Shown piece after piece: positions 1 through 64,000 of a DNA stretch of 64,000 bases. The position numbers and the translations under genes are program-made. The stretch comes from a virus (lineage: Duplodnaviria > Caudoviricetes). Where the stretch lies: the IMG/VR virus record IMGVR_UViG_3300046167_000801; one strand, given 5' to 3'. Numbering within the stretch: position 1 is the stretch's first letter; every line of letters starts with the position of its first letter. The notes beneath the pieces were generated by a model. That model did not search any database. It was not told where the DNA came from and was given only the letters and a program-made list of their open reading frames with translations.

Positions 1-8
1 TATTTATA
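1..8 (+). promoter_or_regulatory. TATTTATA motif, putative phage late-gene element
   Basis: TATTTATA lies 4 nt before the ATG at 13; the same motif precedes most structural genes in the window. Confidence 0.5.
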
Positions 9-12
9 GAAT

Positions 13-1362
13 ATGAAAGTTTCAGAACTAAATAAAATTATTGAAGAAACGATCTCACAAGAGATAAAGGACACCATTCTGAAAGAAGGAAGTGGTGATA
101 AGACCGCATACTGTATTAAGTGTGAGGGTGAATACGTTGAGGTTTGTGACACAAAAGAGGAGGCGGACCAAAAATGTGAAGAATATAATAAAAATAACCC
201 CGACAAAGATTTTGTTGTGGAAATAGAAACCTACGAATCAAAACAAGATTTATTAGATAAATTAGATCAGTTAGGTGAAGAATTAGACTCAAAAGACATG
301 AAAAAAGACCATTCAATAGAAGAATTAGAACAAGATCAAAATGAATCAGCATTTGTTTTGGCGGCAGATGCGGCTAAAGATGCTGGTAAGGATGAATTTG
401 AATTCCCTGAAGGAAGTGGAAAGATGCATCCCGTAACAATTAAAACAGATATTGACGAGAAAGAAGAATGTCAAGAGTGTGGAGATAAAATGTACGAAGA
501 TGAGGAAGGAACTGTTGAACCACTTTATGAAGGTCAGTGTGAGGAATGTGGGAAACCTTTATGTGAGTGTGGAAGTATGGAAGAATCAGAAGATAAAGAT
601 TCACTCCCAACTATGAATGAAATATCTAAATGTGTTAAAGAAGGAATGACATATGAAGATATTTGTGAAAAATATTCAAAATGTGATAAGGAAAAATTAA
701 AAGAAATGTATGAATCTTGTGGTAAACAACACGAAGGTAAAGAACCTAAAGTACTTAGATTATCGGAATCACAATTAATAGATATGATCAGTAAATTAGT
801 TAATGAAGCAGTAACACCGGGTTTAAAGGCGGTTAAAGATTCCCATAAATTAAGTAATAAAGAAACAAAAGAACATATGGCTAACGTAGATAAGAAATTA
901 AAGAAGGCATTATCGATTGAAGGTAATGACAATCCTGAATTTCCAAATGCATCAGGGAAAGGTGAAATAGACCCTAAAAAAGTAGTACATAATACCGAAG
1001 AAGAGAATGAAGAGGTAGATATGGAAAGAGGGGAACATGTGTTAGATTTAGATTATGATCACGAACCTAGTGACGAGTTTAAAGATAGAGTTAAAAAGGC
1101 GTTAGAAGGTGACTCTACTATGGGTAATGCAGACGGTGGAAACACAATTCCTACTGAAACAGGTAAAAATTTGGCTAAGACAGCCGAGAAAAGAAAAGAA
1201 AGGTATGAAAATCAACCTATGTATAAGAAAGATATACAACCTGTTAAAGTTGTTAAAGAAGAGAAAGAAGAATTAACCGAATCAAAAGAAAAAACAAACG
1301 TTTTAGAGGAAGAAATTCAAAGATTGAAGGATCTTTCAAATTATAACGAAAAGACTCAATAA
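13..1362 (+). CDS. Acidic CxxC-containing protein, probable head/prohead-associated protein (449 aa)
   Basis: Very Glu/Asp-rich; CIKC, CQECG, CEECG..CECG motifs; segments FVLAADAAKDAGKDEFEF, KVLRLSESQLIDMISKLVNEA and VLEEEIQRLKDL recall head-associated proteins of large myoviruses (from memory, not searched). Confidence 0.55.
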   Translation: MKVSELNKIIEETISQEIKDTILKEGSGDKTAYCIKCEGEYVEVCDTKEEADQKCEEYNKNNPDKDFVVEIETYESKQDLLDKLDQLGEELDSKDMKKDHSIEELEQDQNESAFVLAADAAKDAGKDEFEFPEGSGKMHPVTIKTDIDEKEECQECGDKMYEDEEGTVEPLYEGQCEECGKPLCECGSMEESEDKDSLPTMNEISKCVKEGMTYEDICEKYSKCDKEKLKEMYESCGKQHEGKEPKVLRLSESQLIDMISKLVNEAVTPGLKAVKDSHKLSNKETKEHMANVDKKLKKALSIEGNDNPEFPNASGKGEIDPKKVVHNTEEENEEVDMERGEHVLDLDYDHEPSDEFKDRVKKALEGDSTMGNADGGNTIPTETGKNLAKTAEKRKERYENQPMYKKDIQPVKVVKEEKEELTESKEKTNVLEEEIQRLKDLSNYNEKTQ

Positions 1363-1367
1363 TATTG

Positions 1368-1396
1368 TTGTCTTTGTTTTCTTTTATTCGTATATT
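1368..1396 (+). promoter_or_regulatory. sigma70-like promoter TTGTCT-N17-TATATT
   Basis: -35 at 1368-1373, exact 17-nt spacer, -10 at 1391-1396; ATG at 1409. Confidence 0.6.
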
Positions 1397-1408
1397 TTTA
1401 ATGAAAAT

Positions 1409-1864
1409 ATGGAAAATAAAGACACATATCTTAAATCAATACTCAAGGATCAAGACTACGGATACCAGACGGAAGTGTGGTATCGTGCTTACAGTATCAC
1501 AACAGAAAAAATAGAACTATTCTACGACTTAGTGGATTCACTCTATAGAATAGTGGATCAAACCTACTTAGGTCCTGACGCTATCATTACAGAAGATGAA
1601 CAAAGAAAACATTTTACATGGTGTTGGGATAAAGTCATTAATAATCTATCTAAAGAAAAGATAAATTTTAATAGTAGGGGAATACACTATGAATATTTTT
1701 GGGATTTCTTTTTAGAATCATTTTATTATTTAAAAATGGATGAGGAAGAAATTAAAATTAAGGAATATCTCTATAGACTCTTCAATTACAACCACAAAAA
1801 GACAAGATCTGAACTAGCGGTTCTAACAGAAATTTATAAATTACTAGAAAATAACTTGAACTAG
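1409..1864 (+). CDS. Hypothetical protein (151 aa)
   Basis: Intact ORF with typical codon usage behind a promoter-like element; no recognisable family motif. Confidence 0.75.
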   Translation: MENKDTYLKSILKDQDYGYQTEVWYRAYSITTEKIELFYDLVDSLYRIVDQTYLGPDAIITEDEQRKHFTWCWDKVINNLSKEKINFNSRGIHYEYFWDFFLESFYYLKMDEEEIKIKEYLYRLFNYNHKKTRSELAVLTEIYKLLENNLN

Positions 1865-1884
1865 TAAAATAAATTCCGTATATT
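1856..1884 (+). promoter_or_regulatory. sigma70-like promoter TTGAAC-N17-TATATT
   Basis: -35 at 1856-1861, 17-nt spacer, -10 at 1879-1884; upstream of the Hc1-like gene. Confidence 0.6.
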
Positions 1885-1907
1885 ACTATCAGAAACGGTA
1901 ATAAAGT

Positions 1908-2090
1908 ATGGAAACGTTAGGAAAAATTAAGGACCTTGTAGAGAAAATGTCGGTTGACACTCACAAGGTATACGACAAAGGTAACAGATCTGCATCAATC
2001 AGAGCACGAAAATACGCTCAAGAAGTAAAGAGTCTTATTGCATCATTCAGAAAAGAAATATTAGACGAAATAAAGAGACATGATAAATAA
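1908..2090 (+). CDS. Histone H1-like (Hc1-family) small basic DNA-binding protein (60 aa)
   Basis: DKGNRSASIRARKYAQEVKSLIASFRKEI matches the GNxxAxxRARK...L..FRK pattern of Hc1-like proteins seen in Bacteroidota and Chlamydiae. Confidence 0.7.
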   Translation: METLGKIKDLVEKMSVDTHKVYDKGNRSASIRARKYAQEVKSLIASFRKEILDEIKRHDK

Positions 2091-2259
2091 TATAGAATTA
2101 TACATTTTGGTCTTATCGATAGTTTTCGTTCTAAGATTTATAGTTGAGTTTATAGTAAAATTATTTATAACATCTGCAGAACCATTATCAACAAATAAAT
2201 ATGAGAAAGTAACTCTATACTTCGCAATCTCATATATAATAACATATATAATAACATAA
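2080..2259 (+). CDS. Small membrane protein (59 aa), below the ORF-track cutoff
   Basis: ATG 2080 to TAA 2257-2259 gives MINNIELYILVLSIVFVLRFIVEFIVKLFITSAEPLSTNKYEKVTLYFAISYIITYIIT with two hydrophobic stretches; fills the gap between annotated genes; contains a 12-bp tandem duplication at 2233-2256. Confidence 0.7.
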   Translation: MINNIELYILVLSIVFVLRFIVEFIVKLFITSAEPLSTNKYEKVTLYFAISYIITYIIT

Positions 2260-2264
2260 AATAA

Positions 2265-2765
2265 GTGTACGAAATAATAAAACCTTTAAGACCTTATTTC
2301 TTTTCTCTAAGAGAGATTAAGGGAAATGTTAGTTTAGATTTAAAACTTCCATCAAAATGGAAATACGAAGAAATTGTTTCTGTTTATAAGACCTTAAAAA
2401 TAAAGGTCCAAGACAAAAACGATAAAGATGTTTTAGTCTCTTTTATATGTGAATCATCTCAAGATGGATACAACACGGCACTACAATGTGCAAATGAAGT
2501 GGTTGAAAAAAACATTGAAGATGAAAAGAAGAGAGAGTTGTTCGATAAGAAAGTTAGAGAAATGAGAGCATTGTTTGAGGAAAGTAAGTTAGATGATCTC
2601 GAAAATTTAAAATTTGAAAGTAATGTCCAAGAATACGACACGCAAAGAATTAGATTGGTTGGAGAAGGAGATTCAAAAGGATCAGTTGGAAGTGGAGACA
2701 CACAAGAAAAAAATGATTCAACAACTGATGAAGACGAAGAAGGAGGATCTATTCAAAGTCCCTGA
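2265..2765 (+). CDS. Hypothetical protein (166 aa, GTG start); last 143 nt overlap the next gene
   Basis: Globular N-terminal part, coiled-coil middle, low-complexity acidic tail read from the overlap. Confidence 0.65.
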   Translation: MYEIIKPLRPYFFSLREIKGNVSLDLKLPSKWKYEEIVSVYKTLKIKVQDKNDKDVLVSFICESSQDGYNTALQCANEVVEKNIEDEKKRELFDKKVREMRALFEESKLDDLENLKFESNVQEYDTQRIRLVGEGDSKGSVGSGDTQEKNDSTTDEDEEGGSIQSP

Positions 2766-2829
2766 AAGTAAAAAAACAAATAAATTTAAAGACCTACTAA
2801 CCAAAGTAGGTAAAATATTAGGTATATAA
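2623..2829 (+). CDS. Small basic hypothetical protein (68 aa from ATG 2623)
   Basis: MSKNTTRKELDWLEKEIQKD...KILGI; its stop overlaps the next ATG as TAATG, a coupling common in this window. Confidence 0.65.
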   Translation: MSKNTTRKELDWLEKEIQKDQLEVETHKKKMIQQLMKTKKEDLFKVPESKKTNKFKDLLTKVGKILGI

Positions 2830-3074
2830 TGTCAAAAGAAAAAAAAGGTGACATATTAAATCAATTAGCCATTATTTCAGATCTAATAGAAAAAGTCGCA
2901 TTTGATTTTAATGGGGGTACGGTATTTTATGAATTAACTGAGGAAGAATACGATAAAATATTAGAATACATTAAAACTAAATTTGATGGTAATGAGGTTG
3001 AGGAAACTGATTCTAATACATTTTCCATTTTAATAGGGGACATCTCCTTTATGTTTAGTAAGAATAGTGTCTAA
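2829..3074 (+). CDS. Hypothetical protein (81 aa)
   Basis: Coupled to the upstream gene by TAATG; 3' end overlaps the convergent minus-strand gene by 20 nt. Confidence 0.7.
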   Translation: MSKEKKGDILNQLAIISDLIEKVAFDFNGGTVFYELTEEEYDKILEYIKTKFDGNEVEETDSNTFSILIGDISFMFSKNSV

Positions 3075-3705
3075 ATAGATCGGTACGTTTGTAACCTTTC
3101 TTTTCAAGTAAGTTGTATAGGGTTTTTCTTTGTGTGGTAGTAATATCTTTCACAAAAATGAAATTACCCTTTTTTTTATGTTTTAATAAATCTTCCCTAA
3201 GTAAATCAAATAATCTGTCAGAGTCGTATAAGTTCTTATTACCGAACATCCTAACGTTATCTTCTATTTGAAGAAACAATTTAGTATTAAGAGTGAATAT
3301 TTGTGCAATCTCGTCGACCTCAACCAATAAATCTAATAGTTGGTGATATCTAATGTGTCCCTTATTATCATGATCGTATATTTTCTCTTCCTGCCAATAA
3401 GGAACTATTTCCTTCATTCTGAAACCCTTCATATCAACACCCGCTTCGTACAATCTACCGAACTCATCTCTTTTGACAACTGTTTTTTTCTTTGCCCATC
3501 TATTATCGGGATATATTAGTGCGAGTTCGTAATCTAACTTTTGGTTGCGTTTACCACCGTACTCTTTTGTATACCTCGGTTTCTTTTCGGTTTTTAACTC
3601 ATACCACATATCACGTATTGCGGGAAGACTAATAGTTTGGTAAAAGAGTTTCTTTCTTTTTTTATTACAGAAGAGTATTATTTTATATTTCTTCTTCTTT
3701 TTCAT
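3055..3705 (-). CDS. Basic hypothetical protein (216 aa from ATG 3705; the track starts at TTG 3711)
   Basis: Long minus-strand ORF with no competing plus-strand ORF; Lys-rich N-terminus. Confidence 0.75.
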   Translation of the reverse strand: MKKKKKYKIILFCNKKRKKLFYQTISLPAIRDMWYELKTEKKPRYTKEYGGKRNQKLDYELALIYPDNRWAKKKTVVKRDEFGRLYEAGVDMKGFRMKEIVPYWQEEKIYDHDNKGHIRYHQLLDLLVEVDEIAQIFTLNTKLFLQIEDNVRMFGNKNLYDSDRLFDLLREDLLKHKKKGNFIFVKDITTTQRKTLYNLLEKKGYKRTDLFRHYSY

Positions 3706-3707
3706 AC

Positions 3708-3872
3708 TCAAAATAACAGAGATAGGATTTTGTAAAGTCCGTACACGGATAAACCTAAAACTATGAATAGGGATATTTTAATACTTTTTTCTACTTTGAT
3801 TACTTCTTGAAGTAGTTCTTCCCTTTCTTGTTTTTTCTTACACTTTGAGCAAGATTCCTTTTTTTTCTTCAT
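3708..3872 (-). CDS. Small CxxC plus C-terminal transmembrane protein (54 aa), not in the ORF track
   Basis: Reverse strand ATG 3872 to TGA 3710-3708 gives MKKKKESCSKCKKKQEREELLQEVIKVEKSIKISLFIVLGLSVYGLYKILSLLF; the stop is 2 nt before the next ATG. Confidence 0.7.
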   Translation of the reverse strand: MKKKKESCSKCKKKQEREELLQEVIKVEKSIKISLFIVLGLSVYGLYKILSLLF

Positions 3873-3878
3873 AATAAT

Positions 3879-3907
3879 AATATATGTAATTTATAACTAT
3901 TTATCAA
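3879..3907 (-). promoter_or_regulatory. sigma70-like promoter TTGATA-N17-TATATT on the minus strand
   Basis: Plus-strand TATCAA at 3902-3907 and AATATA at 3879-3884 are 17 nt apart; the -10 ends 6 nt before ATG 3872. Confidence 0.6.
3898..3905 (+). promoter_or_regulatory. TATTTATC putative late element
   Basis: 3 nt before ATG 3909; overlaps the -35 box of the divergent minus-strand promoter. Confidence 0.5.
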
Positions 3908-3908
3908 T

Positions 3909-4661
3909 ATGAAACTTTTGGAAATAGTCGAGGGTGATAAAATAAAGTGTGAGAGCTGCGGATGGAGTTGGAAAATATCCGAAGGTGGTGACGACTTATA
4001 CATTTGTCATAAATGTGGTAACGACACGAATGCCGATACCATAAATGAATCACTAAAAGACCTTAAGTTCAGTGAATCAATAAGTGATAAACATCAAAAA
4101 GAAATAGATTATAATAGGGAAAGTGGTTTGTTTAAGGACTTTGACATTTCTAAATATAAGAAAATGTATCCTCCGAGTAATGACTCTAAGATTGCAAAAG
4201 AAGAATTGAAAACATTATCATCACTACCCGAACAAAAGGACTTCGTTGAAAAATATGATCGAATATTCAAATCATTTAAAAAATATGCGGAACAACGGGA
4301 CCATAAAATACCTAAAACCCAAATTAAAGAGGTTATTAAAAGTGCGGCGGGTATAATTTATGAATTAAAGTATCATTTTAACAGACCAAGACCACAACAA
4401 ATAGCGGAACATAATGATATGAAGATAGGTGGTATGGATTTAGAAAGTGCAAAATCACCATCATACCCATCTGGTCATTCAACTCAATCTAAAATAGTTG
4501 GAGAAATATTAGTTGAAGTCACTAAAGACGTGGGGTATCGTAATATTGCCGAAAAAATATCCATAAGTAGAAATGTGGGTCGCGTACATTTTCCTAGCGA
4601 TTCTAAGTTAGGTGAGAAGTTGGGTGAAGATTTATTTGAATTCCTAAAAAACAAGAGATAA
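3909..4661 (+). CDS. PAP2/haloperoxidase-superfamily phosphatase with N-terminal zinc ribbon (250 aa)
   Basis: The three PAP2 motifs KYHFNRPRP, PSYPSGHS and SRNVGRVHFPSD are present; N-terminal CESCG...CHKCG. Confidence 0.85.
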   Translation: MKLLEIVEGDKIKCESCGWSWKISEGGDDLYICHKCGNDTNADTINESLKDLKFSESISDKHQKEIDYNRESGLFKDFDISKYKKMYPPSNDSKIAKEELKTLSSLPEQKDFVEKYDRIFKSFKKYAEQRDHKIPKTQIKEVIKSAAGIIYELKYHFNRPRPQQIAEHNDMKIGGMDLESAKSPSYPSGHSTQSKIVGEILVEVTKDVGYRNIAEKISISRNVGRVHFPSDSKLGEKLGEDLFEFLKNKR

Positions 4662-4666
4662 CGAGG

Positions 4667-4695
4667 TTGACTTACTCATTCTTTTTCTGTATATT
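4667..4695 (+). promoter_or_regulatory. sigma70-like promoter TTGACT-N17-TATATT
   Basis: Near-consensus -35 at 4667-4672, 17-nt spacer, -10 at 4690-4695; upstream of the methyltransferase-nusG-AAA-trx block. Confidence 0.7.
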
Positions 4696-4725
4696 TTATA
4701 TAAGTAAACGAAACATCGAAATTAC

Positions 4726-5670
4726 ATGATAAGTTATATTGGAGGTAAAGCCAGAATAGGGAAATGGATAGTTCCGTTCATTCCTAATGACATCGAGACA
4801 TACGTTGAACCTTTCTCAGGGATGTTTTGGGTGTTCTTCAATATGGACCTTAAAAAATATCCTAATCTTAAGACAGTAGTGTATAATGACTTCAATGGGT
4901 TGAACGCAAACCTAATGAAGTGTTCTTTAGACTATGATAGAATGCATGAAGAATTAAATAAGTATATCGAATATGTGCAGGTAGTCGGTGAAGAAAATAC
5001 ACCTCCCGAATGTAGAGAATTCTTCAATAGATGTCAAGAAGAGGTCTTTCATCCTGACTACGAAATAGGGGAGTATCCAAATTACGAGGCAGCAGTAAAA
5101 TATGTTTACGTATTAACACAAATATTTTCAGGATCCAAACCTGAAACCTCAAACTACACAGATTATAAAGGTAAGTATCGTTGTAAAGTCTTGATATTTA
5201 TGGATAAGTTGAAGAATGGTAAGTTTAGAGAACACTTCGACAAAATAACGTTCGTGGAAAATATGGATTTTCAAGATGTAATAGAGAAATATGATTCTCC
5301 CACCTCTTACTTCTATACTGACCCACCTTATTGGAAAACTGAAAACTATTATTCGAATCACGATTTTGATAGGTCAGACCATGAGAGATTAGCGGACTGT
5401 TTAAAAAATTCGGAAGGGAGATACAGTTTATCGTATTATGACTTTCCATTATTACAGACGTGGTTTCCTTACACGGATTACAAATGGGAAAAGAAGGGTT
5501 TTAAAAAATCCGCAGCAGCGAAGAAAGACGGTACACAAAATACAGGTATTGAAATTCTGATAATGAACTACGGACAACCATCATACAAGGAGGGAGAACA
5601 ACTAAGTATGTTTGAACTTGTGGATGATGAAAAGGACAAAACAAAAAAAATATTAGTCCCTAAACTGTAG
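4726..5670 (+). CDS. dam: Dam/D12-class N6-adenine DNA methyltransferase (314 aa)
   Basis: SYIGGK, YVEPFSG, VYND and FYTDPPY motifs; target sequence unknown. Confidence 0.85.
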   Translation: MISYIGGKARIGKWIVPFIPNDIETYVEPFSGMFWVFFNMDLKKYPNLKTVVYNDFNGLNANLMKCSLDYDRMHEELNKYIEYVQVVGEENTPPECREFFNRCQEEVFHPDYEIGEYPNYEAAVKYVYVLTQIFSGSKPETSNYTDYKGKYRCKVLIFMDKLKNGKFREHFDKITFVENMDFQDVIEKYDSPTSYFYTDPPYWKTENYYSNHDFDRSDHERLADCLKNSEGRYSLSYYDFPLLQTWFPYTDYKWEKKGFKKSAAAKKDGTQNTGIEILIMNYGQPSYKEGEQLSMFELVDDEKDKTKKILVPKL

Positions 5671-5692
5671 TTTATAGTTTATTATATAAAGT

Positions 5693-6214
5693 ATGGGTAG
5701 TTATTGGTATTTAGTAAAAGTACTGCCAGGTAAAGAGAGACAACTTAAAGATAAATTCAATTCGGATATTGAGTTGGGTAACATCAGAGGAATAAAAGAA
5801 TTTGTTTGTCCATTAGAGAAAGAACTTAAAATGGTCAAAACAAAGAAAGTCGTAAGAGAAAAAGTAATATACACAGGTTACTTATATTTTAATACGGATG
5901 AACTTCTAACAGAAGACGATCTAACTAACTTGTCCTACTTACCTGACACCATGAAAGTTTTGGGGGACAAAAGACCGATAAGAGTCAGAGATAGGGAAAT
6001 TCAAAGGGTTCTAAAAAATGGTCAAGAAGGTCAGGAAATCGTAAGTAGTATACAATACAACATAGGTGAAACAATTAAGGTTATTGACGGACCGTTTAAC
6101 ACCTTCGATGGTGAAATCAGATCTATAAATGGTGATAAGGTTGATGTAGATGTTAAGGTTTTTGGTAGACCTACCAAAGTTACGTTATCAAAAGAACAGA
6201 TAGATAAATTATGA
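5693..6214 (+). CDS. nusG: Transcription termination/antitermination factor NusG (173 aa)
   Basis: NGN domain (WYLVKVLPGKE...YTGYLY) plus KOW domain (GETIKVIDGPFNTFDG...VKVFGRPT). Confidence 0.9.
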   Translation: MGSYWYLVKVLPGKERQLKDKFNSDIELGNIRGIKEFVCPLEKELKMVKTKKVVREKVIYTGYLYFNTDELLTEDDLTNLSYLPDTMKVLGDKRPIRVRDREIQRVLKNGQEGQEIVSSIQYNIGETIKVIDGPFNTFDGEIRSINGDKVDVDVKVFGRPTKVTLSKEQIDKL

Positions 6215-6540
6215 TAGACGCTGAGGTGTTATTATATATTGCGAAACTAACAAAGTATTTGGATACCAATAAAAATGCGAGAGAACATTTTGTTGGTGAT
6301 TTAGACGTGGAAATTTTCTTAGAAAATGTCACTATGATTGCAATGGGGAACTTCGAAAAAAAGAACGACCCCACATTATCAATGGATCAATTTGAACAAA
6401 TAAGAAAGTCCATGAGGTCGTCGGAGTTAAAGAAGGGCATTATGGAAGAAATAAATGAAATTTCTAATAGAGACGATAGTTATTATGAACCTACAATCTT
6501 TATAGATGAAAGAGGTCTTGAAACAATTAAAACTAAATGA
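6211..6540 (+). CDS. Hypothetical protein (109 aa)
   Basis: ATGA overlaps with both neighbours; no motif recognised. Confidence 0.7.
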   Translation: MIDAEVLLYIAKLTKYLDTNKNAREHFVGDLDVEIFLENVTMIAMGNFEKKNDPTLSMDQFEQIRKSMRSSELKKGIMEEINEISNRDDSYYEPTIFIDERGLETIKTK

Positions 6541-7616
6541 ATATACCTAAATATTATCCAATATTTGAATCAACATATAGTGAGGAGATTGCCAGTGAAC
6601 AAATCTTCATACTAAAATACGAAAAATTACCTTCAGTAAAGTCATATAGGGTACCCTTCAGCGAAAGAGTTTTGGAACTCATAACTAAGGACGGGTTTTC
6701 AATACTGAGTAAATTAAGTAGTGAGTACCAGACAAGTATAAGGACCCTAATTGGGAGAACATCTGAAGAGACTCTATATCATTTTGATGATAAGGAATTA
6801 CTAATTAAAACTAAAAGAGGTAAAGGGAATAAAAATATTACTCTAACTTTTTATTATTCTCACGACAATGGTAGTATTGAGTCTCAGTACAATTTAGACA
6901 AATTAAAAAGACATATTACGAAAAAAAAGAAAGGTAATATATCTTTAATAAAGTCTCATAGCGGTGGATTTTTAGATTTGGAAGAGTATGAATTGAAAAT
7001 ACCTAAAACGGATTTAAAACTTAATTATGGTAAAGATTTTAAGAAAATCCACGATACTATAGTTAAGAGGTTAAATAGGGATAATGATAAGGGTATTGTT
7101 CTTTTACATGGTGAACCTGGTACGGGTAAAACGACCTATATAAAATATTTATCCTCATTAATAAAAGAAAAACAAATCATATTTGTTCCACCTATGATGG
7201 CGGAATCACTAACAGACCCAACGATTATACCATTCTTAATGGAATATAAAAATAGTATTCTAATAATTGAAGATGCTGAGAAAGTTTTAGGTACTCGAGA
7301 GAATTCAAACAATATGTCACAGAGTACATCTAACCTACTTAACTTAACCGATGGTATCTTGGGGGATTGTTTAAATATACAAATTGTGGCGACTTTCAAC
7401 ACGAAAAGAGATAACATTGATGATGCATTTATGAGAAAAGGAAGGTTAATTGCCGAACATAAGTTTACTAAATTATCAATAGAGGAGAGTAATAAATTAT
7501 TGGAATCACTTTCTAAAGACGTTATAACAGAAGAAGAAATGGCATTATCCGATATATACAATATAGATGTTGATATCTATAAAACAATTAAACAAAAAGG
7601 TAAAATAGGTTTTTAA
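6537..7616 (+). CDS. AAA+ ATPase (359 aa)
   Basis: Walker A GEPGTGKT, Walker B ILIIEDAE, SRH-like FNT...DDAFMRKGRL. Confidence 0.88.
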   Translation: MNIPKYYPIFESTYSEEIASEQIFILKYEKLPSVKSYRVPFSERVLELITKDGFSILSKLSSEYQTSIRTLIGRTSEETLYHFDDKELLIKTKRGKGNKNITLTFYYSHDNGSIESQYNLDKLKRHITKKKKGNISLIKSHSGGFLDLEEYELKIPKTDLKLNYGKDFKKIHDTIVKRLNRDNDKGIVLLHGEPGTGKTTYIKYLSSLIKEKQIIFVPPMMAESLTDPTIIPFLMEYKNSILIIEDAEKVLGTRENSNNMSQSTSNLLNLTDGILGDCLNIQIVATFNTKRDNIDDAFMRKGRLIAEHKFTKLSIEESNKLLESLSKDVITEEEMALSDIYNIDVDIYKTIKQKGKIGF

Positions 7617-7618
7617 TT

Positions 7619-7924
7619 ATGAAAAATACAACAGGACAAGAAATTTTGTCACTACAAAAAGAAGGTAAGAAAGTTTTAGTGGATTTATGGGCACCATGGT
7701 GTGGACCATGTAAGTCACTAATCCCTAGATTAGAAAATATGGACGAAAAATACGAAAATGTAGAATTCGTAAAAGTTAATGTGGATGAAGATAGATCATA
7801 CGCTCAAGGATTGGGTATAAGAAGTGTACCTACGGTAATTATCTTTGATGGAGACATTGAAGTCGGTAGATTAACGGGTGCTCAGGCAGACACAAACTAT
7901 ACAGACATTTTAGATAAATTGTAA
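7619..7924 (+). CDS. trxA: Thioredoxin (101 aa)
   Basis: VLVDLWAPWCGPC active site and GIRSVPT cis-Pro motif. Confidence 0.92.
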   Translation: MKNTTGQEILSLQKEGKKVLVDLWAPWCGPCKSLIPRLENMDEKYENVEFVKVNVDEDRSYAQGLGIRSVPTVIIFDGDIEVGRLTGAQADTNYTDILDKL

Positions 7925-8193
7925 TGACAACAATATGTGTTTTTACAATGAGGGGATGTTCATATTGTGATGAATTTAAAGAAATATTAAAAAAAGAAAA
8001 CTTAAGTTATCAAGAGTATGATGTTGACGACAATCAATATCTATGGGATCAAGTTGTAAATCAGATTGGTGAAGAAAACCTACCCACAGTGTTTATAAGG
8101 AATGAAAAAGATAGTTTAGGGGTACTTCTAATGCCAGATATAAATGTGGAAAGTCAAGAAGAGATGTTAGAAAAAATCAAAGAAAATATATAA
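7924..8193 (+). CDS. Glutaredoxin/NrdH-like redoxin (89 aa)
   Basis: FTMRGCSYC CxxC motif and LPTVFI cis-Pro motif. Confidence 0.8.
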   Translation: MTTICVFTMRGCSYCDEFKEILKKENLSYQEYDVDDNQYLWDQVVNQIGEENLPTVFIRNEKDSLGVLLMPDINVESQEEMLEKIKENI

Positions 8194-8197
8194 AATC

Positions 8198-8231
8198 AAG
8201 GGGGGGACAAAAAAGTCTCCCCTTTTTGTTT
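8198..8231 (+). terminator. Rho-independent terminator
   Basis: AAGGGGGGGAC-AAAAAA-GTCTCCCCTTT stem-loop (11 bp including two G-U) followed by TTTTTGTTT, directly after the redoxin stop. Confidence 0.8.
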
Positions 8232-8250
8232 CCAAGATCCATTTGTCAGG

Positions 8251-8258
8251 TATTTATA
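8251..8258 (+). promoter_or_regulatory. TATTTATA putative late element
   Basis: Between the terminator and the first structural gene (ATG 8276). Confidence 0.55.
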
Positions 8259-8275
8259 ATAAAGTAAACTTTTAG

Positions 8276-11200
8276 ATGGCATTACAACAAATATATTGGG
8301 AACAAATTGCGACCGAGGATATAACCTCAGGACAAACGGTAAATTTAGGTAACCCGACAGCGTCTTTGAAGAATGTTTATGCGGATAACTTCTTTATAAA
8401 CGGTACACAAAGTTTAAATGATTTAATTGGTGGAGGAATAACCGAAGGGATTGACCCTTTAAATCAATTTAGTGCTTCGGTTTTAACGTCTTTAGAATTT
8501 ACAGGTTCAAATATGACCGTTAAAGGTGATTTGAATGTCTTAGGAACATATACCTCTATTAAATCGGAAACGGTCACCTTAGATGATAATATCATTGAAT
8601 TAAATGGTACTGACAAGGCGTTTGGTGGTTTATTAATAAAAGACCCCACAAACCCTAATTTAGTTTCAGGATCATTGTTGTGGGATACAACAACTGATAG
8701 ATGGGTTGGAGGACCTTTAGGGTTAGAAGAAAATATAGTAATAGAGAGTGAATTAACAACTCTTTCATCTTCAATATCATCTTCTATAAACGAATTATCA
8801 CAATCAGTATCCTCATCATTTGATCAGGTTAATACGGATTTAACAGATTTATCGTCTTCAGTGTCGTCATCGATTAATGATTTATCACAATCAGTGTCGT
8901 CGTCGTTTGACCAAGTCAATACAGATTTAACAGATTTATCCTCATCATTATCATCATCAATAAATGAATTATCTTCATCTGTCGACTCTACGTTTACTCT
9001 ACATGACGGTAGGTTAGTTGACTTAGAGTTATTTAGTTCTTCATTAGATGCAACATTTGCAACGGACCAACAATTAACGGATTTATCACAATCAATCACC
9101 TCATCAATAGGTGATCTATCGTCTTCATTAGATGGTAGGGTTGTGAATTTGGAGGACTTTAGTTCTTCATTAGACGCCACATTCGCGACAGACCAACAAT
9201 TAACAGACTTATCGTCTTCATTATCAGGATCAATAAGTGAATTGTCCTCATCATTATCATCATCAATAAATGATTTATCACAGTCAGTATCCTCATCTTT
9301 TGATCAGGTTAATAATGACCTAACTGATTTATCATCGTCATTATCATCTTCGATAAACGAATTATCACAATCGGTTGATTCCACATTCACATTACATGAT
9401 GGTAGGTTAGTCGAATTAGAAACGACAGGGTCTGATCATGAAACAAGGATTGATGGTTTAGAATTATTTAGTACTTCTTTAGATAACACTTATGCGACAG
9501 ACCAAGAATTAGAAGACATTTCCGCATCTTTAAGTGATGCTATTGGTAATGCACAAACAGATATCGAAGCAAGTAATATATTCCAACAAACAGGTTCATA
9601 TTATGGTACATCTGAAAATTTACAAATATCGGGTAGTGGTTTAGATTCACCCGATGGTTCTATAACAGGAAAATATGGTGTAATTGTGTCAAAATCATTA
9701 CATGCAGAAAATATTAACGTGGGTCAACCCACTTCAAATGATTGGGGGACCATGAATGGTTCATATTTTAATAATTTTAATGAAAACACAGACGTTTCGG
9801 AGATTATTAGGTTTATGGCGGGGTTATTATCCTCTTCAGCACCTGATGCCTCTCCAAACACCAAATATTATAACGGATATACTAAAAACACATTTAATAC
9901 ATCAACAGATTCGGGTATTGGTGGATATCTTCCTTCAGGAACAACAAATACAACACTAATTGACCTTATTGATAGTGGATTTGCTAGTATTGGTGGAACA
10001 ATCTTAGGGTCATTCGGTACTTTTTATACAAATAGTAATTATAGACACTCATTTACAAGTAGATACGGTGGTTCAACAACTGTTAGATCATCAAATGATG
10101 GTAATTTATTTGGTTTAGGTAGATTAAGTAGCGGAACACCCACAACGTTTAAAGTTTCAGGATCTTTTACGTTTAAAAAATTCGACCATAACAGAGTTTT
10201 ATTGGAAGAATCAAGTTCTAATCATTTAATAATACAATCTGGTGCGGGAACAACTAATGGAGTTACTCTTGGTAAGATTGAATCGGCAAATCCTGAATTA
10301 ATTCCCGCAGGGTATCAAGACGGTAAATATAGTGGAGTCTTTAGTCCAACAATTTTAAATGCTGGTAATACTATAGACGATATTGGGTATTACCATATAT
10401 CAAGTTCGATATCTATAGCAAGTGGGTCAAGTGATTTTACCACACCAATAGAGAGTAATACTGAGATACTATATGGACCAATGCCGACAATTGAAAGTGG
10501 TATAGGGTCAACTAATTTAGGTGTTTCGGCAAATATTGATTCTATGGAACAATTAACCGCAACATCAAGATCTTTAAGTGGGGCACCATACTTACAAACG
10601 GCAACGTTTAACGCGAGTGGGTCCATTGGGGGTACATTTAATAAGTTGTACCAAAACGGTACACACGGTTCAATGTCAGGTAATAGTGGTCAAAGAACTG
10701 CAAGTGTCTCTAACGGTAGAATATCAACAAGTAATGTGTTTTATGATGAAACATTTACAGATTTAAGGTCGAGTGGTACAATTCCACACATTAATGATAA
10801 AATAAAACTTAATTCAGGTTTGAGTTGGAGTGCGGGTAATTCGTATGGTACCTCAGCTAACCAGTCGGTTTCAATAAGTGGAGCCGGATTCGGTGGAAGT
10901 AGGTCTGATTCTGAAAGTAGGTCCGTACACATAGCGGGAACGTTTGGACAACCGGCATCAAGTGGTAGTTTACATTATTATGGTAGATCACAAACATACG
11001 ATGGTTCATCTAACACTTCTGAAAATTTTACGGGTGAGGGTAGAAGATTAGAACTGAATGATAATTTACTTTCATTTGGTGGAACTTCTTGGGATAACAC
11101 CTATAATGAATATGGTATTTTGGGTCCTAAAGATTTACAAGTAAGACCTAACCGTTTAGTTAAACCAGGTGGTAACAATGGATATTGGTTAACTAACCCA

Positions 11201-11635
11201 AGTAATAGTAGTGATTATAAGTATTATGTTAGAAAATTTTCCACATCAGGAACAAAAACAAGTATGAGTATTAATGTAGGTGGAACGTCTTTAGTTTCAT
11301 GGGACTCAACAAATAATAACTCAGCATCTGTGGTAATACTATTTGAATCTTCTACAACTAATGTTTATGCAAACGCAAGATTTTATGACCCAACTAAAAC
11401 ATTAGAAAATTTTGTTGGATCAATAAGTTCTAACACAGATGGTACTAACCCATTTGGTTTAGATATAGATTTGTACGGTAATACAGGTGGATCGGGTTCA
11501 GGGGGTTCATATTCTTTACCTATGAGAAATTCAGACGGTATGTTCCTGAATTCAACCTATAATGAAATTATGGTATTGGTTAGATACAAAGGGGACCCAA
11601 CACCCATAACAAGTTTAAGTGTAAGTTTTAGTTAA
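8276..11635 (+). CDS. Virion structural protein, fibre/baseplate-like, with Ser-rich coiled coil (1119 aa)
   Basis: DDNIIELNG...SGSLLWD module shared with four other structural genes; long Ser-rich repeat; Gly/Ser/Thr/Asn-rich beta-type C-terminal half. Confidence 0.7.
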   Translation: MALQQIYWEQIATEDITSGQTVNLGNPTASLKNVYADNFFINGTQSLNDLIGGGITEGIDPLNQFSASVLTSLEFTGSNMTVKGDLNVLGTYTSIKSETVTLDDNIIELNGTDKAFGGLLIKDPTNPNLVSGSLLWDTTTDRWVGGPLGLEENIVIESELTTLSSSISSSINELSQSVSSSFDQVNTDLTDLSSSVSSSINDLSQSVSSSFDQVNTDLTDLSSSLSSSINELSSSVDSTFTLHDGRLVDLELFSSSLDATFATDQQLTDLSQSITSSIGDLSSSLDGRVVNLEDFSSSLDATFATDQQLTDLSSSLSGSISELSSSLSSSINDLSQSVSSSFDQVNNDLTDLSSSLSSSINELSQSVDSTFTLHDGRLVELETTGSDHETRIDGLELFSTSLDNTYATDQELEDISASLSDAIGNAQTDIEASNIFQQTGSYYGTSENLQISGSGLDSPDGSITGKYGVIVSKSLHAENINVGQPTSNDWGTMNGSYFNNFNENTDVSEIIRFMAGLLSSSAPDASPNTKYYNGYTKNTFNTSTDSGIGGYLPSGTTNTTLIDLIDSGFASIGGTILGSFGTFYTNSNYRHSFTSRYGGSTTVRSSNDGNLFGLGRLSSGTPTTFKVSGSFTFKKFDHNRVLLEESSSNHLIIQSGAGTTNGVTLGKIESANPELIPAGYQDGKYSGVFSPTILNAGNTIDDIGYYHISSSISIASGSSDFTTPIESNTEILYGPMPTIESGIGSTNLGVSANIDSMEQLTATSRSLSGAPYLQTATFNASGSIGGTFNKLYQNGTHGSMSGNSGQRTASVSNGRISTSNVFYDETFTDLRSSGTIPHINDKIKLNSGLSWSAGNSYGTSANQSVSISGAGFGGSRSDSESRSVHIAGTFGQPASSGSLHYYGRSQTYDGSSNTSENFTGEGRRLELNDNLLSFGGTSWDNTYNEYGILGPKDLQVRPNRLVKPGGNNGYWLTNPSNSSDYKYYVRKFSTSGTKTSMSINVGGTSLVSWDSTNNNSASVVILFESSTTNVYANARFYDPTKTLENFVGSISSNTDGTNPFGLDIDLYGNTGGSGSGGSYSLPMRNSDGMFLNSTYNEIMVLVRYKGDPTPITSLSVSFS
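8762..9420 (+). repeat. Coding repeat: 29-aa unit (11+11+7) LSSSxSSSINE-LSQSVSSSFDQ-VNTDLTD plus FSSSLDATFATDQQLTD variants
   Basis: Read directly from the translation; at least three full and several partial units. Confidence 0.85.
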
Positions 11636-11640
11636 GAGAC

Positions 11641-12849
11641 ATGGCATACGATAAGAATATAAAATCATCAAGGTTCCTCCAAAGTAAGAGGTATACACAC
11701 AACAACCTACTAGATTCACAAGAATCATTCACTTCTGTATTGGATTTAAATAGTAGTGAAATTTATGTTGACCAAAGTCTCATACCTTCTTCAAACTTAC
11801 CATTTAATGGTAGTTCAGATCACTTATCTGTCTATACCGATAGTGATACAAGTTTAGATGTATTAAAATATTGGTACAGACATAAATTAACTAAATCTGA
11901 TTTAAATAGGGAGGTTTGGTTTTTCTTAGATCCCGTCGGTTCAAATGACGGTATAGGGGCACAGTTGATTAGTAATGATCAAGAAGTAAATTTCATTTCA
12001 CCAAAATATGCCATATCAGGTTTGGCAAACTCAACAGTTGAGGATTCCACACCAGGTTATTTAATTAAACTTTTTGTTTCAACTAATTCTTCCTCCCCAT
12101 CAAATAGTGATTTAAGACAACCATCTACCTATTCTTTTGATTACAAAACAGGTGTAGTACAATTTATAAGTGGTACCCCTTCAAGTAATCAATATGTATA
12201 CATGAGTGTTTACCAATATGTTGGTAGAACATTAAGTGACCAATTAGGTGGAGGTGGTGCTAGTGCTATACAAGATATATTTAAACCTACAGGTTCATTT
12301 TATGCCACTACGAATGACATACAGATAAGTGGATCTTTAGATTTAACAGGAGACTTTACTGTACATGGAACTGTAACCTCATCATTATCTGAGACGGTTA
12401 TCGTTAATGATAATATTATAGAGTTAAACGGTAACGAATCTAATTTTGGTGGATTAAGTATTAAAGACACAGTAAATCCTAATACCGTATCAGGTTCTTT
12501 ATTATGGGATGCTACGAATGATCAGTGGATTGCGGGTCAAGAGGGAAGTGAATTACCAATTGCAAGACAAGACGATTTAGTATGGGGTAATTCAGGTTCA
12601 TATTGGTCATCAACAAGTGATCTACAAGTAACTGGCTCGGTCATAATAAAAGGAGACTTAAAGGTTGAAGGACAAACAACATTACAATCGCAAGACATAA
12701 CTCAAGATTCATTAATTGTGTCGGGTGCGATGAGTATATTAAAAAATCAAATAGAGAATCAAATAAGGTCCGCATCACTAAACATTGAAAACTTAGGATC
12801 GATAGGAGATATTAATAATAATTCTGTCATGGACCTTGGTGGTTTCTAA
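11641..12849 (+). CDS. Virion structural protein (402 aa)
   Basis: YSFDYKTGVVQF segment; VNDNIIELNG...SGSLLWD module; TGS(F/Y)Y..T..LQ(I/V)SGS motifs shared with the preceding gene. Confidence 0.65.
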   Translation: MAYDKNIKSSRFLQSKRYTHNNLLDSQESFTSVLDLNSSEIYVDQSLIPSSNLPFNGSSDHLSVYTDSDTSLDVLKYWYRHKLTKSDLNREVWFFLDPVGSNDGIGAQLISNDQEVNFISPKYAISGLANSTVEDSTPGYLIKLFVSTNSSSPSNSDLRQPSTYSFDYKTGVVQFISGTPSSNQYVYMSVYQYVGRTLSDQLGGGGASAIQDIFKPTGSFYATTNDIQISGSLDLTGDFTVHGTVTSSLSETVIVNDNIIELNGNESNFGGLSIKDTVNPNTVSGSLLWDATNDQWIAGQEGSELPIARQDDLVWGNSGSYWSSTSDLQVTGSVIIKGDLKVEGQTTLQSQDITQDSLIVSGAMSILKNQIENQIRSASLNIENLGSIGDINNNSVMDLGGF

Positions 12850-12858
12850 TATTCAAGA

Positions 12859-12866
12859 TATTTATA
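12859..12866 (+). promoter_or_regulatory. TATTTATA putative late element
   Basis: Intergenic, 37 nt before ATG 12904, followed by an A-rich leader with no Shine-Dalgarno sequence. Confidence 0.55.
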
Positions 12867-12903
12867 ATAATAAATCAAATAAAGACAAAATTTAAAAAAG
12901 AAG

Positions 12904-15045
12904 ATGGCTCAAATTATTAAACACAGAAGAGGTTCGATAGACAGTGTAAAGGCAACAACCACAAGAAATGGTGAAGTCTTGATAGCGTCAGGATCGATCT
13001 CAGATTTAGCTGGACCTTTCGTATTTGTTGGGTCACCCGTTTCTAGTGACGAAGGAGTCGCCGGAGCGTTCAAACCAACATCAAAAATATATTCAGGAAC
13101 CAATGCACCCACAATAGGTGTTGGTACTTACGGATCAATTTTAGACGGAACTCCATTTTACGCGTCAGGAGACGAATCATTATACATATTAAATAATGAT
13201 GGAGTTGGTAATGACAGGGTAGATTTAACAGGTAACATAGAGGGTAATTTAATTTCTAATGTAACAATAACATCACTTACAGGTTCTAACGCTAACCTAA
13301 CAAATGTAACTGGTGGTACGGTAACCGTAACAGGAAATCAAACTATCGGTGGAACTTTAGGAGTTACGGGAGCAACAAACCTAGGAGATAGTTTAGGGGT
13401 TGCTTTAACTGCGACTGTAGGAAAATTAGTTTCGGAAGGAGAAATTACGGGTTCAAATCTTAGACTTACGGGAGATGCGGACATTGCAGGAAATATAAAC
13501 TTAGGTGGAAATATTAGTGTTGGTGATGCATCAACAGACTTTGTTTCATTTGGTGCGGATATATCATCTTCATTCATACCAGATGTAAATGACGCATTTG
13601 ATTTAGGTTCTACAACTAAGGCATGGAGAGAATTATACGTAAGTGGAACGGCACACATTCAAGACTTAAACCTTGAAGGTGGATTATCTGTAAATAGTTT
13701 GGCTCTACCAGGTGACTTAACGGTATCGGGAACTACAGACTTAAAAGGTAACGTTACTTTAGGTGATGCAAGTTCGGACACAATTACTGTAAATTCGGGA
13801 GACATTGAATTATCAAATATTCCTGACGGAGATACAGCAATCTTTATTGGTTTAGACGGAAATAACAAATTAGTACAAGACACATTAGACTCAAGGGTAC
13901 AAGGAGAGACATTACTTGATAATAATGGTACACCATTAACTGCTAACAGAATACCTTTCGCAGTTGACGGAGACTCATTACAGGATGACGCTGATTTAAC
14001 ATACAACTCAACAACTAATGTTATTAGTGTGGGTAGTTCAACAATTGGTAACGATATATCTGCGGCAAGTTCATTAACTTCGGTAGGTACTACGGAACTA
14101 AAAGGTGCGGTCGGAATTAATTCAACACTAAACGTTACAGGTTCTGCACAATTAAAATCTAGTTTAGATGTTGATGGTGAATCTACATTAGCAAGTGCAA
14201 TCGTAGAAGATTTAACATCAGGTAGAGTAGTATTAGCAGGTACGGGAGGAGCAATTGAAGATAGTTCAAAGTTAACATTTGACGGATCAACATTAGACGT
14301 AACTGGTGATGTTGAAGCATCAGGTGATTTAGGTGGTGCCACGGCAACCATCACAGGTAATTCTACTATAGGTGGAACACTTGGTGTAACAGGTAATACT
14401 GAAATTGATGGAACATTAACAGTTAATGATAATGTAACAATATCAGGTAACTTAGAAATATTAGGTACGGCTACCGAAGTGAATATACAATCACAAACAG
14501 TCGAAATCGATGACAATATTATTAAATTAAACGCATATTCACCATTTGAAAGATACGCAGGTTTTGAGGTTATGGATTCAGGATCTTCAGGTGTATCTGC
14601 ATCTTTAGTATGGGATTCACAAGATGACCATTGGATGTTTGTTTCTTCATCAGGAAAATCAAGTAAATTACTTGGGACAACTGCGGGAGCTTACGGTTCG
14701 GAAAGTAGTTTAGGAATTGGTTCAATACCTGTAGCAACAGGTAAGAACACTATGGGTGATTCTTTACTTACTGATGATGGTAGTGTATTGGCATATAACA
14801 CAAACAAATTTACAGTTGATAAAGACACTGGTTCTACTTTAATTGCGGGTAACGTAACACTTAGTGGTGGTGGTGGACTTGATTCGGGAAATACTACTTC
14901 AAAAATTGTATTTAGAAATTCAAGTAGTGAAATAGGTTATATAACGAGTACAGGAACAACTGATGTTTTAGACGGTATCTTAGGTTACAAATCAAGTGAT
15001 GGATCTTTAGTATTTTCTACCGTTATTGATGGAGGAACTTACTAA
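12904..15045 (+). CDS. Tail fibre-like structural protein (713 aa)
   Basis: Mtd_N-like N-terminus (QIIKHRRG...GE); Gly/Thr/Val-rich triple-beta-like repeats (TIGGTLGVTG); VEIDDNIIKLN module; ends IDGGTY. Confidence 0.7.
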   Translation: MAQIIKHRRGSIDSVKATTTRNGEVLIASGSISDLAGPFVFVGSPVSSDEGVAGAFKPTSKIYSGTNAPTIGVGTYGSILDGTPFYASGDESLYILNNDGVGNDRVDLTGNIEGNLISNVTITSLTGSNANLTNVTGGTVTVTGNQTIGGTLGVTGATNLGDSLGVALTATVGKLVSEGEITGSNLRLTGDADIAGNINLGGNISVGDASTDFVSFGADISSSFIPDVNDAFDLGSTTKAWRELYVSGTAHIQDLNLEGGLSVNSLALPGDLTVSGTTDLKGNVTLGDASSDTITVNSGDIELSNIPDGDTAIFIGLDGNNKLVQDTLDSRVQGETLLDNNGTPLTANRIPFAVDGDSLQDDADLTYNSTTNVISVGSSTIGNDISAASSLTSVGTTELKGAVGINSTLNVTGSAQLKSSLDVDGESTLASAIVEDLTSGRVVLAGTGGAIEDSSKLTFDGSTLDVTGDVEASGDLGGATATITGNSTIGGTLGVTGNTEIDGTLTVNDNVTISGNLEILGTATEVNIQSQTVEIDDNIIKLNAYSPFERYAGFEVMDSGSSGVSASLVWDSQDDHWMFVSSSGKSSKLLGTTAGAYGSESSLGIGSIPVATGKNTMGDSLLTDDGSVLAYNTNKFTVDKDTGSTLIAGNVTLSGGGGLDSGNTTSKIVFRNSSSEIGYITSTGTTDVLDGILGYKSSDGSLVFSTVIDGGTY

Positions 15046-15071
15046 AAACTAAATTAAATATTTATTACACA

Positions 15072-15103
15072 AAAATCCCTTGAGAAATCAGGGGATTTTC
15101 TTT
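15072..15103 (+). terminator. Rho-independent terminator, possibly bidirectional
   Basis: AAAATCCCTTGA-GAAA-TCAGGGGATTTT 12-bp stem with GNRA loop; T-tract downstream and A-tract upstream. Confidence 0.85.
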
Positions 15104-15121
15104 ATATATTGATATTAAGTA

Positions 15122-15205
15122 GTATTTATAATAAAGATCTATATAGATCATAATAAAAGTGATAGATATCACTATAAATACATTTAGAGAGATCCATATA
15201 TATGG
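15122..15205 (+). promoter_or_regulatory. Palindrome-rich leader of fibre 1 containing TATTTATA
   Basis: TATTTATA 15123-15130; GATCTATATAGATC 15136-15149; AGTGATA-GA-TATCACT 15158-15173; TATAAATA 15173-15180; CCATATATATGG 15194-15205 spans the ATG. Confidence 0.55.
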
Positions 15206-18200
15206 GACAGACAGTTAAACTGCGTAGAAGCGCTATATCCGGTAAGATTCCGATTAATTCACAACTACTACTTGGTGAATTATCCATGAATACAACCGAC
15301 GGTAAGATTTTCTTATCAAAATCAGGTTCAAACGGACCTTCCGTCGAAGAAGTAATAATCACAAACACACAAAATTTTGGTAATATTGACTTAGTTGGCG
15401 ATTTAACGGCAACTAATATCAGTTCATCCTTTATTGGTGATGGTGGTGGACTTTATAATATTCCTGCATCAGGAGTTACGGGTCTTAGTTTAGATCGAAT
15501 AGCGAGTTCAACCTCCACAGCATCTATTGATGCGGATGGTTTACATATTAATACGGATACTACAGTAACAGGGTCTCTCACAGCAACAGAATTTACAGGT
15601 AGTGGTTTAGGTTTAACAGATGTGCCAATTAAAATCTCAGGATCAGACGCGGGATCGACTTCTATCGATTCTACGTTCACAAGAATTAAATTCGATGATT
15701 CAACAGGTATAAAAATAAGTGGTACCACAGGTGGTGATGCGGTTGTATTCCTTTCAGGGGTTGCCTCGGAATCGGACGGTGGAGAAGGTAAAACTGCAAA
15801 GTTAGAAGTTACAAGTGCAACAAGTACATGGACATTAAATCACAATTTAAACGAAAAACACCCCTCTATTGAGGTTTTTGACAGTAATGATGAGGTTATT
15901 ATCCCACAGAAAATAGAGGCAACAAGTGTTAATCAAGTGGTTGTTAGTTTTGCATCACCTCAAACAGGTACTGTAACGGCAACTGTCGGTGGTGGATTAC
16001 CATCAATTGACTCAGGATATGAGAATAGAGTTTTATCGGTAGATAATAATGGTATTGCAACTTGGAAAACAGGAATACTTAGTGGATCTATTGATTTTTC
16101 CACTTTAGTTGATACTGGTTCCTTTAACACATACACATCATCAAATGATAACACAAATAGTAATCAAAATGGTAGATTAGATAGTCTTGAGGAATTCACT
16201 TCAAGTATTGACGATACTTATGCTACGGATAATGATGTTACAACACTCAGAACCGATTTAAATACATACACATCATCAACCGATGGTAGATTAGATTCTT
16301 TAGAGACAACAAGTGGATCAAGTAATCTAAGGTTAGATTATATAGAGTCCGTCACTTCTTCACATCACGGCAGATTAAACAGTTTAGAGACAATAAGTGG
16401 GTCCCATGACGGTAGGTTAGATAGTATTGAATCTAAAACGGGGAGTTTCCTTGTTTCTAACGACCTTTCAACAATAGAAGGGAAGATTGGGTCTTTAGAA
16501 ACAACTTCAGGTTCTCATGAGGGAAAACTAAGTAGTTTAGAAACAACAAGTGGTTCACATGATGGAAGATTAGATTCTTTAGAAACAACTTCAGGGTCCC
16601 ACGATGGAAGATTAACCGATCTTGAAACTTTTGAGACTAAAGTTGATACAGGGTTGGAGTTTACAGGTTCAAACGTAACAATAAAGGGTAATTTATTAGT
16701 TAAAGGGACAGAAACAAGGGTAGATTCAACCACAGTAGACATTGACGATAACATTTTATCACTTAATGGTAGTGGTGCGGCAAATGCGGGTATAGAAGTA
16801 AGAGATACGGAGTCCCCAGGTGTTTTATCGGGTTCTTTAATATACGATACGGGTGAAAATACTTGGAAAGCGGGTACTAAAGGAAGTGAAGAAAGATTAC
16901 TAATTAATAGTGATCTTACAACATTAGATGGTAGGTTAGATAGTTTAGAATCTACTAGTGGTTCCCACGAAGATAGAATTGATAGAATTGAAATATCAAC
17001 GTCCTCACTAAATTCATTTACGAGTAGTATTAATACCACAATTAAGGGTAAATTAAATAACGATGGTGTAATAAGTGGTTCTATACAGATAGATCATGAT
17101 GCGACCACAAATTACGTAGGTAATGAACACATTGACCACTCATCCATAACAATTGGTAGTGGTAAGGGTCTAACTGGTGGAGGTACTATCGATACAAATA
17201 GGAGTTTAACTCTCGATACTGGATCGGTACACTTCTTAAGTGGTGTAAAATCTAAATTAAATACTGAAACAGTTGTAAGTGGTTCCGCACAAATAGATAT
17301 AACAGGAACTACAAATTATAATTTAGTTGATGGTAGATTAGATAGTATTGAATCTTTTACAAGTAGTATTGATTTAACATATGCCACGGATGATGATGTA
17401 ACAGACTTAAGAAATGATTTAAATACATACACATCATCTAACGACGACACAAACAGTACACAGAATGGTAGATTAGATAGTATTGAATCGAGTACGGGTA
17501 GTTATCTAACATCATATAATGACGAATACACTACAGGGGCGACTTTTAGTACTTCAAATGGTGTTGTAACATTTACAAGAAATGATGGTGATCAATACAC
17601 GGTCGATCTTGATGGTAGGTATTTAACTTCATTTACAGAAACAGACCCAATATTTACTGCACACGCAGTTTATGACATTACATCAACTCAAATAGGTAAT
17701 TGGGACACCGCATATGGATGGGGTGATCATTCACAAGAAGGATATCTTACAACATACAATAATGAGTATACAACGGGGGCCACATTTAATGGATCCAACG
17801 GTATTATTACTTTCACAAGAAATGATGGAGATACTTACACCCTTAATATTAGTAGTACTTTAACTGACATAAATGTTACTGGTGGTACATATAATGACTC
17901 AACCCAAACACTAAGACTTAATAAATCAAATGGTACTTCTATTGATGTAACTGGATTTGCGGTGGACACCGTACTTCACACAACAGGAGCAACATTTAAT
18001 TCAAGTAATGGTGTGGTTACCTTTACTAAGAATGGTGGGGATACGTACACCGTTGATCTTGATGGAAGATACTTAACCTCATTCACAGAAACGGATCCAA
18101 TATTTACGGCACATGCGGTTTATGACATTACTTCTACCCAAATATCAAATTGGGATACCGCATACGGATGGGGTAACCATGCTAGTGCTGGTTATCTAAC

Positions 18201-21200
18201 ATCATATACAGATACGAACGAATTTGTAACGGGAGCAACTTTTAATGATGGAAATGGAATTGTTACATTCACAAGAAACAATGGTGGTGATACATTTACA
18301 GTTGATTTAGACGGTAGGTATTTGGAGTTTGAAACCAATGGTAATACTTCAGACGTTAATAATGTTACAAGAACAATATTCAGTGCTAATAATACTAATG
18401 GATCTACTTCAAATAGACCTGTTAATTGGTCAACTGTTTACACTTTAGGTGGTGGATATAACGCCTTACAGTTAGGAACCAATGAAGATTATTCTGAATC
18501 AGGATTATGGGTTAGACAATACAACGGTAACTCGGCATCTCCACAAGGATCTGGTTGGCAGAACTGGACTGAGGTTTGGACGACAAATCACTTCTCAGCA
18601 AATGATAGAAACAATTGGAATACGGCATATGGATGGGGAGACCATGGTACTGCGGGGTATTTGACTTCATTCACGGAGACTGACCCAGTATTCACATCCC
18701 ATGCCGCTTACGATATTACATCAACTCAAATAAGTAATTGGGATACAGCATATGGATGGGGTGATCATGGAAGTGCCGGATACCTTACATCATATAACGA
18801 TGAATATACAACAGGAGCTACTTTTAATGGTGGTAATGGTATTATTACTTTCACAAGAAATGATGGTGACACCTATACCGTAGACATCAGTTCAACACTT
18901 ACCGATATAAATGTCACTGGTGGTACATATAACGATGCTAACCAAACATTAACACTTAATAAATCAAATGGAAGTAGTGTGGATGTAACTGGATTTGCGG
19001 TGGACACTGTACTTCATACAACAGGTGCGACATTTAACAGTAGTAATGGTGTAATAACATTTACTAAAAATGGTGGAGATACATATACTGTTGATATTGA
19101 CGGTAGATTCTTGACAAGTTACACCGAAACACAAACATTAAATGACGTAACTACCTTAGGTGCGACAACGAGTAACGATCTACAAGTTGGTGGATTAACA
19201 ATATCCGATACATTCCCTTATTTGGATTTTGTAGATACTAATAGTTTTACTGACACTGCCGATAGGTTTAGAGTTAGAGCGGGTGGAAATAATGGTATGA
19301 TTCAATGGTCTGATTCTTCAGCAGGAACAGTAACCACTTTAATGACTTTCCTACCTGATGGTAAAATAACTATGGGTAATGGTATACAATTTACTGCCAC
19401 TGGTGGTGTAGATATGGGAACCAATACCATAACTGATGGTAAGGTTGCCCAATGGAACACAGCATATGGATGGGGAGATCACTCACAAGCAGGATACTTA
19501 ACAACATACAATAATGAGTACACCACAGGTGCAACATTCAATACAAGTAATGGTGTAATTACATTCACAAGAAACGATGGAGACCAATTTACTGTTGATA
19601 TCGATGGGAGATATTTAACTTCATTTACAGAAACAGACACCTTAAGTAGTGTAACATCAAGAGGAAATTCAACAAACAATTCTATTAGTGTTGGTGATTT
19701 CCTAGCATCTCACCAATCAGCACAGAACGCAACGACTAAGGCGGAGATGTTAAGTATGGGGGTTGCTAAGTTTAGACCCCATTCTACGAATTCGGGTACT
19801 TTAGCAATAGCACAAGTGGATGCGGGTAACTCAGTTGGTTTACAATTTACAAATGGTGCGGGTACCGCTGATTGGGACATGTCATTACAACCATTTGGAG
19901 GTAATGTTGGTATTAATAAGGTTAATCCTTCAGGTGCACTTCATGTATATAGTGGTACTTCAGAAAGATTCTTAGTTAGTGGCGATGTACATGTACAAGG
20001 TTCAACTGATTTAAATATTAATGGTGCAAGTAGAAGATTATCATTTACAAGTGGTACAGGTACTATTAGAACCACAACCGCAAACGAACTATACTTACAA
20101 ACAAACTCAACCACTGCAATTACCATAGATGCCAATCAAAACGTTGAAATTTCGGGTACTCTTTCTGCAAGTGGGTATAATAAAACAAATTGGGATACCG
20201 CATATGGATGGGGTGATCATTCACAAGCGGGATACGTAACCTCAAGTGGAAATACTATTATAGGTACGGACTCAGATATAAATACATCAGGTTCTTATGT
20301 TGTTGACCAATTAACAATGACTGATGGTGTAATAACAAGTCATTCTACAAGACAATTGTCAGAATTAAGGATTCCTGATACACGAGCGGCAGAAAAAACA
20401 CCTAATGAATATACCGATCAACACCTTTCGTTAGATTTTACCGATGAATATGGTTCTTTAGGTTCATGGTATAGTGGAATAACTTTAAAAGGTTGGACAG
20501 GTACATATGCGGCTTGGCAATTAATATCGGAAGCGGATAGTGGTATTGGAGATACAAACCTATATTTTAGACAGGGTAATGGTACTACTTGGCAATCTAT
20601 GAGAACCGTATGGACAAGTGCTAACTTTGCCAACAACTCATCTAATTGGAATACAGCGTATGGATGGGGAGATCACTCACAAGCGGGATACTTAACTTCA
20701 AGTTCAACTCAAAGTAAATACTTAAGAAGTGATACTGATGATACTACAACGGGAGCACTTACAATTGGTGAGGGTACTAACCAAGCAAGACTTATAATAA
20801 AGAAAGCGGATAACGACGTATCGGATCATATTGTATTTTATAATGGAACAACTCGTATTGGTGAGATTGGTGCACAAGATGATACATGGTTAAGAATTAA
20901 TCAAAACACAAGTAAAAATATATACACACCAAGATACATAAGAGCCGACGCAGGTTTCTTTGTTGATGGTACAAGTAAAGGTATTAATGGGTCGGGTAAT
21001 TTCATCGGTGGTACTATTGCAGGTGCAAGTGACGCGAACGTAACTAATTGGGATACCGCATATGAATGGGGAGATCATTCACAAGAGGGTTATTTAACCT
21101 CTTATAATGATGAGTATACCACAGGTGCAACATTTAATGGTGGTAATGGTATAATCACATTTACAAGAAATGATGGAGATCAGTACACTGTTGATATTAG

Positions 21201-24006
21201 TAGTACTTTAACTGATATAAATGTCACTGGTGGTACATATAATGACGCTAACCAAACATTAACACTTAATAAATCAAATGGAAGTAGTGTAGATGTTACG
21301 GGGTTCGCAGTCGATACGGTTTTACATACAACAGGTGCAACATTTAACAGTGGTAATGGTGTTGTAACTTTTACTAAGAATGGTGGAGACACATATACTG
21401 TTGATTTAGATGGTAGATATTTAACTTCAGAATCTAACAGTTTCTTGGGTGATGGTGGATCTGCAAATACTCACCCTGGCACAAATAAGGTAATATTTAC
21501 AGGTCAAGTAAGTGCAGGTTCAGGAGCATTGGGGATGCCTACCGTAGATAATTCAAATGCATTCTTAAATATTAATAGACACTCAGGTGAATACAATAGT
21601 CAGTTAGGGTTTAGTTCTAACGGTAACATATATTATAGAAAGTTTAGTGCGGCGGCAATAAACTCAACTCAAGCATGGTTACAAGTTTATCATTCAGGTA
21701 ATTTCACCAACAACTCAAGTAATTGGAATACAGCGTATGGATGGGGTGATCACAGTACTGCAGGATACATAACTTCTCAAGCGACAGACTTTGTGTCCAA
21801 ATCAAGTGGTGGTCAGTTTGATGGTTTAATCACAATTAAAGAGGATACAAATACATCAACAACCGCCGGTAAGAGTTTATTAACGTTACATAACGAAAAT
21901 TCTGATATATCACAACAACAGTCTTTTATTGATTTTAAGTTTACTGACACTAACGCAAATTACACACCACAAGTACGTATAGGTGCACAGGTTGGTCCAG
22001 ATGCGGACGCAAACGCAATGTCTAAAGAAGGTGCGGGTTCGTTTGTGGTATATACTGCACCTGTTGGTAGTGATGAGTTAGGTAATAGTAGTGGTTTAGC
22101 GGAACAGTTCAGAGTTAGTTACAATGGAACGGTTACTGCACAAGGTCAGATAGTAGCGACAGGTGGTAACTCAGGTAATTGGAATACAGCGTATGGATGG
22201 GGAGATCATTCACAAGTGGGATATCTAACAAGTAGTTCAACACAATCAAAATATCTAAGAACTGATGTTGACGACACTATAGAAAGTGGAAGTATTATAT
22301 CATTTAAAACCGCTGCTGGTACTACGAGAGGATTTTTACAATCGACAGACACAAATGACGAACATTTCATTATTGCCACATCGGGAGGTGAAGACATTGC
22401 ATTTAAGGATGGTGGTGTAGCTGGTACTACTAACATGGTAATTAGAGGTGACGGTAACGTTGTTGTAACAGGTAGTGTAACCGCATCAGGAGGAAACTCA
22501 GGTAATTGGAATACAGCGTATGGATGGGGTGATCATTCACAAGAAGGTTATATAAAAAGTTTTGATAATGATATTGACTATATAAATTCAGCATCATTCG
22601 ATACAGGTACGGGTGTTATCACAGGTACAGGTGTGGGTAATGCAGGGTTCACTGTCGATATTGATGGTAGGTATTTAAAAATATCAGATAAGGCCGCGGA
22701 TTCAGATAAACTTGATGGTATTGATTCTTCAGAGTTTTTAAGAAGTAACACGGCGGACACTTTCACAGGTACTATAACAATGGGTACTCAAAAGGCGTTA
22801 GTGGCTAATAACTATGGACGAGGTGTTTATGGTATATATTCCTCAACAAGATACCAACACGTATGGTCTATGGGTACGAGTTATAATCTCTCAGATGACG
22901 GTACAAGTGCAGGTAATTTATACGGATTAGCGTTTACACACACAAATGTTGGTGGAGAATCTAAATCAGGTTTAGATCATCAAATGTTAATAATGAGGAA
23001 TGGTACTACTGTATCTGCCATTGGGGCGGGTATATGGACAGATGGTACTATAACAACAACATCCCATGGTAATTCATCACAATGGAACACCGCATATGGA
23101 TGGGGTAACCACGCAAGTGCTGGTTACGCATCTTCATCACACACACACTCGACGAGTGATATTACAAGTGGTACATTTGTAGCGGCGAGATTCTCGCAGA
23201 GTACGAGATACAACATAGGTCTTATCCTTGGATACAGTTCTCAAACAAGAGATAAAATAAGAGTTTGGGATTCAAGTGAGTATTCGATTGGTATGAAGAA
23301 TGGGTATGATTACGGTCATATAGGATCAGGTGAATACGCAATGTCATTCCAAATGAGTAATACCGCCGGTAGAGGTTGGTGGTGGGGAGACACCTCACAT
23401 ACCGATGACCAAGGAGCCGCGTCAATCACCACCGAAGGTAAAATGGTTATTGCAAAATCACTATCAGTTGGTCAGGGTGAGACGATAACAAACCCAAGTG
23501 ACACACCATTATATGTTGAAGGTACAACTGCAGGTGAAACAGTATTCGAGGTACAAGGTACAAGTGGTCAGTTATTCTCAATAACAGATAGTTTAATAGG
23601 GGACATATTTGAAGTATCCGACATATCGGGTATACCAATCTTAACTGTTAATTCTTCAGGTGTAGTAACTGTAGACGATACTTTACATGTAACGGGAGAT
23701 GTTATTGCATACTACGCATCCGATAAGAGATTGAAAGACAATATTAAACCTATTGAAAACGCAATTGATAAAATAAAAATGATTGGTGGTTATGAGTTCG
23801 ATTGGAATTCAAACTCAAAAAATAACAATGGTCATGATGTGGGTGTTATTGCACAAGAAATAGAAGAAGTATTACCTGAACTTGTTGGAACAAGAAGTGA
23901 TGGTTATAAAGGTGTTAAGTACGAAAAACTAACAGCACTACTAATACAATCAAATAAAGAATTAATTGCGAGAGTAGAAGAACTCGAATCTAAACTAAAG
24001 AAATAG
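15202..24006 (+). CDS. Giant modular tail fibre 1 with C-terminal peptidase S74 intramolecular chaperone (2934 aa)
   Basis: Mtd_N-like N-terminus (KLRRS..GKIP....GELSMNTTDGK); coiled-coil shaft; repeated beta modules and knob-like domains; S74 signature ASDKRLKDNIKPI...GVIAQEIEEVLPELV...YEKLTALLI. Confidence 0.88.
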   Translation: MGQTVKLRRSAISGKIPINSQLLLGELSMNTTDGKIFLSKSGSNGPSVEEVIITNTQNFGNIDLVGDLTATNISSSFIGDGGGLYNIPASGVTGLSLDRIASSTSTASIDADGLHINTDTTVTGSLTATEFTGSGLGLTDVPIKISGSDAGSTSIDSTFTRIKFDDSTGIKISGTTGGDAVVFLSGVASESDGGEGKTAKLEVTSATSTWTLNHNLNEKHPSIEVFDSNDEVIIPQKIEATSVNQVVVSFASPQTGTVTATVGGGLPSIDSGYENRVLSVDNNGIATWKTGILSGSIDFSTLVDTGSFNTYTSSNDNTNSNQNGRLDSLEEFTSSIDDTYATDNDVTTLRTDLNTYTSSTDGRLDSLETTSGSSNLRLDYIESVTSSHHGRLNSLETISGSHDGRLDSIESKTGSFLVSNDLSTIEGKIGSLETTSGSHEGKLSSLETTSGSHDGRLDSLETTSGSHDGRLTDLETFETKVDTGLEFTGSNVTIKGNLLVKGTETRVDSTTVDIDDNILSLNGSGAANAGIEVRDTESPGVLSGSLIYDTGENTWKAGTKGSEERLLINSDLTTLDGRLDSLESTSGSHEDRIDRIEISTSSLNSFTSSINTTIKGKLNNDGVISGSIQIDHDATTNYVGNEHIDHSSITIGSGKGLTGGGTIDTNRSLTLDTGSVHFLSGVKSKLNTETVVSGSAQIDITGTTNYNLVDGRLDSIESFTSSIDLTYATDDDVTDLRNDLNTYTSSNDDTNSTQNGRLDSIESSTGSYLTSYNDEYTTGATFSTSNGVVTFTRNDGDQYTVDLDGRYLTSFTETDPIFTAHAVYDITSTQIGNWDTAYGWGDHSQEGYLTTYNNEYTTGATFNGSNGIITFTRNDGDTYTLNISSTLTDINVTGGTYNDSTQTLRLNKSNGTSIDVTGFAVDTVLHTTGATFNSSNGVVTFTKNGGDTYTVDLDGRYLTSFTETDPIFTAHAVYDITSTQISNWDTAYGWGNHASAGYLTSYTDTNEFVTGATFNDGNGIVTFTRNNGGDTFTVDLDGRYLEFETNGNTSDVNNVTRTIFSANNTNGSTSNRPVNWSTVYTLGGGYNALQLGTNEDYSESGLWVRQYNGNSASPQGSGWQNWTEVWTTNHFSANDRNNWNTAYGWGDHGTAGYLTSFTETDPVFTSHAAYDITSTQISNWDTAYGWGDHGSAGYLTSYNDEYTTGATFNGGNGIITFTRNDGDTYTVDISSTLTDINVTGGTYNDANQTLTLNKSNGSSVDVTGFAVDTVLHTTGATFNSSNGVITFTKNGGDTYTVDIDGRFLTSYTETQTLNDVTTLGATTSNDLQVGGLTISDTFPYLDFVDTNSFTDTADRFRVRAGGNNGMIQWSDSSAGTVTTLMTFLPDGKITMGNGIQFTATGGVDMGTNTITDGKVAQWNTAYGWGDHSQAGYLTTYNNEYTTGATFNTSNGVITFTRNDGDQFTVDIDGRYLTSFTETDTLSSVTSRGNSTNNSISVGDFLASHQSAQNATTKAEMLSMGVAKFRPHSTNSGTLAIAQVDAGNSVGLQFTNGAGTADWDMSLQPFGGNVGINKVNPSGALHVYSGTSERFLVSGDVHVQGSTDLNINGASRRLSFTSGTGTIRTTTANELYLQTNSTTAITIDANQNVEISGTLSASGYNKTNWDTAYGWGDHSQAGYVTSSGNTIIGTDSDINTSGSYVVDQLTMTDGVITSHSTRQLSELRIPDTRAAEKTPNEYTDQHLSLDFTDEYGSLGSWYSGITLKGWTGTYAAWQLISEADSGIGDTNLYFRQGNGTTWQSMRTVWTSANFANNSSNWNTAYGWGDHSQAGYLTSSSTQSKYLRSDTDDTTTGALTIGEGTNQARLIIKKADNDVSDHIVFYNGTTRIGEIGAQDDTWLRINQNTSKNIYTPRYIRADAGFFVDGTSKGINGSGNFIGGTIAGASDANVTNWDTAYEWGDHSQEGYLTSYNDEYTTGATFNGGNGIITFTRNDGDQYTVDISSTLTDINVTGGTYNDANQTLTLNKSNGSSVDVTGFAVDTVLHTTGATFNSGNGVVTFTKNGGDTYTVDLDGRYLTSESNSFLGDGGSANTHPGTNKVIFTGQVSAGSGALGMPTVDNSNAFLNINRHSGEYNSQLGFSSNGNIYYRKFSAAAINSTQAWLQVYHSGNFTNNSSNWNTAYGWGDHSTAGYITSQATDFVSKSSGGQFDGLITIKEDTNTSTTAGKSLLTLHNENSDISQQQSFIDFKFTDTNANYTPQVRIGAQVGPDADANAMSKEGAGSFVVYTAPVGSDELGNSSGLAEQFRVSYNGTVTAQGQIVATGGNSGNWNTAYGWGDHSQVGYLTSSSTQSKYLRTDVDDTIESGSIISFKTAAGTTRGFLQSTDTNDEHFIIATSGGEDIAFKDGGVAGTTNMVIRGDGNVVVTGSVTASGGNSGNWNTAYGWGDHSQEGYIKSFDNDIDYINSASFDTGTGVITGTGVGNAGFTVDIDGRYLKISDKAADSDKLDGIDSSEFLRSNTADTFTGTITMGTQKALVANNYGRGVYGIYSSTRYQHVWSMGTSYNLSDDGTSAGNLYGLAFTHTNVGGESKSGLDHQMLIMRNGTTVSAIGAGIWTDGTITTTSHGNSSQWNTAYGWGNHASAGYASSSHTHSTSDITSGTFVAARFSQSTRYNIGLILGYSSQTRDKIRVWDSSEYSIGMKNGYDYGHIGSGEYAMSFQMSNTAGRGWWWGDTSHTDDQGAASITTEGKMVIAKSLSVGQGETITNPSDTPLYVEGTTAGETVFEVQGTSGQLFSITDSLIGDIFEVSDISGIPILTVNSSGVVTVDDTLHVTGDVIAYYASDKRLKDNIKPIENAIDKIKMIGGYEFDWNSNSKNNNGHDVGVIAQEIEEVLPELVGTRSDGYKGVKYEKLTALLIQSNKELIARVEELESKLKK
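16260..16650 (+). repeat. 14-aa coiled-coil repeats GRLDSLETTSGSHD in fibre 1
   Basis: About eight tandem or near-tandem units in the translation. Confidence 0.85.
17700..23115 (+). repeat. Twelve dispersed W(D/N)TAYGWG(D/N)H junction repeats in fibre 1
   Basis: TAY codon starts at 17713, 18163, 18628, 18751, 19465, 20203, 20659, 21061, 21736, 22192, 22519 and 23095; a 26-bp stretch is identical at 20644, 21721, 22177 and 22504. Confidence 0.92.
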
Positions 24007-25179
24007 ATGGGAATTCATAGAGGACCAAATATGGAAAAAGGTGGATTAGTATTCGGATATGATAGTGGACACGGTGTGTGCGACAATCACACGAGTAGTA
24101 GGTTTTACCAAGGTAAACCCACAACTAATACTTGGAATAAAAACTCACATAGTTACACCAGTGGGAATATAACCGCCACAAGAAATGCAACACCACCCGT
24201 ACCACCACCACTTGAAGCACAAGGGTTTGAAGTTTATAAGTTACAATCTAACGATGGTGGATTAAATCAAGGTATAATGGGAACCTCTAACGTAGTAAAT
24301 GGTGTGGGTGGTAATTATGTCCATAGTGTTTACTGTTATTTAGAATCAGGAACAATCGTAACGGTGGGTCAACATTGGAATCCATGGGCGTATGGTGACA
24401 CACAAAATCCACCTTTAGGTAGGTGGGTAAGGTTATCTCAAACAGTTACTAATGATGTTAATAATTACGGTAATGTTGCAAACGCATATAGAACCAACGG
24501 AGTTGCTTACTTTACGGCACCTCAATATGAATTAGGAAGTGTCGTAACCCCACATGTGGATGGTGACCGACCATCAACAGAGTCACTCATAGATCTAAAA
24601 AGAACAACAGATATTGATATGTCTAACCTATCGTTTGATTCAACAGGACAACCTACTTTTGATGGTACAAACGATTATCTTGTTACTTATGAGGACTTTC
24701 TAATAAAGGGAGATCAAACATGGGAAATTGTAGCTATGTCTACAGGAGCCCCCGACTCACCTGCGGGTATACTAACAAATCACCACTTTCAGTCTCCACA
24801 ATCTAATTTTGGAATAAACTATGTAAGTGGAAGTAGGTTAGGTGCCTCTATTGGATATACAAATGGGTCAAGAGAATATGCGTCCAAAAACACATCTTAC
24901 GTTATTCAAGAGAATGTACCATTTCATGCCGTATTAAAATACGACTCATCTAATAACACAATAGAGTGGTTTATAAATGGAGTATCAGATTCGACGTATA
25001 GTCTTTCATCAACTCCCAATTTTATACCTCAACCCATATGTTCAGGTAGATGGACACCAATATATAATGATTATTATTTTAATGGTGCGGTGTATGTTGG
25101 TAAAGTATATGGTAGAGCACTCACATCCGACGAGATAAAACAAAATTATAACAGCTATAAAAACAGATTTAACTTATAA
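24007..25179 (+). CDS. LamG/concanavalin A-like lectin domain protein (390 aa)
   Basis: N-terminal GPN...GLVFGYD; FDGTNDY; HAVLKYD...WFING; YGRALTSDEIKQNYNSYKNRFNL. Confidence 0.85.
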   Translation: MGIHRGPNMEKGGLVFGYDSGHGVCDNHTSSRFYQGKPTTNTWNKNSHSYTSGNITATRNATPPVPPPLEAQGFEVYKLQSNDGGLNQGIMGTSNVVNGVGGNYVHSVYCYLESGTIVTVGQHWNPWAYGDTQNPPLGRWVRLSQTVTNDVNNYGNVANAYRTNGVAYFTAPQYELGSVVTPHVDGDRPSTESLIDLKRTTDIDMSNLSFDSTGQPTFDGTNDYLVTYEDFLIKGDQTWEIVAMSTGAPDSPAGILTNHHFQSPQSNFGINYVSGSRLGASIGYTNGSREYASKNTSYVIQENVPFHAVLKYDSSNNTIEWFINGVSDSTYSLSSTPNFIPQPICSGRWTPIYNDYYFNGAVYVGKVYGRALTSDEIKQNYNSYKNRFNL

Positions 25180-25183
25180 CGAT

Positions 25184-25516
25184 ATGTACGAAAACAGAAG
25201 ATGGTTAGTAATACCAACAACATTAATAGATACAATTGATTTCAATCAAGTACTTGAGTCATCATCAGAATCATTAAGATTTTCTGTAGATGGTTCAAAA
25301 ACTTTTATTAAATATGAGGTTAATGTGGTAACAGAAGAATATAATGAGGAATATCAAGACGCCGAAGACCCTACAATAATTTATACTAATACAATAGAAG
25401 TTGGAGTTTATGGTAGACCTTCAATTTATTCTGAAGAGTACCAAGAATATAACCACAAGGAAATCTTAGAATTATTAAGGTCTCCTGAGTGGAGCCCAAG
25501 TAATGATATTCAATAA
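25184..25516 (+). CDS. Conserved phage hypothetical protein among LamG genes (110 aa)
   Basis: IDFNQVLESS.ESLRFSVDG.KTFIKY pattern and terminal W..; possibly a fibre assembly factor (inference). Confidence 0.65.
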   Translation: MYENRRWLVIPTTLIDTIDFNQVLESSSESLRFSVDGSKTFIKYEVNVVTEEYNEEYQDAEDPTIIYTNTIEVGVYGRPSIYSEEYQEYNHKEILELLRSPEWSPSNDIQ

Positions 25517-25518
25517 AG

Positions 25519-26751
25519 ATGGGTGTATCGTCAGGTCCTAAAATAAAGAGAGATGGGTTGGTAATTTCCTTAGACTCGGGAAGTTCAATACGAGGGTTCA
25601 CACCTAACGGTACATATTCTGCGGATAACATTATTAAAAATTTAATTGATAAGAGTGAATACCCAAGTACCTTCTCTCCACACTTAACTGATGCACAATA
25701 TTATACTTTATATGCCATAACTTACCCTGAAGGTAACTATAGTCCCGCAAATAGAGATGGTGTCACACCAGGTTATAACGTACAATTCGGAAGTATGACT
25801 TATGGTGCTAGTAGGTCACTTAACTATTATGTTCATGATGGAGTTGATTGGGTACCTGATTCCTATTTCACAGGAATGAGAATAAATGGTCATTGTTATG
25901 ATTTATATTCATCTACGGATTATGTTAGTGAGTCAAATAAATTTTTAGATGATTATGAGATAATCAAATCAAATTTTCCTGATGCTACTCACGTAATAAT
26001 TGCAAGTCATGCAAATGATAGATATGATGTTACGGGAATTAGAGAGACTTTGGTGGATTTGGGGGCACCTAAAGAAGTTTTAACATGGGCAAATGGAAGG
26101 AGAGAATTTGTTTTAGTTGGTAGACCTGGTTTAGGTGCAGGAAATGCATTCGGATGGGGTTATGAGAATGAATCGGGAGGTGCGGTTGCACATTTAAATA
26201 GTGTAATACCCTATGAAACCCCTACTGCGAATTTTACTTTTGATGGAACTAATGAGTTTATTGATTTCGGGAGTGATATAATGTTATCACCAAATAATAA
26301 AGGATGGACAGCCGAATATGTTTTTTATACTCATAGTGCGTCCACCTTACAACATTTTAACTCTGCGGAAGCGGACGATTTTAACGCTAATTGGTTAGCA
26401 ATATACCAATCGAAATTAGCGGTTTGGGATCATGGGCAAGGGGTATGGAAATATGGTAACACGGTATTTAATAGTGATACTTGGTACCATGTTGCGTTCG
26501 TCCAAAAATCAGGAACTAGTATGCAGTACTATGTTAATGGTGAACCTGAGGGGGGTGACCACACGTCGTTTTCCTTTTCATCAAGTTTTAGTGCTTTGAA
26601 AACAAGATACGTTGGTAGATATGAATATAATGGTGGTTATTCAAGATATTTTAACGGTGAGATGCCGGTAATCAAACTGTACAAACAACCTTTAGATGAT
26701 AACCAAATTAAAAGAAATTTTAATTCTTATAAAAGAAGATTTAATATATAA
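25519..26751 (+). CDS. LamG lectin protein with inserted ILEI/PANDER-like domain (410 aa)
   Basis: GPKIKRDGLVISLD start; insert HVIIASH..D....IRETLVDLGA....R.EFVLVGRPG; LamG core FDGTNEFI...WYHVAFV...YYVNG...LYKQPL. Confidence 0.75.
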   Translation: MGVSSGPKIKRDGLVISLDSGSSIRGFTPNGTYSADNIIKNLIDKSEYPSTFSPHLTDAQYYTLYAITYPEGNYSPANRDGVTPGYNVQFGSMTYGASRSLNYYVHDGVDWVPDSYFTGMRINGHCYDLYSSTDYVSESNKFLDDYEIIKSNFPDATHVIIASHANDRYDVTGIRETLVDLGAPKEVLTWANGRREFVLVGRPGLGAGNAFGWGYENESGGAVAHLNSVIPYETPTANFTFDGTNEFIDFGSDIMLSPNNKGWTAEYVFYTHSASTLQHFNSAEADDFNANWLAIYQSKLAVWDHGQGVWKYGNTVFNSDTWYHVAFVQKSGTSMQYYVNGEPEGGDHTSFSFSSSFSALKTRYVGRYEYNGGYSRYFNGEMPVIKLYKQPLDDNQIKRNFNSYKRRFNI

Positions 26752-28130
26752 TGAATATAGGATCAAAAATACATACAGACAACTTAGTATTATCGGTGGA
26801 TGCTCAAAGTATAAGATCGACATTAAGGAATTTACAAACAAGTAACATTCTTACAGATCCGGGGTTTTGGCAAACAGGTACTGGAGGTTTTACGGGGTAT
26901 GGTTCTAATGGAAGTTCCACCGAACAATTAAGGGCGGTAATTTCTGATGATCCTTGGGGTAGACAATCGGTTATTTGGAGAACAACACCCGATGCAACTT
27001 CAGGTGCTGATGGTGGTTGGAATAGTAGTTATTATAATGTTGATGTACAATACACTTACAGGTATTCTGTTTGGGTTAGACGACATACTTCAGGAACGGG
27101 AGGTACCTTTTACATGGGAATGAACCCAAACCCAATAAGAAATGATAACGGATCCTCTCAAGGTAATCCTTATTTTACATACCCATCAATTTCAAATTTA
27201 ATACATAATCAATGGTATTTGGTGGTTGCTCACGTATTTTATGCGGGTTATAGTGGTGGTAGACATCCTAAATCGGGGTGGTATGAAAATGGGACTAAAA
27301 TAAGTGATAAAAGTTATGGTAATTGTGGTGATCAAGACACCAGATGGAATGAAACAACCACATCGGCACAACACAGAACTTATCATTTTTATACAACAAA
27401 CACGTCATCGGGGCTTGAATTTGCATATCCAAGAATCGACAAAATTGACGGTAATGAACCAACAATTGAACAATTATTATTTAGGGGGGAATCAAGTTTT
27501 AAAAGTTTAGGATCGGACAAACAATATATGACACCTAATAACTCGGGAGAGTTTTCAAGTATGAGAGATGGTTATAGACAATTAAACTATTTTGATATGG
27601 ACGGTACTGATGATTATATTTCGGTGGATCCAATTACATATTCACCATCACAAAGTTGGACTGCGGAAGTGGTATTTAACCCTTGGGATGTTAATGATGG
27701 TAGTTGGTCTGGTATATTCGGAGGAGACTTAGGTAATGGTGGATATTGGATGTTTCATAGTAATCAATTGACATACTATGAAGGTTACAATGGTAGTTCC
27801 CAAATAAAATACACTGGTTGGACTAAGGCGTCGGTTTTCCCTCAAGGTAGATTCTATCATCTAACCATTGTTTATGAATCTACAGGATCTAATCAAGGAA
27901 CATTTACATTATATAAGAATGGTAATGAAAAAACAACAACGTTTGGTTGGACGTTCACTCATGGAGAAAGTCTAGGTTTACATTCTTTAGGAAGAGGAGC
28001 AACTAATAGACCAGGTACTAATGATATTTTATCATTTAGATTATGGAGTAAAAATTTAAGTTCAGATCAAGTTCAAGAGAACTATGATGCACAAAAAAAT
28101 AAAATTAATATGGGTACTTATCCGGTTTAA
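26751..28130 (+). CDS. LamG lectin protein with large insertion (459 aa)
   Basis: NLVLSVDA start; FDMDGTDDYI; FYHLTIVY...LYKNG; LWSKNLSSDQVQENYDA. Confidence 0.8.
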   Translation: MNIGSKIHTDNLVLSVDAQSIRSTLRNLQTSNILTDPGFWQTGTGGFTGYGSNGSSTEQLRAVISDDPWGRQSVIWRTTPDATSGADGGWNSSYYNVDVQYTYRYSVWVRRHTSGTGGTFYMGMNPNPIRNDNGSSQGNPYFTYPSISNLIHNQWYLVVAHVFYAGYSGGRHPKSGWYENGTKISDKSYGNCGDQDTRWNETTTSAQHRTYHFYTTNTSSGLEFAYPRIDKIDGNEPTIEQLLFRGESSFKSLGSDKQYMTPNNSGEFSSMRDGYRQLNYFDMDGTDDYISVDPITYSPSQSWTAEVVFNPWDVNDGSWSGIFGGDLGNGGYWMFHSNQLTYYEGYNGSSQIKYTGWTKASVFPQGRFYHLTIVYESTGSNQGTFTLYKNGNEKTTTFGWTFTHGESLGLHSLGRGATNRPGTNDILSFRLWSKNLSSDQVQENYDAQKNKINMGTYPV

Positions 28131-28144
28131 AAAAGTAAAGTGAT

Positions 28145-28366
28145 ATGGGAATAATACCAGCAACAGGGTCAGAAGTAAGTATGGGTAGAATATCTAGAGC
28201 ATTAGGTACTTCTACATCATATCCACCCCCATCACAAATTAAACTTAACGGTACTTTAGGTATTAATAGAAGTAATGCTATTACAAACATATCATCTATC
28301 ATATCAGGGTCTTCAACTGAAGAGTCGGGTGATTTCGGGGGGTTAGATACACCGAACAACTATTAA
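28145..28366 (+). CDS. Small tail-fibre-associated protein (73 aa)
   Basis: IPATGSEVSMGRISRALG resembles the LPxSGxISxxxIxxxLG start of small phage fibre-tip proteins (from memory). Confidence 0.55.
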   Translation: MGIIPATGSEVSMGRISRALGTSTSYPPPSQIKLNGTLGINRSNAITNISSIISGSSTEESGDFGGLDTPNNY

Positions 28367-28368
28367 CC

Positions 28369-28397
28369 TTTAAAAACTAAGTTATTTTATTTATATT
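28369..28397 (+). promoter_or_regulatory. Weak sigma70-like promoter TTTAAA-N17-TATATT
   Basis: Same -10 and spacing as the stronger examples but a degenerate -35; overlaps a TATTTATA at 28388. Confidence 0.35.
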
Positions 28398-28414
28398 AAG
28401 TTATATATATAAAA

Positions 28415-28861
28415 ATGAAACTTAGATTCAAAAACAAACTTTCAAAATACGAAACACTCTATATAAAATGGGAGGGTGTACAATACGATCGTAAAATCCT
28501 AAGGAGATTCGTTAGACGATTCAGGTGGATTAAGTTCCTATCAATATTCAGTACTACATATAAAAAAGAGTTGGAATTTATGATCAATATTGTAGATCAC
28601 TATGGTAGGGTTAAAATATTTAACCTACTAAGTAATGATGAAACAACCTCAAGATTATCTCACATTGAAAGATTATCAAGGAATGGGTCAATAGAAATAC
28701 TAACCTCAGGAACATACAACACAGACACATATAAACAAATAAGTAACCTACCAAAGAGTGATTTTGATTTGGTAACCAAGAGAGTACAGGAACTCATAAA
28801 AATAGGACAATCTGTTTATGTTCAAAATGATGGATTGGGAGAAAACTTACCGGGAGATTGA
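28415..28861 (+). CDS. Hypothetical protein (148 aa)
   Basis: Helical; its IERLSRNGSIEILTSG...ISNLP segment may be distantly related to the family of the ORF starting at 63584 (uncertain). Confidence 0.65.
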   Translation: MKLRFKNKLSKYETLYIKWEGVQYDRKILRRFVRRFRWIKFLSIFSTTYKKELEFMINIVDHYGRVKIFNLLSNDETTSRLSHIERLSRNGSIEILTSGTYNTDTYKQISNLPKSDFDLVTKRVQELIKIGQSVYVQNDGLGENLPGD

Positions 28862-29505
28862 AATCAAAGAATAACACATCAATATGGATAAATCAACCTA
28901 AAAGAATATCTATTGTCGTTCCGACAAGGGATATGGTTCATAGTGGTTTTGCATTCTCATTAACTCAACTAATAAAAACTTCTGAAAATGCGGGAATTGA
29001 AACATTCCTATTCTTTAACTCAGGATCTGTATTATTAAATCAGAGAGAGAAATTAGTTAAATCGTCTATGGAGGTTGAATCCGACTACACGTTATGGTTA
29101 GATAGTGACATGACCTTCCCATCGACCACATTATTAAGACTATTATCACATGATAAAGAGATAGTGGGATGTAACTACAAAAAAAGATCTAACCCACAGA
29201 CACCTGTTGCATATAGAGAAATTGGTAATTGGGATAGTTGGGTTTCTTTAGACGAAAAGAAGGATCTTGTCAAAGTTGAGGGTGTTGGTATGGGTTGTAT
29301 ATTAATAAAGACAGATTTATTCAAAGAAATTAATAAACCTTACTTTGAATTCACTTATAATAAGGAAACCGATGATTGGTTAGGTGAAGATTTTAACTTA
29401 TTTACTAAGTTTAGAAATATTGGTAAAAATATATACATAGATACCAATTTGAGTAGAGAAATAGGTCACTTAGGAATTTACAAATTTGGTTCATCAAACC
29501 AATAG
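28858..29505 (+). CDS. GT-A fold (GT2-like) glycosyltransferase (215 aa, TTG start)
   Basis: ISIVVPTRD, WLDSD (DxD), GVGMGCILI, GEDF and IGHLG motifs. Confidence 0.8.
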   Translation: MKSKNNTSIWINQPKRISIVVPTRDMVHSGFAFSLTQLIKTSENAGIETFLFFNSGSVLLNQREKLVKSSMEVESDYTLWLDSDMTFPSTTLLRLLSHDKEIVGCNYKKRSNPQTPVAYREIGNWDSWVSLDEKKDLVKVEGVGMGCILIKTDLFKEINKPYFEFTYNKETDDWLGEDFNLFTKFRNIGKNIYIDTNLSREIGHLGIYKFGSSNQ

Positions 29506-29511
29506 ATTAGA

Positions 29512-29519
29512 TATTTATA
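29512..29519 (+). promoter_or_regulatory. TATTTATA putative late element
   Basis: 3 nt before ATG 29523, restarting the LamG array after the glycosyltransferase. Confidence 0.55.
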
Positions 29520-29522
29520 GTT

Positions 29523-30197
29523 ATGGGAATATTCAGAGGTGCACACACAAATAGTGTTCAGGCTAATTTAATTTTAGATGCGGCGTCACAAAGATCATAT
29601 CCGGGTAGTGGTACTACTTGGTACGATTTGAGTGGTAATGGTCACAATGTGGATATTATCGGTTCCCCAACTCATGGGGAATTAGGTGGTGCTAAATGTT
29701 TCATATTAGATGCGGTGGGAAAACGATTTAACGCCAATACCGATAATAATAGAACTACAAATGATCTAACATTGGAAGCATGGATATATCCTCAAGACGA
29801 AGTAAGTTCAGGAGATAGAGGTGCAGTAATTCAGGGGTATTGTTATTTAAGTTGGAATAAGTCAAATAGAAGATTAAGTAATTATTGGTATTCGGCAAGT
29901 CCAAGTGGATATCATGAACCAACAACACAAATGGATCGAAACAGGTGGCATCACTTAATGTCGGTATGGGATTCCTCAACGGGAAAACTTTATCAGTACA
30001 TAAATGGTGTTTTAGAAAATACCGTAACAACATCCACAACTACGGGGACATACTATTCTGACCTTAATATTGGTTGGGAGGGTGACAGTAGACAATTTTC
30101 AGGTGGAATATCAGTGATTAAGGTTTATAATAACACTGTAAGTGGTGACCAAGTTTTACAAAACTATAATGCACAAAAATCGAGATTTGGATTATGA
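29523..30197 (+). CDS. Single-domain LamG lectin protein (224 aa)
   Basis: LILDAASQRSYPGSGTTWYDLSGNG; TLEAWIYP; WHHLMSVWD...YING; VLQNYNAQKSRFGL. Confidence 0.88.
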   Translation: MGIFRGAHTNSVQANLILDAASQRSYPGSGTTWYDLSGNGHNVDIIGSPTHGELGGAKCFILDAVGKRFNANTDNNRTTNDLTLEAWIYPQDEVSSGDRGAVIQGYCYLSWNKSNRRLSNYWYSASPSGYHEPTTQMDRNRWHHLMSVWDSSTGKLYQYINGVLENTVTTSTTTGTYYSDLNIGWEGDSRQFSGGISVIKVYNNTVSGDQVLQNYNAQKSRFGL

Positions 30198-30310
30198 AAA
30201 TAATAGAAGAAGGTATAAATAAAGATGGTGTACGGTGTTGGTTTGTCTTGGAAGATGCAAACTTAGTCGGTGTATACGAAACATTAGAAGAGGCAGAACA
30301 GAATTTATAA
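30194..30310 (+). CDS. Small hypothetical protein (38 aa), not in the ORF track
   Basis: MKIIEEGINKDGVRCWFVLEDANLVGVYETLEEAEQNL; ATGA overlap upstream and TAATG overlap downstream. Confidence 0.65.
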   Translation: MKIIEEGINKDGVRCWFVLEDANLVGVYETLEEAEQNL

Positions 30311-31017
30311 TGGGAATACACTTAGGACCAAACATACCTAAAGAAGGTTTAATTTTTTCAGTAGATCCTGCGAGTACAAAATCGTGGGATGGTCTTAATT
30401 ATAGAAATACCGCACATTCAGATGATAGTACGACCATTACAGGAACAATTACACACGTAACCGATGGTGGTGGGACATTTACCTTTGGTGCAAATGGTAG
30501 TTATTTTAATTATGGGACAACAAGTCCCCTACGAAATCTATACGATGTCTCATTAGTTGGTTGGGTTAAACAGGGAAGTACTGGTGCCCCACACCAAACC
30601 GTGATAGGAACTTCAAGTAGTTATTTATACGGTCTTAAATTAATGAGTAGGTATCACGGAGCGGCCGCGGCTTGGATGGGTGATGGTGGTGGTGCATCTC
30701 ATTTACTAAGTTCCAATGTAGATATAACAGGTGATGGAGAATATCATTTATTGGTTTGTACACGAAATGGTGGTACAGGTGACATCAAAATTTATGTTGA
30801 CGGTGTTTTAAAAAATACTGTTGGATTTACAAACACAAATGGAAATTTTAGAGGAGGGGTTAATGATAGTGGTAACACATTACTTGGTGCTGATTATCAC
30901 TCCGCAGGTTATTATCACACGGGTAATATAGGTCAGGTATATGGGTACAATATTACATTGTCTGATGATGAAATTTTACAAATATATAATAACGGTAAAG
31001 AAAGGTACGGATTATGA
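30310..31017 (+). CDS. Single-domain LamG lectin protein (235 aa from ATG 30310)
   Basis: MGIHLGPNIPKEGLIFSVDPAS parallels the other paralogues, so the track start at 30235 is probably too early; YHLLVCTR...IYVDG; YNITLSDDEILQIYN. Confidence 0.85.
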   Translation: MGIHLGPNIPKEGLIFSVDPASTKSWDGLNYRNTAHSDDSTTITGTITHVTDGGGTFTFGANGSYFNYGTTSPLRNLYDVSLVGWVKQGSTGAPHQTVIGTSSSYLYGLKLMSRYHGAAAAWMGDGGGASHLLSSNVDITGDGEYHLLVCTRNGGTGDIKIYVDGVLKNTVGFTNTNGNFRGGVNDSGNTLLGADYHSAGYYHTGNIGQVYGYNITLSDDEILQIYNNGKERYGL

Positions 31018-32516
31018 AAATAGGTGGTGGTCTAAATAATGAAAATTTGGTTTTTGGTTATGATTCCCAAGGTTTCTCCTTTGGTGGTGAACCAACAACT
31101 AATTTAGTACCCTCACCTCAACATAATAGTAATTTCACCATTCAAAATGGTTGGAGTACCTACAACACCAATCAATATAATAGTAATACCTACTTCTCAA
31201 TAGGTACAATTCAATCGGTAGCTAATAATATAGTAATTTTAGGTACGGTTGGACGGACTATCAGAAGTTTTGATGTTCTGAAACCACAAACAAGTGGTGG
31301 TGGGGTAACCGCAGGTACTAATTACGTTATTAAAAAAATAAACAATACTGATTCATTCACTTTACATGAATATAATTCATCTCAAAACGGTTCTCAAGGA
31401 TATATAAACCCTGACACGGGATTTTTTAAAGTTCATGATGCATATGTAAATGACACAAGAATATCAATAAATGCAACTAACTTCCCAACGATGTGGTGGG
31501 GAGGACCACACCTTCCAAATTCGGGATTAATTAAGGAGATAGTACCAAACGAAGGAATAAGACACGGTACTAATGCAATGAGATTACATGCGTATAGACC
31601 CGATGGTGTAGTTGATGGTATGGCTTATGGTGTTAATACACCTGTAACTCAAGGTGATGTGGTCACTGTAAGTGTATGGTTAAAATTAGCGGACGGAAGA
31701 GGTGAAGGTAAATCTTTGGGGTACTCGACGTATTTTGGTTCGGGGTTTTCAGGTAGTTCAACTTCATTTGGACCACTTACAACACAATGGAAGAAATATG
31801 AATTTAGTTGGACGGCATCAAACACCTATTCCTTTATATCATATTGGTGGCCAAACACACCAACCCAACCATACTCAATTGATATGTGTGATTTTATGGT
31901 TGAGATTAATAAAGATGAGGCAACAAAATTCACTCAAGGTACACGATCAAACACTGAATCATTAATTGATATTAAGGGTAACCAAACATTAGACACAACA
32001 AATATTTCTTGGACATCTGATGGTTATCCCGAATTTAATGGTAGTTCTAATTATATTGACATAGATAGTGTTACTTTAGGTAATGGTAGTTGGGCTATAG
32101 AGGTTATTGTAAACGCACATAGTTCCAGTTATTCAATATTATCTAATAATTCGGGAGGTCCCGTTACAAACGCATTTGGGATATATGGTAATAAGATGCA
32201 TTATAGAAATTATGATGGATCATGGAAAAACCACAACAGTAATATTACGGTAAACTATAATGAATATTATCATTTAGTATGGGTGAATAGGGGTTATAAC
32301 TCTTCAATGGACCTTTACATAAACGGTGTTAAAGACAGTACCTCAGGATTTAATAGTTATACAACAAATGGTGGTCCTGTGAATAGTATAGGTAAAAGTT
32401 GGAACGCTTATTTCGATGGTACCATACCTGTATTTAGAAGATACAATAATGAATTGTCAGATAATGAGGTATATCAAAATTATATCTCATTTAAAACACC
32501 ATTTGGTTTAGATTAG
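31014..32516 (+). CDS. LamG lectin protein with large carbohydrate-binding-like insertion (500 aa)
   Basis: ENLVFGYD start; insert with TVSVWLK...TTQWKKYEF (CBM-like); FNGSSNYI; YYHLVWV...LYING; VYQNYISFKTPFGL. Confidence 0.8.
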   Translation: MKIGGGLNNENLVFGYDSQGFSFGGEPTTNLVPSPQHNSNFTIQNGWSTYNTNQYNSNTYFSIGTIQSVANNIVILGTVGRTIRSFDVLKPQTSGGGVTAGTNYVIKKINNTDSFTLHEYNSSQNGSQGYINPDTGFFKVHDAYVNDTRISINATNFPTMWWGGPHLPNSGLIKEIVPNEGIRHGTNAMRLHAYRPDGVVDGMAYGVNTPVTQGDVVTVSVWLKLADGRGEGKSLGYSTYFGSGFSGSSTSFGPLTTQWKKYEFSWTASNTYSFISYWWPNTPTQPYSIDMCDFMVEINKDEATKFTQGTRSNTESLIDIKGNQTLDTTNISWTSDGYPEFNGSSNYIDIDSVTLGNGSWAIEVIVNAHSSSYSILSNNSGGPVTNAFGIYGNKMHYRNYDGSWKNHNSNITVNYNEYYHLVWVNRGYNSSMDLYINGVKDSTSGFNSYTTNGGPVNSIGKSWNAYFDGTIPVFRRYNNELSDNEVYQNYISFKTPFGLD

Positions 32517-32518
32517 AC

Positions 32519-32547
32519 TTGTTTTTTTAGTATATTTTCTTTATATT
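32519..32547 (+). promoter_or_regulatory. sigma70-like promoter TTGTTT-N17-TATATT heading the glycan cluster
   Basis: -35 at 32519-32524, -10 at 32542-32547; ATG 32555 follows after 7 nt. Confidence 0.55.
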
Positions 32548-32554
32548 AATACCT

Positions 32555-33289
32555 ATGGAGAACATAGGTTTCGGAATTATGTGCTTCGGTGATGATAAAT
32601 ACTTCAAAGGAGCAAAGGATATTATAGACAACCTCACTAAGATGGGGTTTCCTTGTTATGTACTTACCGATAATGAAAACCACTTTTTAGAGAAGTATTG
32701 GGGGAGGATAACCATAGTTCCTTATAAGAGAACATACAAATCATATTATGATAAGGTTCTTTTAGTAAAAGAAATTCATAGAGTTCACGACGTATGTATT
32801 TTATTAGATGCCGACTTATACGTCAAAGATTACAATTTATTTGAGAGATTCAGAAATTACAACTTCAAAGACGGTGTTTCATATATAGATACCTTATGGA
32901 ATCATAGTGCAAAATTTAAAACTGTAGGTGATATCCCAATGCAGGGAGATGAATGGTTAGAGTATAAAAATTATGCTAAATCGTTATATCCTAATATAGA
33001 TAACTTAGAAACACTTTGGGAATATTTTATTGTATTCAATAAAAGTGGTTTTAAAACTAATGATTTTTTTAAATCATATGAGAAATTACAAATAGTAAAA
33101 GAATATTGTGATTTAAGGTACAATAAAGATGTTTCGGGTGCTGGTGAAGGGGTATCCGTGTCCATTGCATGTAAATTGAATCAAATACCCATACAAAAAG
33201 ATTTAAAATTGGTTTCATTAACAAGTAATGTATTAAAACCCATCACAAGACATACTCCAAGTAGAGAAATACCTCATCACTTAAAATGA
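32555..33289 (+). CDS. Putative GT-A fold glycosyltransferase (244 aa)
   Basis: YVLTDN, KVLLVKE and ILLDAD (DxD) arrangement typical of GT6/GT8-like enzymes. Confidence 0.6.
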   Translation: MENIGFGIMCFGDDKYFKGAKDIIDNLTKMGFPCYVLTDNENHFLEKYWGRITIVPYKRTYKSYYDKVLLVKEIHRVHDVCILLDADLYVKDYNLFERFRNYNFKDGVSYIDTLWNHSAKFKTVGDIPMQGDEWLEYKNYAKSLYPNIDNLETLWEYFIVFNKSGFKTNDFFKSYEKLQIVKEYCDLRYNKDVSGAGEGVSVSIACKLNQIPIQKDLKLVSLTSNVLKPITRHTPSREIPHHLK

Positions 33290-34011
33290 TAACTAACCAA
33301 AATTACATAGAGTCCAATATAACTACAGATAATGGTGAAAAACTACCTTTTCTGTGGACACATGGTGCAACTAACAGTCATTTGGGTGATGGGATTGTTG
33401 TTTACTCCATGATACAACACATGAGATATAAAAATTGTGTTTGTATTGGAACGGGGGGTGGTTACATTCCGAGAATAATGACACAAGCAAGAATCGATCT
33501 ACATAAACAAGGAATTTTTGAAGGTAACCCCACGTATAGTTGGGGTGATATTGGAACAACATATGTTGTTGATCCTTGTAATGGTGTTGGTGGTGATAGT
33601 AATATATGTGATATGGAAGGTTTTTATCAGAAGACCTTCTTCCCAAGATTCATAAAGGAGACATCAGAAAAAGCGTATTATGATTTTTTTGTTAGAGAAG
33701 ATATCATGATTGATTTACTTTTTATTGATGGTGACCATTCGTACGAAGGTGTGAAGAAAGATTTTGATCTGTACTCAAAAAGGTTAAACCCCAACGGTTT
33801 AATAATGGTGCACGATAGTGATTCTTCATATTCCGAAACTTTAATTATATCTGAAGATTCTAAAAAAGATTTCTTCCCCTTCGATGGTCCTTCCAAGTTA
33901 GTAGAAGAGTTAAAAAATAACGATGAGTGGGTAGTAATGGACTTATTTAATTTCGGAAACATAAAAGATAAACCTTCCTCAACAGGAATAACAATAATTA
34001 AGAGAAAATGA
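33286..34011 (+). CDS. Class I SAM-dependent methyltransferase, Methyltransf_24-like (241 aa)
   Basis: CIGTGGGY motif I and IDLLFIDGDHSYEGVKKDF...LNPNGLIMVHD. Confidence 0.85.
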   Translation: MITNQNYIESNITTDNGEKLPFLWTHGATNSHLGDGIVVYSMIQHMRYKNCVCIGTGGGYIPRIMTQARIDLHKQGIFEGNPTYSWGDIGTTYVVDPCNGVGGDSNICDMEGFYQKTFFPRFIKETSEKAYYDFFVREDIMIDLLFIDGDHSYEGVKKDFDLYSKRLNPNGLIMVHDSDSSYSETLIISEDSKKDFFPFDGPSKLVEELKNNDEWVVMDLFNFGNIKDKPSSTGITIIKRK

Positions 34012-34862
34012 TAAGATTATTATGTGTTTTGGGTCATGGACATGAGTTATTACCCCATTTTATTGAACATTACAGTAAACATGTAGATGAATTACAATTT
34101 GTCATATATGAATCTGAAGCATCATCAAGAATACTAAGTAGGTCAAAACCAATAATTGAAAAATACGATAATTGTAAAATAGTAAAGGTGGTAAGAGATC
34201 GTGTTTTCGATTGGGAAAAAGTAACCATTCTCTATAATATGATTAAATCAAAGAAAAAGAATGATTGGTGGGTTATTGCAGATATAGATGAATTCCACGT
34301 ATATCCTTACAGTAACTTACGTGATATGATTAAAGAATGTGATGAAAATTTATGGTCGGTAGTTAGAGGTGGTTTTATAGATAGGGTCGGACCTAAAGGT
34401 GAGTTCCCTAAATTAGAAAGTTCGACACCCATATTTGAACAATTCCCATACGCAGGTTTTTTTAGGTATCCTATGAGTAATGCATGTCCCAACAAGATAT
34501 GTGTGGTAAAAGGTAATATTGAAATAACTAATGGTCAACATTATGCGAATATAGATGGTCATACCACTTGGAGGTGGCAAGGATGGACACATCCAATGAT
34601 TGCCCCATATAAAGAACATTCCGTACAAGTACACCATTTTAAATGGGATGAAACCTGTAAGAGTCGTATTAAAAAAGTGGTAGATGTTAACGAACCGTAC
34701 GCATATTCTAAAGAATATTTAAAACTTTATGATGAATTGAGAAAAACGAACTTCATAGTTAATCTTAAAAATAAAGACTACCTATTTTTAAAGTCAAGTA
34801 AACCAATCTACAGTTCATATAAACATTGGGATAAATTAATAAGAAAAATAATAAGTATATAA
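34008..34862 (+). CDS. GT2-like glycosyltransferase (284 aa)
   Basis: LLPHFIEHY, WWVIADIDEF and VHHFKW motifs. Confidence 0.75.
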   Translation: MIRLLCVLGHGHELLPHFIEHYSKHVDELQFVIYESEASSRILSRSKPIIEKYDNCKIVKVVRDRVFDWEKVTILYNMIKSKKKNDWWVIADIDEFHVYPYSNLRDMIKECDENLWSVVRGGFIDRVGPKGEFPKLESSTPIFEQFPYAGFFRYPMSNACPNKICVVKGNIEITNGQHYANIDGHTTWRWQGWTHPMIAPYKEHSVQVHHFKWDETCKSRIKKVVDVNEPYAYSKEYLKLYDELRKTNFIVNLKNKDYLFLKSSKPIYSSYKHWDKLIRKIISI

Positions 34863-34864
34863 TC

Positions 34865-35092
34865 ATGGCAAAAAAACAAATAAAAACAAATATATCTTTT
34901 GAAGAAGAAAGATTAATCTTAGAAGAAAGAAAAGTTAAATCGTTAGAAAAAATTGCAAATACTTTGGATGCACTAACAATATGGTTTGAAGAAATAGACA
35001 AATCGGGTTGGGATGAAAGAATCCAATATTATATGCACGAATGGCATAAACACACTATACAAGATAATGACGAAGACGAAGAAGAAGAATAA
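34865..35092 (+). CDS. Small acidic hypothetical protein (75 aa)
   Basis: Helical ORF ending DNDEDEEEE; overlaps the next gene by 26 nt. Confidence 0.6.
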   Translation: MAKKQIKTNISFEEERLILEERKVKSLEKIANTLDALTIWFEEIDKSGWDERIQYYMHEWHKHTIQDNDEDEEEE

Positions 35093-36491
35093 GATAGCGG
35101 TCATAGTCCCATACCGAGATAGGTATAGACAATTATTAAAATTTAAAGAAAAGATTGGTGAGTACTTGAGTGAAAACGGTATTGATTATGTTTTAATAGT
35201 GGTAGAACAGGATGATGCTAAATTATTTAATAGAGGTAAATTATTAAATATAGGATATAAAGAGGCAGTAAAATCAAATTGCAATTATGTGGTTTTTCAT
35301 GACATAGATATGATACCATTGAAAGTCGATTATTCATATTCGGATGTACCAATACACTTAGCCACTGATTTCTTATCTGAAGATAAAACCTTTAAGAGGG
35401 AGTTATATGATCAATATTTTGGGGGTGTTACCATATTTCCAATAGAGTCGTTTGAAATTATCAATGGTTACTCTAATGAATATTGGGGATGGGGTTTTGA
35501 AGATGACGATCTCTTCAAAAGATGTGTTGACAAGGGTATTCCGTATGATTTAAAATATGTAAATACACAAGGAGGTCCAAACTCGGCAATTAAATTTAAT
35601 GGTATGAACGCTTATTCTGAGGGATATGTAGATATCGATACAAGTGAAGATGATTTAACTATTATGGTTACAATCGACCCTGATGGAATTGTGTGTGATA
35701 CTGATCAATCGTACGATAGATATACCGCACTCTCTATTCCTAAATTAGATTTAACCATTAGTTACGATTCTTTTAGAAGATATAAGGTTTTAATGAAAGA
35801 TAATAATGATTGGTGTTATGTTGACAGTAAAATTGAAACCAACAGAAAAACAACTTTAGTTGTAACACTTAGTGTGGAAAGAAAGATCCTAACTATGTAC
35901 CAAGATTCCAAAGAGGTTGGGTCTATGAAATTTTCAAAGACTATACCTAAATGCATCAAAAAAGAGTTGTTTGTCGGATCAACTAATAAAGAAAAAGATT
36001 TATTTAAAGGTATTATATCACAGGTTGCGATTTATAATAAAATATTGAAATCGAAAGAAATAGAAGAAATATCAACCAACGAAAAGTACTCATTAACAAT
36101 GGATTTTGGCAAGTATGGATCTTCTCATGCTTTACGTCACTATTTCGATATGAAGTACATAAGTGAATATAGGGTCATGGATTTAGTCGATAGGGAAAAT
36201 TACTTACAATTAGAAAAATGTGAACTAGTACATTATACTTATGATATTGAACATATAATAAAGGTACCATTTAGGAGAACATCTTATTTTGAGATGTTAC
36301 CTCATGAGACCACCGGATATAAAAACGGTGTGTGGTCAGATATTAATATACGTTATAATCAACTTAGGTTTCATAACGAAATGGAAAAAGGGTTTAGAGA
36401 CCCTAATAAAGACGGTCTTTCTAATTTAGATTTTAAAATATGGAACAGGACCTCAAAAAATAATCAAATACATATAAATGTTGGGATATGA
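35067..36491 (+). CDS. GT7 (beta-1,4-galactosyltransferase-like) glycosyltransferase with inserted LamG domain (474 aa from ATG 35067)
   Basis: IAVIVPYRDR, FNRGKLLNIG, FHDID, YFGGV, NGYSNEYWGWGFEDDDL; a LamG-like insert follows (IKFNG...FKGIISQVAIYNKIL); GT7 tail DGLSNLDF...HINV. Confidence 0.85.
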   Translation: MTKTKKKNKIAVIVPYRDRYRQLLKFKEKIGEYLSENGIDYVLIVVEQDDAKLFNRGKLLNIGYKEAVKSNCNYVVFHDIDMIPLKVDYSYSDVPIHLATDFLSEDKTFKRELYDQYFGGVTIFPIESFEIINGYSNEYWGWGFEDDDLFKRCVDKGIPYDLKYVNTQGGPNSAIKFNGMNAYSEGYVDIDTSEDDLTIMVTIDPDGIVCDTDQSYDRYTALSIPKLDLTISYDSFRRYKVLMKDNNDWCYVDSKIETNRKTTLVVTLSVERKILTMYQDSKEVGSMKFSKTIPKCIKKELFVGSTNKEKDLFKGIISQVAIYNKILKSKEIEEISTNEKYSLTMDFGKYGSSHALRHYFDMKYISEYRVMDLVDRENYLQLEKCELVHYTYDIEHIIKVPFRRTSYFEMLPHETTGYKNGVWSDINIRYNQLRFHNEMEKGFRDPNKDGLSNLDFKIWNRTSKNNQIHINVGI

Positions 36492-37873
36492 GTCATAAAT
36501 TAGGAATATGCATACCATATAGAAACAGGGAATCACACTTGAATGAGTTATTACCTAAATTAGATAAACATCTAAATAAACAGGGTATAGAGTACTGTGT
36601 TTATGTTGGGCATCAAGTAGATGATAAACTATTCAATAGAGGTGCAATGAAGAATATTGCTGCTGTTAAAGCAATGGAAGACGGTTGTGATTATGTTGCA
36701 TTTCATGATGTTGATATGTTACCTCATGATGAGACATGTGACTATTCATATCCCTATGATACTCCGACACATATTGCAACAAAATTATCAAAATACTCAT
36801 GGTCTATGGGTTATGAACAATATTTTGGAGGTGTCGTACTTTTCAATAAAGAACATTTAGTACAAACAAATGGGTATTCTAACAACTATTGGGATTGGGG
36901 ACAAGAGGATGATGATTTATTTTGGAGATGTTTCTATGAAGGACATTCTGATAGAAAAATATATGAAACTATTGAAGATAAAGAAGTACATCTATTTAAT
37001 GGTGAAACATCATCATTAACTTTTAAATCACATAGAGGTTTAACCACACCTTTGTTTAGAGATCACACCATCTCTATATTAGTTTCACCTGAACAACAAC
37101 CTGAAGTTGTACCAATATGGTTAGTGGGTGATGAAGAAAGAAAATTTATAGAATATCCCATACTAAGAAAAGACGGAAGTTGGACTTGGGGGATATCGTT
37201 TAACAATTCAAGAGCATTATCGATACTGAATCACGATAAGATAAACAATCCGTTATATCACTGGTCAAAGGCGGTAGAGAATAAATGGACATGGTTCACC
37301 GTTTCATATAAACACGATGAACAAAAGTTGTACATATTTTCAAATAATAAATTAGTTTCTAATAATGGAGATGTTCTTAAATCTAAACCCATTGATCTAC
37401 CAGATAAAATAAGATCTCACTCATTGATGGGTGATTTTAATATTGGTAGATGTAATCACCAAAATACCAATTTTAAGGGTAAGGTTGCAGAATTAAAAAT
37501 ATACGATAGATTCTTCGACACATTTGAAGAGTGTAAATTAAATAATGAAAATATCATATACGACATGAACAATGATGAAGATAGTATAAAAAATGATGTG
37601 GAATTACAGAAAGAGACTATCGAAATTGATGAAAGTATCTTACCATATAGACGAGAAGGTAAATTTTATTGTTTACCACATTTAGATGAAGGTTTAGTGA
37701 ATGGAAGGTGGGCTAAAGGTGAAACTACCGCAAGAAATGAAAAAAGATTTGTCACTGAAATGCAACAAGGTAAGTTAGATTATAAAACTGATGGTATTAA
37801 TAGTTTAAAATATGAACTAGTTGAAACTATCCAACATACAGAAAAATGTAAAATCTTTAATGTTAAGTTATGA
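36488..37873 (+). CDS. Second GT7-like glycosyltransferase with inserted LamG domain (461 aa)
   Basis: ICIPYRNR, FNRGAMKNIA, FHDVD, YFGGV, NGYSNNYWDWGQEDDDL; insert LFNGE...WTWFTVSY...FKGKVAELKIYD; tail DGINSLKY...FNV. Confidence 0.85.
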   Translation: MSHKLGICIPYRNRESHLNELLPKLDKHLNKQGIEYCVYVGHQVDDKLFNRGAMKNIAAVKAMEDGCDYVAFHDVDMLPHDETCDYSYPYDTPTHIATKLSKYSWSMGYEQYFGGVVLFNKEHLVQTNGYSNNYWDWGQEDDDLFWRCFYEGHSDRKIYETIEDKEVHLFNGETSSLTFKSHRGLTTPLFRDHTISILVSPEQQPEVVPIWLVGDEERKFIEYPILRKDGSWTWGISFNNSRALSILNHDKINNPLYHWSKAVENKWTWFTVSYKHDEQKLYIFSNNKLVSNNGDVLKSKPIDLPDKIRSHSLMGDFNIGRCNHQNTNFKGKVAELKIYDRFFDTFEECKLNNENIIYDMNNDEDSIKNDVELQKETIEIDESILPYRREGKFYCLPHLDEGLVNGRWAKGETTARNEKRFVTEMQQGKLDYKTDGINSLKYELVETIQHTEKCKIFNVKL

Positions 37874-39246
37874 GTGAGTTACTATCCAACATAAAGAAAC
37901 AACTAGACCAAAAGGGTAGAGGTTTTTGTGCTGCAAAGTGGACACAAGTAACTATACATTTAGGTACGGGGTTAACACATTCATGTCACCACCCCAACCC
38001 ACATAAAATTGGTTTAGCCGAATTAAGAAATAACCCATCGGCACTACACAACACACAACACAAAAAGAGGGCTCGTAAACAAATGTTGGAAGGTGAAAGA
38101 CCTAGTGAGTGTGATTATTGTTGGAAGATCGAGGACAACTCAAACTCATTCTCAGACAGGGTATTTAAATCTTCAGAGTCATGGTCAGCACCATACATAG
38201 AAGAAATTAAAGAATACGGATGGAGAGGTAATTATAATCCAAAATATGTTGAGGTTTCTTTCTCAAACGTATGTAATTTTAAATGTGCGTATTGTGGACC
38301 ACAATTCTCATCGAAATGGGTGAATGAGATAAATAAAAATGGTGCTTATAAATTATCGTATGATTATAATGATACGGAACATTTAAAAAAGAAAAATGAA
38401 ATGCCAATTCATCATAATGATTTTAATCCATATGTTGAGGCGTTTTGGAAATGGTTCCCTGATTTGTATCCTGACCTACACACATTTAGGGTGACGGGAG
38501 GTGAACCACTACTATCATCAGACACTTTTAAGTTATTGGAATATATACAAAATAACCACGAAGTAAATCCTAACCTATCGTTAGCCATAAACACAAATTT
38601 AGGTGTGAGTGATGATATCATTGATAGGTTCATCAATATCATAGAAGATTTAACAGAAAACAATAAAGTAAAGGAGTTTATTGTTTTTACATCAATCGAA
38701 GCAACCAAGTCACAAGCAGAATATCTGAGGTATGGGTTAGATACTAGTAAATTTTGGACTAATGTTGAGAAAATACTTAGTAAGTTACCAAAAGTGACTA
38801 TTAATATAATGTCAACATACAACGCATTATCTGTATTCACATATGATGATTTAATTGATAGAGTATTTGATCTGAAAAGAAAATACCAAAATAATGAAAG
38901 GTATTGGGTGTCTGCAATACAATTAGACACATCATACATACGACACCCTAAACACCTGTCAGTTAAAATTTTAGAGGATAATCATAAAGAATTGATTTTA
39001 CAATCAGCTAAAAAAATGTTATATTATGGTATGAAGGAATTCACTCATGATAATTATGGGTTTTCTACCGTAGAAATACAAAAATTAAAACGAACATATG
39101 ATTACGCAATTAGTACGGACGACTTCGACGTTGAAACCAACAGGAAGGATTTCGTTAAATTCGTTGATCAGTACGATAAAAGACGAAAATTAAATTTTTT
39201 GGACACATTTCCACAACTAAAAGAGTTCTATGTTAAAAATCAATAA
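37870..39246 (+). CDS. Radical SAM protein with N-terminal Cys-rich twitch/SPASM-like domain (458 aa)
   Basis: CNFKCAYC cluster motif; VTGGEPL; N-terminal CAAKW...SCHH...CDYCW. Confidence 0.88.
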   Translation: MSELLSNIKKQLDQKGRGFCAAKWTQVTIHLGTGLTHSCHHPNPHKIGLAELRNNPSALHNTQHKKRARKQMLEGERPSECDYCWKIEDNSNSFSDRVFKSSESWSAPYIEEIKEYGWRGNYNPKYVEVSFSNVCNFKCAYCGPQFSSKWVNEINKNGAYKLSYDYNDTEHLKKKNEMPIHHNDFNPYVEAFWKWFPDLYPDLHTFRVTGGEPLLSSDTFKLLEYIQNNHEVNPNLSLAINTNLGVSDDIIDRFINIIEDLTENNKVKEFIVFTSIEATKSQAEYLRYGLDTSKFWTNVEKILSKLPKVTINIMSTYNALSVFTYDDLIDRVFDLKRKYQNNERYWVSAIQLDTSYIRHPKHLSVKILEDNHKELILQSAKKMLYYGMKEFTHDNYGFSTVEIQKLKRTYDYAISTDDFDVETNRKDFVKFVDQYDKRRKLNFLDTFPQLKEFYVKNQ

Positions 39247-39814
39247 AGGGGAACCTTGGATATTTTGGCCTAATAGTATTTGTGAAACATTTCCTGAAGA
39301 TGCGGGAAACAAAATACTATCCAATAAATTAAATTACACCTTAGAAGTTGATTTTGTATTAACAGATGAGAGTGATTTGGAGAAAACTCTATTTGCATTA
39401 GTACCAAGGTATATGGGTTTAAATATTAACCCTACTAATATCTCATTTACAATCACTTTTCAAGATGATGTAGAATATTATACCTTAGAACATATGGTGG
39501 TCCCTAATCAACTAACTAATATTAAATTAAATCACATTTATAAAGATAGGTTTGAATTGTTTTTAAATGGTGAAGTAATATTAAATGTTGATTTGAGTGA
39601 AAGGGAATTAGGTTTAGACCACTCACCTCACATAATTTTTGGTGCGGGTAACTTCCCTAAGAATAAAACGAATACAAATTATACTGAATTTGAGTTTCAT
39701 AAGTTTAAACTAATAACAGATGGTAAATTAATATCTGAACATACGTTTGAGGAATTTATACATAACAAATCAGTAGATATTTCAGGGAATTGTAATTTCC
39801 TACATAAAATTTAA
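39230..39814 (+). CDS. LamG-like beta-sandwich protein (194 aa)
   Basis: FELFLNGEV, IIFGAGN and a C-terminal VDISGNCN closing strand resemble the LamG fold. Confidence 0.5.
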   Translation: MLKINKGEPWIFWPNSICETFPEDAGNKILSNKLNYTLEVDFVLTDESDLEKTLFALVPRYMGLNINPTNISFTITFQDDVEYYTLEHMVVPNQLTNIKLNHIYKDRFELFLNGEVILNVDLSERELGLDHSPHIIFGAGNFPKNKTNTNYTEFEFHKFKLITDGKLISEHTFEEFIHNKSVDISGNCNFLHKI

Positions 39815-39831
39815 AATTATAATATAAAATA

Positions 39832-41400
39832 ATGAGTATAGATGCAAGAAAACCCGGTGAAACATTTCTCGAATATCGAGATCGGGTAATTAACAAAATT
39901 TCACCTTCATTTTGTGGGGCTAAATGGTATAATGCAACGATATGGTTAGGTAACGGGGCAACAACAAGTTGTCATCACCCACCGTCACATAAGATACCAC
40001 TAACAGATCTTGAAAAATCGTATAAAGCAATCCATAATACCACATATAAGAAGGCGGTACGTAAACAAATGTTGGAGGGTGTACGTCCAAAAGAATGTGA
40101 TTACTGTTGGAGAATAGAAGATTTGGGGAAAGATATGATTTCTGATAGAACACATAAATCAGTCATTTACACTGATAAAGAATTGGTTGATGCCAAGGAA
40201 AAGTTAGGTGCAAGTGAAGATGTGGATCTAAGGACTTTAGAAATTTCGTTTGATCCTGTATGTAACTTTGCTTGTTCATATTGTAACTCATCGTTTTCCA
40301 CAACATGGCAAAAAGACATCAATAAGAATGGTCCCTACCAAAATCTGGTAAGTGATGGTGCGGGTGCATTTCAACATAATGGTGACCATGCAATGCCTTA
40401 TGGAAAATTAAATTTAAAAAACCCCTATGTCGACGCATTTTGGAAATGGTGGGAGGGTGAATTACAACACTCATTACGAGAGTTAAGGGTAACAGGTGGT
40501 GAACCATCAATGTCCCGTAATTTTTGGAAATTAATGAAGTGGTGGGAAACAAACCAAAACTCAGAAATTGATTTTGCAATAAACTCTAACTTGGGTATAA
40601 GTGATAAAATAATGGACGCACTTATTAAGTATAGTCACAATGTTAAATCATTTCACATTTATACAAGTTGTGAAGCGTATGGAACTCATGCGGAATATAT
40701 TAGAGACGGATTAGATTGGAGGAAGTGGTTAAAAAATGTAGATAGAATATTAGATGAGGGAAATATTAAATCACTTAATATGATGTTAACAATAAACTCA
40801 TTATGTCTTTTTAGTTTACCTGAGTTTATGGATGAAATGATGAAAATTAAAAGAAGACATAAATCCTCATCACCTGTATGTTCTTTTAACATTCTAAGAT
40901 TCCCGTCATTTCAATCAATTGTGACATTACCAATGCAAATGAGATTAGAAAGGGCGGATGCACTCGAAAAATGGATCGAGGACAATTACACTGATGGTTC
41001 TAACTATTTTATGGATTGGGAGCGTGATGGTATGGTCCGTTTAATCAACTATCTAAGAAATACTGAGGAAGGTCATGACCATACATCATCTATAGAGACT
41101 AGAGAACGGGATTTTAAATCATTTTACAAACAATATGATAAACGTAGAGGTAAAAATTTCTTAGAAACGTTCCCTATGTTAAAAAAGTGGTGGGATTTGA
41201 TACCTGACACAAATATCAAGGAGTTGGAGACAACATTAAATGGTGATGATACTAAACATAATAAATATGTTAATGAAGTACTCACCATCGCTAAGGAAGA
41301 AGGTTGGGTTTTAGAACCTCAGTGGGCTAATCCTGGTGCACAAGATTATGTTGAATCCCCTGAGGAGATAAACATACTTGACTACATTAAAAAATTATAA
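39832..41400 (+). CDS. Second radical SAM protein, paralogue of 37870 (522 aa)
   Basis: CNFACSYC; VTGGEP; N-terminal CGAKW...SCHHP...CDYCW; shared YD.RR..NFL.TFP tail. Confidence 0.88.
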   Translation: MSIDARKPGETFLEYRDRVINKISPSFCGAKWYNATIWLGNGATTSCHHPPSHKIPLTDLEKSYKAIHNTTYKKAVRKQMLEGVRPKECDYCWRIEDLGKDMISDRTHKSVIYTDKELVDAKEKLGASEDVDLRTLEISFDPVCNFACSYCNSSFSTTWQKDINKNGPYQNLVSDGAGAFQHNGDHAMPYGKLNLKNPYVDAFWKWWEGELQHSLRELRVTGGEPSMSRNFWKLMKWWETNQNSEIDFAINSNLGISDKIMDALIKYSHNVKSFHIYTSCEAYGTHAEYIRDGLDWRKWLKNVDRILDEGNIKSLNMMLTINSLCLFSLPEFMDEMMKIKRRHKSSSPVCSFNILRFPSFQSIVTLPMQMRLERADALEKWIEDNYTDGSNYFMDWERDGMVRLINYLRNTEEGHDHTSSIETRERDFKSFYKQYDKRRGKNFLETFPMLKKWWDLIPDTNIKELETTLNGDDTKHNKYVNEVLTIAKEEGWVLEPQWANPGAQDYVESPEEINILDYIKKL

Positions 41401-41406
41401 GATTTA

Positions 41407-41414
41407 TATTTATA
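41407..41414 (+). promoter_or_regulatory. TATTTATA putative late element
   Basis: Intergenic, 15 nt before ATG 41430. Confidence 0.4.
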
Positions 41415-41429
41415 ATAAAAACTCTAAGA

Positions 41430-42224
41430 ATGGTTGAGGGGAAAAAAGTATTATTAGCAAGTGGGTGTAGTTTCACATTTGAAGATTGGAATTGGCCGGG
41501 ACATTTGGCACAAAAATTAAATTTAAATGTGATGAACAAAGGAATGGCATCACAAGGTAATGGACTAATTTCTCGTAAGGTTATTTCAGGATTAGATGAG
41601 TTACTTAAAACATATAAGAAAGAAGAAATATTAGTTGGTATAATGTGGTCGGGAGTTAATAGACATGAGTATTATACTGAAGACACAGAAGATGTCAAAA
41701 CATGGGGATTTTTTAGTAAAGATGATAATACTATAAAAAATCCAACCGATGTTATTGATGGTAAGTTTAATTGGAGAATATTAAACATTAATTGGGAAAG
41801 TAAAGAAGTTAAATCATACTATGAAGTCTTTCATAATGAAATATCATCCATGGTCTTTACTATCGAACACATATTAAGAATTCAGTGGTACTTAGACAGT
41901 TTGGGTATTGATTATTTTATGTCAACTTATATGGATATATTTAAATGGGGACACTTAAAATATCACCCTGAAATAGTACCTCTTTTCTCTAAGGTAAATC
42001 TAGATAAATTTCTACCTATTGACGGTTGTATGGAATGGGTTCAAAATAACTATGATGAGTTAGGGATGCCAATGTCATTTGACAAGGATGGTAATCGAGG
42101 TGTACACCCAACATCCTATGGTCATGAAAAATTTGCTGAAGAGGTAATTATACCTCATTTGAGTTCGAATAACATAAAAACTAAAAATTCGGATAATATA
42201 AAAACTAAACGAAAATTAATTTAA
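41430..42224 (+). CDS. SGNH/GDSL-like hydrolase or acyltransferase (264 aa)
   Basis: LLASGCSFT block I, G...GN block II and C-terminal HPT..GH. Confidence 0.7.
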   Translation: MVEGKKVLLASGCSFTFEDWNWPGHLAQKLNLNVMNKGMASQGNGLISRKVISGLDELLKTYKKEEILVGIMWSGVNRHEYYTEDTEDVKTWGFFSKDDNTIKNPTDVIDGKFNWRILNINWESKEVKSYYEVFHNEISSMVFTIEHILRIQWYLDSLGIDYFMSTYMDIFKWGHLKYHPEIVPLFSKVNLDKFLPIDGCMEWVQNNYDELGMPMSFDKDGNRGVHPTSYGHEKFAEEVIIPHLSSNNIKTKNSDNIKTKRKLI

Positions 42225-42227
42225 TTT

Positions 42228-43220
42228 ATGGTAATAAATGAATTAGTTTATATCCACGGTTATGATCACCAACCCGAATTAAGTTTTTTAAAATTCCCCA
42301 ACCAAACGAAAACAATCGAACATTGTGAAACGGTTGTTGTATCACCATATGGGTTTGATGTTGATTTATATAAAAGAGACTTAATGGGTTTTCTTAATGA
42401 TGGTCGTAAATTGATAATAGATGCATCTACGGAAATTATTGGTAAATTAACTATTGATTTTGTTTTAGATCTTGAGGATTCATCTTTAATTACCATATAT
42501 GCAAACACCTATGAATTAGAATTTGAAAACGATATTAATTCAATTAGAACGAAAGGTGGTAACGTGGTTTTTTTACCATTTTTTATAAAATATATGGATC
42601 AATACAAACCTATGTATTCAGATAAAGATATTAAACATAAAGACTATTTGTTTCTAAGTGGAAAAAGTAAACCACCAAGAACTTCTATGGTTGGTTTGCT
42701 GTCTCACCACAATTTAATTGGTAATGGACATGTTAGTTTTTTTGGTGATGGAGTTACGAATAATAAGGGTAATTTCTTTTATGATAAAACATCGGATTAC
42801 CTCAACGAGGTTGGTATTACTGAAAGTCAAAAAATAAAGATTAAAGACGGGTTATCAAAACTCCCAAAAAAATTGGTTTTAGATGTCAATAATCTTACAC
42901 ATGGGATTTCACACACACGTTATTATAACGGTGATTATTATAAAGTCGTTGACTTTGTAATAGTAGTTGAAAGTGATGTGTCAGAAGGTTTACATTTTAT
43001 AACAGAAAAAACAATGAAATGTATCCAACAAGATAAGAAGTTCATATTACTCTCAAGTAAGGGGTCGCTGACAAACCTTAAACATGAAGTAAAAGAACAC
43101 CTGAATCTTGATATCACTCACCTAACAGATTGGTGTGACACATCTTACGATGAAATTGGTGATATATGGAAACGGTTGGATAAAATAATTAATATTATCG
43201 AGGATAAAATACTAAATTAA
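42228..43220 (+). CDS. Putative GT-B-like glycosyltransferase (330 aa)
   Basis: FL.LSGK..P.R start and IVVES......FITEKT.KCI...K.FI pattern reminiscent of GT10/GT47-like C-termini. Confidence 0.45.
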   Translation: MVINELVYIHGYDHQPELSFLKFPNQTKTIEHCETVVVSPYGFDVDLYKRDLMGFLNDGRKLIIDASTEIIGKLTIDFVLDLEDSSLITIYANTYELEFENDINSIRTKGGNVVFLPFFIKYMDQYKPMYSDKDIKHKDYLFLSGKSKPPRTSMVGLLSHHNLIGNGHVSFFGDGVTNNKGNFFYDKTSDYLNEVGITESQKIKIKDGLSKLPKKLVLDVNNLTHGISHTRYYNGDYYKVVDFVIVVESDVSEGLHFITEKTMKCIQQDKKFILLSSKGSLTNLKHEVKEHLNLDITHLTDWCDTSYDEIGDIWKRLDKIINIIEDKILN

Positions 43221-43221
43221 A

Positions 43222-44700
43222 ATGAATCTAGTTTATAATGAAATATTTGTGTACGACACTCAAGGTCGACCTGAGTTTGTAAGTTCAAACCTCCCATCAT
43301 ATAATATTCACCCATGGCACACCCACCCACTACTAACTGAACACGATCGTGATGGTAATTATGAATTTATTAATATATTAAGTGATAAGTTAGGTATTGT
43401 ATTTCCCTATAAAAGAACTGGTGATGAGAGTAAAGAGATAATGGATCACTTTCACTGCTTGAGGAGTCAAAGTTTTGAGGTTTTTTTAGATCATGACGTT
43501 TTTAGACACAAAATTTATACGTTAGATGATATAAAAACGGATAATCCCGATATCAAATATATATACCCAATTGTTTTATACAATAACGAATTGTTTGATG
43601 CGTATAGTACGGTTGATATAGATCCTAAAATAATCGAGGACTCGAAAAGTGGTAAATGTAAAATATGTTTTTTACAACCTACAGAAGGTTTCTTTGGTCA
43701 AGATGACCATAATTATGTGTGGTTTGATAATTTATCTAAAAAATATGGTTTAGATAAAACTAATCTCTATATGATTACAACTAATTTAATTGCAAAAAAA
43801 CGTAAAGAGTTTTTAGAGACGAATGGTCACATAACAAAAGATTCATATACTATATTAGATTACACATATTTTGGTTGTAATCTATGGTTTCATGAGCCAG
43901 GTCAAATAACTGACCCTAAATGTGAGATAGGTGGAAGGGAGAAACTATCTGATTTTATCAAATCATCACTTACAAAAAGAAAAAAATACCATTTCTTAAA
44001 TTTCAATAGGGTGCCCAAACTACATAGGGTTTTAATTTACGGATTATTAAAAAGTCACGATATTTTTGAGGGTAAATTCATTTCATCCTTGGGTGGACTT
44101 CGTACAAATAATCCAGATGAGTATTTGAATTGGGTTGATCAAAGTGTACCTAAGGAGTATAATGATAAATGGAAAAACACCATTAAAAATTACTACAGGA
44201 ATCACGATGCGAGAGAACACTATTGGTACGATGAACCTGACTTGGAAAATAATAAGGCAATGAATTTAAATATGAAAGCACATACGGATTCATTTGTAAA
44301 TATCGTGTCTGAATCATTAACTCATGAAACGACGGTATTTTTCTCAGAGAAAATATACAAACCCATATTTGTTGCTCAACCATTTATATTGGTGGGTAAC
44401 CCCAGGTCGTTAGAGGTTTTACGAAGTCAAGGATACAAGACATTTTCTAAATGGTGGGATGAGAGTTATGATGAAGAACTTGACTACTATAAAAGGATGA
44501 ATAAAATTTTTGATGTAATGAAAGAAATTGCGTCTTGGGATATGGAAAAGTGTTTTAAGATAACTCAGGAGATGTTACCTAATCTATTACATAACTTCAA
44601 TGTCTTAATGAAGGGTCAAACACTACAAGATCTATTTAAAGAAATAGACCCTTCACACACAAAAAAACAATATACAAAAACCCATAAAACGATAATTTAA
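43222..44700 (+). CDS. Putative GT-B-like glycosyltransferase, paralogue of the preceding gene (492 aa)
   Basis: FLNFNRVPKLHR; FVNIVSES...FFSEKIYKPI...QPFILVG...GYKTFSKWWDESYD. Confidence 0.5.
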   Translation: MNLVYNEIFVYDTQGRPEFVSSNLPSYNIHPWHTHPLLTEHDRDGNYEFINILSDKLGIVFPYKRTGDESKEIMDHFHCLRSQSFEVFLDHDVFRHKIYTLDDIKTDNPDIKYIYPIVLYNNELFDAYSTVDIDPKIIEDSKSGKCKICFLQPTEGFFGQDDHNYVWFDNLSKKYGLDKTNLYMITTNLIAKKRKEFLETNGHITKDSYTILDYTYFGCNLWFHEPGQITDPKCEIGGREKLSDFIKSSLTKRKKYHFLNFNRVPKLHRVLIYGLLKSHDIFEGKFISSLGGLRTNNPDEYLNWVDQSVPKEYNDKWKNTIKNYYRNHDAREHYWYDEPDLENNKAMNLNMKAHTDSFVNIVSESLTHETTVFFSEKIYKPIFVAQPFILVGNPRSLEVLRSQGYKTFSKWWDESYDEELDYYKRMNKIFDVMKEIASWDMEKCFKITQEMLPNLLHNFNVLMKGQTLQDLFKEIDPSHTKKQYTKTHKTII

Positions 44701-44714
44701 AGACATTAAAACAC

Positions 44715-44743
44715 TTTACTAATACGTCATTTTATTATACATT
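44715..44743 (+). promoter_or_regulatory. sigma70-like promoter TTTACT-N17-TACATT
   Basis: -35 at 44715-44720, 17-nt spacer, -10 at 44738-44743, upstream of ugd. Confidence 0.45.
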
Positions 44744-44767
44744 ATATGTATTAAATACATGTAAAAT

Positions 44768-45769
44768 ATGAACGTAGGATTTATTGGAGTTGGTAAACTC
44801 GGAAAAGACGCGGCCGAAGTAATGGCGGAGAAACATAACGTCGTTGGTTATGACATAACTGAAGTACAACCAGATAACTTTAGAATGGTCCCAACAATTA
44901 AGGATGTTTGTGAAGGTGGTAGAGAACTAATTTTCATTGCTGTTCCAACACCACACCATCCAGACTATGATGGAAGATACCCAACATCACATTTAGAAAA
45001 TAAGGATTTTAATTACGACATAGTGAAAGAAGTTCTAACGGAGGTAAATAAATATGTCTCTAAAGATCAACTCATTGTCTTAATCTCAACAGTCCTACCT
45101 GGTACTATTAGACGAGAATTTATTGACTTAATACCAAATGGTAGGTTTATATATAATCCATATCTAATTGCAATGGGTACTGTAAAATGGGATATGGTAA
45201 ATCCTGAAATGATTATCATCGGAACAGAAGATGGTTCCGAAACGGGAGACGCGAAATTACTATTAGACTTTTATAAAACATTTATTACTGAAGGTACGAG
45301 GTATGAACTTGGTACGTGGGATGAAGCCGAAGGAATTAAAATATTTTACAATACGTTTATATCGACCAAAGTCGCACTGGTTAACATGATTCAAGACGTT
45401 GCTGAAAAATCGGGTAACATTAATACTGATGTTATTACAGGAGCACTTGAAAGATCCACATATAGAATTTTAGGACCCGCATATATGAAAGCAGGAATGG
45501 GAGATGGTGGAGGATGTCATCCTCGTGATAATATCGCATTAAGATACATGGCCCAAGAATTGAATTTAGGGTATGACTTATTTGATGCGATTATGTTAGC
45601 AAGAGAAGTACAAGCAAAAAACATTGCAACTAAGTTAGTTGTTGAATCAAATAAACGTAACCTACCGATTATTATATTAGGTCAATCATATAAACCTGAC
45701 GTAGAGTATTTAGATGGTTCTTCATCTATTCTTGTTGGTCATTACTGTGAATCTTCGTATGGTAGGTAA
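44768..45769 (+). CDS. ugd: UDP-glucose/GDP-mannose dehydrogenase family protein, N-terminal 333 aa (frameshifted near the end)
   Basis: Rossmann GFIGVGKLG, IFIAVPTP, STVLPGT, catalytic GMGDGGGCHPRD and YKPD motifs; stops prematurely at 45767-45769. Confidence 0.88.
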   Translation: MNVGFIGVGKLGKDAAEVMAEKHNVVGYDITEVQPDNFRMVPTIKDVCEGGRELIFIAVPTPHHPDYDGRYPTSHLENKDFNYDIVKEVLTEVNKYVSKDQLIVLISTVLPGTIRREFIDLIPNGRFIYNPYLIAMGTVKWDMVNPEMIIIGTEDGSETGDAKLLLDFYKTFITEGTRYELGTWDEAEGIKIFYNTFISTKVALVNMIQDVAEKSGNINTDVITGALERSTYRILGPAYMKAGMGDGGGCHPRDNIALRYMAQELNLGYDLFDAIMLAREVQAKNIATKLVVESNKRNLPIIILGQSYKPDVEYLDGSSSILVGHYCESSYGR

Positions 45770-45947
45770 ATACAAAGTACAGTATGATTTAGAGACCCCA
45801 ATTAAAGGAATTTACTTATTGGGACATATGGGTAAACACCATGATTATGATTTCCCTGATGGGTCGGTAGTGGTGGATCCGTGGAGATCATATAAGACAG
45901 AAAAAGATATTAAGGTTATTCATTACGGAAATACTCGAATTGGATAA
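45761..45947 (+). pseudogene. ugd: C-terminal remainder of the dehydrogenase in the +1 frame
   Basis: After GGTAGGTA (45761-45768) the +1 frame reads GKYKVQYD...VVVDPWR...IHYG, matching the end of the UDP-binding domain. Confidence 0.7.
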
Positions 45948-45948
45948 T

Positions 45949-46626
45949 ATGAAAAATAAGATTTGGTTCTTTGGTGACAGTTTCACTTATGGTGATGGGT
46001 GTGTTGAAGATCGACCACCTAATGGGGAGTATTATAAACTAAAACCACATGGTGTGTTATGGAGAAAAGGTGTTGCGGACCATTTTAATATGAATGAAAT
46101 TAATAGATCGATAGGTGGGGCATCTAATGATTGGATAATTAATTCATTAATCGACGAGTTACTAAACATACAACCTAATGACATTGTTGTGGTCGGTTTA
46201 TCATGGTCGGAAAGGTTTCAACTGATCGATAAGAAAAGTGGTAAATATATGAATTTTTTACCTCAGGATTTTATTAACCATACAAGTGAGGACACCCCCT
46301 TAGTACTTGATGAGGATGATAGTAGATATAATGTGGAATTATTTAATTCATTGAAAACGGTTTTGGTTGAGTATAGAGTACAACACGGTGAAATATTAAA
46401 AAAATATCAGTATGAACAAGCGTTAAAAATATTAAAAAAATTAGAACAATTTGGTGTTAGATTTTTACTATGGGATCTTAAAGATGTTCAGTTTCGTTAT
46501 GAATCAATTGATCATGAAATGGGTAATGGTGATTACCATTGGTCATGGAAAGGACATGAGGGTTGGATGTTAAAATGTATTGAGTTATTAGAAAATAATA
46601 AAAATGAATATATGTGTAAAGATTAA
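45949..46626 (+). CDS. SGNH/GDSL-like protein (225 aa from ATG 45949)
   Basis: IWFFGDSFTYG block I, GGASND block II and DYHWSWKGH C-terminal motif. Confidence 0.72.
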   Translation: MKNKIWFFGDSFTYGDGCVEDRPPNGEYYKLKPHGVLWRKGVADHFNMNEINRSIGGASNDWIINSLIDELLNIQPNDIVVVGLSWSERFQLIDKKSGKYMNFLPQDFINHTSEDTPLVLDEDDSRYNVELFNSLKTVLVEYRVQHGEILKKYQYEQALKILKKLEQFGVRFLLWDLKDVQFRYESIDHEMGNGDYHWSWKGHEGWMLKCIELLENNKNEYMCKD

Positions 46627-46641
46627 ATAACACAAACTATT

Positions 46642-48303
46642 ATGTATGCAATCGGGATCTCATCTTATTATCACGACTCGTCTTTATGTTTATTTAAAGA
46701 CGGGAAATTAATATTCGCGTGTGAAGAAGAGAAATTCACGGGAGTAAAACATGACTATAGTTTTCCTAAGAAAGTACTAAACTATGTTACAAAAAAGTAT
46801 TCTTTAACAAAGGAAAATGTAGAGGTGGTTTGTTTTTATGAAGATGTTGAGTTGAAAAGTCAAAGAGTTAAAGAATACTCAAAAAAACAATTACTAACCA
46901 AACCCTTATTATCAATTAGAAGAGTATGGGAATCTTATAGAAATAGACGAGAGTTAAAAAAACTACTACCTAATATTTCTGATAATATTTTTTTCTCAAA
47001 ACATCATCATTCACACTTATATTATTCATCATTTAGTTCTCCTTATAAAACCTCCGCAGTAGTTTCTATTGATGGTGTAGGAGAATACGACACAACAACC
47101 ATATCCAAATACGATGGGGGGGTTTTAGATGTTGAAACCATTTCATCTTACCCACATTCTTTAGGTTTGTTTTATTCTGCAATGACCTCATTCTTAGGGT
47201 TTAGACCAAACGAGGGTGAATACAAAGTTATGGGATTAACATCTTATGGGAATAAAACTAAGTTGGTTGGGAAGGTCAGTAAATTAATAAAATTCGAAAA
47301 CGGAGAAATAAAATGTAATTTAAAATATTTTAATTGGCATAAGTCAGATAAAATTATGTACAACTATGAGTTATCTGAATTATTGGGTTTGTTACCAAGG
47401 ACTCCTGACGAAAAAATAAAAAAAATACATAAGGATTTAGCATATGCGGTTCAACATGTTTATGAAAAGGTGTTGTTTGATCTTTTGGATTATGTTGGTA
47501 AAAAGTATCGGACTAGTAATTTATGTTTGGGTGGTGGATGTGCGTATAATGGGTTGGCGAATGGTAAGATATATCGAAACACTGGATTTAGGAAGGTATG
47601 GGTACCACCAGCACCATCTGATGCAGGGTCCTCTATAGGTTCTGTAATTAATTATTATATTAACAACGGGACAAATGTTGAGATACCCAATACCCCGTTT
47701 TTGGGTCCATCGTACACCGTAAATTCAAAATCCAAGAAACAGTTGGGTGATAGGAAGACCATGTATCTTAGTAATAAAAATTTATATAGAATAGTTGCCA
47801 AACAAATAAGAAAGGGTAAAGTCGTCGGTTGGTTTAGGAATGAAATAGAATTTGGTGCAAGAGCATTGGGGAATAGATCAATTTTAGCCGACCCTACAAA
47901 CCCTAAAATGAAGGATAGAATAAATAAAATGGTAAAAAGGAGGGAAGGATTTAGACCTTTTGCACCTATGGTAACTAAAGAAAGACAACATGAATATTTT
48001 ATAATGAATGACGATTTGAGATATATGAATCAAGTTGTTGAGGTTCGTGACCGATATAGGGATGTTCTTGTCTCCACAACCCATGTTGACGGTACCGCAC
48101 GAGTACAAACAGTTTATCATGATAATGACATACATAATCTTTTAAGGGAATTCGAGTTTTTAACGTCACACCCTGTACTGTTAAACACATCATTCAACAT
48201 TAAAGATAAGACAATGGTCTTAACCCCTAAAGACGCATTAGATACTTTTGACTCAACAGACATTGATGTATTAGTCTTAAATAATATCGTAATTTTTAAA
48301 TAA
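46642..48303 (+). CDS. Carbamoyltransferase, NodU/CmcH/TobZ family (553 aa)
   Basis: HDSS, EEEKF, HHHSH, IDGVGE, GEYKVMGL, GGCAYN, DAG, EFGARALGNRS, RPFAP, HVDGTARVQT and LNTSFN motifs in the canonical order. Confidence 0.93.
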   Translation: MYAIGISSYYHDSSLCLFKDGKLIFACEEEKFTGVKHDYSFPKKVLNYVTKKYSLTKENVEVVCFYEDVELKSQRVKEYSKKQLLTKPLLSIRRVWESYRNRRELKKLLPNISDNIFFSKHHHSHLYYSSFSSPYKTSAVVSIDGVGEYDTTTISKYDGGVLDVETISSYPHSLGLFYSAMTSFLGFRPNEGEYKVMGLTSYGNKTKLVGKVSKLIKFENGEIKCNLKYFNWHKSDKIMYNYELSELLGLLPRTPDEKIKKIHKDLAYAVQHVYEKVLFDLLDYVGKKYRTSNLCLGGGCAYNGLANGKIYRNTGFRKVWVPPAPSDAGSSIGSVINYYINNGTNVEIPNTPFLGPSYTVNSKSKKQLGDRKTMYLSNKNLYRIVAKQIRKGKVVGWFRNEIEFGARALGNRSILADPTNPKMKDRINKMVKRREGFRPFAPMVTKERQHEYFIMNDDLRYMNQVVEVRDRYRDVLVSTTHVDGTARVQTVYHDNDIHNLLREFEFLTSHPVLLNTSFNIKDKTMVLTPKDALDTFDSTDIDVLVLNNIVIFK

Positions 48304-48422
48304 TGTTTAGAAAAATAATTAGATGGTTTAAGGACCGAAAAGAAAAGAAAAAAAGAGAGTTAAGATATAAGGAAAAAATAGAGAGGTTAAAAAAACAAGA
48401 CCCATTTACCTATAAGCATTAG
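48303..48422 (+). CDS. Small basic peptide ending DPFTYKH (39 aa), not in the ORF track
   Basis: TAATG-coupled to the carbamoyltransferase: MFRKIIRWFKDRKEKKKRELRYKEKIERLKKQDPFTYKH. Confidence 0.7.
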   Translation: MFRKIIRWFKDRKEKKKRELRYKEKIERLKKQDPFTYKH

Positions 48423-48423
48423 T

Positions 48424-49692
48424 ATGAAAGTAATTCACACATACATAGACAAACAAAACTTAATATGGAAAGAGTTATTATACACTCAATATTTAAGTGC
48501 CATTTTAGCCAAAAAACATTATGGAAGTATAAGTTTCTACGGTGATGAAATTTCATGTAAACAAATAAAAGATATTGGCATACCTTACGATGAGATAAAT
48601 CATGACATACTCGTCAAAGGAGATACGGACACGTGGAGTATTCCAAAAATAAAGGTATATGAATCAATAAAAGAACCTTTTCTTCATATTGATACCGACA
48701 CATTACTCTTTAATAAAATATTATTGGATAGATATGATAGTGACTATATTTTTAGTCACAGGGATATGTTTATTGATGGTAAGGGTGAGACACTCAAGAA
48801 CCTTTTTATTTATTGGTTTTGTAATTTGGATGAAAAGGAGATGGATCAAAATAAATACCCTTTTAGATCCTTAGTGAAAGACAGTAACAATAAGATACCT
48901 AAAATAATTTTAGAAAAAACGTCAAAAGATATGGATTACCCCCATGTCGATAGAACTTACAGTAAATTGTTCTTCGATTTGATGGAAAATATGAGTGATA
49001 AGGTCTTTGATGAAGTTCACTTTGAATCTATACCAAACATGAACATTACGTACGTAAGAAACCATGAAACCTTTGGTAAAGTATGTAGGGAAACCCTAAA
49101 TCATTATTATTCAAATAAAAAAAGGATAGACGATGAGGTTTACGGTTCTTGTTATATAGAACAACTAATGTTACACACAAATTTAAGATTGCATGATAAA
49201 AAATATAAAAAATCAAGTAAGAAAGGGAACAATTTCGTATTTGATGATATACCCTTATCAATCGTAGACGCTCACAATAACGTACCTGATATTAATAGTG
49301 TAAAGTTTCCATTTAAACTAAAAGTAAACAATAATGATCATTTTAAATTTGATTGTTGCGACCGCGTGATAATATCCCCTCTATCTAAAACCAAAAAAAA
49401 ACCTGATGACTCCTATGAATTAATTATTAATGATATTGATGACATTAAAAATTATTTTGATCATGAGTTTAATGGTTTTTTTCATACCACATATATGAAA
49501 TGGTATGATATTATACAAGTTATCATAATTGACAAACTAAGAAAGGAGATCGGAGATGACGAGATAAGGAGAATACATGACTATTTTAGAAAACATTACC
49601 CTTCAAGAGGATTACCAACTACTTCCAACGGAGAAAGACTCTACACAAGACTTACCGGGTTTAAATTTCATGGAACCACATCATTAATTTAG
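48424..49692 (+). CDS. DUF6734-like protein, putative nucleotide-sugar transferase fold (422 aa)
   Basis: SAILAKKHYG.I.FY.D, WSIPKI.VY....PFLHIDTD (DxD) and IEQ motifs. Confidence 0.55.
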   Translation: MKVIHTYIDKQNLIWKELLYTQYLSAILAKKHYGSISFYGDEISCKQIKDIGIPYDEINHDILVKGDTDTWSIPKIKVYESIKEPFLHIDTDTLLFNKILLDRYDSDYIFSHRDMFIDGKGETLKNLFIYWFCNLDEKEMDQNKYPFRSLVKDSNNKIPKIILEKTSKDMDYPHVDRTYSKLFFDLMENMSDKVFDEVHFESIPNMNITYVRNHETFGKVCRETLNHYYSNKKRIDDEVYGSCYIEQLMLHTNLRLHDKKYKKSSKKGNNFVFDDIPLSIVDAHNNVPDINSVKFPFKLKVNNNDHFKFDCCDRVIISPLSKTKKKPDDSYELIINDIDDIKNYFDHEFNGFFHTTYMKWYDIIQVIIIDKLRKEIGDDEIRRIHDYFRKHYPSRGLPTTSNGERLYTRLTGFKFHGTTSLI

Positions 49693-49752
49693 AAAAAATA
49701 TATTTAGTCCTTATAAATCTCATCAAAACCAAATTACTATTGAATTATAAAG

Positions 49753-49786
49753 TATTTATCTAATAAGAAAAACGTTTTTATAGATG
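49753..49786 (+). promoter_or_regulatory. TATTTATC late-type element plus hairpin leader of fibre 2
   Basis: TATTTATC 49753-49760; AAAAACGTTTTT palindrome 49768-49779; ATCTA (49758-49762) can pair with TAGAT (49781-49785) over the ATG. Confidence 0.45.
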
Positions 49787-52700
49787 AATATATTTGATCC
49801 ACACATTACAGGATCCCTATCCGTTTCCGCATCTGCAGAAATACAAGGGGATTTAACAGTACAAGGAACTATCTATGGTACTGCACAGATTGACGGAAGT
49901 GTTGATAATGCAATAAGTGCATCACACGCCGCCTCCTACTTACTCACATCAAGTTTTAATGATTATAAAAATACCGCAGCTACTACTGGAAGTAATATAT
50001 TCATTGGGGATCAAACAATTAGTGGATCGTTGTTACCTCAAGGAACACTTACTCATGATTTGGGTAGCGACACTAAAAGATGGAATGATATATATTTAGC
50101 GGGAAGTACTATCGATTTGGGTGGTACAAAAATAACTAAGAATAGTGATGGTGATGTACAACTTCACGATAGTGGTAATACTTTAAAAAGATTAATTGCA
50201 TCTGAAATTGAGTTAGGTCACGGATCGAACAAGAAAGTTCTTAAAGTAAATAATGGTCGTTTAAAGTTAATGGCCACTAACGACAGTGATGAAGAGTTAG
50301 CCCAATTATCGGGTTCGTTCACTGGTTCTTTTAGAGGAGATGGTAGTGGTTTAATTAATGTTCCCGCAAGTGGGGTTACGGGTCTAAGTTTAGATCGGAT
50401 TGCAAGTACAACAGCAACCGCGTCGATATCCTCAGACAGTTTGATAACTAATGTTTCAATTATACCTAGTATCACAAATACAATTGATTTAGGTGCACCC
50501 GACAAGGAGTGGAGAGATTTATATCTTTCATCAGGGTCATTATATATAAATGGACAACAAGTACTTTCAACTACAGGTACTGAATTAAGAGTCACTACAG
50601 ATAGTGGTGAATCAATAAAAATATTAGAAACGGGTTCTGATACTATCACACTACAAACAGTTGATGGTGATATTACATTAAGTTCTTCAGGAACGGGTAA
50701 TATAGAATTAGATGCACCTATACAAATAACGGCGGGTAATAAAATAATATCTTCAGACGGAAACTCAATTGTTTTTGGTAATGGATTGATTATTACTGGT
50801 AGTATTGGATTAACAGGTACTGTCGATGGGGTTGATGTGGCATCACTAAAAACAGATGTAGACGCTATTTTAGATTCTTCTGAAGCCGATAAAGATTCGT
50901 TTGCTGAAATCGTAGGATTAATCAATAGCGTTGATACTGCGAATGACCAAGCATTTGCGGCACATTATACCGCAAGTAATAATAGACTTAGTTCATTAGA
51001 AACAACTAGTGGTTCACATGATGGGAGATTAAGTTCATTAGAAACAACGAGTGGTTCACACTCATCTAAATTAAACTCTTTAGAATTAGCGTCAGGTTCT
51101 ATAATTGAAAGGTTAGGGGAGATAGAGTTTATTACGGGATCACATGACGGTAGGTTAGATGGATTAGAAACATTTACGGGTAGTGTGGATGGTACTATAA
51201 GGTCTGACTTTAATAGTTATACCTCATCCAACGACTCAACTAATACAAATCAAAATAGTAGATTAGGTAGTTTAGAAACCAAAAGTGGTTCTTTAAATAC
51301 CGATATTAAATCAAAACTAAATACGGAAAATGTTGTTTCAGGTTCTGAGTTTGTTTTAAATTCAACCTCACCAATAACACAATATGTTGATGTTACCGTA
51401 ACTGCAAGTGGTGGTGTATATTATATAGATGGTGTAGAACAACAAATTGTCTCATTAGCGAAAGGACTAGTTTATAGGTTTGATGTGTCAGACTCTTCAA
51501 ATGCAGGACATCCATTTAGATTCTCAACGACAGATAACAATCAATACACAGATGGTGTAACTGTAAATGGTACTGAAGGTAGATCAGGGGCATACGTTCA
51601 AATTATTGTAAATCAAGACACACCACAAACACTATTATACTATTGTACCAATCATAATGGTATGGGTAATAAAGTTTTCGTCGGTGGAGCTGGTGACACA
51701 GACTCAATTACAGAAGGATCAACTAACCTTTACTATACGGATGCTAGAGTTAAATCCAAATTAAATACGGAAACTGTTATTAGTGGTTCTGAACAAGTTG
51801 ATATAACAAATACTACAAATTATAATTTAGTTACCAATAGAATTGGTTCTTTAGAATCATTCACTGCGAGTATTGATGATACATATGCGAGTGATACTGA
51901 TGTAACAACTCTTAGGAATGATTTAAATACCTATACATCATCTAATGATTCTACGAATACAAATCAAAATAGTAGATTAGGTAGTTTAGAAACCAAAAGT
52001 GGTTCACACGATGGTAGATTAGATAGTATAGAATCATTCACAAGTAGTATTGATGATACTTACGCAACTGATACTGATGTAACAACTCTTAGGAATGATT
52101 TAAATACCTATACATCATCCAACGATTCAACCAATACATCACAAAATAATAGATTAGGTTCATTAGAAACCAAAACAGGTAGTTTAGATAGCGATATAAC
52201 TGATCTAAGGGGTGATTTAAATACCTACACGTCTTCAAACGAAACAGATAAACAAAACTTAAGTGGTAGGGTAGATTCTTTAGAGACTAAAACTGGGAGT
52301 TTAACAACCGATATAAATACTTTAGATGGTAGGGTTGATTCCATAGAGTCATTTACCGCAAGTATTGATGATACTTATGCTACTGACACAGATGTAACTA
52401 ACCTAACCAACAGAGTTGGTAGTTTAGAAACCAAAAGTGGTTCATTAGAAACTACGAATACTACTCAGAATAATAGATTAGGGTCACTTGAAACAACTTC
52501 AGGTTCTCATGACGGAAGGTTAGATTCATTAGAAACCAAGACAGGTAGTTTAGATACCACCAATACCAATCAAGACGGTAGATTAGATTCAATAGAATCA
52601 TTCACTGCGAGTATTGATGATACATATGCGAGTGATACAGATGTTACTACATTAAGAAATGATTTAAATACTTATACCTCATCTAACAACACAACCAACC

Positions 52701-55700
52701 AAAACCAAGATATTAGATTAACTAGTTTAGAAACTGAAAGTGGTAGTGTTAGAAGTGATTTTAATACCTACACATCATCTAACGATTCGACCAATACATC
52801 ACAAAATAATAGATTAAGTTCTTTAGAAACTAAGACTGGTAGTTTAGATGGTAATATTACAGGTTTAGATGGTAGGTTAGATACAATAGAAGGTGGTTTA
52901 GAATTTACAGGTTCTAACGTAACTATCAAAGGTGATCTTTTAGTTAAGGGAACAGAAACAAGAGTGGATTCAACAACTGTTGAGATCGGTGATAATATCA
53001 TATCTTTAAATGGTAGTGGGGCACAAAATGCGGGTATAGAGGTTAGAGACAACACTTCTCCTGATTTATTATCGGGTTCATTATTATGGGACGGACAAAA
53101 CAACTATTGGAAGGGTGGTCAAAAAGGATCTGAAGAAAGATTATTAGATAATACCGATTTAACCACTTTAGATAGTAGATTAGATGGTATCGAGGCAGAA
53201 ACAGGAAGTTATCTTACAGACTACAACAATGAATACACAACAGGTGCTACATTTAATAGTGGTAACGGTGTAATTACATTTAAAAGAAATGATGGTGACA
53301 CATTTACTGTTGATATAGACGGTAGATTTTTAGACACAAGGGCACAAGTACATAGTGAATTATATAGTACAAATGGTGACGCTAATGATTATACAGAATT
53401 TGGTATATATAGAAATTACGCGTCTAACGGACCTATCAGTGGTCACAACACAATATTACATGTATCTCAAACAGACGGTAATTATGGTTTCCAATTAGGG
53501 GGATCAACAATAGTTAATGGTGACGGATTATACTTTAGAAATTTTGCGGGTACTGACTCAATAACGGGATCAACGTGGTATCACATCGCAACAAGAGATT
53601 GGGTTGATGATCAAAATTTCCTAACAGACTATAATGATGAATATACGACAGGTGCCACTTTTAATACTAGTGACGGTGTAATTACATTCAAAAGAAATGA
53701 TGGGGATACGTTTACCGTAGACATTGACGGAAGATTCCTAACAAGTTATTCTGAGACAGACACCTTAGATAGTGTAACTACAAGAGGGAATATTACAACA
53801 AACGACATAACTGTTGGTAATATAACTGCAGGACCCACTCTCGAATTGGGGGGTAATTTTAGTATACAAGGTACTGACGGAACTTACTACCAAAGAATAA
53901 AAACTATTGACACTTCATCAACAAGTGCGAATACTTTTAGTTTTGATGTTAAATTAGGAGCGAGTGCGAATTGGAAATCATTATTAATACTTAACCAAAA
54001 CGATACCGCTACTTTTTCAGGAGAAGTTATTGCTACTTCATTCACTAAAAGTGGGGGTACATCATCACAATTCTTAAAGGCGGATGGTAGTGTAGATTCA
54101 AATACATATTTAACACAGCACCCACCAATTGCATCACCAGCGTCTTCTAACAATAGTGGAAGAACATATATCCAAGATATACTATTAGACGGTAATGGAC
54201 ACGTAACAGGACTAACTACGGCCACTGAAACTGTCGTCAATACAGACACAAATGATATTGACTATGTGAGTTCCGCAACATTCAATACGGGTACAGGTGT
54301 AATAACAGGTACTGGTGTGGGTAATGCCGGATTTACTGTTGATATTGATGGTAGGTACGTTGAGTTAGGTGGAGGTACGATGACGGGTGGTTTAATTACA
54401 ACAAATTTACAAGTTCATGGAGGTTCCTCACAAATAGTTTTAAAAGACACAACGGACGATGACGACCATTCTATATTATTTAGAAATAACGCCGACGGTG
54501 ACGATTACAAGATAACAACCAAAGACTTTACGTCAGCCGCTACGGGAGACGGATTCTACCTTGGTTCAACGGGGGGTGACAACGTTGCATTAGTAACAAA
54601 CAACACAACCGCATTAAATATCGACACTTCTCAGAATTCGGTCTTTTCAGGGAACGTTACTGCATCTTCATTTATTAAAAGTGGGGGTACTTCATCTCAA
54701 TTCTTGAAAGCGGACGGTAGTGTTGATAGTAATACCTATTTAACACAACACCCGAATATATCTGCAGCATCTTCATCTAATAATAGTGGTCGAACTTACA
54801 TACAAGACATATTACTTGATAGTAATGGTCATGTTACAGGTTTAACAACTGCAAGTGAGACTGTAACTAATACAGACGAATTTACAACAGGTGCAACATT
54901 CAATACAGGTAACGGTATTATCACATTCACAAGAAATGACGGAGATACTTATACTGTAGATATTGATGGTAGGTATTTAACGTCATTCACAGAAACCGAT
55001 CCAATATTTACGGCTCATGCCGCTTACAATATCACATCGACTCAAATAACTAATTGGGATACCGCATATGGATGGGGTGACCATGCAGATGAAAATTACC
55101 TAACACAACACCCTAATGTAAATGCGGCAAGTAGTTCTAACAACAGTGGTAGAACATATATACAAGATATTTTATTAGATGGTAATGGTCATGTTACAGG
55201 TATAACCACATCATCAGAAACTGTGGTCAATACCGATGAATATACGACAGGTTCTACTTTTAATAGTGGTACGGGTATCATTACATTCACAAGAAATGAT
55301 GGTGACACTTATACTGTTGATATATCTGCAACATTATCGGAAGTTACTGTAACGGGTGGTACATATGATGGTTCAAGTCAAACATTAACATTGACAAAAT
55401 CAGATGGCGACACGGTAGATGTTACGGGTTTTGCGTTGGATACTGACGTAAACTACTATCTAACAGGTGCAACATTCAATACAGGTACAGGTGTAATCAC
55501 TTATAAAGTTAAGGGTGCATCCGATGTTACTGTTGATATTGATGGAAGATACTTACCACTTAGTGGGGGTACTATTTCAAGTAATAACACATATACTTTA
55601 AAGTTAGAAAACTCAAGTAATGGGTTAGGTACGGGAATTGAATTTAGTGATAACCCAGGGGCTGGTACACAAAGAGCATATATAACACATTACCATGGTG

Positions 55701-58700
55701 ACGGTTCTAGTTATGGTTCTGGTGCGTCTATAGTGTTATCAACAAATCAACCCACAATGACAATACTTGCCGATGGTAAGTTAATGTACAAAGAAGGTAT
55801 ATACTCCAAACCGGCGACAGGTACAGGTGCGGGTACAAGAAAAGATCAAAATTGGGATACCGCTTATGGGTGGGGAGACCACAGTACTGTTGGATATCTA
55901 ACTGGTTTTACTGAAACCTATACCGAACATGAGAATATAAGTGCGGCTTCCTCCTCTAATAATAGTGGAAGGACATACATTCAAGATATATTAGTTGATA
56001 GTAATGGTCATATAACTGGTATCACTACCGCAACAGAAACTGTTACTAATACAGACACAATCGATTATATTAATTCAGCGACATTCAATACAGGTACAGG
56101 TGTAATAACAGGTACTGGTGTGGGTAACGCAGGATTCACTGTAGATATTGATGGTAGATTTGTAAAATTAGGTGGAGACACCATGACAGGTACTCTTGAC
56201 GTACACGTTCCTGATGCAGGTACAATATTAAGTTCAGGTAATTCATCTGCAACAGGTACACCTGACCAATTCTTCATTAAACACGTTAATGGTGGTGTTG
56301 CAATTGGGAACCTTAGAGGTGATATAAACTTCACAAGCGGTAACTTAAAGAATGACGGTAATCTCATATGGGATGCCGGTGATTTCACATCAACCAACAT
56401 AAGTAATTGGGACACCGCATATGGATGGGGTGATCACAGCACTGTAGGATACCTAACAGGATATACCGATACAAATGATATCGATTATGTTAATTCAGCA
56501 ACATTTAATACAGGTACAGGTGTCGTAACATTATCGGGTGTTGGAAATGCGGGTGCAACTGTTGACCTTGATGGTAGATACCTATTAGATACAACAGACA
56601 CATTTACGGGAGCACTTACAATTGCCGGTGATATAAGAGGTAATGGTCAACAACTAATATTAAACGCAGGTGAGTCCTACGCATATGCAACAGGACAGAC
56701 AAACGAATATGTTTATATCAATGCAGAACAAGGTCTTGAGGTTAATTCAGAAACAGGTAATTGGACAGTAAACGGATGGTCAGATAGAAAAACAGCATTA
56801 CTTAGAGGGGATTTACTTAGGTTAGATGGGGAAGACCTCACCAAAACTAATATCCAAAACTTCAAAACCGCATATGGATGGGGTGACCATTCCACTGAAG
56901 GGTACGTGAAAAATGACGAGTATACAACAGGTGCCACATTTAATAGTGGTAATGGTATAATCACATTTACAAGAAATGATGGTGACACATATACGGTTGA
57001 TGTAGACAATAGATATCTACAATTGTCGGGAGGATCGTTATCGGGTAATCTTAATATGACAGGTACTAACCCAATGATAAAGTTTGTTCCGACAGGAACT
57101 AATGATGGTGCGGGTATTAGATTTAACTACACCAATAATGATGGTGAAATGGAGTTTTGGACTTCTGATGATTATAGTGAACCATTTGTTTGGAGAGCAT
57201 ACGATGTAGGTTTAGATGGGACTGGAAACTATCAAGAGTGGATGAAACTCTACCAAAAGAAACTTTATATTGACGGTGAGGAATTAAGTAAAACAAACAT
57301 ACAGAACTTTAAAACCGCATATGCATGGGGTGACCATTCAATAGCGGGATACTCGGAAGTTGATTATTACACTACAGGTGCCACTTTTAATAATGGTTCA
57401 GGTACCCTTGAATTCACAAGAAATGATGGAAACACTTACAGTGTAAGTTTATCATCGGCCCTAGTAGACGTTACTGTAACGAGTGGTACATATAACAGTA
57501 GTAATCAGATACTAACCTTAACCAAATCAAACGGAAGTACCGTAGATATTTCAGGGTTTGCGGTTGATACAGATGTTAACTGGTATACGACAAGTGCATC
57601 ATTCAATACGAGTAACGGTATTATAACAGGGACACACCATGGAGGTACATGGACTGTCGATATTGATGGTAGGTATGGTTTAAAATCACTTTCAGAAAAT
57701 AAAACATATACAAGTGGTGGTAATGCTGTTGGTTCCTATTTAGGTGGACACTACTCAGGTGGTGGTACAGAAAAACCAAATTCAGCAACGTTTGGATCAG
57801 GAAAACTGAAGATAGCGATGCTATCAAACACTAACCTTGGATTCGGGGGATCTTGGAATGATGTACTTTGGATTAGTGCATATAATGGTAGTGATGTAAA
57901 AGGGTCACACGCATTGGTGTTCGACAAGTACAGTACAAATGTTTACGTCTCTGACCAATCATACGACTCGGCGTCATGGGGTACTGGATACCAATTATGG
58001 CACACCGGACACTTCCAACAAAGCAGTATTAATAATTGGAATACCGCATATGGATGGGGAGACCACTCAGCGGCAGGATATGCATCAGGTGACTTCCTAT
58101 TAAAATCTGGTGGAACTATGAGTGGTGCCATTAACATGAACGGTAGTGGTATTGATATGGTTAATGGTTCGATAAGTAATGTTAACCATATTACAATTGC
58201 AGACCCAGGACCAACAGAAGGTATTGAATGGTTAGGTGGTAATGGGTTTAGAATTGTTGAATCACCAAACGACTTAACAACAAACAGTGGTGGTAATTTA
58301 CAATTCGTTAAATCAAGTACAAGAATATTAACTTTAGGATCAAATGGTCAGTCAGAATTTACTGATAAGTTAACTCTAACATCTTCTACTTCAGGATCAA
58401 CAATATTTGATATCCAAGGTACAAGTGGCCAGTTATTCTCAATCACTGATGATTTGACGGGTGATCTATTCGCGGTTTCAGATTCATCAGGTGTACCAAT
58501 CCTAAATGTTAATGCGAATGGTGCGGTAACACTCGACCCACTTGGTTCTTTATATGTTGGAAATAATAAAGTAATTAATGGTAGTGGTAATATTGAGTTT
58601 GATGGACCTGTAACCACATCCAACCAAGGTAGAGGTATCTATTGGACAGGTTATGATAAAGAAGGTACCACAGATTTCTCAGATACCGCACATATATTAC

Positions 58701-60115
58701 ACACAAGTAATAGTGGTGGATTGGCAGGTTCTGTCATTGAGATTAAATCACATAACGATGCAACTGATGGTGTTAACTTTGTGGTTAATGGTAACAGTGC
58801 GGTTAGAATCAATGGTAACATTGTGGTTCACGCAGGTAACTATACTTCATACCAACAACACCCAACGATTACCGCGGCTAATTCTTCAGATAACTCGGGT
58901 AGAACATATATACAAGACATCTTATTAGATGGTAACGGACACGTTACGGGTGTTACAACAGCAACAGAGACAGTTACCGATAGTGGAAATGATAATGATA
59001 TAGATTACATAAGTGGAGCTACGTTTGATGATACTACAGGTGTAATTACAGGCACAGGAACAGGTAATGCTGGATTTACTGTCGATATTGATGGTAGGTA
59101 TTTAACTACTGAAACTTATACAGCACACGATAATATTACTGCGGCCACATCTTCTAACAATAGTGGTAGAACGTATGTTCAAGACATTTTAGTAGATGGT
59201 AACGGACACGTTACGGGTATAACTACGGCTACAGAAACAGTCACCGATAGTGGAAATGATAATTACTATGTTGATGGATTAAGTTTCGATACTGGTAATG
59301 GTGTTCTTACGGCGAGTGTGAATGGGGCAACTAATCAGACAGTCGATTTAGACGGTAGGTATTTAGGAACAGGAGACAAGGCGGCAGATTCTGATTTACT
59401 TGATGGTTTAGACCTTCATACGGGACGTAACAATGAGGCAAATAAAGTAGTACGTACAGATGCAAACGGTTATATCCAAGCTGGTTGGATTAATACAACA
59501 TCGGGAGCGAACGGTGCTTCAGATACCATAAGTAGAATTTACGCGTCGGGAGATGGTTATATTAGATATTATAGTAAGGCCGACTTCATTAGTCAATTAG
59601 GTTTAATTACTACAGGTAATATTGGTTCACAATCTGTAAATTATGCAACAACGGCAGGATCGGCGGATATGATTGATGGTGTTGCATTTAGAAACACAAA
59701 TTCAACTGGAGGGATTGATGCGGACTCCTTAAATAGTGCGGGTATCACATACTACACAGGTGGTGTGACAAACTTCTCAGGTAACGCAACTGACGGAGCT
59801 CTTTACTCACAAATATATAGTTCATCATGGCAACATCAAATTGCGGGTGACTATAGAAGTGGACGAATTGCGGTTAGAGGTAAAAATAATAATACTTGGC
59901 AATCTTGGAAAAAGATACCGGCGGTTAATGTTTCTACATTCAGTAATGTGGGTACCGTTACTTTTACCCATGGTTTAGGAACCGACAACGTGATTGTACA
60001 GGTATATGATAGTAATGGTGATTTATTTTTCCCTTCGGCAATAAATTCTTTAAATGGGGTGGTTGTGGTTAAATTTGAAACAAATAGATCAGGAAGAGTA
60101 GTCGTAACAGGATAA
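49784..60115 (+). CDS. Giant modular tail fibre 2 (3443 aa)
   Basis: Shares many modules with fibre 1 (PASGVTGLSLDRIAS, coiled coil, DNIISLNG, TGATFN...DGRY, YGWGDH); contains a cupredoxin-like domain and knob-like domains; no S74 chaperone. Confidence 0.85.
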   Translation: MNIFDPHITGSLSVSASAEIQGDLTVQGTIYGTAQIDGSVDNAISASHAASYLLTSSFNDYKNTAATTGSNIFIGDQTISGSLLPQGTLTHDLGSDTKRWNDIYLAGSTIDLGGTKITKNSDGDVQLHDSGNTLKRLIASEIELGHGSNKKVLKVNNGRLKLMATNDSDEELAQLSGSFTGSFRGDGSGLINVPASGVTGLSLDRIASTTATASISSDSLITNVSIIPSITNTIDLGAPDKEWRDLYLSSGSLYINGQQVLSTTGTELRVTTDSGESIKILETGSDTITLQTVDGDITLSSSGTGNIELDAPIQITAGNKIISSDGNSIVFGNGLIITGSIGLTGTVDGVDVASLKTDVDAILDSSEADKDSFAEIVGLINSVDTANDQAFAAHYTASNNRLSSLETTSGSHDGRLSSLETTSGSHSSKLNSLELASGSIIERLGEIEFITGSHDGRLDGLETFTGSVDGTIRSDFNSYTSSNDSTNTNQNSRLGSLETKSGSLNTDIKSKLNTENVVSGSEFVLNSTSPITQYVDVTVTASGGVYYIDGVEQQIVSLAKGLVYRFDVSDSSNAGHPFRFSTTDNNQYTDGVTVNGTEGRSGAYVQIIVNQDTPQTLLYYCTNHNGMGNKVFVGGAGDTDSITEGSTNLYYTDARVKSKLNTETVISGSEQVDITNTTNYNLVTNRIGSLESFTASIDDTYASDTDVTTLRNDLNTYTSSNDSTNTNQNSRLGSLETKSGSHDGRLDSIESFTSSIDDTYATDTDVTTLRNDLNTYTSSNDSTNTSQNNRLGSLETKTGSLDSDITDLRGDLNTYTSSNETDKQNLSGRVDSLETKTGSLTTDINTLDGRVDSIESFTASIDDTYATDTDVTNLTNRVGSLETKSGSLETTNTTQNNRLGSLETTSGSHDGRLDSLETKTGSLDTTNTNQDGRLDSIESFTASIDDTYASDTDVTTLRNDLNTYTSSNNTTNQNQDIRLTSLETESGSVRSDFNTYTSSNDSTNTSQNNRLSSLETKTGSLDGNITGLDGRLDTIEGGLEFTGSNVTIKGDLLVKGTETRVDSTTVEIGDNIISLNGSGAQNAGIEVRDNTSPDLLSGSLLWDGQNNYWKGGQKGSEERLLDNTDLTTLDSRLDGIEAETGSYLTDYNNEYTTGATFNSGNGVITFKRNDGDTFTVDIDGRFLDTRAQVHSELYSTNGDANDYTEFGIYRNYASNGPISGHNTILHVSQTDGNYGFQLGGSTIVNGDGLYFRNFAGTDSITGSTWYHIATRDWVDDQNFLTDYNDEYTTGATFNTSDGVITFKRNDGDTFTVDIDGRFLTSYSETDTLDSVTTRGNITTNDITVGNITAGPTLELGGNFSIQGTDGTYYQRIKTIDTSSTSANTFSFDVKLGASANWKSLLILNQNDTATFSGEVIATSFTKSGGTSSQFLKADGSVDSNTYLTQHPPIASPASSNNSGRTYIQDILLDGNGHVTGLTTATETVVNTDTNDIDYVSSATFNTGTGVITGTGVGNAGFTVDIDGRYVELGGGTMTGGLITTNLQVHGGSSQIVLKDTTDDDDHSILFRNNADGDDYKITTKDFTSAATGDGFYLGSTGGDNVALVTNNTTALNIDTSQNSVFSGNVTASSFIKSGGTSSQFLKADGSVDSNTYLTQHPNISAASSSNNSGRTYIQDILLDSNGHVTGLTTASETVTNTDEFTTGATFNTGNGIITFTRNDGDTYTVDIDGRYLTSFTETDPIFTAHAAYNITSTQITNWDTAYGWGDHADENYLTQHPNVNAASSSNNSGRTYIQDILLDGNGHVTGITTSSETVVNTDEYTTGSTFNSGTGIITFTRNDGDTYTVDISATLSEVTVTGGTYDGSSQTLTLTKSDGDTVDVTGFALDTDVNYYLTGATFNTGTGVITYKVKGASDVTVDIDGRYLPLSGGTISSNNTYTLKLENSSNGLGTGIEFSDNPGAGTQRAYITHYHGDGSSYGSGASIVLSTNQPTMTILADGKLMYKEGIYSKPATGTGAGTRKDQNWDTAYGWGDHSTVGYLTGFTETYTEHENISAASSSNNSGRTYIQDILVDSNGHITGITTATETVTNTDTIDYINSATFNTGTGVITGTGVGNAGFTVDIDGRFVKLGGDTMTGTLDVHVPDAGTILSSGNSSATGTPDQFFIKHVNGGVAIGNLRGDINFTSGNLKNDGNLIWDAGDFTSTNISNWDTAYGWGDHSTVGYLTGYTDTNDIDYVNSATFNTGTGVVTLSGVGNAGATVDLDGRYLLDTTDTFTGALTIAGDIRGNGQQLILNAGESYAYATGQTNEYVYINAEQGLEVNSETGNWTVNGWSDRKTALLRGDLLRLDGEDLTKTNIQNFKTAYGWGDHSTEGYVKNDEYTTGATFNSGNGIITFTRNDGDTYTVDVDNRYLQLSGGSLSGNLNMTGTNPMIKFVPTGTNDGAGIRFNYTNNDGEMEFWTSDDYSEPFVWRAYDVGLDGTGNYQEWMKLYQKKLYIDGEELSKTNIQNFKTAYAWGDHSIAGYSEVDYYTTGATFNNGSGTLEFTRNDGNTYSVSLSSALVDVTVTSGTYNSSNQILTLTKSNGSTVDISGFAVDTDVNWYTTSASFNTSNGIITGTHHGGTWTVDIDGRYGLKSLSENKTYTSGGNAVGSYLGGHYSGGGTEKPNSATFGSGKLKIAMLSNTNLGFGGSWNDVLWISAYNGSDVKGSHALVFDKYSTNVYVSDQSYDSASWGTGYQLWHTGHFQQSSINNWNTAYGWGDHSAAGYASGDFLLKSGGTMSGAINMNGSGIDMVNGSISNVNHITIADPGPTEGIEWLGGNGFRIVESPNDLTTNSGGNLQFVKSSTRILTLGSNGQSEFTDKLTLTSSTSGSTIFDIQGTSGQLFSITDDLTGDLFAVSDSSGVPILNVNANGAVTLDPLGSLYVGNNKVINGSGNIEFDGPVTTSNQGRGIYWTGYDKEGTTDFSDTAHILHTSNSGGLAGSVIEIKSHNDATDGVNFVVNGNSAVRINGNIVVHAGNYTSYQQHPTITAANSSDNSGRTYIQDILLDGNGHVTGVTTATETVTDSGNDNDIDYISGATFDDTTGVITGTGTGNAGFTVDIDGRYLTTETYTAHDNITAATSSNNSGRTYVQDILVDGNGHVTGITTATETVTDSGNDNYYVDGLSFDTGNGVLTASVNGATNQTVDLDGRYLGTGDKAADSDLLDGLDLHTGRNNEANKVVRTDANGYIQAGWINTTSGANGASDTISRIYASGDGYIRYYSKADFISQLGLITTGNIGSQSVNYATTAGSADMIDGVAFRNTNSTGGIDADSLNSAGITYYTGGVTNFSGNATDGALYSQIYSSSWQHQIAGDYRSGRIAVRGKNNNTWQSWKKIPAVNVSTFSNVGTVTFTHGLGTDNVIVQVYDSNGDLFFPSAINSLNGVVVVKFETNRSGRVVVTG
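50990..53200 (+). repeat. Coiled-coil shaft repeats of fibre 2, including 59-aa units with 48-51 bp exact DNA duplications
   Basis: A 51-bp identity at 51892-51942 and 52069-52119; TACAAATCAAAATAGTAGATTAGGTAGTTTAGAAACCAAAAGTGGTTC occurs near 51242 and 51958. Confidence 0.85.
55050..58075 (+). repeat. Six W/F-x-TAY(G/A)WGDH junction repeats in fibre 2
   Basis: TAT codon starts at 55067, 55865, 56420, 56873, 57320 and 58049. Confidence 0.9.
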
Positions 60116-60126
60116 AAAAGAGTTAA

Positions 60127-61266
60127 ATGATTAGAGAAAACGTAATAGTTAGTGGTTCACTTGACGTGAGTGGACAATTTATCATACCAAGAGGTAGTAG
60201 AGGGGAAAGACCTACTTCACCTGAGATAGGTTCTATGTACTTAGAAGAATCTACAAGTGGTAGTTTCGTTGTTACATACACTGGTTCATCTAATTATGAT
60301 GATGGTTGGGAACCAGTGGGTTCGCAAGATACTGACAGAACAGGATTCAAATACAGACAAATAATAAACTATTCATATTTGGCAGGTGGATATAAGTCAG
60401 GTTCACCTTGGAAGAATGTACATAAAACAATTAACGCAACCGACCAAACATCTCACTTAGGTGAGTTATTAGATTACCCTGCAAACTATACCTCAGGGGC
60501 GTGTAGTAAAACTAAATTATTTCTTTGGTCAACAAATACGGATGGTGCTCATAAAGGCGCAACTAACATACACTCAACACATACATCAGGTATTGATATG
60601 GTGAATGAAACAACATACACCCACCAATCTAAATGGGATTTATTAAATGCGAGAGATGATTGTGGTACCCTATTTAAAGAAACGGAGTTTGCGTATGTTT
60701 TTGGTGGATCTGTAGCAACAGTTGAGAAATTCAATTTAACAAATGAGACAATGTATACCACTTATTATCCTGGTGGTTCACCATATGTAACAACAACTTC
60801 ATCTATTACAAGTACTTTAGGTTCATCAGGATTCTCTGATGAAAATTATGGTTACGGTTACGGTTCTGAAAGTGGAAACAAATGTCACTTTGCTACTGAT
60901 GTGTTCGAGACAAGGGCATCCTCATGGGCGTCTAGTGGACAACAGAAAGGGATTAGTTCTAAGGTTGGTAAAGGGTATTGTGGAAATGAAGGTACATATA
61001 ATGGGGGTTATAATTTGAGAAGATGGGATGTCTTTACTGAAACCAATATAGGTAATGTACCTAAACCCCACCAAAATTGTGGTGAAGAAAACTTCACATT
61101 AGGACAAGACCATCAATACATGTTAGCAACATACGATGGTACAGGTCAAACAAATACAAGTTGGAAATTCTCATATACGACAGATACGGGTACGGTAAAT
61201 CCTGCAGGGTTAGCACCAGGTGTTAACGCAGGTGCATCATCAGGACATTGTGGTTGGAGAAATTAA
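60127..61266 (+). CDS. Beta-propeller adhesin-like protein, paralogue 1 (379 aa)
   Basis: N-terminal PRGSRGERP..P..GSMYLE...YTG.....GWE attachment-like segment, then about six blade-like repeats (YSYLAGG, AYVFGG, YGYGYG, KGYCGN, HQYMLA). Confidence 0.6.
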   Translation: MIRENVIVSGSLDVSGQFIIPRGSRGERPTSPEIGSMYLEESTSGSFVVTYTGSSNYDDGWEPVGSQDTDRTGFKYRQIINYSYLAGGYKSGSPWKNVHKTINATDQTSHLGELLDYPANYTSGACSKTKLFLWSTNTDGAHKGATNIHSTHTSGIDMVNETTYTHQSKWDLLNARDDCGTLFKETEFAYVFGGSVATVEKFNLTNETMYTTYYPGGSPYVTTTSSITSTLGSSGFSDENYGYGYGSESGNKCHFATDVFETRASSWASSGQQKGISSKVGKGYCGNEGTYNGGYNLRRWDVFTETNIGNVPKPHQNCGEENFTLGQDHQYMLATYDGTGQTNTSWKFSYTTDTGTVNPAGLAPGVNAGASSGHCGWRN

Positions 61267-61267
61267 C

Positions 61268-61275
61268 TATTTATA
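61268..61275 (+). promoter_or_regulatory. TATTTATA putative late element
   Basis: Occupies the 12-nt gap between paralogues 1 and 2, 3 nt before ATG 61279. Confidence 0.55.
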
Positions 61276-61278
61276 GAT

Positions 61279-62397
61279 ATGATATTTGAAAATTTAGAAA
61301 TTAGTGGGTCGTTAAGAGGTCAGGGAATAACAAGACCACCCTCAGGTGCAAAGGCGGATAGACCTTCCTCACCTGAAAAAGGATCTATGTTCTTAGAAAT
61401 GACGACATCGGGTAGTTTCGACAATAGTTTTCTAATGGTTTACACGGGTAATGGAAATGATTCTGGTTGGGAGAGAATTGCGAATCAAAGTAATTTTGGT
61501 AAAACCAGTTTTAGGTTCAATCAAATTATTAACTACTCTTATTTGGCGGGAGGGTATAAATCCTCATCACCTTGGAAGAATGTACATAAGACGGTAAACT
61601 CTACAGATCAAACATCACACTTGGGTGAATTGTTAGATTATCCTGCATCATATACTTCAGGTGCGTGTAGTAGAACTATTTTCTACGTATGGTCTGTTAA
61701 TAATGATGGTGCATGGAAGAGTGCGAGTAATGTACATGGTACATATACATCTGCGATTAATATGGTAACCGATACTAATTATACACACACCGCTGAGATG
61801 GATACTAATATAGCAAGAAGTGATTTAGGTACGATGCATAAGGAAACAGAAATGGCATATCTTTTTAGTGGGGGTAGTGCCACTGTTGAGTTATTTAATT
61901 TAACCACAGAATCCTTACATACGGCATATACACTATCAACAATAAACGGTAGTGATGGTGGTTCGGCATTTTCGGATGAACTATATGGTTATGGTTGGAC
62001 TTCAAGTGGAGGTGTCAAATTAAACTTTTCAACGGAAACTTTTGCAACATCCCCTCATTGGTCAAACCATTCACAACAAAAAGGTATCTCATCTAAAGTT
62101 GGTAAAGGTTATGCCGGTAATGAAGGTTCATATAGTGGTGGTTATAACTTAAGGAGATGGAGTAATCAAACAGACACCAATATAGGTAATGTTGTCAAAC
62201 CCGATGGTAACTGTGGTGAAGAGAATTTTACTATGGGTCAAGATTGGCAATACATGTTAGGTAATTATAATGGTCTCCAAAACAATAATTCATGGAAATT
62301 TACATACGCAACTGATACGGGTACAACAAGTGTAAGTGGGTTAAATCCCGCAGTAAACGCTGGTACTTCATCAGGTCATTGTGGTTGGAGAGAATAA
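61279..62397 (+). CDS. Beta-propeller adhesin-like protein, paralogue 2 (372 aa)
   Basis: Collinear with paralogues 1 and 3 (INYSYLAGGYKSSSPWKNVHK...SSGHCGWRE). Confidence 0.6.
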   Translation: MIFENLEISGSLRGQGITRPPSGAKADRPSSPEKGSMFLEMTTSGSFDNSFLMVYTGNGNDSGWERIANQSNFGKTSFRFNQIINYSYLAGGYKSSSPWKNVHKTVNSTDQTSHLGELLDYPASYTSGACSRTIFYVWSVNNDGAWKSASNVHGTYTSAINMVTDTNYTHTAEMDTNIARSDLGTMHKETEMAYLFSGGSATVELFNLTTESLHTAYTLSTINGSDGGSAFSDELYGYGWTSSGGVKLNFSTETFATSPHWSNHSQQKGISSKVGKGYAGNEGSYSGGYNLRRWSNQTDTNIGNVVKPDGNCGEENFTMGQDWQYMLGNYNGLQNNNSWKFTYATDTGTTSVSGLNPAVNAGTSSGHCGWRE

Positions 62398-63524
62398 AAT
62401 TTTAAGAATATGATATACGAAAATATGTCCGTTAGTGGTTCACTTAAAGTGGACAGAGTTACTGCAAGACCACCGAAAGGTGTTAAGTCACAGAGACCAT
62501 CGAACCCATTATCTGGTTCTTTATTCTTGGAAGAATCATCAGAACACACAAGTTATTTAATGGTTTATACGGGTGTGTCTAATGTGGATGAGGGTTGGGA
62601 AAGAATTTCAGCACAACAAAACGAAGGAACTAATTTTAAGTACAGACAAATAATTAATTATTCTTACATCGCCGGTGGATATAAATCCTCATCACCTTGG
62701 AAGAACGTACATAAGGCAACCAACGCAACTGATCAAACAACCCACATTGGTGAGTTATTGGACTATCCCGCAAACTACACATCAGGAGCGTGTAATCTTA
62801 GAATATTTTTTATGTGGTCTGTAAATACGGATAGTGCACATAAAGGACCAACGTCTCTACATAGTAACACAACTTCTGCGGTCAACATGTTTACCGACAC
62901 TAACTACGCCCACCAATCTAACCATGACTTACAATATAGTAGGTCCGATTGTGGAACCATGTGGAAAGAACATGAGTTTGCTTGGATTTTTGCGGGTAAC
63001 AGAACAGAGGTAGATAAATTTAATTTAACTAATGAAACGACAATAACAAACTATGGGGTAACCTCGATAAGTAGTAGTGGTGGAGCGAGTTCTTTTTGTA
63101 ATGAAACCCATGGATATGGATGGAGTACAAGTAGTATAAAAATGGAATTCTCTACGGAGACTATATCAAGTTCATCAAGTTCATGGTCAGCACACGGACA
63201 ACAAAAAGGTATTCCATCTAAAGTTGGTAAGGGTTATGCCGGTAATGAGGGATCTTACCAAGGTGGTTACAATTTGAGAAGATGGGATACATCTACAGAT
63301 ACGAATATTGGTAATGTTGCAAAATTAAGATCGAATTGTGGGGAAGAGAATTTCGCTATGGGCCAAGATTGGCAATACATGTTAGGTTGTTACGGTAGTT
63401 CTTTACAGAATAACGATAGTTGGAAAATGTACTATCAAACAGATACGGGAGTTTTAAATCCCGCGGGTCTTCCACCGGCAGTAAACGCTGGTACTTCATC
63501 AGGTCATTGTGGTTGGAGAGAATA
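62350..63524 (+). repeat. 47-bp exact direct repeat at the 3' ends of paralogues 2 and 3
   Basis: GCAGTAAACGCTGGTACTTCATCAGGTCATTGTGGTTGGAGAGAATA at 62350-62396 and 63478-63524. Confidence 0.9.
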
Positions 63525-63525
63525 G
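62410..63525 (+). CDS. Beta-propeller adhesin-like protein, paralogue 3 (371 aa)
   Basis: Same architecture as paralogues 1 and 2. Confidence 0.6.
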   Translation: MIYENMSVSGSLKVDRVTARPPKGVKSQRPSNPLSGSLFLEESSEHTSYLMVYTGVSNVDEGWERISAQQNEGTNFKYRQIINYSYIAGGYKSSSPWKNVHKATNATDQTTHIGELLDYPANYTSGACNLRIFFMWSVNTDSAHKGPTSLHSNTTSAVNMFTDTNYAHQSNHDLQYSRSDCGTMWKEHEFAWIFAGNRTEVDKFNLTNETTITNYGVTSISSSGGASSFCNETHGYGWSTSSIKMEFSTETISSSSSSWSAHGQQKGIPSKVGKGYAGNEGSYQGGYNLRRWDTSTDTNIGNVAKLRSNCGEENFAMGQDWQYMLGCYGSSLQNNDSWKMYYQTDTGVLNPAGLPPAVNAGTSSGHCGWRE

Positions 63526-63583
63526 TAATAAACACTTTATTTAATTGTTTTTTATACTTATATTATAGTAAAATTTTTATTAT

Positions 63584-64000
63584 ATGAAAGAAGAGTATAA
63601 ATATGAAAAAACCAACAACCTAAAAGATGGTTTAGATACTAAGTTAATTGAAGTTGCGGAACAAGTTTCATTCGCACTACCAAGGTACAAGGCAGAAAAT
63701 TTTGTTGGGGGTGCACAAATAACACCTTATGCGAAACTAAAACAATGGTTACTTGAACTTAGAGGTAGAGAAGACGCCGTAGAACATTTAGAATATACCG
63801 TTAAAAAACAGGATTTGGAAATACAAATCCAAGAGGAGAGTAAAGAATTTTTAACAGACCCTAAAAGAAAACAGTTGGTAGATCTCACAATTTCAGATAT
63901 GAAAATAGATCTTAGAAAATTTAAAAGAAATCTTAAAGATGCTTACATAGAGAGACAAGGTTTTATTGATTTAATAAAAGATTTCTTAGATACTGACGAT
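63584..64000 (+). CDS. Conserved phage hypothetical protein, truncated by the window edge
   Basis: ATG 63584 stays open to the end: MKEEYKYEKT...FVGGAQITPYAKLKQWLLELRGRE...; preceded by a weak TTTATT-N17-TATATT at 63536-63564. Confidence 0.75.
   Translation, partial: MKEEYKYEKTNNLKDGLDTKLIEVAEQVSFALPRYKAENFVGGAQITPYAKLKQWLLELRGREDAVEHLEYTVKKQDLEIQIQEESKEFLTDPKRKQLVDLTISDMKIDLRKFKRNLKDAYIERQGFIDLIKDFLDTDD

Follow-up and report, generated by a model that had tools for sequence, protein, structure and literature searches.

Giant tail fibres of a marine myophage as knob-cassette arrays: evidence from related genes for exchange at a conserved neck motif

Comparison of two giant fibre genes carried by a 64,000-nt viral sequence (the whole stretch analysed, hereafter the window) with those of its relatives indicates that, on an evolutionary time scale, related phages have exchanged single knobs, changed their order, and gained or lost them, with a conserved neck motif as the exact site. 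The reading that we consider probable is that ordinary recombination is guided by homology at a structurally fixed neck, as happens at the conserved motifs of T-even phages.

Results

Both ORFs are best explained as trimeric tail-fibre proteins encoded in the host-recognition region of a marine myophage that is large, abundant and uncultured. Their identity as tail fibres is supported in that PHROG tail fibre families were matched (for fibre 1, phrog_9729, E 6e-97, and phrog_22284), fibre 1 ends in an S74 chaperone tip (which also matches the long tail fibre distal subunit PDB 6f45, E 1.1e-8), and the motif occurs four times in SRSM4_041, a tail fibre of phage S-RSM4. Fibre 1, for which syntenic orthologues exist (N-terminus MGQTVKLRRS), runs from an N-terminal anchor through coiled-coil-like GRLDSLETTSGSH repeats and 11 motif-bounded cassettes to a C-terminal tip; fibre 2 has coiled-coil repeats and 5 motif-bounded cassettes, framed by an anchor and a tip that are both unlike those of fibre 1. 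No gp37 or gp38 family was recovered in the arrays (Pfam, NCBIfam). The interval between the two genes encodes (Pfam) LamG proteins, GT2/GT7 transferases, two radical SAM proteins, a UDP-glucose dehydrogenase and a carbamoyltransferase.

The neck motif (N-W-[ND]-T-A-Y-G-W-G-[DN]-H-x3-G-Y; 15 residues) was located by regular expressions on the translations in 12 copies in fibre 1 and 6 in fibre 2 (Table 1), the very number of YGWGDH-type junctions given by the first-pass annotation, and is absent from all other frames and genes of the window. Recounting upheld two further claims, namely that TATGGATGGGG is exact in 14 of the 18 copies (all on the + strand and inside the two fibre genes; 0.07 expected from shuffles) and that a 26-mer is identical at 20644, 21721, 22177 and 22504 (5 further copies having at most 3 mismatches). 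That all copies lie in frame is true, but trivially so for a protein motif repeated within one ORF. Between copies the 48-nt element has a mean DNA identity of 76% (as compared to 31-34% in the adjoining 48 nt), and the longest exact run common to a pair of copies has a median of 14 nt (range 5-35 nt, mostly 11-20 nt).

Table 1. Positions of the fibre genes, neck motifs, cassettes and modelled segment in the window.
Feature	Coordinates	Strand	Motif Tyr codon start	Evidence or remark
Fibre 1 gene	15202..24006	+		2934 aa ORF; ORF list and translation
Fibre 1 neck 1	17701..17745	+	17713	W-D-T-A-Y-G-W-G-D-H-x3-G-Y
Fibre 1 neck 2	18151..18195	+	18163	TAC GGA; WGNH variant
Fibre 1 neck 3	18616..18660	+	18628	
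Fibre 1 neck 4	18739..18783	+	18751	Left end of 86% identity block common with L119 orthologue
Fibre 1 neck 5	19453..19497	+	19465	Within trimer-modelled segment
Homotrimer-modelled segment, fibre 1 aa 1412-1690	19435..20271	+		Neck, hairpin shaft repeat, ETDTL linker, knob, neck
Fibre 1 neck 6	20191..20235	+	20203	Left edge of cassette H; Trp1664-Trp1664 inter-chain contact in trimer model
Cassette H, fibre 1 aa 1668-1819 and both necks	20191..20691	+		Motif-to-motif in L249 (94.4%), L267 (90.1%), L270 (90.8%)
Fibre 1 neck 7	20647..20691	+	20659	Right edge of cassette H; among four identical 26-mers
Fibre 1 neck 8	21049..21093	+	21061	YEWG variant, GAA
Fibre 1 neck 9	21724..21768	+	21736	Left edge of cassette J; identical 26-mer
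Cassette J, aa 2179-2330	21724..22208	+		Motif-to-motif in L253 (93.4%), L254 (96.2%)
Fibre 1 neck 10	22180..22224	+	22192	Junction of cassettes J/F; identical 26-mer
Cassette F (327-bp block)	22186..22530	+		Motif-to-motif in L249 (95.9%), L246 (90.7%), L259 (91.1%)
Fibre 1 neck 11	22507..22551	+	22519	Right edge of cassette F; identical 26-mer
Fibre 1 neck 12	23083..23127	+	23095	WGNH; precedes conserved C-terminal tip
Peptidase_S74 intramolecular chaperone domain, fibre 1 C-terminus	23719..23886	+		Pfam PF13884, E 1.1e-17
Fibre 2 gene	49784..60115	+		3443 aa ORF; ORF list and translation
Fibre 2 neck 1	55055..55099	+	55067	
Fibre 2 neck 2	55853..55897	+	55865	Sole GGG copy
Fibre 2 neck 3	56408..56452	+	56420	Similarity to orthologue L131 restarts here
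Fibre 2 cassette U, aa 2213-2363	56420..56872	+		83% protein identity end to end with L120 fibre-1-type cassette
Fibre 2 neck 4	56861..56905	+	56873	N-F-K-T-A-Y-G-W-G-D-H
Fibre 2 neck 5	57308..57352	+	57320	YAWG variant, GCA
Fibre 2 neck 6	58037..58081	+	58049	Left end of 92% identity block common with L130

The description of the fibres as cassette arrays holds among their relatives, in which cassette number and order are variable rather than fixed: complete fibre-1 orthologues measure 2705-3495 aa and have 6-13 motifs, and all 31 orthologous fibre genes (partial ones included) have 3-17 motifs in differing orders (e.g. E..H vs H E). Fibre-2 orthologues have N-termini of 95-97% identity, yet differ in architecture (3265-3305 aa, 7 motifs). 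Furthermore, unique internal ends of shared blocks are enriched in the motif element (92 of 156, as compared to 20.7 expected, ~4.4-fold; maximum 36 in 5000 permutations), these endpoint counts, like the codon counts below, not being phylogenetically independent. Among 42 doubly internal blocks, 15 run motif-to-motif, each spanning exactly one cassette at 90-98% DNA identity, and, judged by the mismatch profiles, the switch lies in a stretch from about -15 to +39 nt relative to the Tyr codon. A 141-aa cassette with both edges inside the motif, for example, has ~97% DNA identity between two genes (L119 and L120) that otherwise have ~60% protein identity. The window cassettes H, J and F likewise recur motif-to-motif (90-96% identity) beside other, unrelated neighbours, and F is the block between 22192 and 22519 that had been singled out as an exchange unit. 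The proposed exchange between the two fibres is matched by cassette types common to fibre-1-type and fibre-2-type genes. Many other block ends coincide with the conserved elements DGRY (hairpin end), ETDTL or AADSDxLDG or with the coiled-coil repeats, or else lie at a distance of 60-220 nt from a motif.

Motif enrichment of block ends is equally predicted by selection for intact domains after random breakage, and because every knob boundary bears some conserved linker, position alone cannot separate the two causes.

It could be argued that these arrays are artefacts, produced either by one recent tandem amplification or by metagenome assemblers that misjoin contigs at the shared motif. The motif does act as a branching hub in assembly graphs, as Logan contigs (k = 31) break at five fibre 1 copies and many unrelated contigs share the motif alone. 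No bridging independent contig was found for the fibre 1 junctions at 20203, 20659, 21736, 22192 and 22519. We nevertheless regard an artefact as extremely improbable: the copies are separated by unrelated cassettes and are not alike at neighbouring synonymous sites, the exact runs are mostly shorter than the usual assembly k-mers, and the same architectures were recovered from three (L126/127/128) and two (L129/130) independent samples. In addition, 16 junction types are replicated across independent samples (four cassette types each having two independently replicated right neighbours), and are therefore not assembly chimeras.

The neck motif is a protein element first. Its profile detects it (E<=1e-3) in at least 8,463 protein cluster representatives (605 at E<=1e-30; up to 17 copies each), and beta-hairpin shaft repeats of 35 aa often come after the neck. 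The DNA pattern retrieved at least 118 viral contigs with the motif (GC 32-66%), in whose copies the first Gly is encoded by GGT (57), GGA (44), GGC (34) or GGG (18), a spread of codons that does not bear out a universal DNA signal. Modelled in three copies, fibre 1 aa 1412-1690 reached a self-association score of 0.81 (0.00 for the best of 3 controls). In the calibration of the tool, which used two copies, its mark was attained by 21 of 30 proteins solved as one-chain pairs and by 0 of 23 solved as single chains. Contact agreement over three runs was at least 97% and partner pLDDT at least 88, with the motif residues W1424, H1427 and W1664 in the interface; the model thus supports self-association of the segment as a predicted homotrimer, and fits the earlier suggestion that the motif may form a trimeric neck.

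A purely structural neck, although unlikely in our judgement, would account for part of these observations: illegitimate breakage would occur anywhere, only neck-cut products would fold, the DNA identity of the motif would be a by-product of Trp/Gly/Tyr codons, and GGA would be ancestral. Conservation of the protein across the above GC range with all four Gly codons, the place of the motif in the predicted interface, block ends at other linkers and at knob starts without shared DNA, and a relative (L132) with GGT in 7 of 9 copies all agree with it. Against it we set the frequency with which exchanged blocks have both edges in the same 45-nt element, far above that of any other place, the precedent from experiments on T-even adhesins, in which crossovers fall in short conserved motifs (Trojet et al. 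2011, PMC3157838), and the codon usage of the first Gly.

This residue is encoded by GGA in 15 of the 16 YGWG copies of the window (once by GGG; the YEWG and YAWG variants have GAA and GCA), gene-wide Gly usage in the fibres being 65% GGT and 26% GGA. Gly-Trp pairs of the window outside the motif (Gly-before-TGG counts minus motif copies) are mostly GGT (20; GGA 8, GGG 1), and the bias is therefore not due to codon context. Nor do the copies stem from one recent amplification, which had been named as a possible source of the GGA signal, since nearby synonymous sites vary between window copies (Thr ACC/ACA/ACG, second Gly GGT 11/GGA 7, Asp 10/6, His 11/7). The synonymous-conservation test in the clade confirmed the bias as real: the first Gly of 238 unique-context copies is GGA in 192, GGT in 26 and GGG in 15 (expected 64, 149 and 18), and GGA makes up 82% at this site vs 33% in non-motif Gly-Trp pairs (GGA 31, GGT 55, GGG 7), which rules out codon context. 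The second Gly, Asp, His and Tyr+10 codons track gene usage. As synonymous sites 6-15 nt away are at gene-usage equilibrium while the first Gly is held, GGA does not look like the plain inheritance that a purely structural neck would imply. Simple gene conversion would also have homogenised the neighbouring Gly2, Asp and His, which it has not, a point that weighs against our favoured reading.

Motif copies at recent block ends have GGA in 86 cases, GGG in 6 and GGT in 0 of 92 (the last also speaking against a purely structural neck), as compared to GGA in 106 of the 142 copies elsewhere (p 2e-4 by Fisher's test; p 7e-4 with near-identical junctions collapsed), a contrast partly confounded by the fewer close relatives that GGT-rich lineages have in the set. 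Compared with motif copies inside shared blocks (close relatives, no breakpoint), block-end copies gave p = 0.21 for GGA/non-GGA.

The first-pass annotation had envisaged a built-in recombinational toolkit and, as a speculation, a loosely Chi-like core. A dedicated generator, in which the 11-14-nt core (GCA)TATGGATGGGG would be a nuclease, Chi-like hotspot or site-specific enzyme signal driving frequent within-population shuffling, appears to us very unlikely. It would be in keeping with the lean of three synonymous sites of the 14-nt core to one consensus in the clade (GCA 83%, TAT 78%, GGA 82%), and with the 100-300-bp structural variants that long-read work has reported in host recognition cluster tail genes of other persistent marine myophages (PMC12379486). 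On the other hand, the core differs in other lineages, the motif copies are all direct with 0 inverted, and the annotation's remark that the window holds no diversity-generating retroelement, invertase or recombinase is borne out in so far as Pfam detected no recombinase, invertase or reverse transcriptase in 30 other ORFs (a scan leaving out 7 listed ORFs of at least 150 aa, including 48424-49692 and three paralogues at 60127-63525, as well as every ORF below that length). The Chi-like idea fails, as GGATGGGG occurs only twice outside motif copies, i.e. at chance level. Rapid shuffling is likewise at odds with the fibre-1 array, for which every listed Logan contig piece matches without difference in four seawater runs (2017, 2018, 2023 and 2025), and of which 20 runs of 19 studies contain 98-99% of the words.

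Discussion

Each fibre consists of an anchor and a coiled-coil shaft followed by a string of knob cassettes, each closed by a neck that would be conserved mainly for its contacts in the trimer core. Under homology-guided ordinary recombination, the single codon of Trp and the few choices for Gly and Tyr would let this neck supply cassettes that are otherwise unrelated with 11-35 nt of shared DNA identity, and crossover inside the ~45-nt neck could proceed by ordinary homologous or short-homology recombination, with co-infecting relatives or copies in one genome as partners. The reading frame of the chimeras would automatically be preserved and their joint would fall on a domain boundary, and selection would for that reason keep them; in the long term single cassettes would be moved, permuted, added and removed, whether in one fibre, from orthologue to orthologue or from one of the two loci to the other. 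We infer that crossover is guided by DNA homology, beyond selection on viable products, and that the clade-specific GGA core reflects it; the knobs presumably bind host receptors. As to recombination capacity, the contig of one relative carries a RecA-like (RecA/UvsX-like) 343-aa ORF, and that of another a T4-type Gp23 capsid gene.

As in T-even adhesins, the variable recognition segments are bounded by protein motifs that are short and conserved, natural chimeras have their exchange points in or near these motifs, and general phage recombination (without a dedicated recombinase) results in in-frame shuffling of host-recognition modules. Unlike in T-even phages, to whose gp37/gp38 families the arrays have no sequence relation, the unit here is a whole knob cassette of 110-250 aa, repeated 5-16 times along a fibre of 2,700-3,600 aa (as opposed to loops within one tip), one connector motif is common to at least 2 fibre loci and to thousands of protein clusters, one synonymous connector site is conserved in the clade of the window phage, and exchange is deduced from sequence comparison. 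The annotated tail fibre SRSM4_041 of the cultured marine cyanomyophage S-RSM4 (Synechococcus) shares with the window fibres the neck (4 copies in 639 aa) and the hairpin shaft repeats, but is much shorter than they are and has GGT at the first Gly in 3 of 4 copies; we found no account in the literature of this motif, or of exchanged cassettes, in such cyanomyophage fibres.

The host recognition cluster of pelagimyophages and cyanomyophages is described as a hypervariable island where radical SAM cassettes and glycosyltransferases are intermixed with tail fibres (Zaragoza-Solas et al. 2020, PMC7029224). Such phages are reported to persist over a decade, their fibre genes showing small structural variants (PMC12379486). 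The window resembles this island in the genes that its fibres flank, and the available parts of both papers make no mention of a junction motif, cassette units or variant break sites. With diversity-generating retroelements (Mtd) and the Cin/Gin/Min invertase shufflons the window phage has in common the target (the receptor-binding end of the fibre) and the outcome (alternative fibres), but it differs from them in showing neither a reverse transcriptase nor an invertase among the 30 other ORFs scanned with Pfam, in having no inverted copies, and in that its fibres vary through exchange of whole cassettes between genomes over evolutionary time instead of through mutagenic retrohoming or inversion. 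The known T4-type way of evolving host recognition would thereby be extended to ocean phages.

Organisation of the fibre genes and their genomic setting

The neck motif (N-W-[ND]-T-A-Y-G-W-G-[DN]-H-x3-G-Y) was found to be confined to the two giant fibre genes (12 copies in fibre 1, 6 in fibre 2, and none in other frames), where eighteen necks, all direct and on the + strand, bound unrelated cassettes (i.e. the knob blocks between two necks). The copies are 76% identical in DNA over a 48-nt element (chance level alongside 31-34%), and between two copies the longest exact run measures 14 nt in the median and never exceeds 35 nt. Within the element, TATGGATGGGG is exact 14 times (0.07 expected), an identical 26-mer is found at four copies, and the first Gly of YGWG is encoded by GGA in 15 of 16 copies (gene-wide usage: GGT 65%, GGA 26%; Gly-Trp pairs outside the motif in the window: GGT 20, GGA 8, GGG 1). 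The copy numbers, exact cores, 26-mers and GGA bias described by the first-pass annotation were thereby all recovered. One recent amplification, which that annotation had named as a possible source of the GGA preference, is ruled out, since the flanks are unrelated and the nearby synonymous sites (Thr, second Gly, Asp, His) differ between the window's copies. Fibre 1 additionally carries three neck-hairpin-hairpin modules that are 85-93% identical in protein.

Both fibres match PHROG tail fibre families (phrog_9729, E 6e-97; phrog_22284); fibre 1 has a Peptidase_S74 domain, which fibre 2 does not have, and its S74 tip matches a chain of PDB 6f45 (E 1.1e-8). The + strand carries 37 of the 42 listed window ORFs of at least 150 aa. 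At 4726-6214, a D12-class N6-adenine DNA methyltransferase (PF02086, E 8e-20) adjoins a NusG-like protein (PF02357, E 1e-10), NusG homologues being unusual in phages. The gene mix between the fibres has the same layout as the 'host recognition cluster' of pelagimyophages and cyanomyophages (PMC7029224). The LamG gene immediately downstream of fibre 1 (24007-25179) is apparently absent from the same position in the syntenic loci L119 and L120, as judged from ORF sizes and spacing in lists of ORFs of at least 300 aa, and has relatives (56% identity) in other contigs (L123-L125).

Megablast and tblastn searches with the flanking genes gave no match among cultured phages. The syntenic viral contigs behind L119 and L120 (146 and 176 kb) were rated by CheckV as 44% and 51% complete, which would imply genomes larger than 300 kb. 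A RecA/UvsX-like ORF and the gene for a T4-type Gp23 capsid protein are present in the contigs of syntenic relatives. This group may consist of jumbo phages whose capsid is of the T4 type.

Positions of the fibre genes, their modules and cassettes, and the inter-fibre genes (nucleotides of the window unless marked aa)
Feature	Position	Strand	Description
Fibre 1	15202-24006	+	giant ORF, 2934 aa
Fibre 2	49784-60115	+	giant ORF, 3443 aa
Neck-hairpin-hairpin module	about 17713-18080 (fibre 1 aa 838-960)
Neck-hairpin-hairpin module	about 18751-19120 (fibre 1 aa 1184-1306)
Neck-hairpin-hairpin module	about 21061-21430 (fibre 1 aa 1954-2076)
Cassette H	20191-20691		recurs motif to motif in other orthologues, different neighbours
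Cassette J	21724-22208		recurs motif to motif in other orthologues, different neighbours
Cassette F	22186-22530		327-bp example of the first-pass annotation; recurs motif to motif, different neighbours
Peptidase_S74 intramolecular chaperone	fibre 1 aa 2840-2895 (C-terminus)		PF13884, E 1.1e-17
Inter-fibre stretch	24007-49692		five LamG (concanavalin-like) proteins
Inter-fibre stretch	24007-49692		two GT7-like glycosyltransferases with inserted LamG domain; one GT2
Inter-fibre stretch	24007-49692		two radical SAM proteins, UDP-glucose dehydrogenase, carbamoyltransferase

Cassette exchange at the neck

Complete fibre-1 orthologues share a common start (MGQTVKLRRS) and a common tip, yet are 2705-3495 aa long and contain 6-13 motifs; fibre-2 orthologues (N-termini 95-97% identical, 3265-3305 aa) have 7 motifs, as compared to 6 in the window, and in the full set of 31 genes, to which incomplete ones also belong, 3-17 motifs occur. 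Cutting these genes at the motif yielded 206 cassettes, of which 78 are singletons and the others form 41 types of two or more members. The type strings differ among close relatives and are permuted (e.g. E..H, E H, H E), several types being common to fibre-1-type and fibre-2-type genes. The fixed cassette order that would have spoken against shuffling is therefore not what the orthologues display, as both number and order vary. The fibres of L119 and L120, about 60% identical in protein, have in common one 141-aa cassette that is about 97% identical in DNA, with the identity beginning in the upstream neck and stopping in the downstream one. Cassettes H, J and F recur at 90-96% identity, and the last of these bears out the 327-bp block that had been proposed as a swap unit. 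Moreover, the locus L275 joins a fibre-2-type N-terminal region to a fibre-1-type (S74) tip (its contig, Ga0209137_1000091, also carries a normal fibre-1 orthologue, L266) and in the locus L277 the N-terminus is of yet another, third kind, which indicates that anchors and tips are exchanged besides knobs.

The positions of exchange were mapped from blocks shared between all gene pairs (at least 90% identity over at least 250 nt), by counting the unique internal ends in the array regions and scoring an end as lying in the motif if it fell -27 to +51 nt from a Tyr codon (the Y of YGWG). By this measure 92 of 156 ends are in the motif (20.7 expected; maximum of 36 in 5000 permutations), an enrichment that answers the first-pass annotation's question of whether orthologue breakpoints fall there. 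Fifteen of the 42 blocks with two internal ends run from motif to motif, and every one of them is exactly one cassette. In mismatch profiles, 24 left and 30 right boundaries pass from unrelated sequence to cassette-level identity inside the element, with a minimum at GGA TGG. The remaining ends lie at the hairpin end (between DGR and Y), in the ETDTL and AADSDxLDG linkers and in coiled-coil repeats, so that any repeated conserved segment can serve and the neck is the main one. The GRLDSLETTSGSH-type coiled-coil repeats (window 16300-17500 and 51000-53000) are found at the ends of in-frame indels between orthologues (e.g. 177 nt, 534 nt), and are a second recombination substrate in both fibre genes. 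On these sequence comparisons, the fibres are cassette arrays in which cassettes have been exchanged at the neck motif.

The exchanged arrays are not assembly chimeras: the same fibre architectures came up in independent samples (three in one instance, two in another), sixteen types of junction were seen in more than one sample, four cassette types each have two independently replicated right neighbours, and the exact runs at the neck are mostly below the usual assembly k-mers. Logan contigs from four runs break at the motif copies at 20203, 20659, 21736, 22192 and 22519, and for that reason these five fibre-1 junctions have no bridging independent contig. Dozens of unrelated Logan contigs have nothing in common but about 31 nt of the motif, which is a hub in assembly graphs and a likely cause of fragmented metagenomic fibre genes; as a practical warning, fibre genes in phages of this type tend to fragment at this branching point and need a check by long reads. 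Logan 'joints' that could be taken for junction-to-junction deletions had sides of 24-35 nt or fibre-2 letters between them, and were therefore attributed to paralogue cross-mapping.

The motif as a widespread and putatively trimeric neck

A homotrimer model of fibre 1 residues 1412-1690 (neck, hairpin repeat, linker, knob and neck, modelled in three copies) obtained a score of 0.81, as compared to 0.00 for the best of three controls, with at least 97% of contacts in agreement between runs and pLDDT of at least 88; in the tool's calibration, in which two copies were used, 21 of 30 proteins solved as pairs of one chain reached the mark and 0 of 23 solved as single chains did. W1424 and H1427 of one neck lie in the predicted interface, and W1664 of the next neck touches its own copy in another chain. 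The model thus supports, rather than shows, that this stretch forms a homotrimer, and we read the motif as a putative trimer-core neck that would close each knob; a metal site built from three Asp-His pairs is speculation. The trimeric neck suggested by the first-pass annotation gains a homotrimer with motif residues in its interface, as a prediction carrying a two-copy calibration. An AlphaFold2 monomer of one cassette, computed without alignment, was unusable (pLDDT 30), and the ESM Atlas leads (0.85-0.87 to gp37_C, pyocin knob and Gp34_trimer) were weak. Only 5 distinct homologues of this AlphaFold2-modelled knob were present across all fetched loci, and when a jackhmmer query kept the necks on both sides, its hits drifted to cassettes of any kind between two motifs. 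Matches of the hairpin repeat to Stx B and the superantigen beta-grasp were dismissed as noise (about 18-22 bits against cut-offs of 27-165).

A degenerate AYGWGDH DNA pattern was retrieved from at least 118 viral contigs (GC 32-66%) with the same surrounding residues; among the matches listed, the first Gly is GGT in 57, GGA in 44, GGC in 34 and GGG in 18. Furthermore, a 37-column profile built from the 18 copies and searched against representatives of 50%-identity clusters matched at least 8,463 of them at E<=1e-3 (605 at E<=1e-30), and the matches listed contain 4-17 copies per protein in lengths of 383-5166 aa. The source databases give no informative names for motif-bearing clusters, Pfam and NCBIfam models have no match in the arrays, PDB chains match the motif neither by profile nor by sequence, and a full-text literature search with the motif string returned no relevant paper. 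In Synechococcus phage S-RSM4, a protein annotated as tail fibre contains four motif copies, with GGT as the first Gly codon in three. In some proteins (P0004, a profile match of 967 aa with 14 copies, and similar ones) a neck recurs every ~70 residues, so that a shaft can be built of necks and hairpins alone, without knobs.

Synonymous-site conservation of the motif core

The GGA preference persists in the clade: in 238 unique-context copies the first Gly is GGA 192, GGT 26 and GGG 15 times, whereas gene usage would give 64, 149 and 18. The second Gly follows gene usage (GGT 145, GGA 85), as do Asp, His and Tyr+10, while GCA and TAT are each mildly favoured at their sites and ACC at the motif Thr is accounted for by the Thr-Ala context (35% ACC). 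Codon context is rejected as the cause of GGA, because non-motif Gly-Trp pairs (GGA 31, GGT 55, GGG 7 in the clade) use GGA in only 28% of cases in the window and 33% in the clade; the bias thus withstood the comparison with usual codon usage that the first-pass annotation had called for. It is lineage-specific, as the related fibre locus L132 uses GGT in 7 of 9 copies.

Motif copies at recent block ends have GGA 86, GGG 6 and GGT 0 times, as compared to 106 GGA among the 142 other copies (p 2e-4, and p 7e-4 once near-identical junctions are collapsed). These counts lack independence and the comparison is in part confounded; with copies inside shared blocks (close relatives, no breakpoint) as the reference, the GGA versus non-GGA difference has p = 0.21. 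These figures are suggestive of uninterrupted identity in the motif core favouring exchange. It is conceivable, though we judge it improbable, that the neck is a standardised DNA connector besides being a protein neck, its core (GCA)TATGGATGGGG (11-14 nt) being kept at synonymous sites within this clade by readier recombination of cassettes that have the majority connector at their flanks, or by phage nuclease targeting. If so, over 100 knob cassettes, pooled across the ocean, could be pluggable in frame into several fibre genes, amounting to a host-range gene-cassette system that needs no integrase. GAT-CAY in the motif Asp-His codons (e.g. 17725-17730) creates GATC, and GAC is in excess at the motif Asp in the clade (82, as compared to 49 expected), which may reflect mild GATC avoidance in a phage encoding a Dam-like methylase.

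Comparison with known diversification systems

No recombinase, invertase or reverse transcriptase was detected by Pfam in the 30 other window ORFs scanned (7 listed ORFs of at least 150 aa were outside the scan), in agreement with the first-pass reading. A diversity-generating retroelement needs a reverse transcriptase along with template and variable repeats, and these 30 ORFs contain no reverse transcriptase domain; invertase shufflons of the Cin/Gin/Min/Rci kind combine inverted crossover sites with a site-specific recombinase, whereas the copies here are all on the + strand and the same ORFs offer no recombinase. Chi-like hotspots are oriented octamers that are enriched genome-wide and serve as recognition sites for RecBCD or AddAB. 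The resemblance to them that had been suggested for the G-rich core did not hold: GGATGGGG is present 15 times within motif copies but only 2 times in the rest of the 64 kb (1.9 expected by chance), and is not over-represented genome-wide.

The fibre-1 array itself is widespread, as 98-99% of its sampled words were present in 20 seawater runs from 19 studies, and in four runs (2017, 2018, 2023, 2025) every listed Logan piece was without difference, contigs being unable to show rare variants. Thus, from the recombinational toolkit initially proposed, the cassette arrays and the exchange at the neck stand, and no dedicated or fast system is evident. Long reads of other persistent marine myophages are reported to show structural variants of 100-300 bp in the tail genes that belong to the host recognition cluster (PMC12379486), which are not linked to a motif where that paper discusses them.

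The closest analogy is with T-even gp37/gp38, in which conserved motifs flank variable recognition segments as the necks here flank cassettes, and chimeras have exchange points in or near the motifs, to which the motif-centred block ends and the 15 single-cassette blocks correspond. By this analogy, exchange at the neck would work like T-even conserved-motif exchange (PMC3157838), with the difference that the connector here is unrelated and very widespread and that the units are whole knobs. Pfam, NCBIfam and PDB searches found no gp37/gp38 homology (His-box or GRM domains) in the arrays.

Implications for marine myophages

In the large, abundant myophages of the surface ocean, host range is set by fibres that are almost wholly unannotated. 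The finding gives these fibres a legible syntax, with anchor, shaft, knob cassettes and tip as its elements, and names a connector that extends over thousands of protein clusters and has escaped the Pfam and NCBIfam models. It also makes testable the question of whether short DNA homology, beyond protein fitness, steers where receptor-binding modules recombine. Natural sequences show single knobs to be the units of exchange, both from phage to phage and between fibre loci.

Follow-up and report, generated by a model that had tools for sequence, protein, structure and literature searches.

Mycobacteriophage capsid and tail-tube proteins are described as glycosylated by phage-encoded glycosyltransferases, GTs (Freeman 2023, as cited in PMC12619734). 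GT clusters of jumbo cyanophages have been interpreted as remodelling the host envelope, and a proposal by Iyer et al. assigns carbamoyltransferases of cyanophages to secondary-metabolite clusters (PMC7824862). Phage GT-A and GT-B enzymes also put diverse glycans on 5hmC (bioRxiv 10.1101/2023.12.21.572611), and 5hmC carbamoylation is within reach of phage TobZ-like enzymes (PMC8670742). Pathways of the 5hmC type cluster with TET/5mYOX or an Asp-type thymidylate-synthase homologue (PMC8670742; bioRxiv 10.1101/2023.12.21.572611), and the GT-flanked carbamoyltransferases of the MetaGPA study sat on unmodified contigs (PMC8670742). The locus described here lies in a 64,000-nucleotide stretch (the window) of a large uncultured marine phage, where a 21-kb series of genes for soluble enzymes that transfer or edit sugars separates two giant tail-fibre genes (Table 1). 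The block is a single instance of a jumbo-phage radical SAM (rSAM) glyco-tailoring module that is very widespread, recurring in hundreds of big phages.

Gene organization

From 28415 to 60115 every ORF lies on the plus strand, and the genes are closely packed. Of the 15 copies of the motif TATTTAT[ATC] in the window, 12 are intergenic. The motif stands ahead of tail genes, both giant fibres (at 15059 and 15123 for fibre 1; 23 nt upstream of fibre 2) and the sub-blocks beginning at 28415, 29523 and 41430, lying in the last case 15 nt upstream of the DUF6071 gene. The glycan pathway is probably transcriptionally tied to the fibre genes.

Table 1. Features of the block and its flanks in the window (cut-off for NF033640, 170 bits)
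Feature	Coordinates	Strand	Basis
Giant tail fibre 1, 2934 aa	15202-24006	+	Matches to tail-fibre phrog_22284, phrog_9729
Three LamG-ended paralogues (24007-25179, 25519-26751, 26751-28130) and 110-aa ORF	24007-28130	+	phrog_8510, virion structural protein
148-aa protein, no family match	28415-28861	+	First gene after TATTTAT motif at 28388
GT-A glycosyltransferase, Anp1/GT62-like	28858-29505	+	Pfam Anp1 E 6.5e-8; phrog_1574 E 3e-22
Three further LamG-ended paralogues (29523-30197, 30310-31017, 31014-32516)	29523-32516	+	Laminin_G_3 E 4e-16 and 1.4e-12; phrog_8510
244-aa GT-A-like protein, GT8/nucleotide-diphospho-sugar-transferase-like	32555-33289	+	Atlas feature neighbours only
Class I SAM methyltransferase, Methyltransf_24	33286-34011	+	Pfam E 2.8e-12
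GT2-type glycosyltransferase, Glyco_tranf_2_4	34008-34862	+	Pfam 29.4 bits, cut-off 27.5
75-aa ORF, acidic tail	34865-35092	+	tblastn conservation
GT7a, beta-4-Gal(NAc)T-like with inserted LamG	35013-36491	+	Glyco_transf_7N E 4e-21, 7C E 1e-17, Laminin_G_3 E 2.8e-9
GT7b, second GT7 with inserted LamG	36488-37873	+	Pfam GT7 N and C domains (E 1e-17 to 1e-21 over the two GT7 genes)
N-terminal-twitch rSAM enzyme A	37870-39246	+	NF033640 E 1.7e-101, 340 bits
Free-standing LamG/ConA-like jelly-roll protein, 194 aa	39230-39814	+	AlphaFold and Foldseek
N-terminal-twitch rSAM enzyme B	39832-41400	+	NF033640 E 2.7e-95, 320 bits
DUF6071, SGNH-like, block I GCSFT	41430-42224	+	Pfam E 1.5e-9
GT-B-like protein, 330 aa	42228-43220	+	BLAST clustering with 43222-44700
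GT-B glycosyltransferase-like protein, 492 aa, distantly GT10-like	43222-44700	+	AlphaFold and Foldseek; Atlas lead to GT10
UDP-glucose/GDP-mannose dehydrogenase-family (Ugd-type) gene	44768-45944	+	Pfam N and central domains; phrog_9148 E 6e-92
GDSL/SGNH-like, block I GDSFT	45940-46626	+	Weak Pfam GDSL match, E 0.002
TobZ/NodU-type O-carbamoyltransferase	46642-48303	+	Carbam_trans_N E 1e-57, Carbam_trans_C E 6e-61; phrog_1601 E 3e-111
39-aa basic micropeptide, C-terminus KKQDPFTYKH	48303-48422	+	Conserved DPF(I/T)Y motif
DUF6734 protein	48424-49692	+	Pfam E 1.3e-10
Giant tail fibre 2, 3443 aa	49784-60115	+	Matches to tail-fibre phrog_30742

The preliminary description had listed, within 32555-49692, up to seven GT-like genes, a methyltransferase, two rSAM proteins, two SGNH-like proteins, a nucleotide-sugar dehydrogenase and a carbamoyltransferase; all are recovered, with the GT-like genes numbering seven, and an eighth GT-like gene lies upstream at 28858. 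For the dehydrogenase, the family assignment stands but the reading frame is not intact: a +1 frameshift near 45756-45762 splits the frames at 45754 and 45774, placing the final 57 residues (45774-45944) in another frame. The Ugd-type gene of a close relative is intact (393 aa) and matches UDP-glucose dehydrogenases in the PDB. The LamG modules, the rSAM family identity, the frameshift, the 75-aa ORF and the 39-aa micropeptide did not figure in that description.

The Anp1-like GT shares 87% identity with the close relative's copy, and the 148-aa protein, encoded immediately upstream of the GT there too, shares 78%. The 244-aa protein has no Pfam match; its Atlas neighbours (score 0.96) are GT8, Nucleotid_trans and GT6 clusters, and homologues occur in two related loci (L005 and L008). 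Among 80 related loci, the methyltransferase gene holds the same position in 37-39 and the GT2-type gene is found in 40. GT7a, which may start at 35067, contains DID and WGFEDDD motifs. GT7b matches human and bovine B4GalT1 (E 1.7e-33) and belongs to a family that metagenomes represent with at least 1676 clusters at 90% identity, all of them unnamed or called 'hypothetical protein'. For the AlphaFold model of the 492-aa protein (pTM 0.76), GT-B enzymes make up 49 of the 50 Foldseek matches listed, the fucosyltransferases 2nzw and 7yro among them. Invariant E/K/Y-D alignment columns are common to this protein and its 330-aa neighbour, and their family has 68 members in 39 loci. The DUF6734 protein is possibly GT-A-like; DUF6734 clusters come first among its Atlas neighbours, followed by weak GT8-like ones at 0.90. 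DUF6734 genes stand at the head of the block in ~19 related loci; the close relative has none.

Enzyme A of the rSAM pair carries a CNFKCAYC motif and four N-terminal Cys, while enzyme B has more than 596 matches in IMG/VR and 425 50%-identity clusters at E<=1e-30. The two SGNH-like proteins are mutually homologous (hhalign probability 97%). The free-standing LamG protein (AlphaFold pLDDT 88), which Foldseek matches to lectin-like jelly rolls, neurexin LNS and pentraxin, is encoded between both rSAM genes in 28 related loci. The GT7 insert shows homology both to this free protein and to the C-terminal LamG domains of the six virion-like paralogues (hhalign probabilities of 93.9, 99.1 and 96.8%, the first for the insert against the free protein), and in both GT7 enzymes the insert lies next to the acceptor site. 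The upstream trio of paralogues has in common an N-terminal MGI..GP...GLV..D motif and the C-terminal LamG domain; in the second trio, the paralogue at 30310-31017 probably starts at the ATG at 30310 rather than at the GTG at 30235. By tblastn (E down to 3e-28) the 75-aa ORF also lies between the GT2 and GT7 genes of 40 related loci and of the close relative, with the core LEERKVKALEKIA..LDALT.WFEEIDK..W.ER.QYYL.E.

Conservation and linkage to fibre genes

The order methyltransferase-GT2-[75-aa ORF]-GT7-GT7-rSAM-LamG-rSAM is kept in ~40 of the 80 IMG/VR loci at 35-70% identity. This core is followed by zero to several more rSAM paralogues, GT-B genes, Ugd, SGNH genes and the carbamoyltransferase. 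Co-occurrence of the cluster with fibres had been proposed earlier as a check; among other contigs with inspected flanks, a baseplate or fibre link is present in all nine, namely the close relative (248 kb), five contigs of type A and three genomes of type B. In the latter three the block lies downstream of the baseplate wedge phrog_10646 and the giant virion protein phrog_10938. Between the window and the close relative, the precursor and radical enzymes are 90-98% identical and the transferases 55-72%, with the fibres rearranged and fibre 2 conserved only over its first ~530 aa. Conserved precursor and radical enzymes beside divergent transferases and fibres are what an exposed, diversifying glycan would be expected to produce.

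The flanking fibres were rightly called Ser/Thr/Asn-rich: both match tail-fibre PHROGs and contain 25% Ser+Thr and 8% Asn (fibre 1: S 11%, T 14%, N 8%, G 12%). The accompanying argument from the Bacteroidota O-glycosylation sequon is not supported, because that host system targets exported proteins, the window proteins have no signal peptide, and the triplets occur at chance level. Fibre 1 contains 26 D-(S/T)-(A/I/L/V/M/T) triplets vs 22.5 expected and fibre 2 contains 33 vs 28.9, so neither is enriched over the composition-based expectation (z = 0.8 each). The fibres also have no Pro/Thr-rich mucin-like linkers.

A proposed glycan on a phage-made polypeptide

Tentatively, the block is read as a late, cytoplasmic pathway that assembles a tailored glycan on a polypeptide of phage origin, probably a fibre-associated one. 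From the earlier proposal of a glycan pathway for fibres or capsid, this reading retains the glycan-type synthesis and the physical tie to fibre genes, and drops the sequon. All window proteins lack TM-like segments and signal peptides; since every enzyme is soluble, the acceptor is most simply sought among phage-made polypeptides in the cytoplasm, with the giant fibres or the neighbouring LamG-ended proteins as the likeliest candidates. The Ugd-type dehydrogenase (frameshifted in the window) would supply a nucleotide uronic acid. Seven to eight soluble GTs, comprising GT-A types, among them two animal-like GT7 enzymes, and two GT-B types, would then add sugars stepwise from nucleotide sugars without a lipid carrier, while the lectin-like LamG modules may tether the enzymes to the growing glycan or the acceptor. 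The sugars would be edited by the Methyltransf_24 enzyme, the TobZ-like carbamoyltransferase, the two SGNH-like proteins and the rSAM pair, giving O-methylation, O-carbamoylation, acyl editing and one radical step of unspecified reaction. Counted against such a pathway are the missing sequon enrichment and mucin-like linkers, the frameshifted Ugd-type gene, the gene set of the Ralstonia phage RsoM2USA and homologous rSAM genes on Bdellovibrionota chromosomes without phage fibres. The fibre-adjacent position may merely reflect a late-gene variable region.

Alternative substrates

Soluble GTs could instead work at the inner membrane face on host undecaprenyl-linked intermediates that host flippases export, altering O-antigen, capsule or a glycoprotein glycan and so blocking superinfection or changing the cell surface. 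Peripheral GTs of LPS pathways likewise lack membrane segments, the jumbo-cyanophage clusters have been read in this way, and the fast GT divergence between close relatives would fit. However, this host-surface remodelling, already raised in the preliminary description, is weakened and now doubtful: the window contains no flippase, polymerase, priming transferase, ABC transporter or chain-length regulator, nor is any conserved across the 80 related loci, where just five singletons out of 1618 ORFs have at least three TM-like segments. Furthermore, the block sits among the late tail genes, behind a motif shared with the fibre genes, which leaves little time for surface change, and it is conserved in phages whose predicted hosts differ, a Ralstonia phage among them. 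A free, soluble sugar-derived molecule (e.g., aminoglycoside-like, nucleoside-like or a modified nucleotide sugar), used against competitors or for rewiring host metabolism, is decidedly doubtful. The combination of rSAM, GT, methyltransferase, TobZ-type carbamoyltransferase and dehydrogenase does resemble tailoring sets of aminoglycoside and nucleoside antibiotics, the carbamoyltransferase finds its top PDB matches in GdmN, NovN and TobZ, all antibiotic enzymes (E 1e-74 to 1e-57), and the cyanophage proposal of Iyer et al. points the same way. Yet the block contains no enzyme that would form a scaffold (cyclitol synthase, NRPS or PKS), no aminotransferase and no exporter, 7-8 transferases exceed the usual need of a small molecule, the lectin-like modules within GTs point to polymeric or protein substrates, and the linkage to the tail module is constant. 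Decoration of 5-hydroxymethyl-pyrimidines in phage DNA by the transferases and carbamoyltransferase, rated early on as the weaker option, is unlikely, indeed highly improbable. The known activities of phage TobZ-like and GT-A/GT-B enzymes on 5hmC, a DNA methyltransferase gene at 4726-5670 and the position of the Xp15 carbamoyltransferase homologue beside thymidylate synthase and dCMP deaminase speak for it. Against these stand the unmodified MetaGPA contigs and the lack here of both TET/5mYOX and an Asp-type thymidylate-synthase homologue. Tet_JBP is absent above cut-off from all four related records searched, and the ThyA homologues of the close relative (25 kb from its block) and of the related genomes G004 and G002 share the sequence PFNIASY, which places them in the canonical, dUMP-specific Asn type. 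Genome G003, rated 100% complete, carries the rSAM and carbamoyltransferase module without any ThyA-family gene.

The main rival to a fibre-associated glycan, itself rather unlikely, takes the basic 33-45-aa DPF(I/T)Y peptide as substrate or scaffold: the rSAM, DUF6071/SGNH and carbamoyltransferase enzymes would modify its Tyr-containing C-terminus, and variable GT sets would then glycosylate it. Judged by its conservation, the micropeptide gene, which at its start overlaps the stop codon of the carbamoyltransferase gene, is real. Six-frame translation of all loci (6.5 million residues) contains just 26 instances of DPF[ITVL]Y; nearly all of them close a 33-45-aa basic ORF that adjoins a carbamoyltransferase on the cluster strand, and K31, D33, F35 and Y37 are invariant in 18 copies. 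Besides the window, it is found in 13 of 14 related viral loci with a carbamoyltransferase, in RsoM2USA and in five bacterium-binned contigs, one of them that of the close relative, which has two copies. Five cultured phages that lack NF033640-type rSAM have carbamoyltransferases with no such peptide beside them. The minimal set of RsoM2USA (DUF6071-rSAM-DUF6071-peptide-DUF6071-carbamoyltransferase) has no recognised GT within it; the rSAM/SGNH/carbamoyltransferase/micropeptide core can therefore stand without GTs, which favours the peptide. However, family searches reveal no peptidase, RRE domain or exporter in the block, many rSAM-pair loci have no micropeptide within the fetched 10-kb flanks, and two genomes (G006 and G009) carry it without an adjacent carbamoyltransferase. 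Bacterial single-copy rSAM homologues lie between GT2 genes with no DPF(I/T)Y-type peptide, and the micropeptide could equally be a small subunit or regulator. Twitch/SPASM rSAM enzymes often act on peptides. A peptide-centred route would resemble mycofactocin, where an rSAM enzyme acts on a C-terminal Tyr before a GT2 and a methyltransferase, and HypF/HypE, where HypF carbamoylates the C-terminus of HypE.

Gene content of the block

The window is from a large uncultured phage. The genes from 28415 to 60115 are all co-directional and tightly packed, and the block of sugar-enzyme genes lies between two ORFs of 2934 and 3443 aa that match tail-fibre PHROGs. A megablast of the 17-kb region against cultured phages gave no match. 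The preliminary description had read from this region glycosyltransferases (GTs), a methyltransferase, two radical SAM and two SGNH-like proteins, a nucleotide-sugar dehydrogenase and a carbamoyltransferase. Family matches show this content to be largely right, with a frameshift in the dehydrogenase gene (Ugd type) and two small ORFs to be added, a 75-aa ORF and a micropeptide, which fill apparent intergenic gaps. The 75-aa ORF is present between GT2 and GT7 genes in 40 related loci. The two SGNH-like proteins (DUF6071 and weak GDSL) are homologous to each other (hhalign probability 97%) and have a putative SGNH block I at the N-terminus, reading GCSFT and GDSFT respectively; the Pfam GDSL match of the second is only at E 0.002, below cut-off. 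PDB sequence and profile searches with the 492-aa GT-B-like family gave no match, so its fold was modelled.

The Ugd-type dehydrogenase retains its N-terminal and central domains, but its NAD-binding, central and C-terminal domains are not contained in a single frame in the window. A +1 frameshift near 45756-45762 separates residues 1-328 from the final 57, which are read in the next frame up to 45944. The close relative, a 248-kb contig (G001:C1), encodes an intact enzyme of 393 aa that is 98% identical. The frameshift reflects either a recent loss of function or a mistake in sequencing or assembly. The possibility of a programmed frameshift was dismissed for want of support, as the extra base is simply missing from the gene of the close relative.

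The six LamG-ended paralogues upstream of the block match a virion structural PHROG. They have in common the N-terminal motif MGI..GP...GLV..D and a LamG at the C-terminus, with middles that differ greatly, and look like interchangeable fibre-tip or adaptor proteins. In one of them (30235-31017), an ATG at 30310 gives the MGIHLGPN N-terminus common to the paralogues, and the GTG start at 30235 is probably wrong. Three tandem paralogues of ~375 aa follow the second fibre; their N-termini read MI.EN..(V/I)SGSL, and they are 68-79% identical to three genes beside a fibre in the IMG/VR contig G005.

Features of the block and its surroundings in the window
Feature	Position	Assignment and basis
Tail fibre 1	15202-24006	tail-fibre PHROG
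Six LamG-ended paralogues	24007-32516	virion structural PHROG
Eighth GT	28858-29505	Anp1-like; among the six LamG-ended paralogues
Sugar-enzyme block	32555-49692	+ strand
Methyltransferase	inside block	Methyltransf_24
GT2 transferase	inside block	GT2_4
244-aa protein	inside block	GT-A-like; Atlas neighbours GT8, GT6, nucleotide-sugar transferases
75-aa ORF	34865-35092	
GT7a	35013-36491	GT7 split by LamG
GT7b	36488-37873	GT7 split by LamG
Radical SAM A	37870-39246	NF033640
Free LamG protein, 194 aa, between radical SAM genes	39230-39814	ConA/LamG jelly-roll fold; AlphaFold pLDDT 88, Foldseek
Radical SAM B	39832-41400	NF033640
SGNH-like protein	41430-42224	DUF6071
GT-B-fold pair	42228-43220; 43222-44700	model; members of a large virus-specific family; GT10 fucosyltransferases among matches
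Ugd-type dehydrogenase	44768-45944	frameshifted
SGNH-like protein	45940-46626	weak GDSL
Carbamoyltransferase	46642-48303	Carbam_trans_N and Carbam_trans_C
Micropeptide, 39 aa	48303-48422	
DUF6734 protein	48424-49692	DUF6734
Tail fibre 2	49784-60115	tail-fibre PHROG
Three tandem paralogues	60127-63525	
TATTTAT[ATC], intergenic copies	1, 2162, 3898, 8251, 12859, 15059, 15123, 28388, 29512, 41407, 49753, 61268	

GT7 enzymes and LamG modules

Both GT7 paralogues score above the Pfam gathering cut-offs (27 for 7N and 23 for 7C), GT7a with 75.4 (7N) and 63.9 (7C) bits and GT7b with 75.9 and 65.9 bits, and GT7b matches B4GalT1 with an E-value of 1.7e-33 over about 150 residues. Their translations, aligned to B4GalT1, contain the motifs FHDIDMIP and WGWGFEDDD (GT7a) and FHDVDMLP and WDWGQEDDD (GT7b). 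The catalytic domain is not contiguous, as Laminin_G_3 splits both paralogues, and the same split is found in metagenomic homologues among the matches listed. Membership of the GT7 fold holds, as a variant architecture. Like B4GalT1 and B4GalT7, the enzymes of the block possess N- and C-terminal GT7 domains with DxD and WGxEDDD motifs. Unlike them, they are phage-encoded and soluble, lack a stem or TM region, and carry a LamG of ~230 residues, inserted after the EDDD loop and before the C-terminal His region. The GT7-LamG architecture occurs in at least 1676 metagenome clusters at 90% identity, whose names are absent or "hypothetical protein", none being functional, and literature searches on GT7-LamG enzymes or the micropeptide found no characterising paper.

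The LamG insert of the GT7s is related both to the free LamG protein (hhalign probability 93.9%) and to the six virion-like LamG paralogues (96.8%). A direct hhalign comparison of the free LamG protein with the six paralogues gave no signal, and the two are connected solely via the GT7 insert. In some loci, a different small protein (family f24) stands in place of the free LamG and matches the insert at 99.1%. The predicted complex of radical SAM B with the free LamG protein scored 0.00, a value that is informative in neither direction.

Radical SAM enzymes

Radical SAM A and B belong to NCBIfam NF033640 (N_Twi_rSAM), scoring 340 and 320 bits where the cut-off is 170. They contain CxxxCxxC and an N-terminal four-Cys auxiliary site, and C28, C47, C89, C92 and C144/C148/C151 are invariant across 14 divergent paralogues. 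PDB sequence and profile searches with radical SAM B returned no relative; literature searches for NF033640 found no paper characterising the family. The family comprises 425 clusters at 50% identity (E<=1e-30), and in some of its representatives (P0121, P0126 and others), which measure 950 to 1203 aa, two or three radical SAM domains are fused. Compared with NF033640 at large, the enzymes of the block form a pair bracketing a lectin-like protein.

Cellular homologues were found mainly in Bdellovibrionota chromosomes in one genome scan, for which the 14-paralogue alignment was too diverse and a narrower alignment was used. There a homologue either stands alone between GT2 genes or belongs to an array of as many as seven, and such arrays (loci L155, L147 and L132) lie in ordinary chromosomal surroundings (ATP synthase, PhoH).

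Distribution and gene order

A scan of IMG/VR with radical SAM B yielded at least 596 confirmed stretches, of which the best 80 loci were compared. These contain about 330 copies of the family, up to eight in tandem per locus. About 40 of the 80 (type A) share the order methyltransferase-GT2-[75-aa ORF]-GT7-GT7-rSAM-LamG-rSAM, downstream of which come additional divergent paralogues of the radical SAM enzymes, members of the GT-B family, Ugd and SGNH-like genes, and in some cases a carbamoyltransferase. In the remaining loci (type B), the radical SAM pair is retained, often together with the carbamoyltransferase, and different families lie upstream; these (f3, f4, f6, f9, f10, f16) have no Pfam match, and hhalign showed no relation to the known families of the block. 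The sole cultured carrier found is the Ralstonia jumbo phage RsoM2USA, with a mini-module at 123.4-129.1 kb (locus L081) in the order DUF6071-rSAM-DUF6071-peptide-DUF6071-carbamoyltransferase and no recognised GTs. The genes of this mini-module are all annotated "hypothetical", and its 36-aa DPFIYK peptide is unannotated. Four core GT orthogroups have been reported in "moraphages" predicted to infect Flavobacteriia (PMC12619734).

Carbamoyltransferase and micropeptide

The carbamoyltransferase is full length (Carbam_trans_N 196 bits, Carbam_trans_C 205 bits), with strong PDB matches to GdmN, NovN and TobZ, and has the full two-domain architecture of TobZ, NodU and CmcH. The DNA-modifying clade of phage carbamoyltransferases adjoins thymidylate synthase, deaminase or MazG (PMC8670742); unlike the phage 5hmC enzyme, that of the block neighbours sugar enzymes and the micropeptide.

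The micropeptide is basic, and its start codon lies on the stop codon of the carbamoyltransferase gene. Its DPF(I/T)Y motif occurs 26 times in the 6.5 million six-frame residues of all fetched loci, almost always terminating a basic ORF of 33-45 aa that adjoins a carbamoyltransferase; across 18 copies, K, D, F and Y do not vary. Linkage of the micropeptide to radical SAM genes was assessed within 10-kb flanks. One locus (L179, G006:C1 13606-16626) differs in that, after its DPFIY peptide, it encodes a P-loop protein resembling APS kinase and a 624-aa protein that has a Hint domain at its C-terminus, in place of a carbamoyltransferase.

In the Pelagibacter phage HTVC008M (L198, 128.2-132.3 kb), the order is methyltransferase-carbamoyltransferase-NadE-Ugd-family dehydrogenase. 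This run is a smaller sugar-type setting in which the carbamoyltransferase family of the block occurs with neither its radical SAM family nor the peptide.

Genomic position and promoter motif

The close relative (L128, 248,233 bp; also L162) is deposited in a Flavobacteriaceae MAG and probably represents a phage genome that was placed in one bin with its host. It has the same fibre-block-fibre order, lacks DUF6734, and has its LamG paralogues elsewhere, after the second fibre. Identity to the window is 98% for Ugd, 90-94% for the radical SAMs (94% for radical SAM B), 55-72% for the transferases and 70% for the carbamoyltransferase, and the fibres are conserved at their N-termini only. This pattern fits what might be expected of an exposed, diversifying product. 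In the close relative, a canonical ThyA gene also adjoins that of a short MetK-like SAM synthetase, which would supply SAM to the radical SAM and methyltransferase enzymes.

Co-occurrence of the cluster with fibres, proposed in the preliminary description as a check, extends beyond this pair. In five more distant type-A contigs, fibre-like ORFs adjoin the block (G005, G007, G008) or lie ~12 kb off (G006, G009), and in three type-B genomes, of which two are rated complete, its immediate upstream neighbours are the genes of a baseplate wedge (phrog_10646) and of a giant virion protein (phrog_10938).

The motif TATTTAT[ATC], the reverse complement of the T4 late-promoter word TATAAATA, is present in 15 copies in the window, 12 of them in the ~5% of the DNA that is intergenic. 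It stands ahead of tail genes, of both fibres and of the sub-blocks that begin at 28415, 29523 and 41430, at 3-71 nt from the gene start (about 95 nt for the copy at 2162), and is likely a phage promoter element. Sigma-70 promoter and terminator scans found fewer sites than in shuffles and were uninformative. Given the placement beside tail and fibre genes and the common motif, the block is likely to be co-expressed with the fibres.

Candidate targets and proposed mechanism

Remodelling of the host surface had been offered as a second role for the block, and glycan clusters of jumbo cyanophages have been interpreted as host-surface systems (PMC7824862). This target is not likely here. No protein of the window contains a TM-like segment or signal peptide, and of the 1618 ORFs in the 80 loci, only five, all singletons, have at least three TM-like segments. 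Neither the window nor the 80 loci contain a conserved priming transferase, flippase, polymerase or transporter, and the block is thus unlike Wzx/Wzy- or ABC-dependent polysaccharide loci, which have a priming phosphoglycosyltransferase, a flippase or ABC transporter, and a polymerase.

DNA is not a likely target either, in keeping with the low weight that hypermodification had been given. Published 5hmC glycosylation and carbamoylation pathways adjoin a TET/5mYOX or an Asp-type thymidylate-synthase homologue (PMC8670742; bioRxiv 10.1101/2023.12.21.572611), and the neighbours of the block are not of this kind. As marks of such a pathway, we took a neighbouring dCMP hydroxymethylase, recognisable as a ThyA homologue whose residue at E. 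coli position 177 is Asp, or else TET/5mYOX together with a C5-methyltransferase. Four related records contain no Tet_JBP above cut-off, and all ThyA homologues found read PFNIASY, the canonical Asn type. The complete 457-kb genome G003 has the radical SAM and carbamoyltransferase module and no ThyA-family gene; the carbamoyltransferase of Xanthomonas phage Xp15, by contrast, adjoins thymidylate synthase and dCMP deaminase. GT-flanked carbamoyltransferases were present on unmodified contigs in the MetaGPA study (PMC8670742).

For the fibres, the argument from the Bacteroidota O-glycosylation sequon was not sustained: D-(S/T)-(A/I/L/V/M/T) occurs 26 times against 22.5 expected and 33 times against 28.9 expected (z = 0.8 for each fibre), a chance level, and, with no signal peptides, the fibres do not resemble substrates of that general pathway. 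Pro/Thr/Ser-rich (mucin-like) linkers were not found in the fibres, and literature searches on tail-fibre glycosylation, or on this radical SAM family in phages, returned nothing specific. The mechanism we consider most likely is cytoplasmic glycosylation of a phage-made polypeptide. Soluble transferases would act stepwise without a lipid carrier, LamG lectin-like modules would keep the GT7s and both radical SAMs attached to the glycan as it grows, or to the acceptor, and methylation, carbamoylation, acyl editing and a radical step would come afterwards. The "virion glyco-armour" of the preliminary description is still the best single explanation, although it is unproven and now has a peptide-centred competitor.

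This competitor, a peptide-centred product, is the less likely of the two. It is nevertheless a real possibility, because micropeptide, radical SAM, DUF6071 and carbamoyltransferase form a core in RsoM2USA without recognised GTs, and because no DPF(I/T)Y peptide accompanies the carbamoyltransferases of S-SSM6a, P-SSM2, CM1, HTVC008M and Xp15, five cultured phages without this radical SAM family. In mycofactocin biosynthesis, a radical SAM enzyme acts on a peptide with a C-terminal Tyr, followed by a GT2 and a methyltransferase, and HypF carbamoylates the C-terminus of HypE; by analogy, the product could be Tyr-based or C-terminally carbamoylated. As in mycofactocin, the block has a small peptide with an invariant near-C-terminal Tyr, twitch-type radical SAMs, GTs and a methyltransferase. 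Unlike that pathway, it has no MftB-like chaperone, peptidase or flavoenzyme (neither an RRE nor a peptidase was found in the block), its peptide goes with the carbamoyltransferase, and its auxiliary cluster is N-terminal. With low probability, the DPF(I/T)Y micropeptide is the real substrate, its Tyr-containing C-terminus being remodelled by the radical SAMs, DUF6071 and carbamoyltransferase and then glycosylated by fast-evolving, lectin-guided GTs. In that case, the phage would make a peptide, or a compound derived from one, that is both glycosylated and carbamoylated, and the block would constitute a virus-encoded RiPP-glycoconjugate pathway that hundreds to thousands of jumbo phages possess and use together with their tails.

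If instead the block decorates fibres, a large global group of big phages would coat its host-recognition organelles with a self-made, rapidly diversifying and chemically unusual glycan, with bearing on host range, on escape from recognition by hosts or grazers and on the stability of the particles. For the NF033640 reaction, a lectin-bearing, animal-type GT7 and a carbamoyltransferase-linked micropeptide, the block also offers the best handle at present, and RsoM2USA, being cultured, makes these questions directly testable.

Comparison with known virion glycosylation systems

To our knowledge, few cases have been described in which a phage's own enzymes glycosylate its virion. Clusters for fibril glycosylation are present in chlorovirus PBCV-1 and in Mimivirus. 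For mycobacteriophages, O-glycosylation of capsid and tail-tube proteins is reported (Freeman et al. 2023, as cited in PMC12619734). For the block, the tie to the virion consists of genomic linkage to fibre and baseplate genes. As a candidate system of virus-encoded glycosylation, it has several uncharacterised parts. Like the mycobacteriophage, PBCV-1 and Mimivirus systems, it combines soluble virus-encoded GTs, nucleotide-sugar enzymes and a methyltransferase beside structural genes, without host lipid-carrier machinery. Unlike them, it adds seven or eight GTs, two radical SAMs, a TobZ-like carbamoyltransferase, SGNH-like proteins, a LamG inserted into GTs, and a micropeptide.
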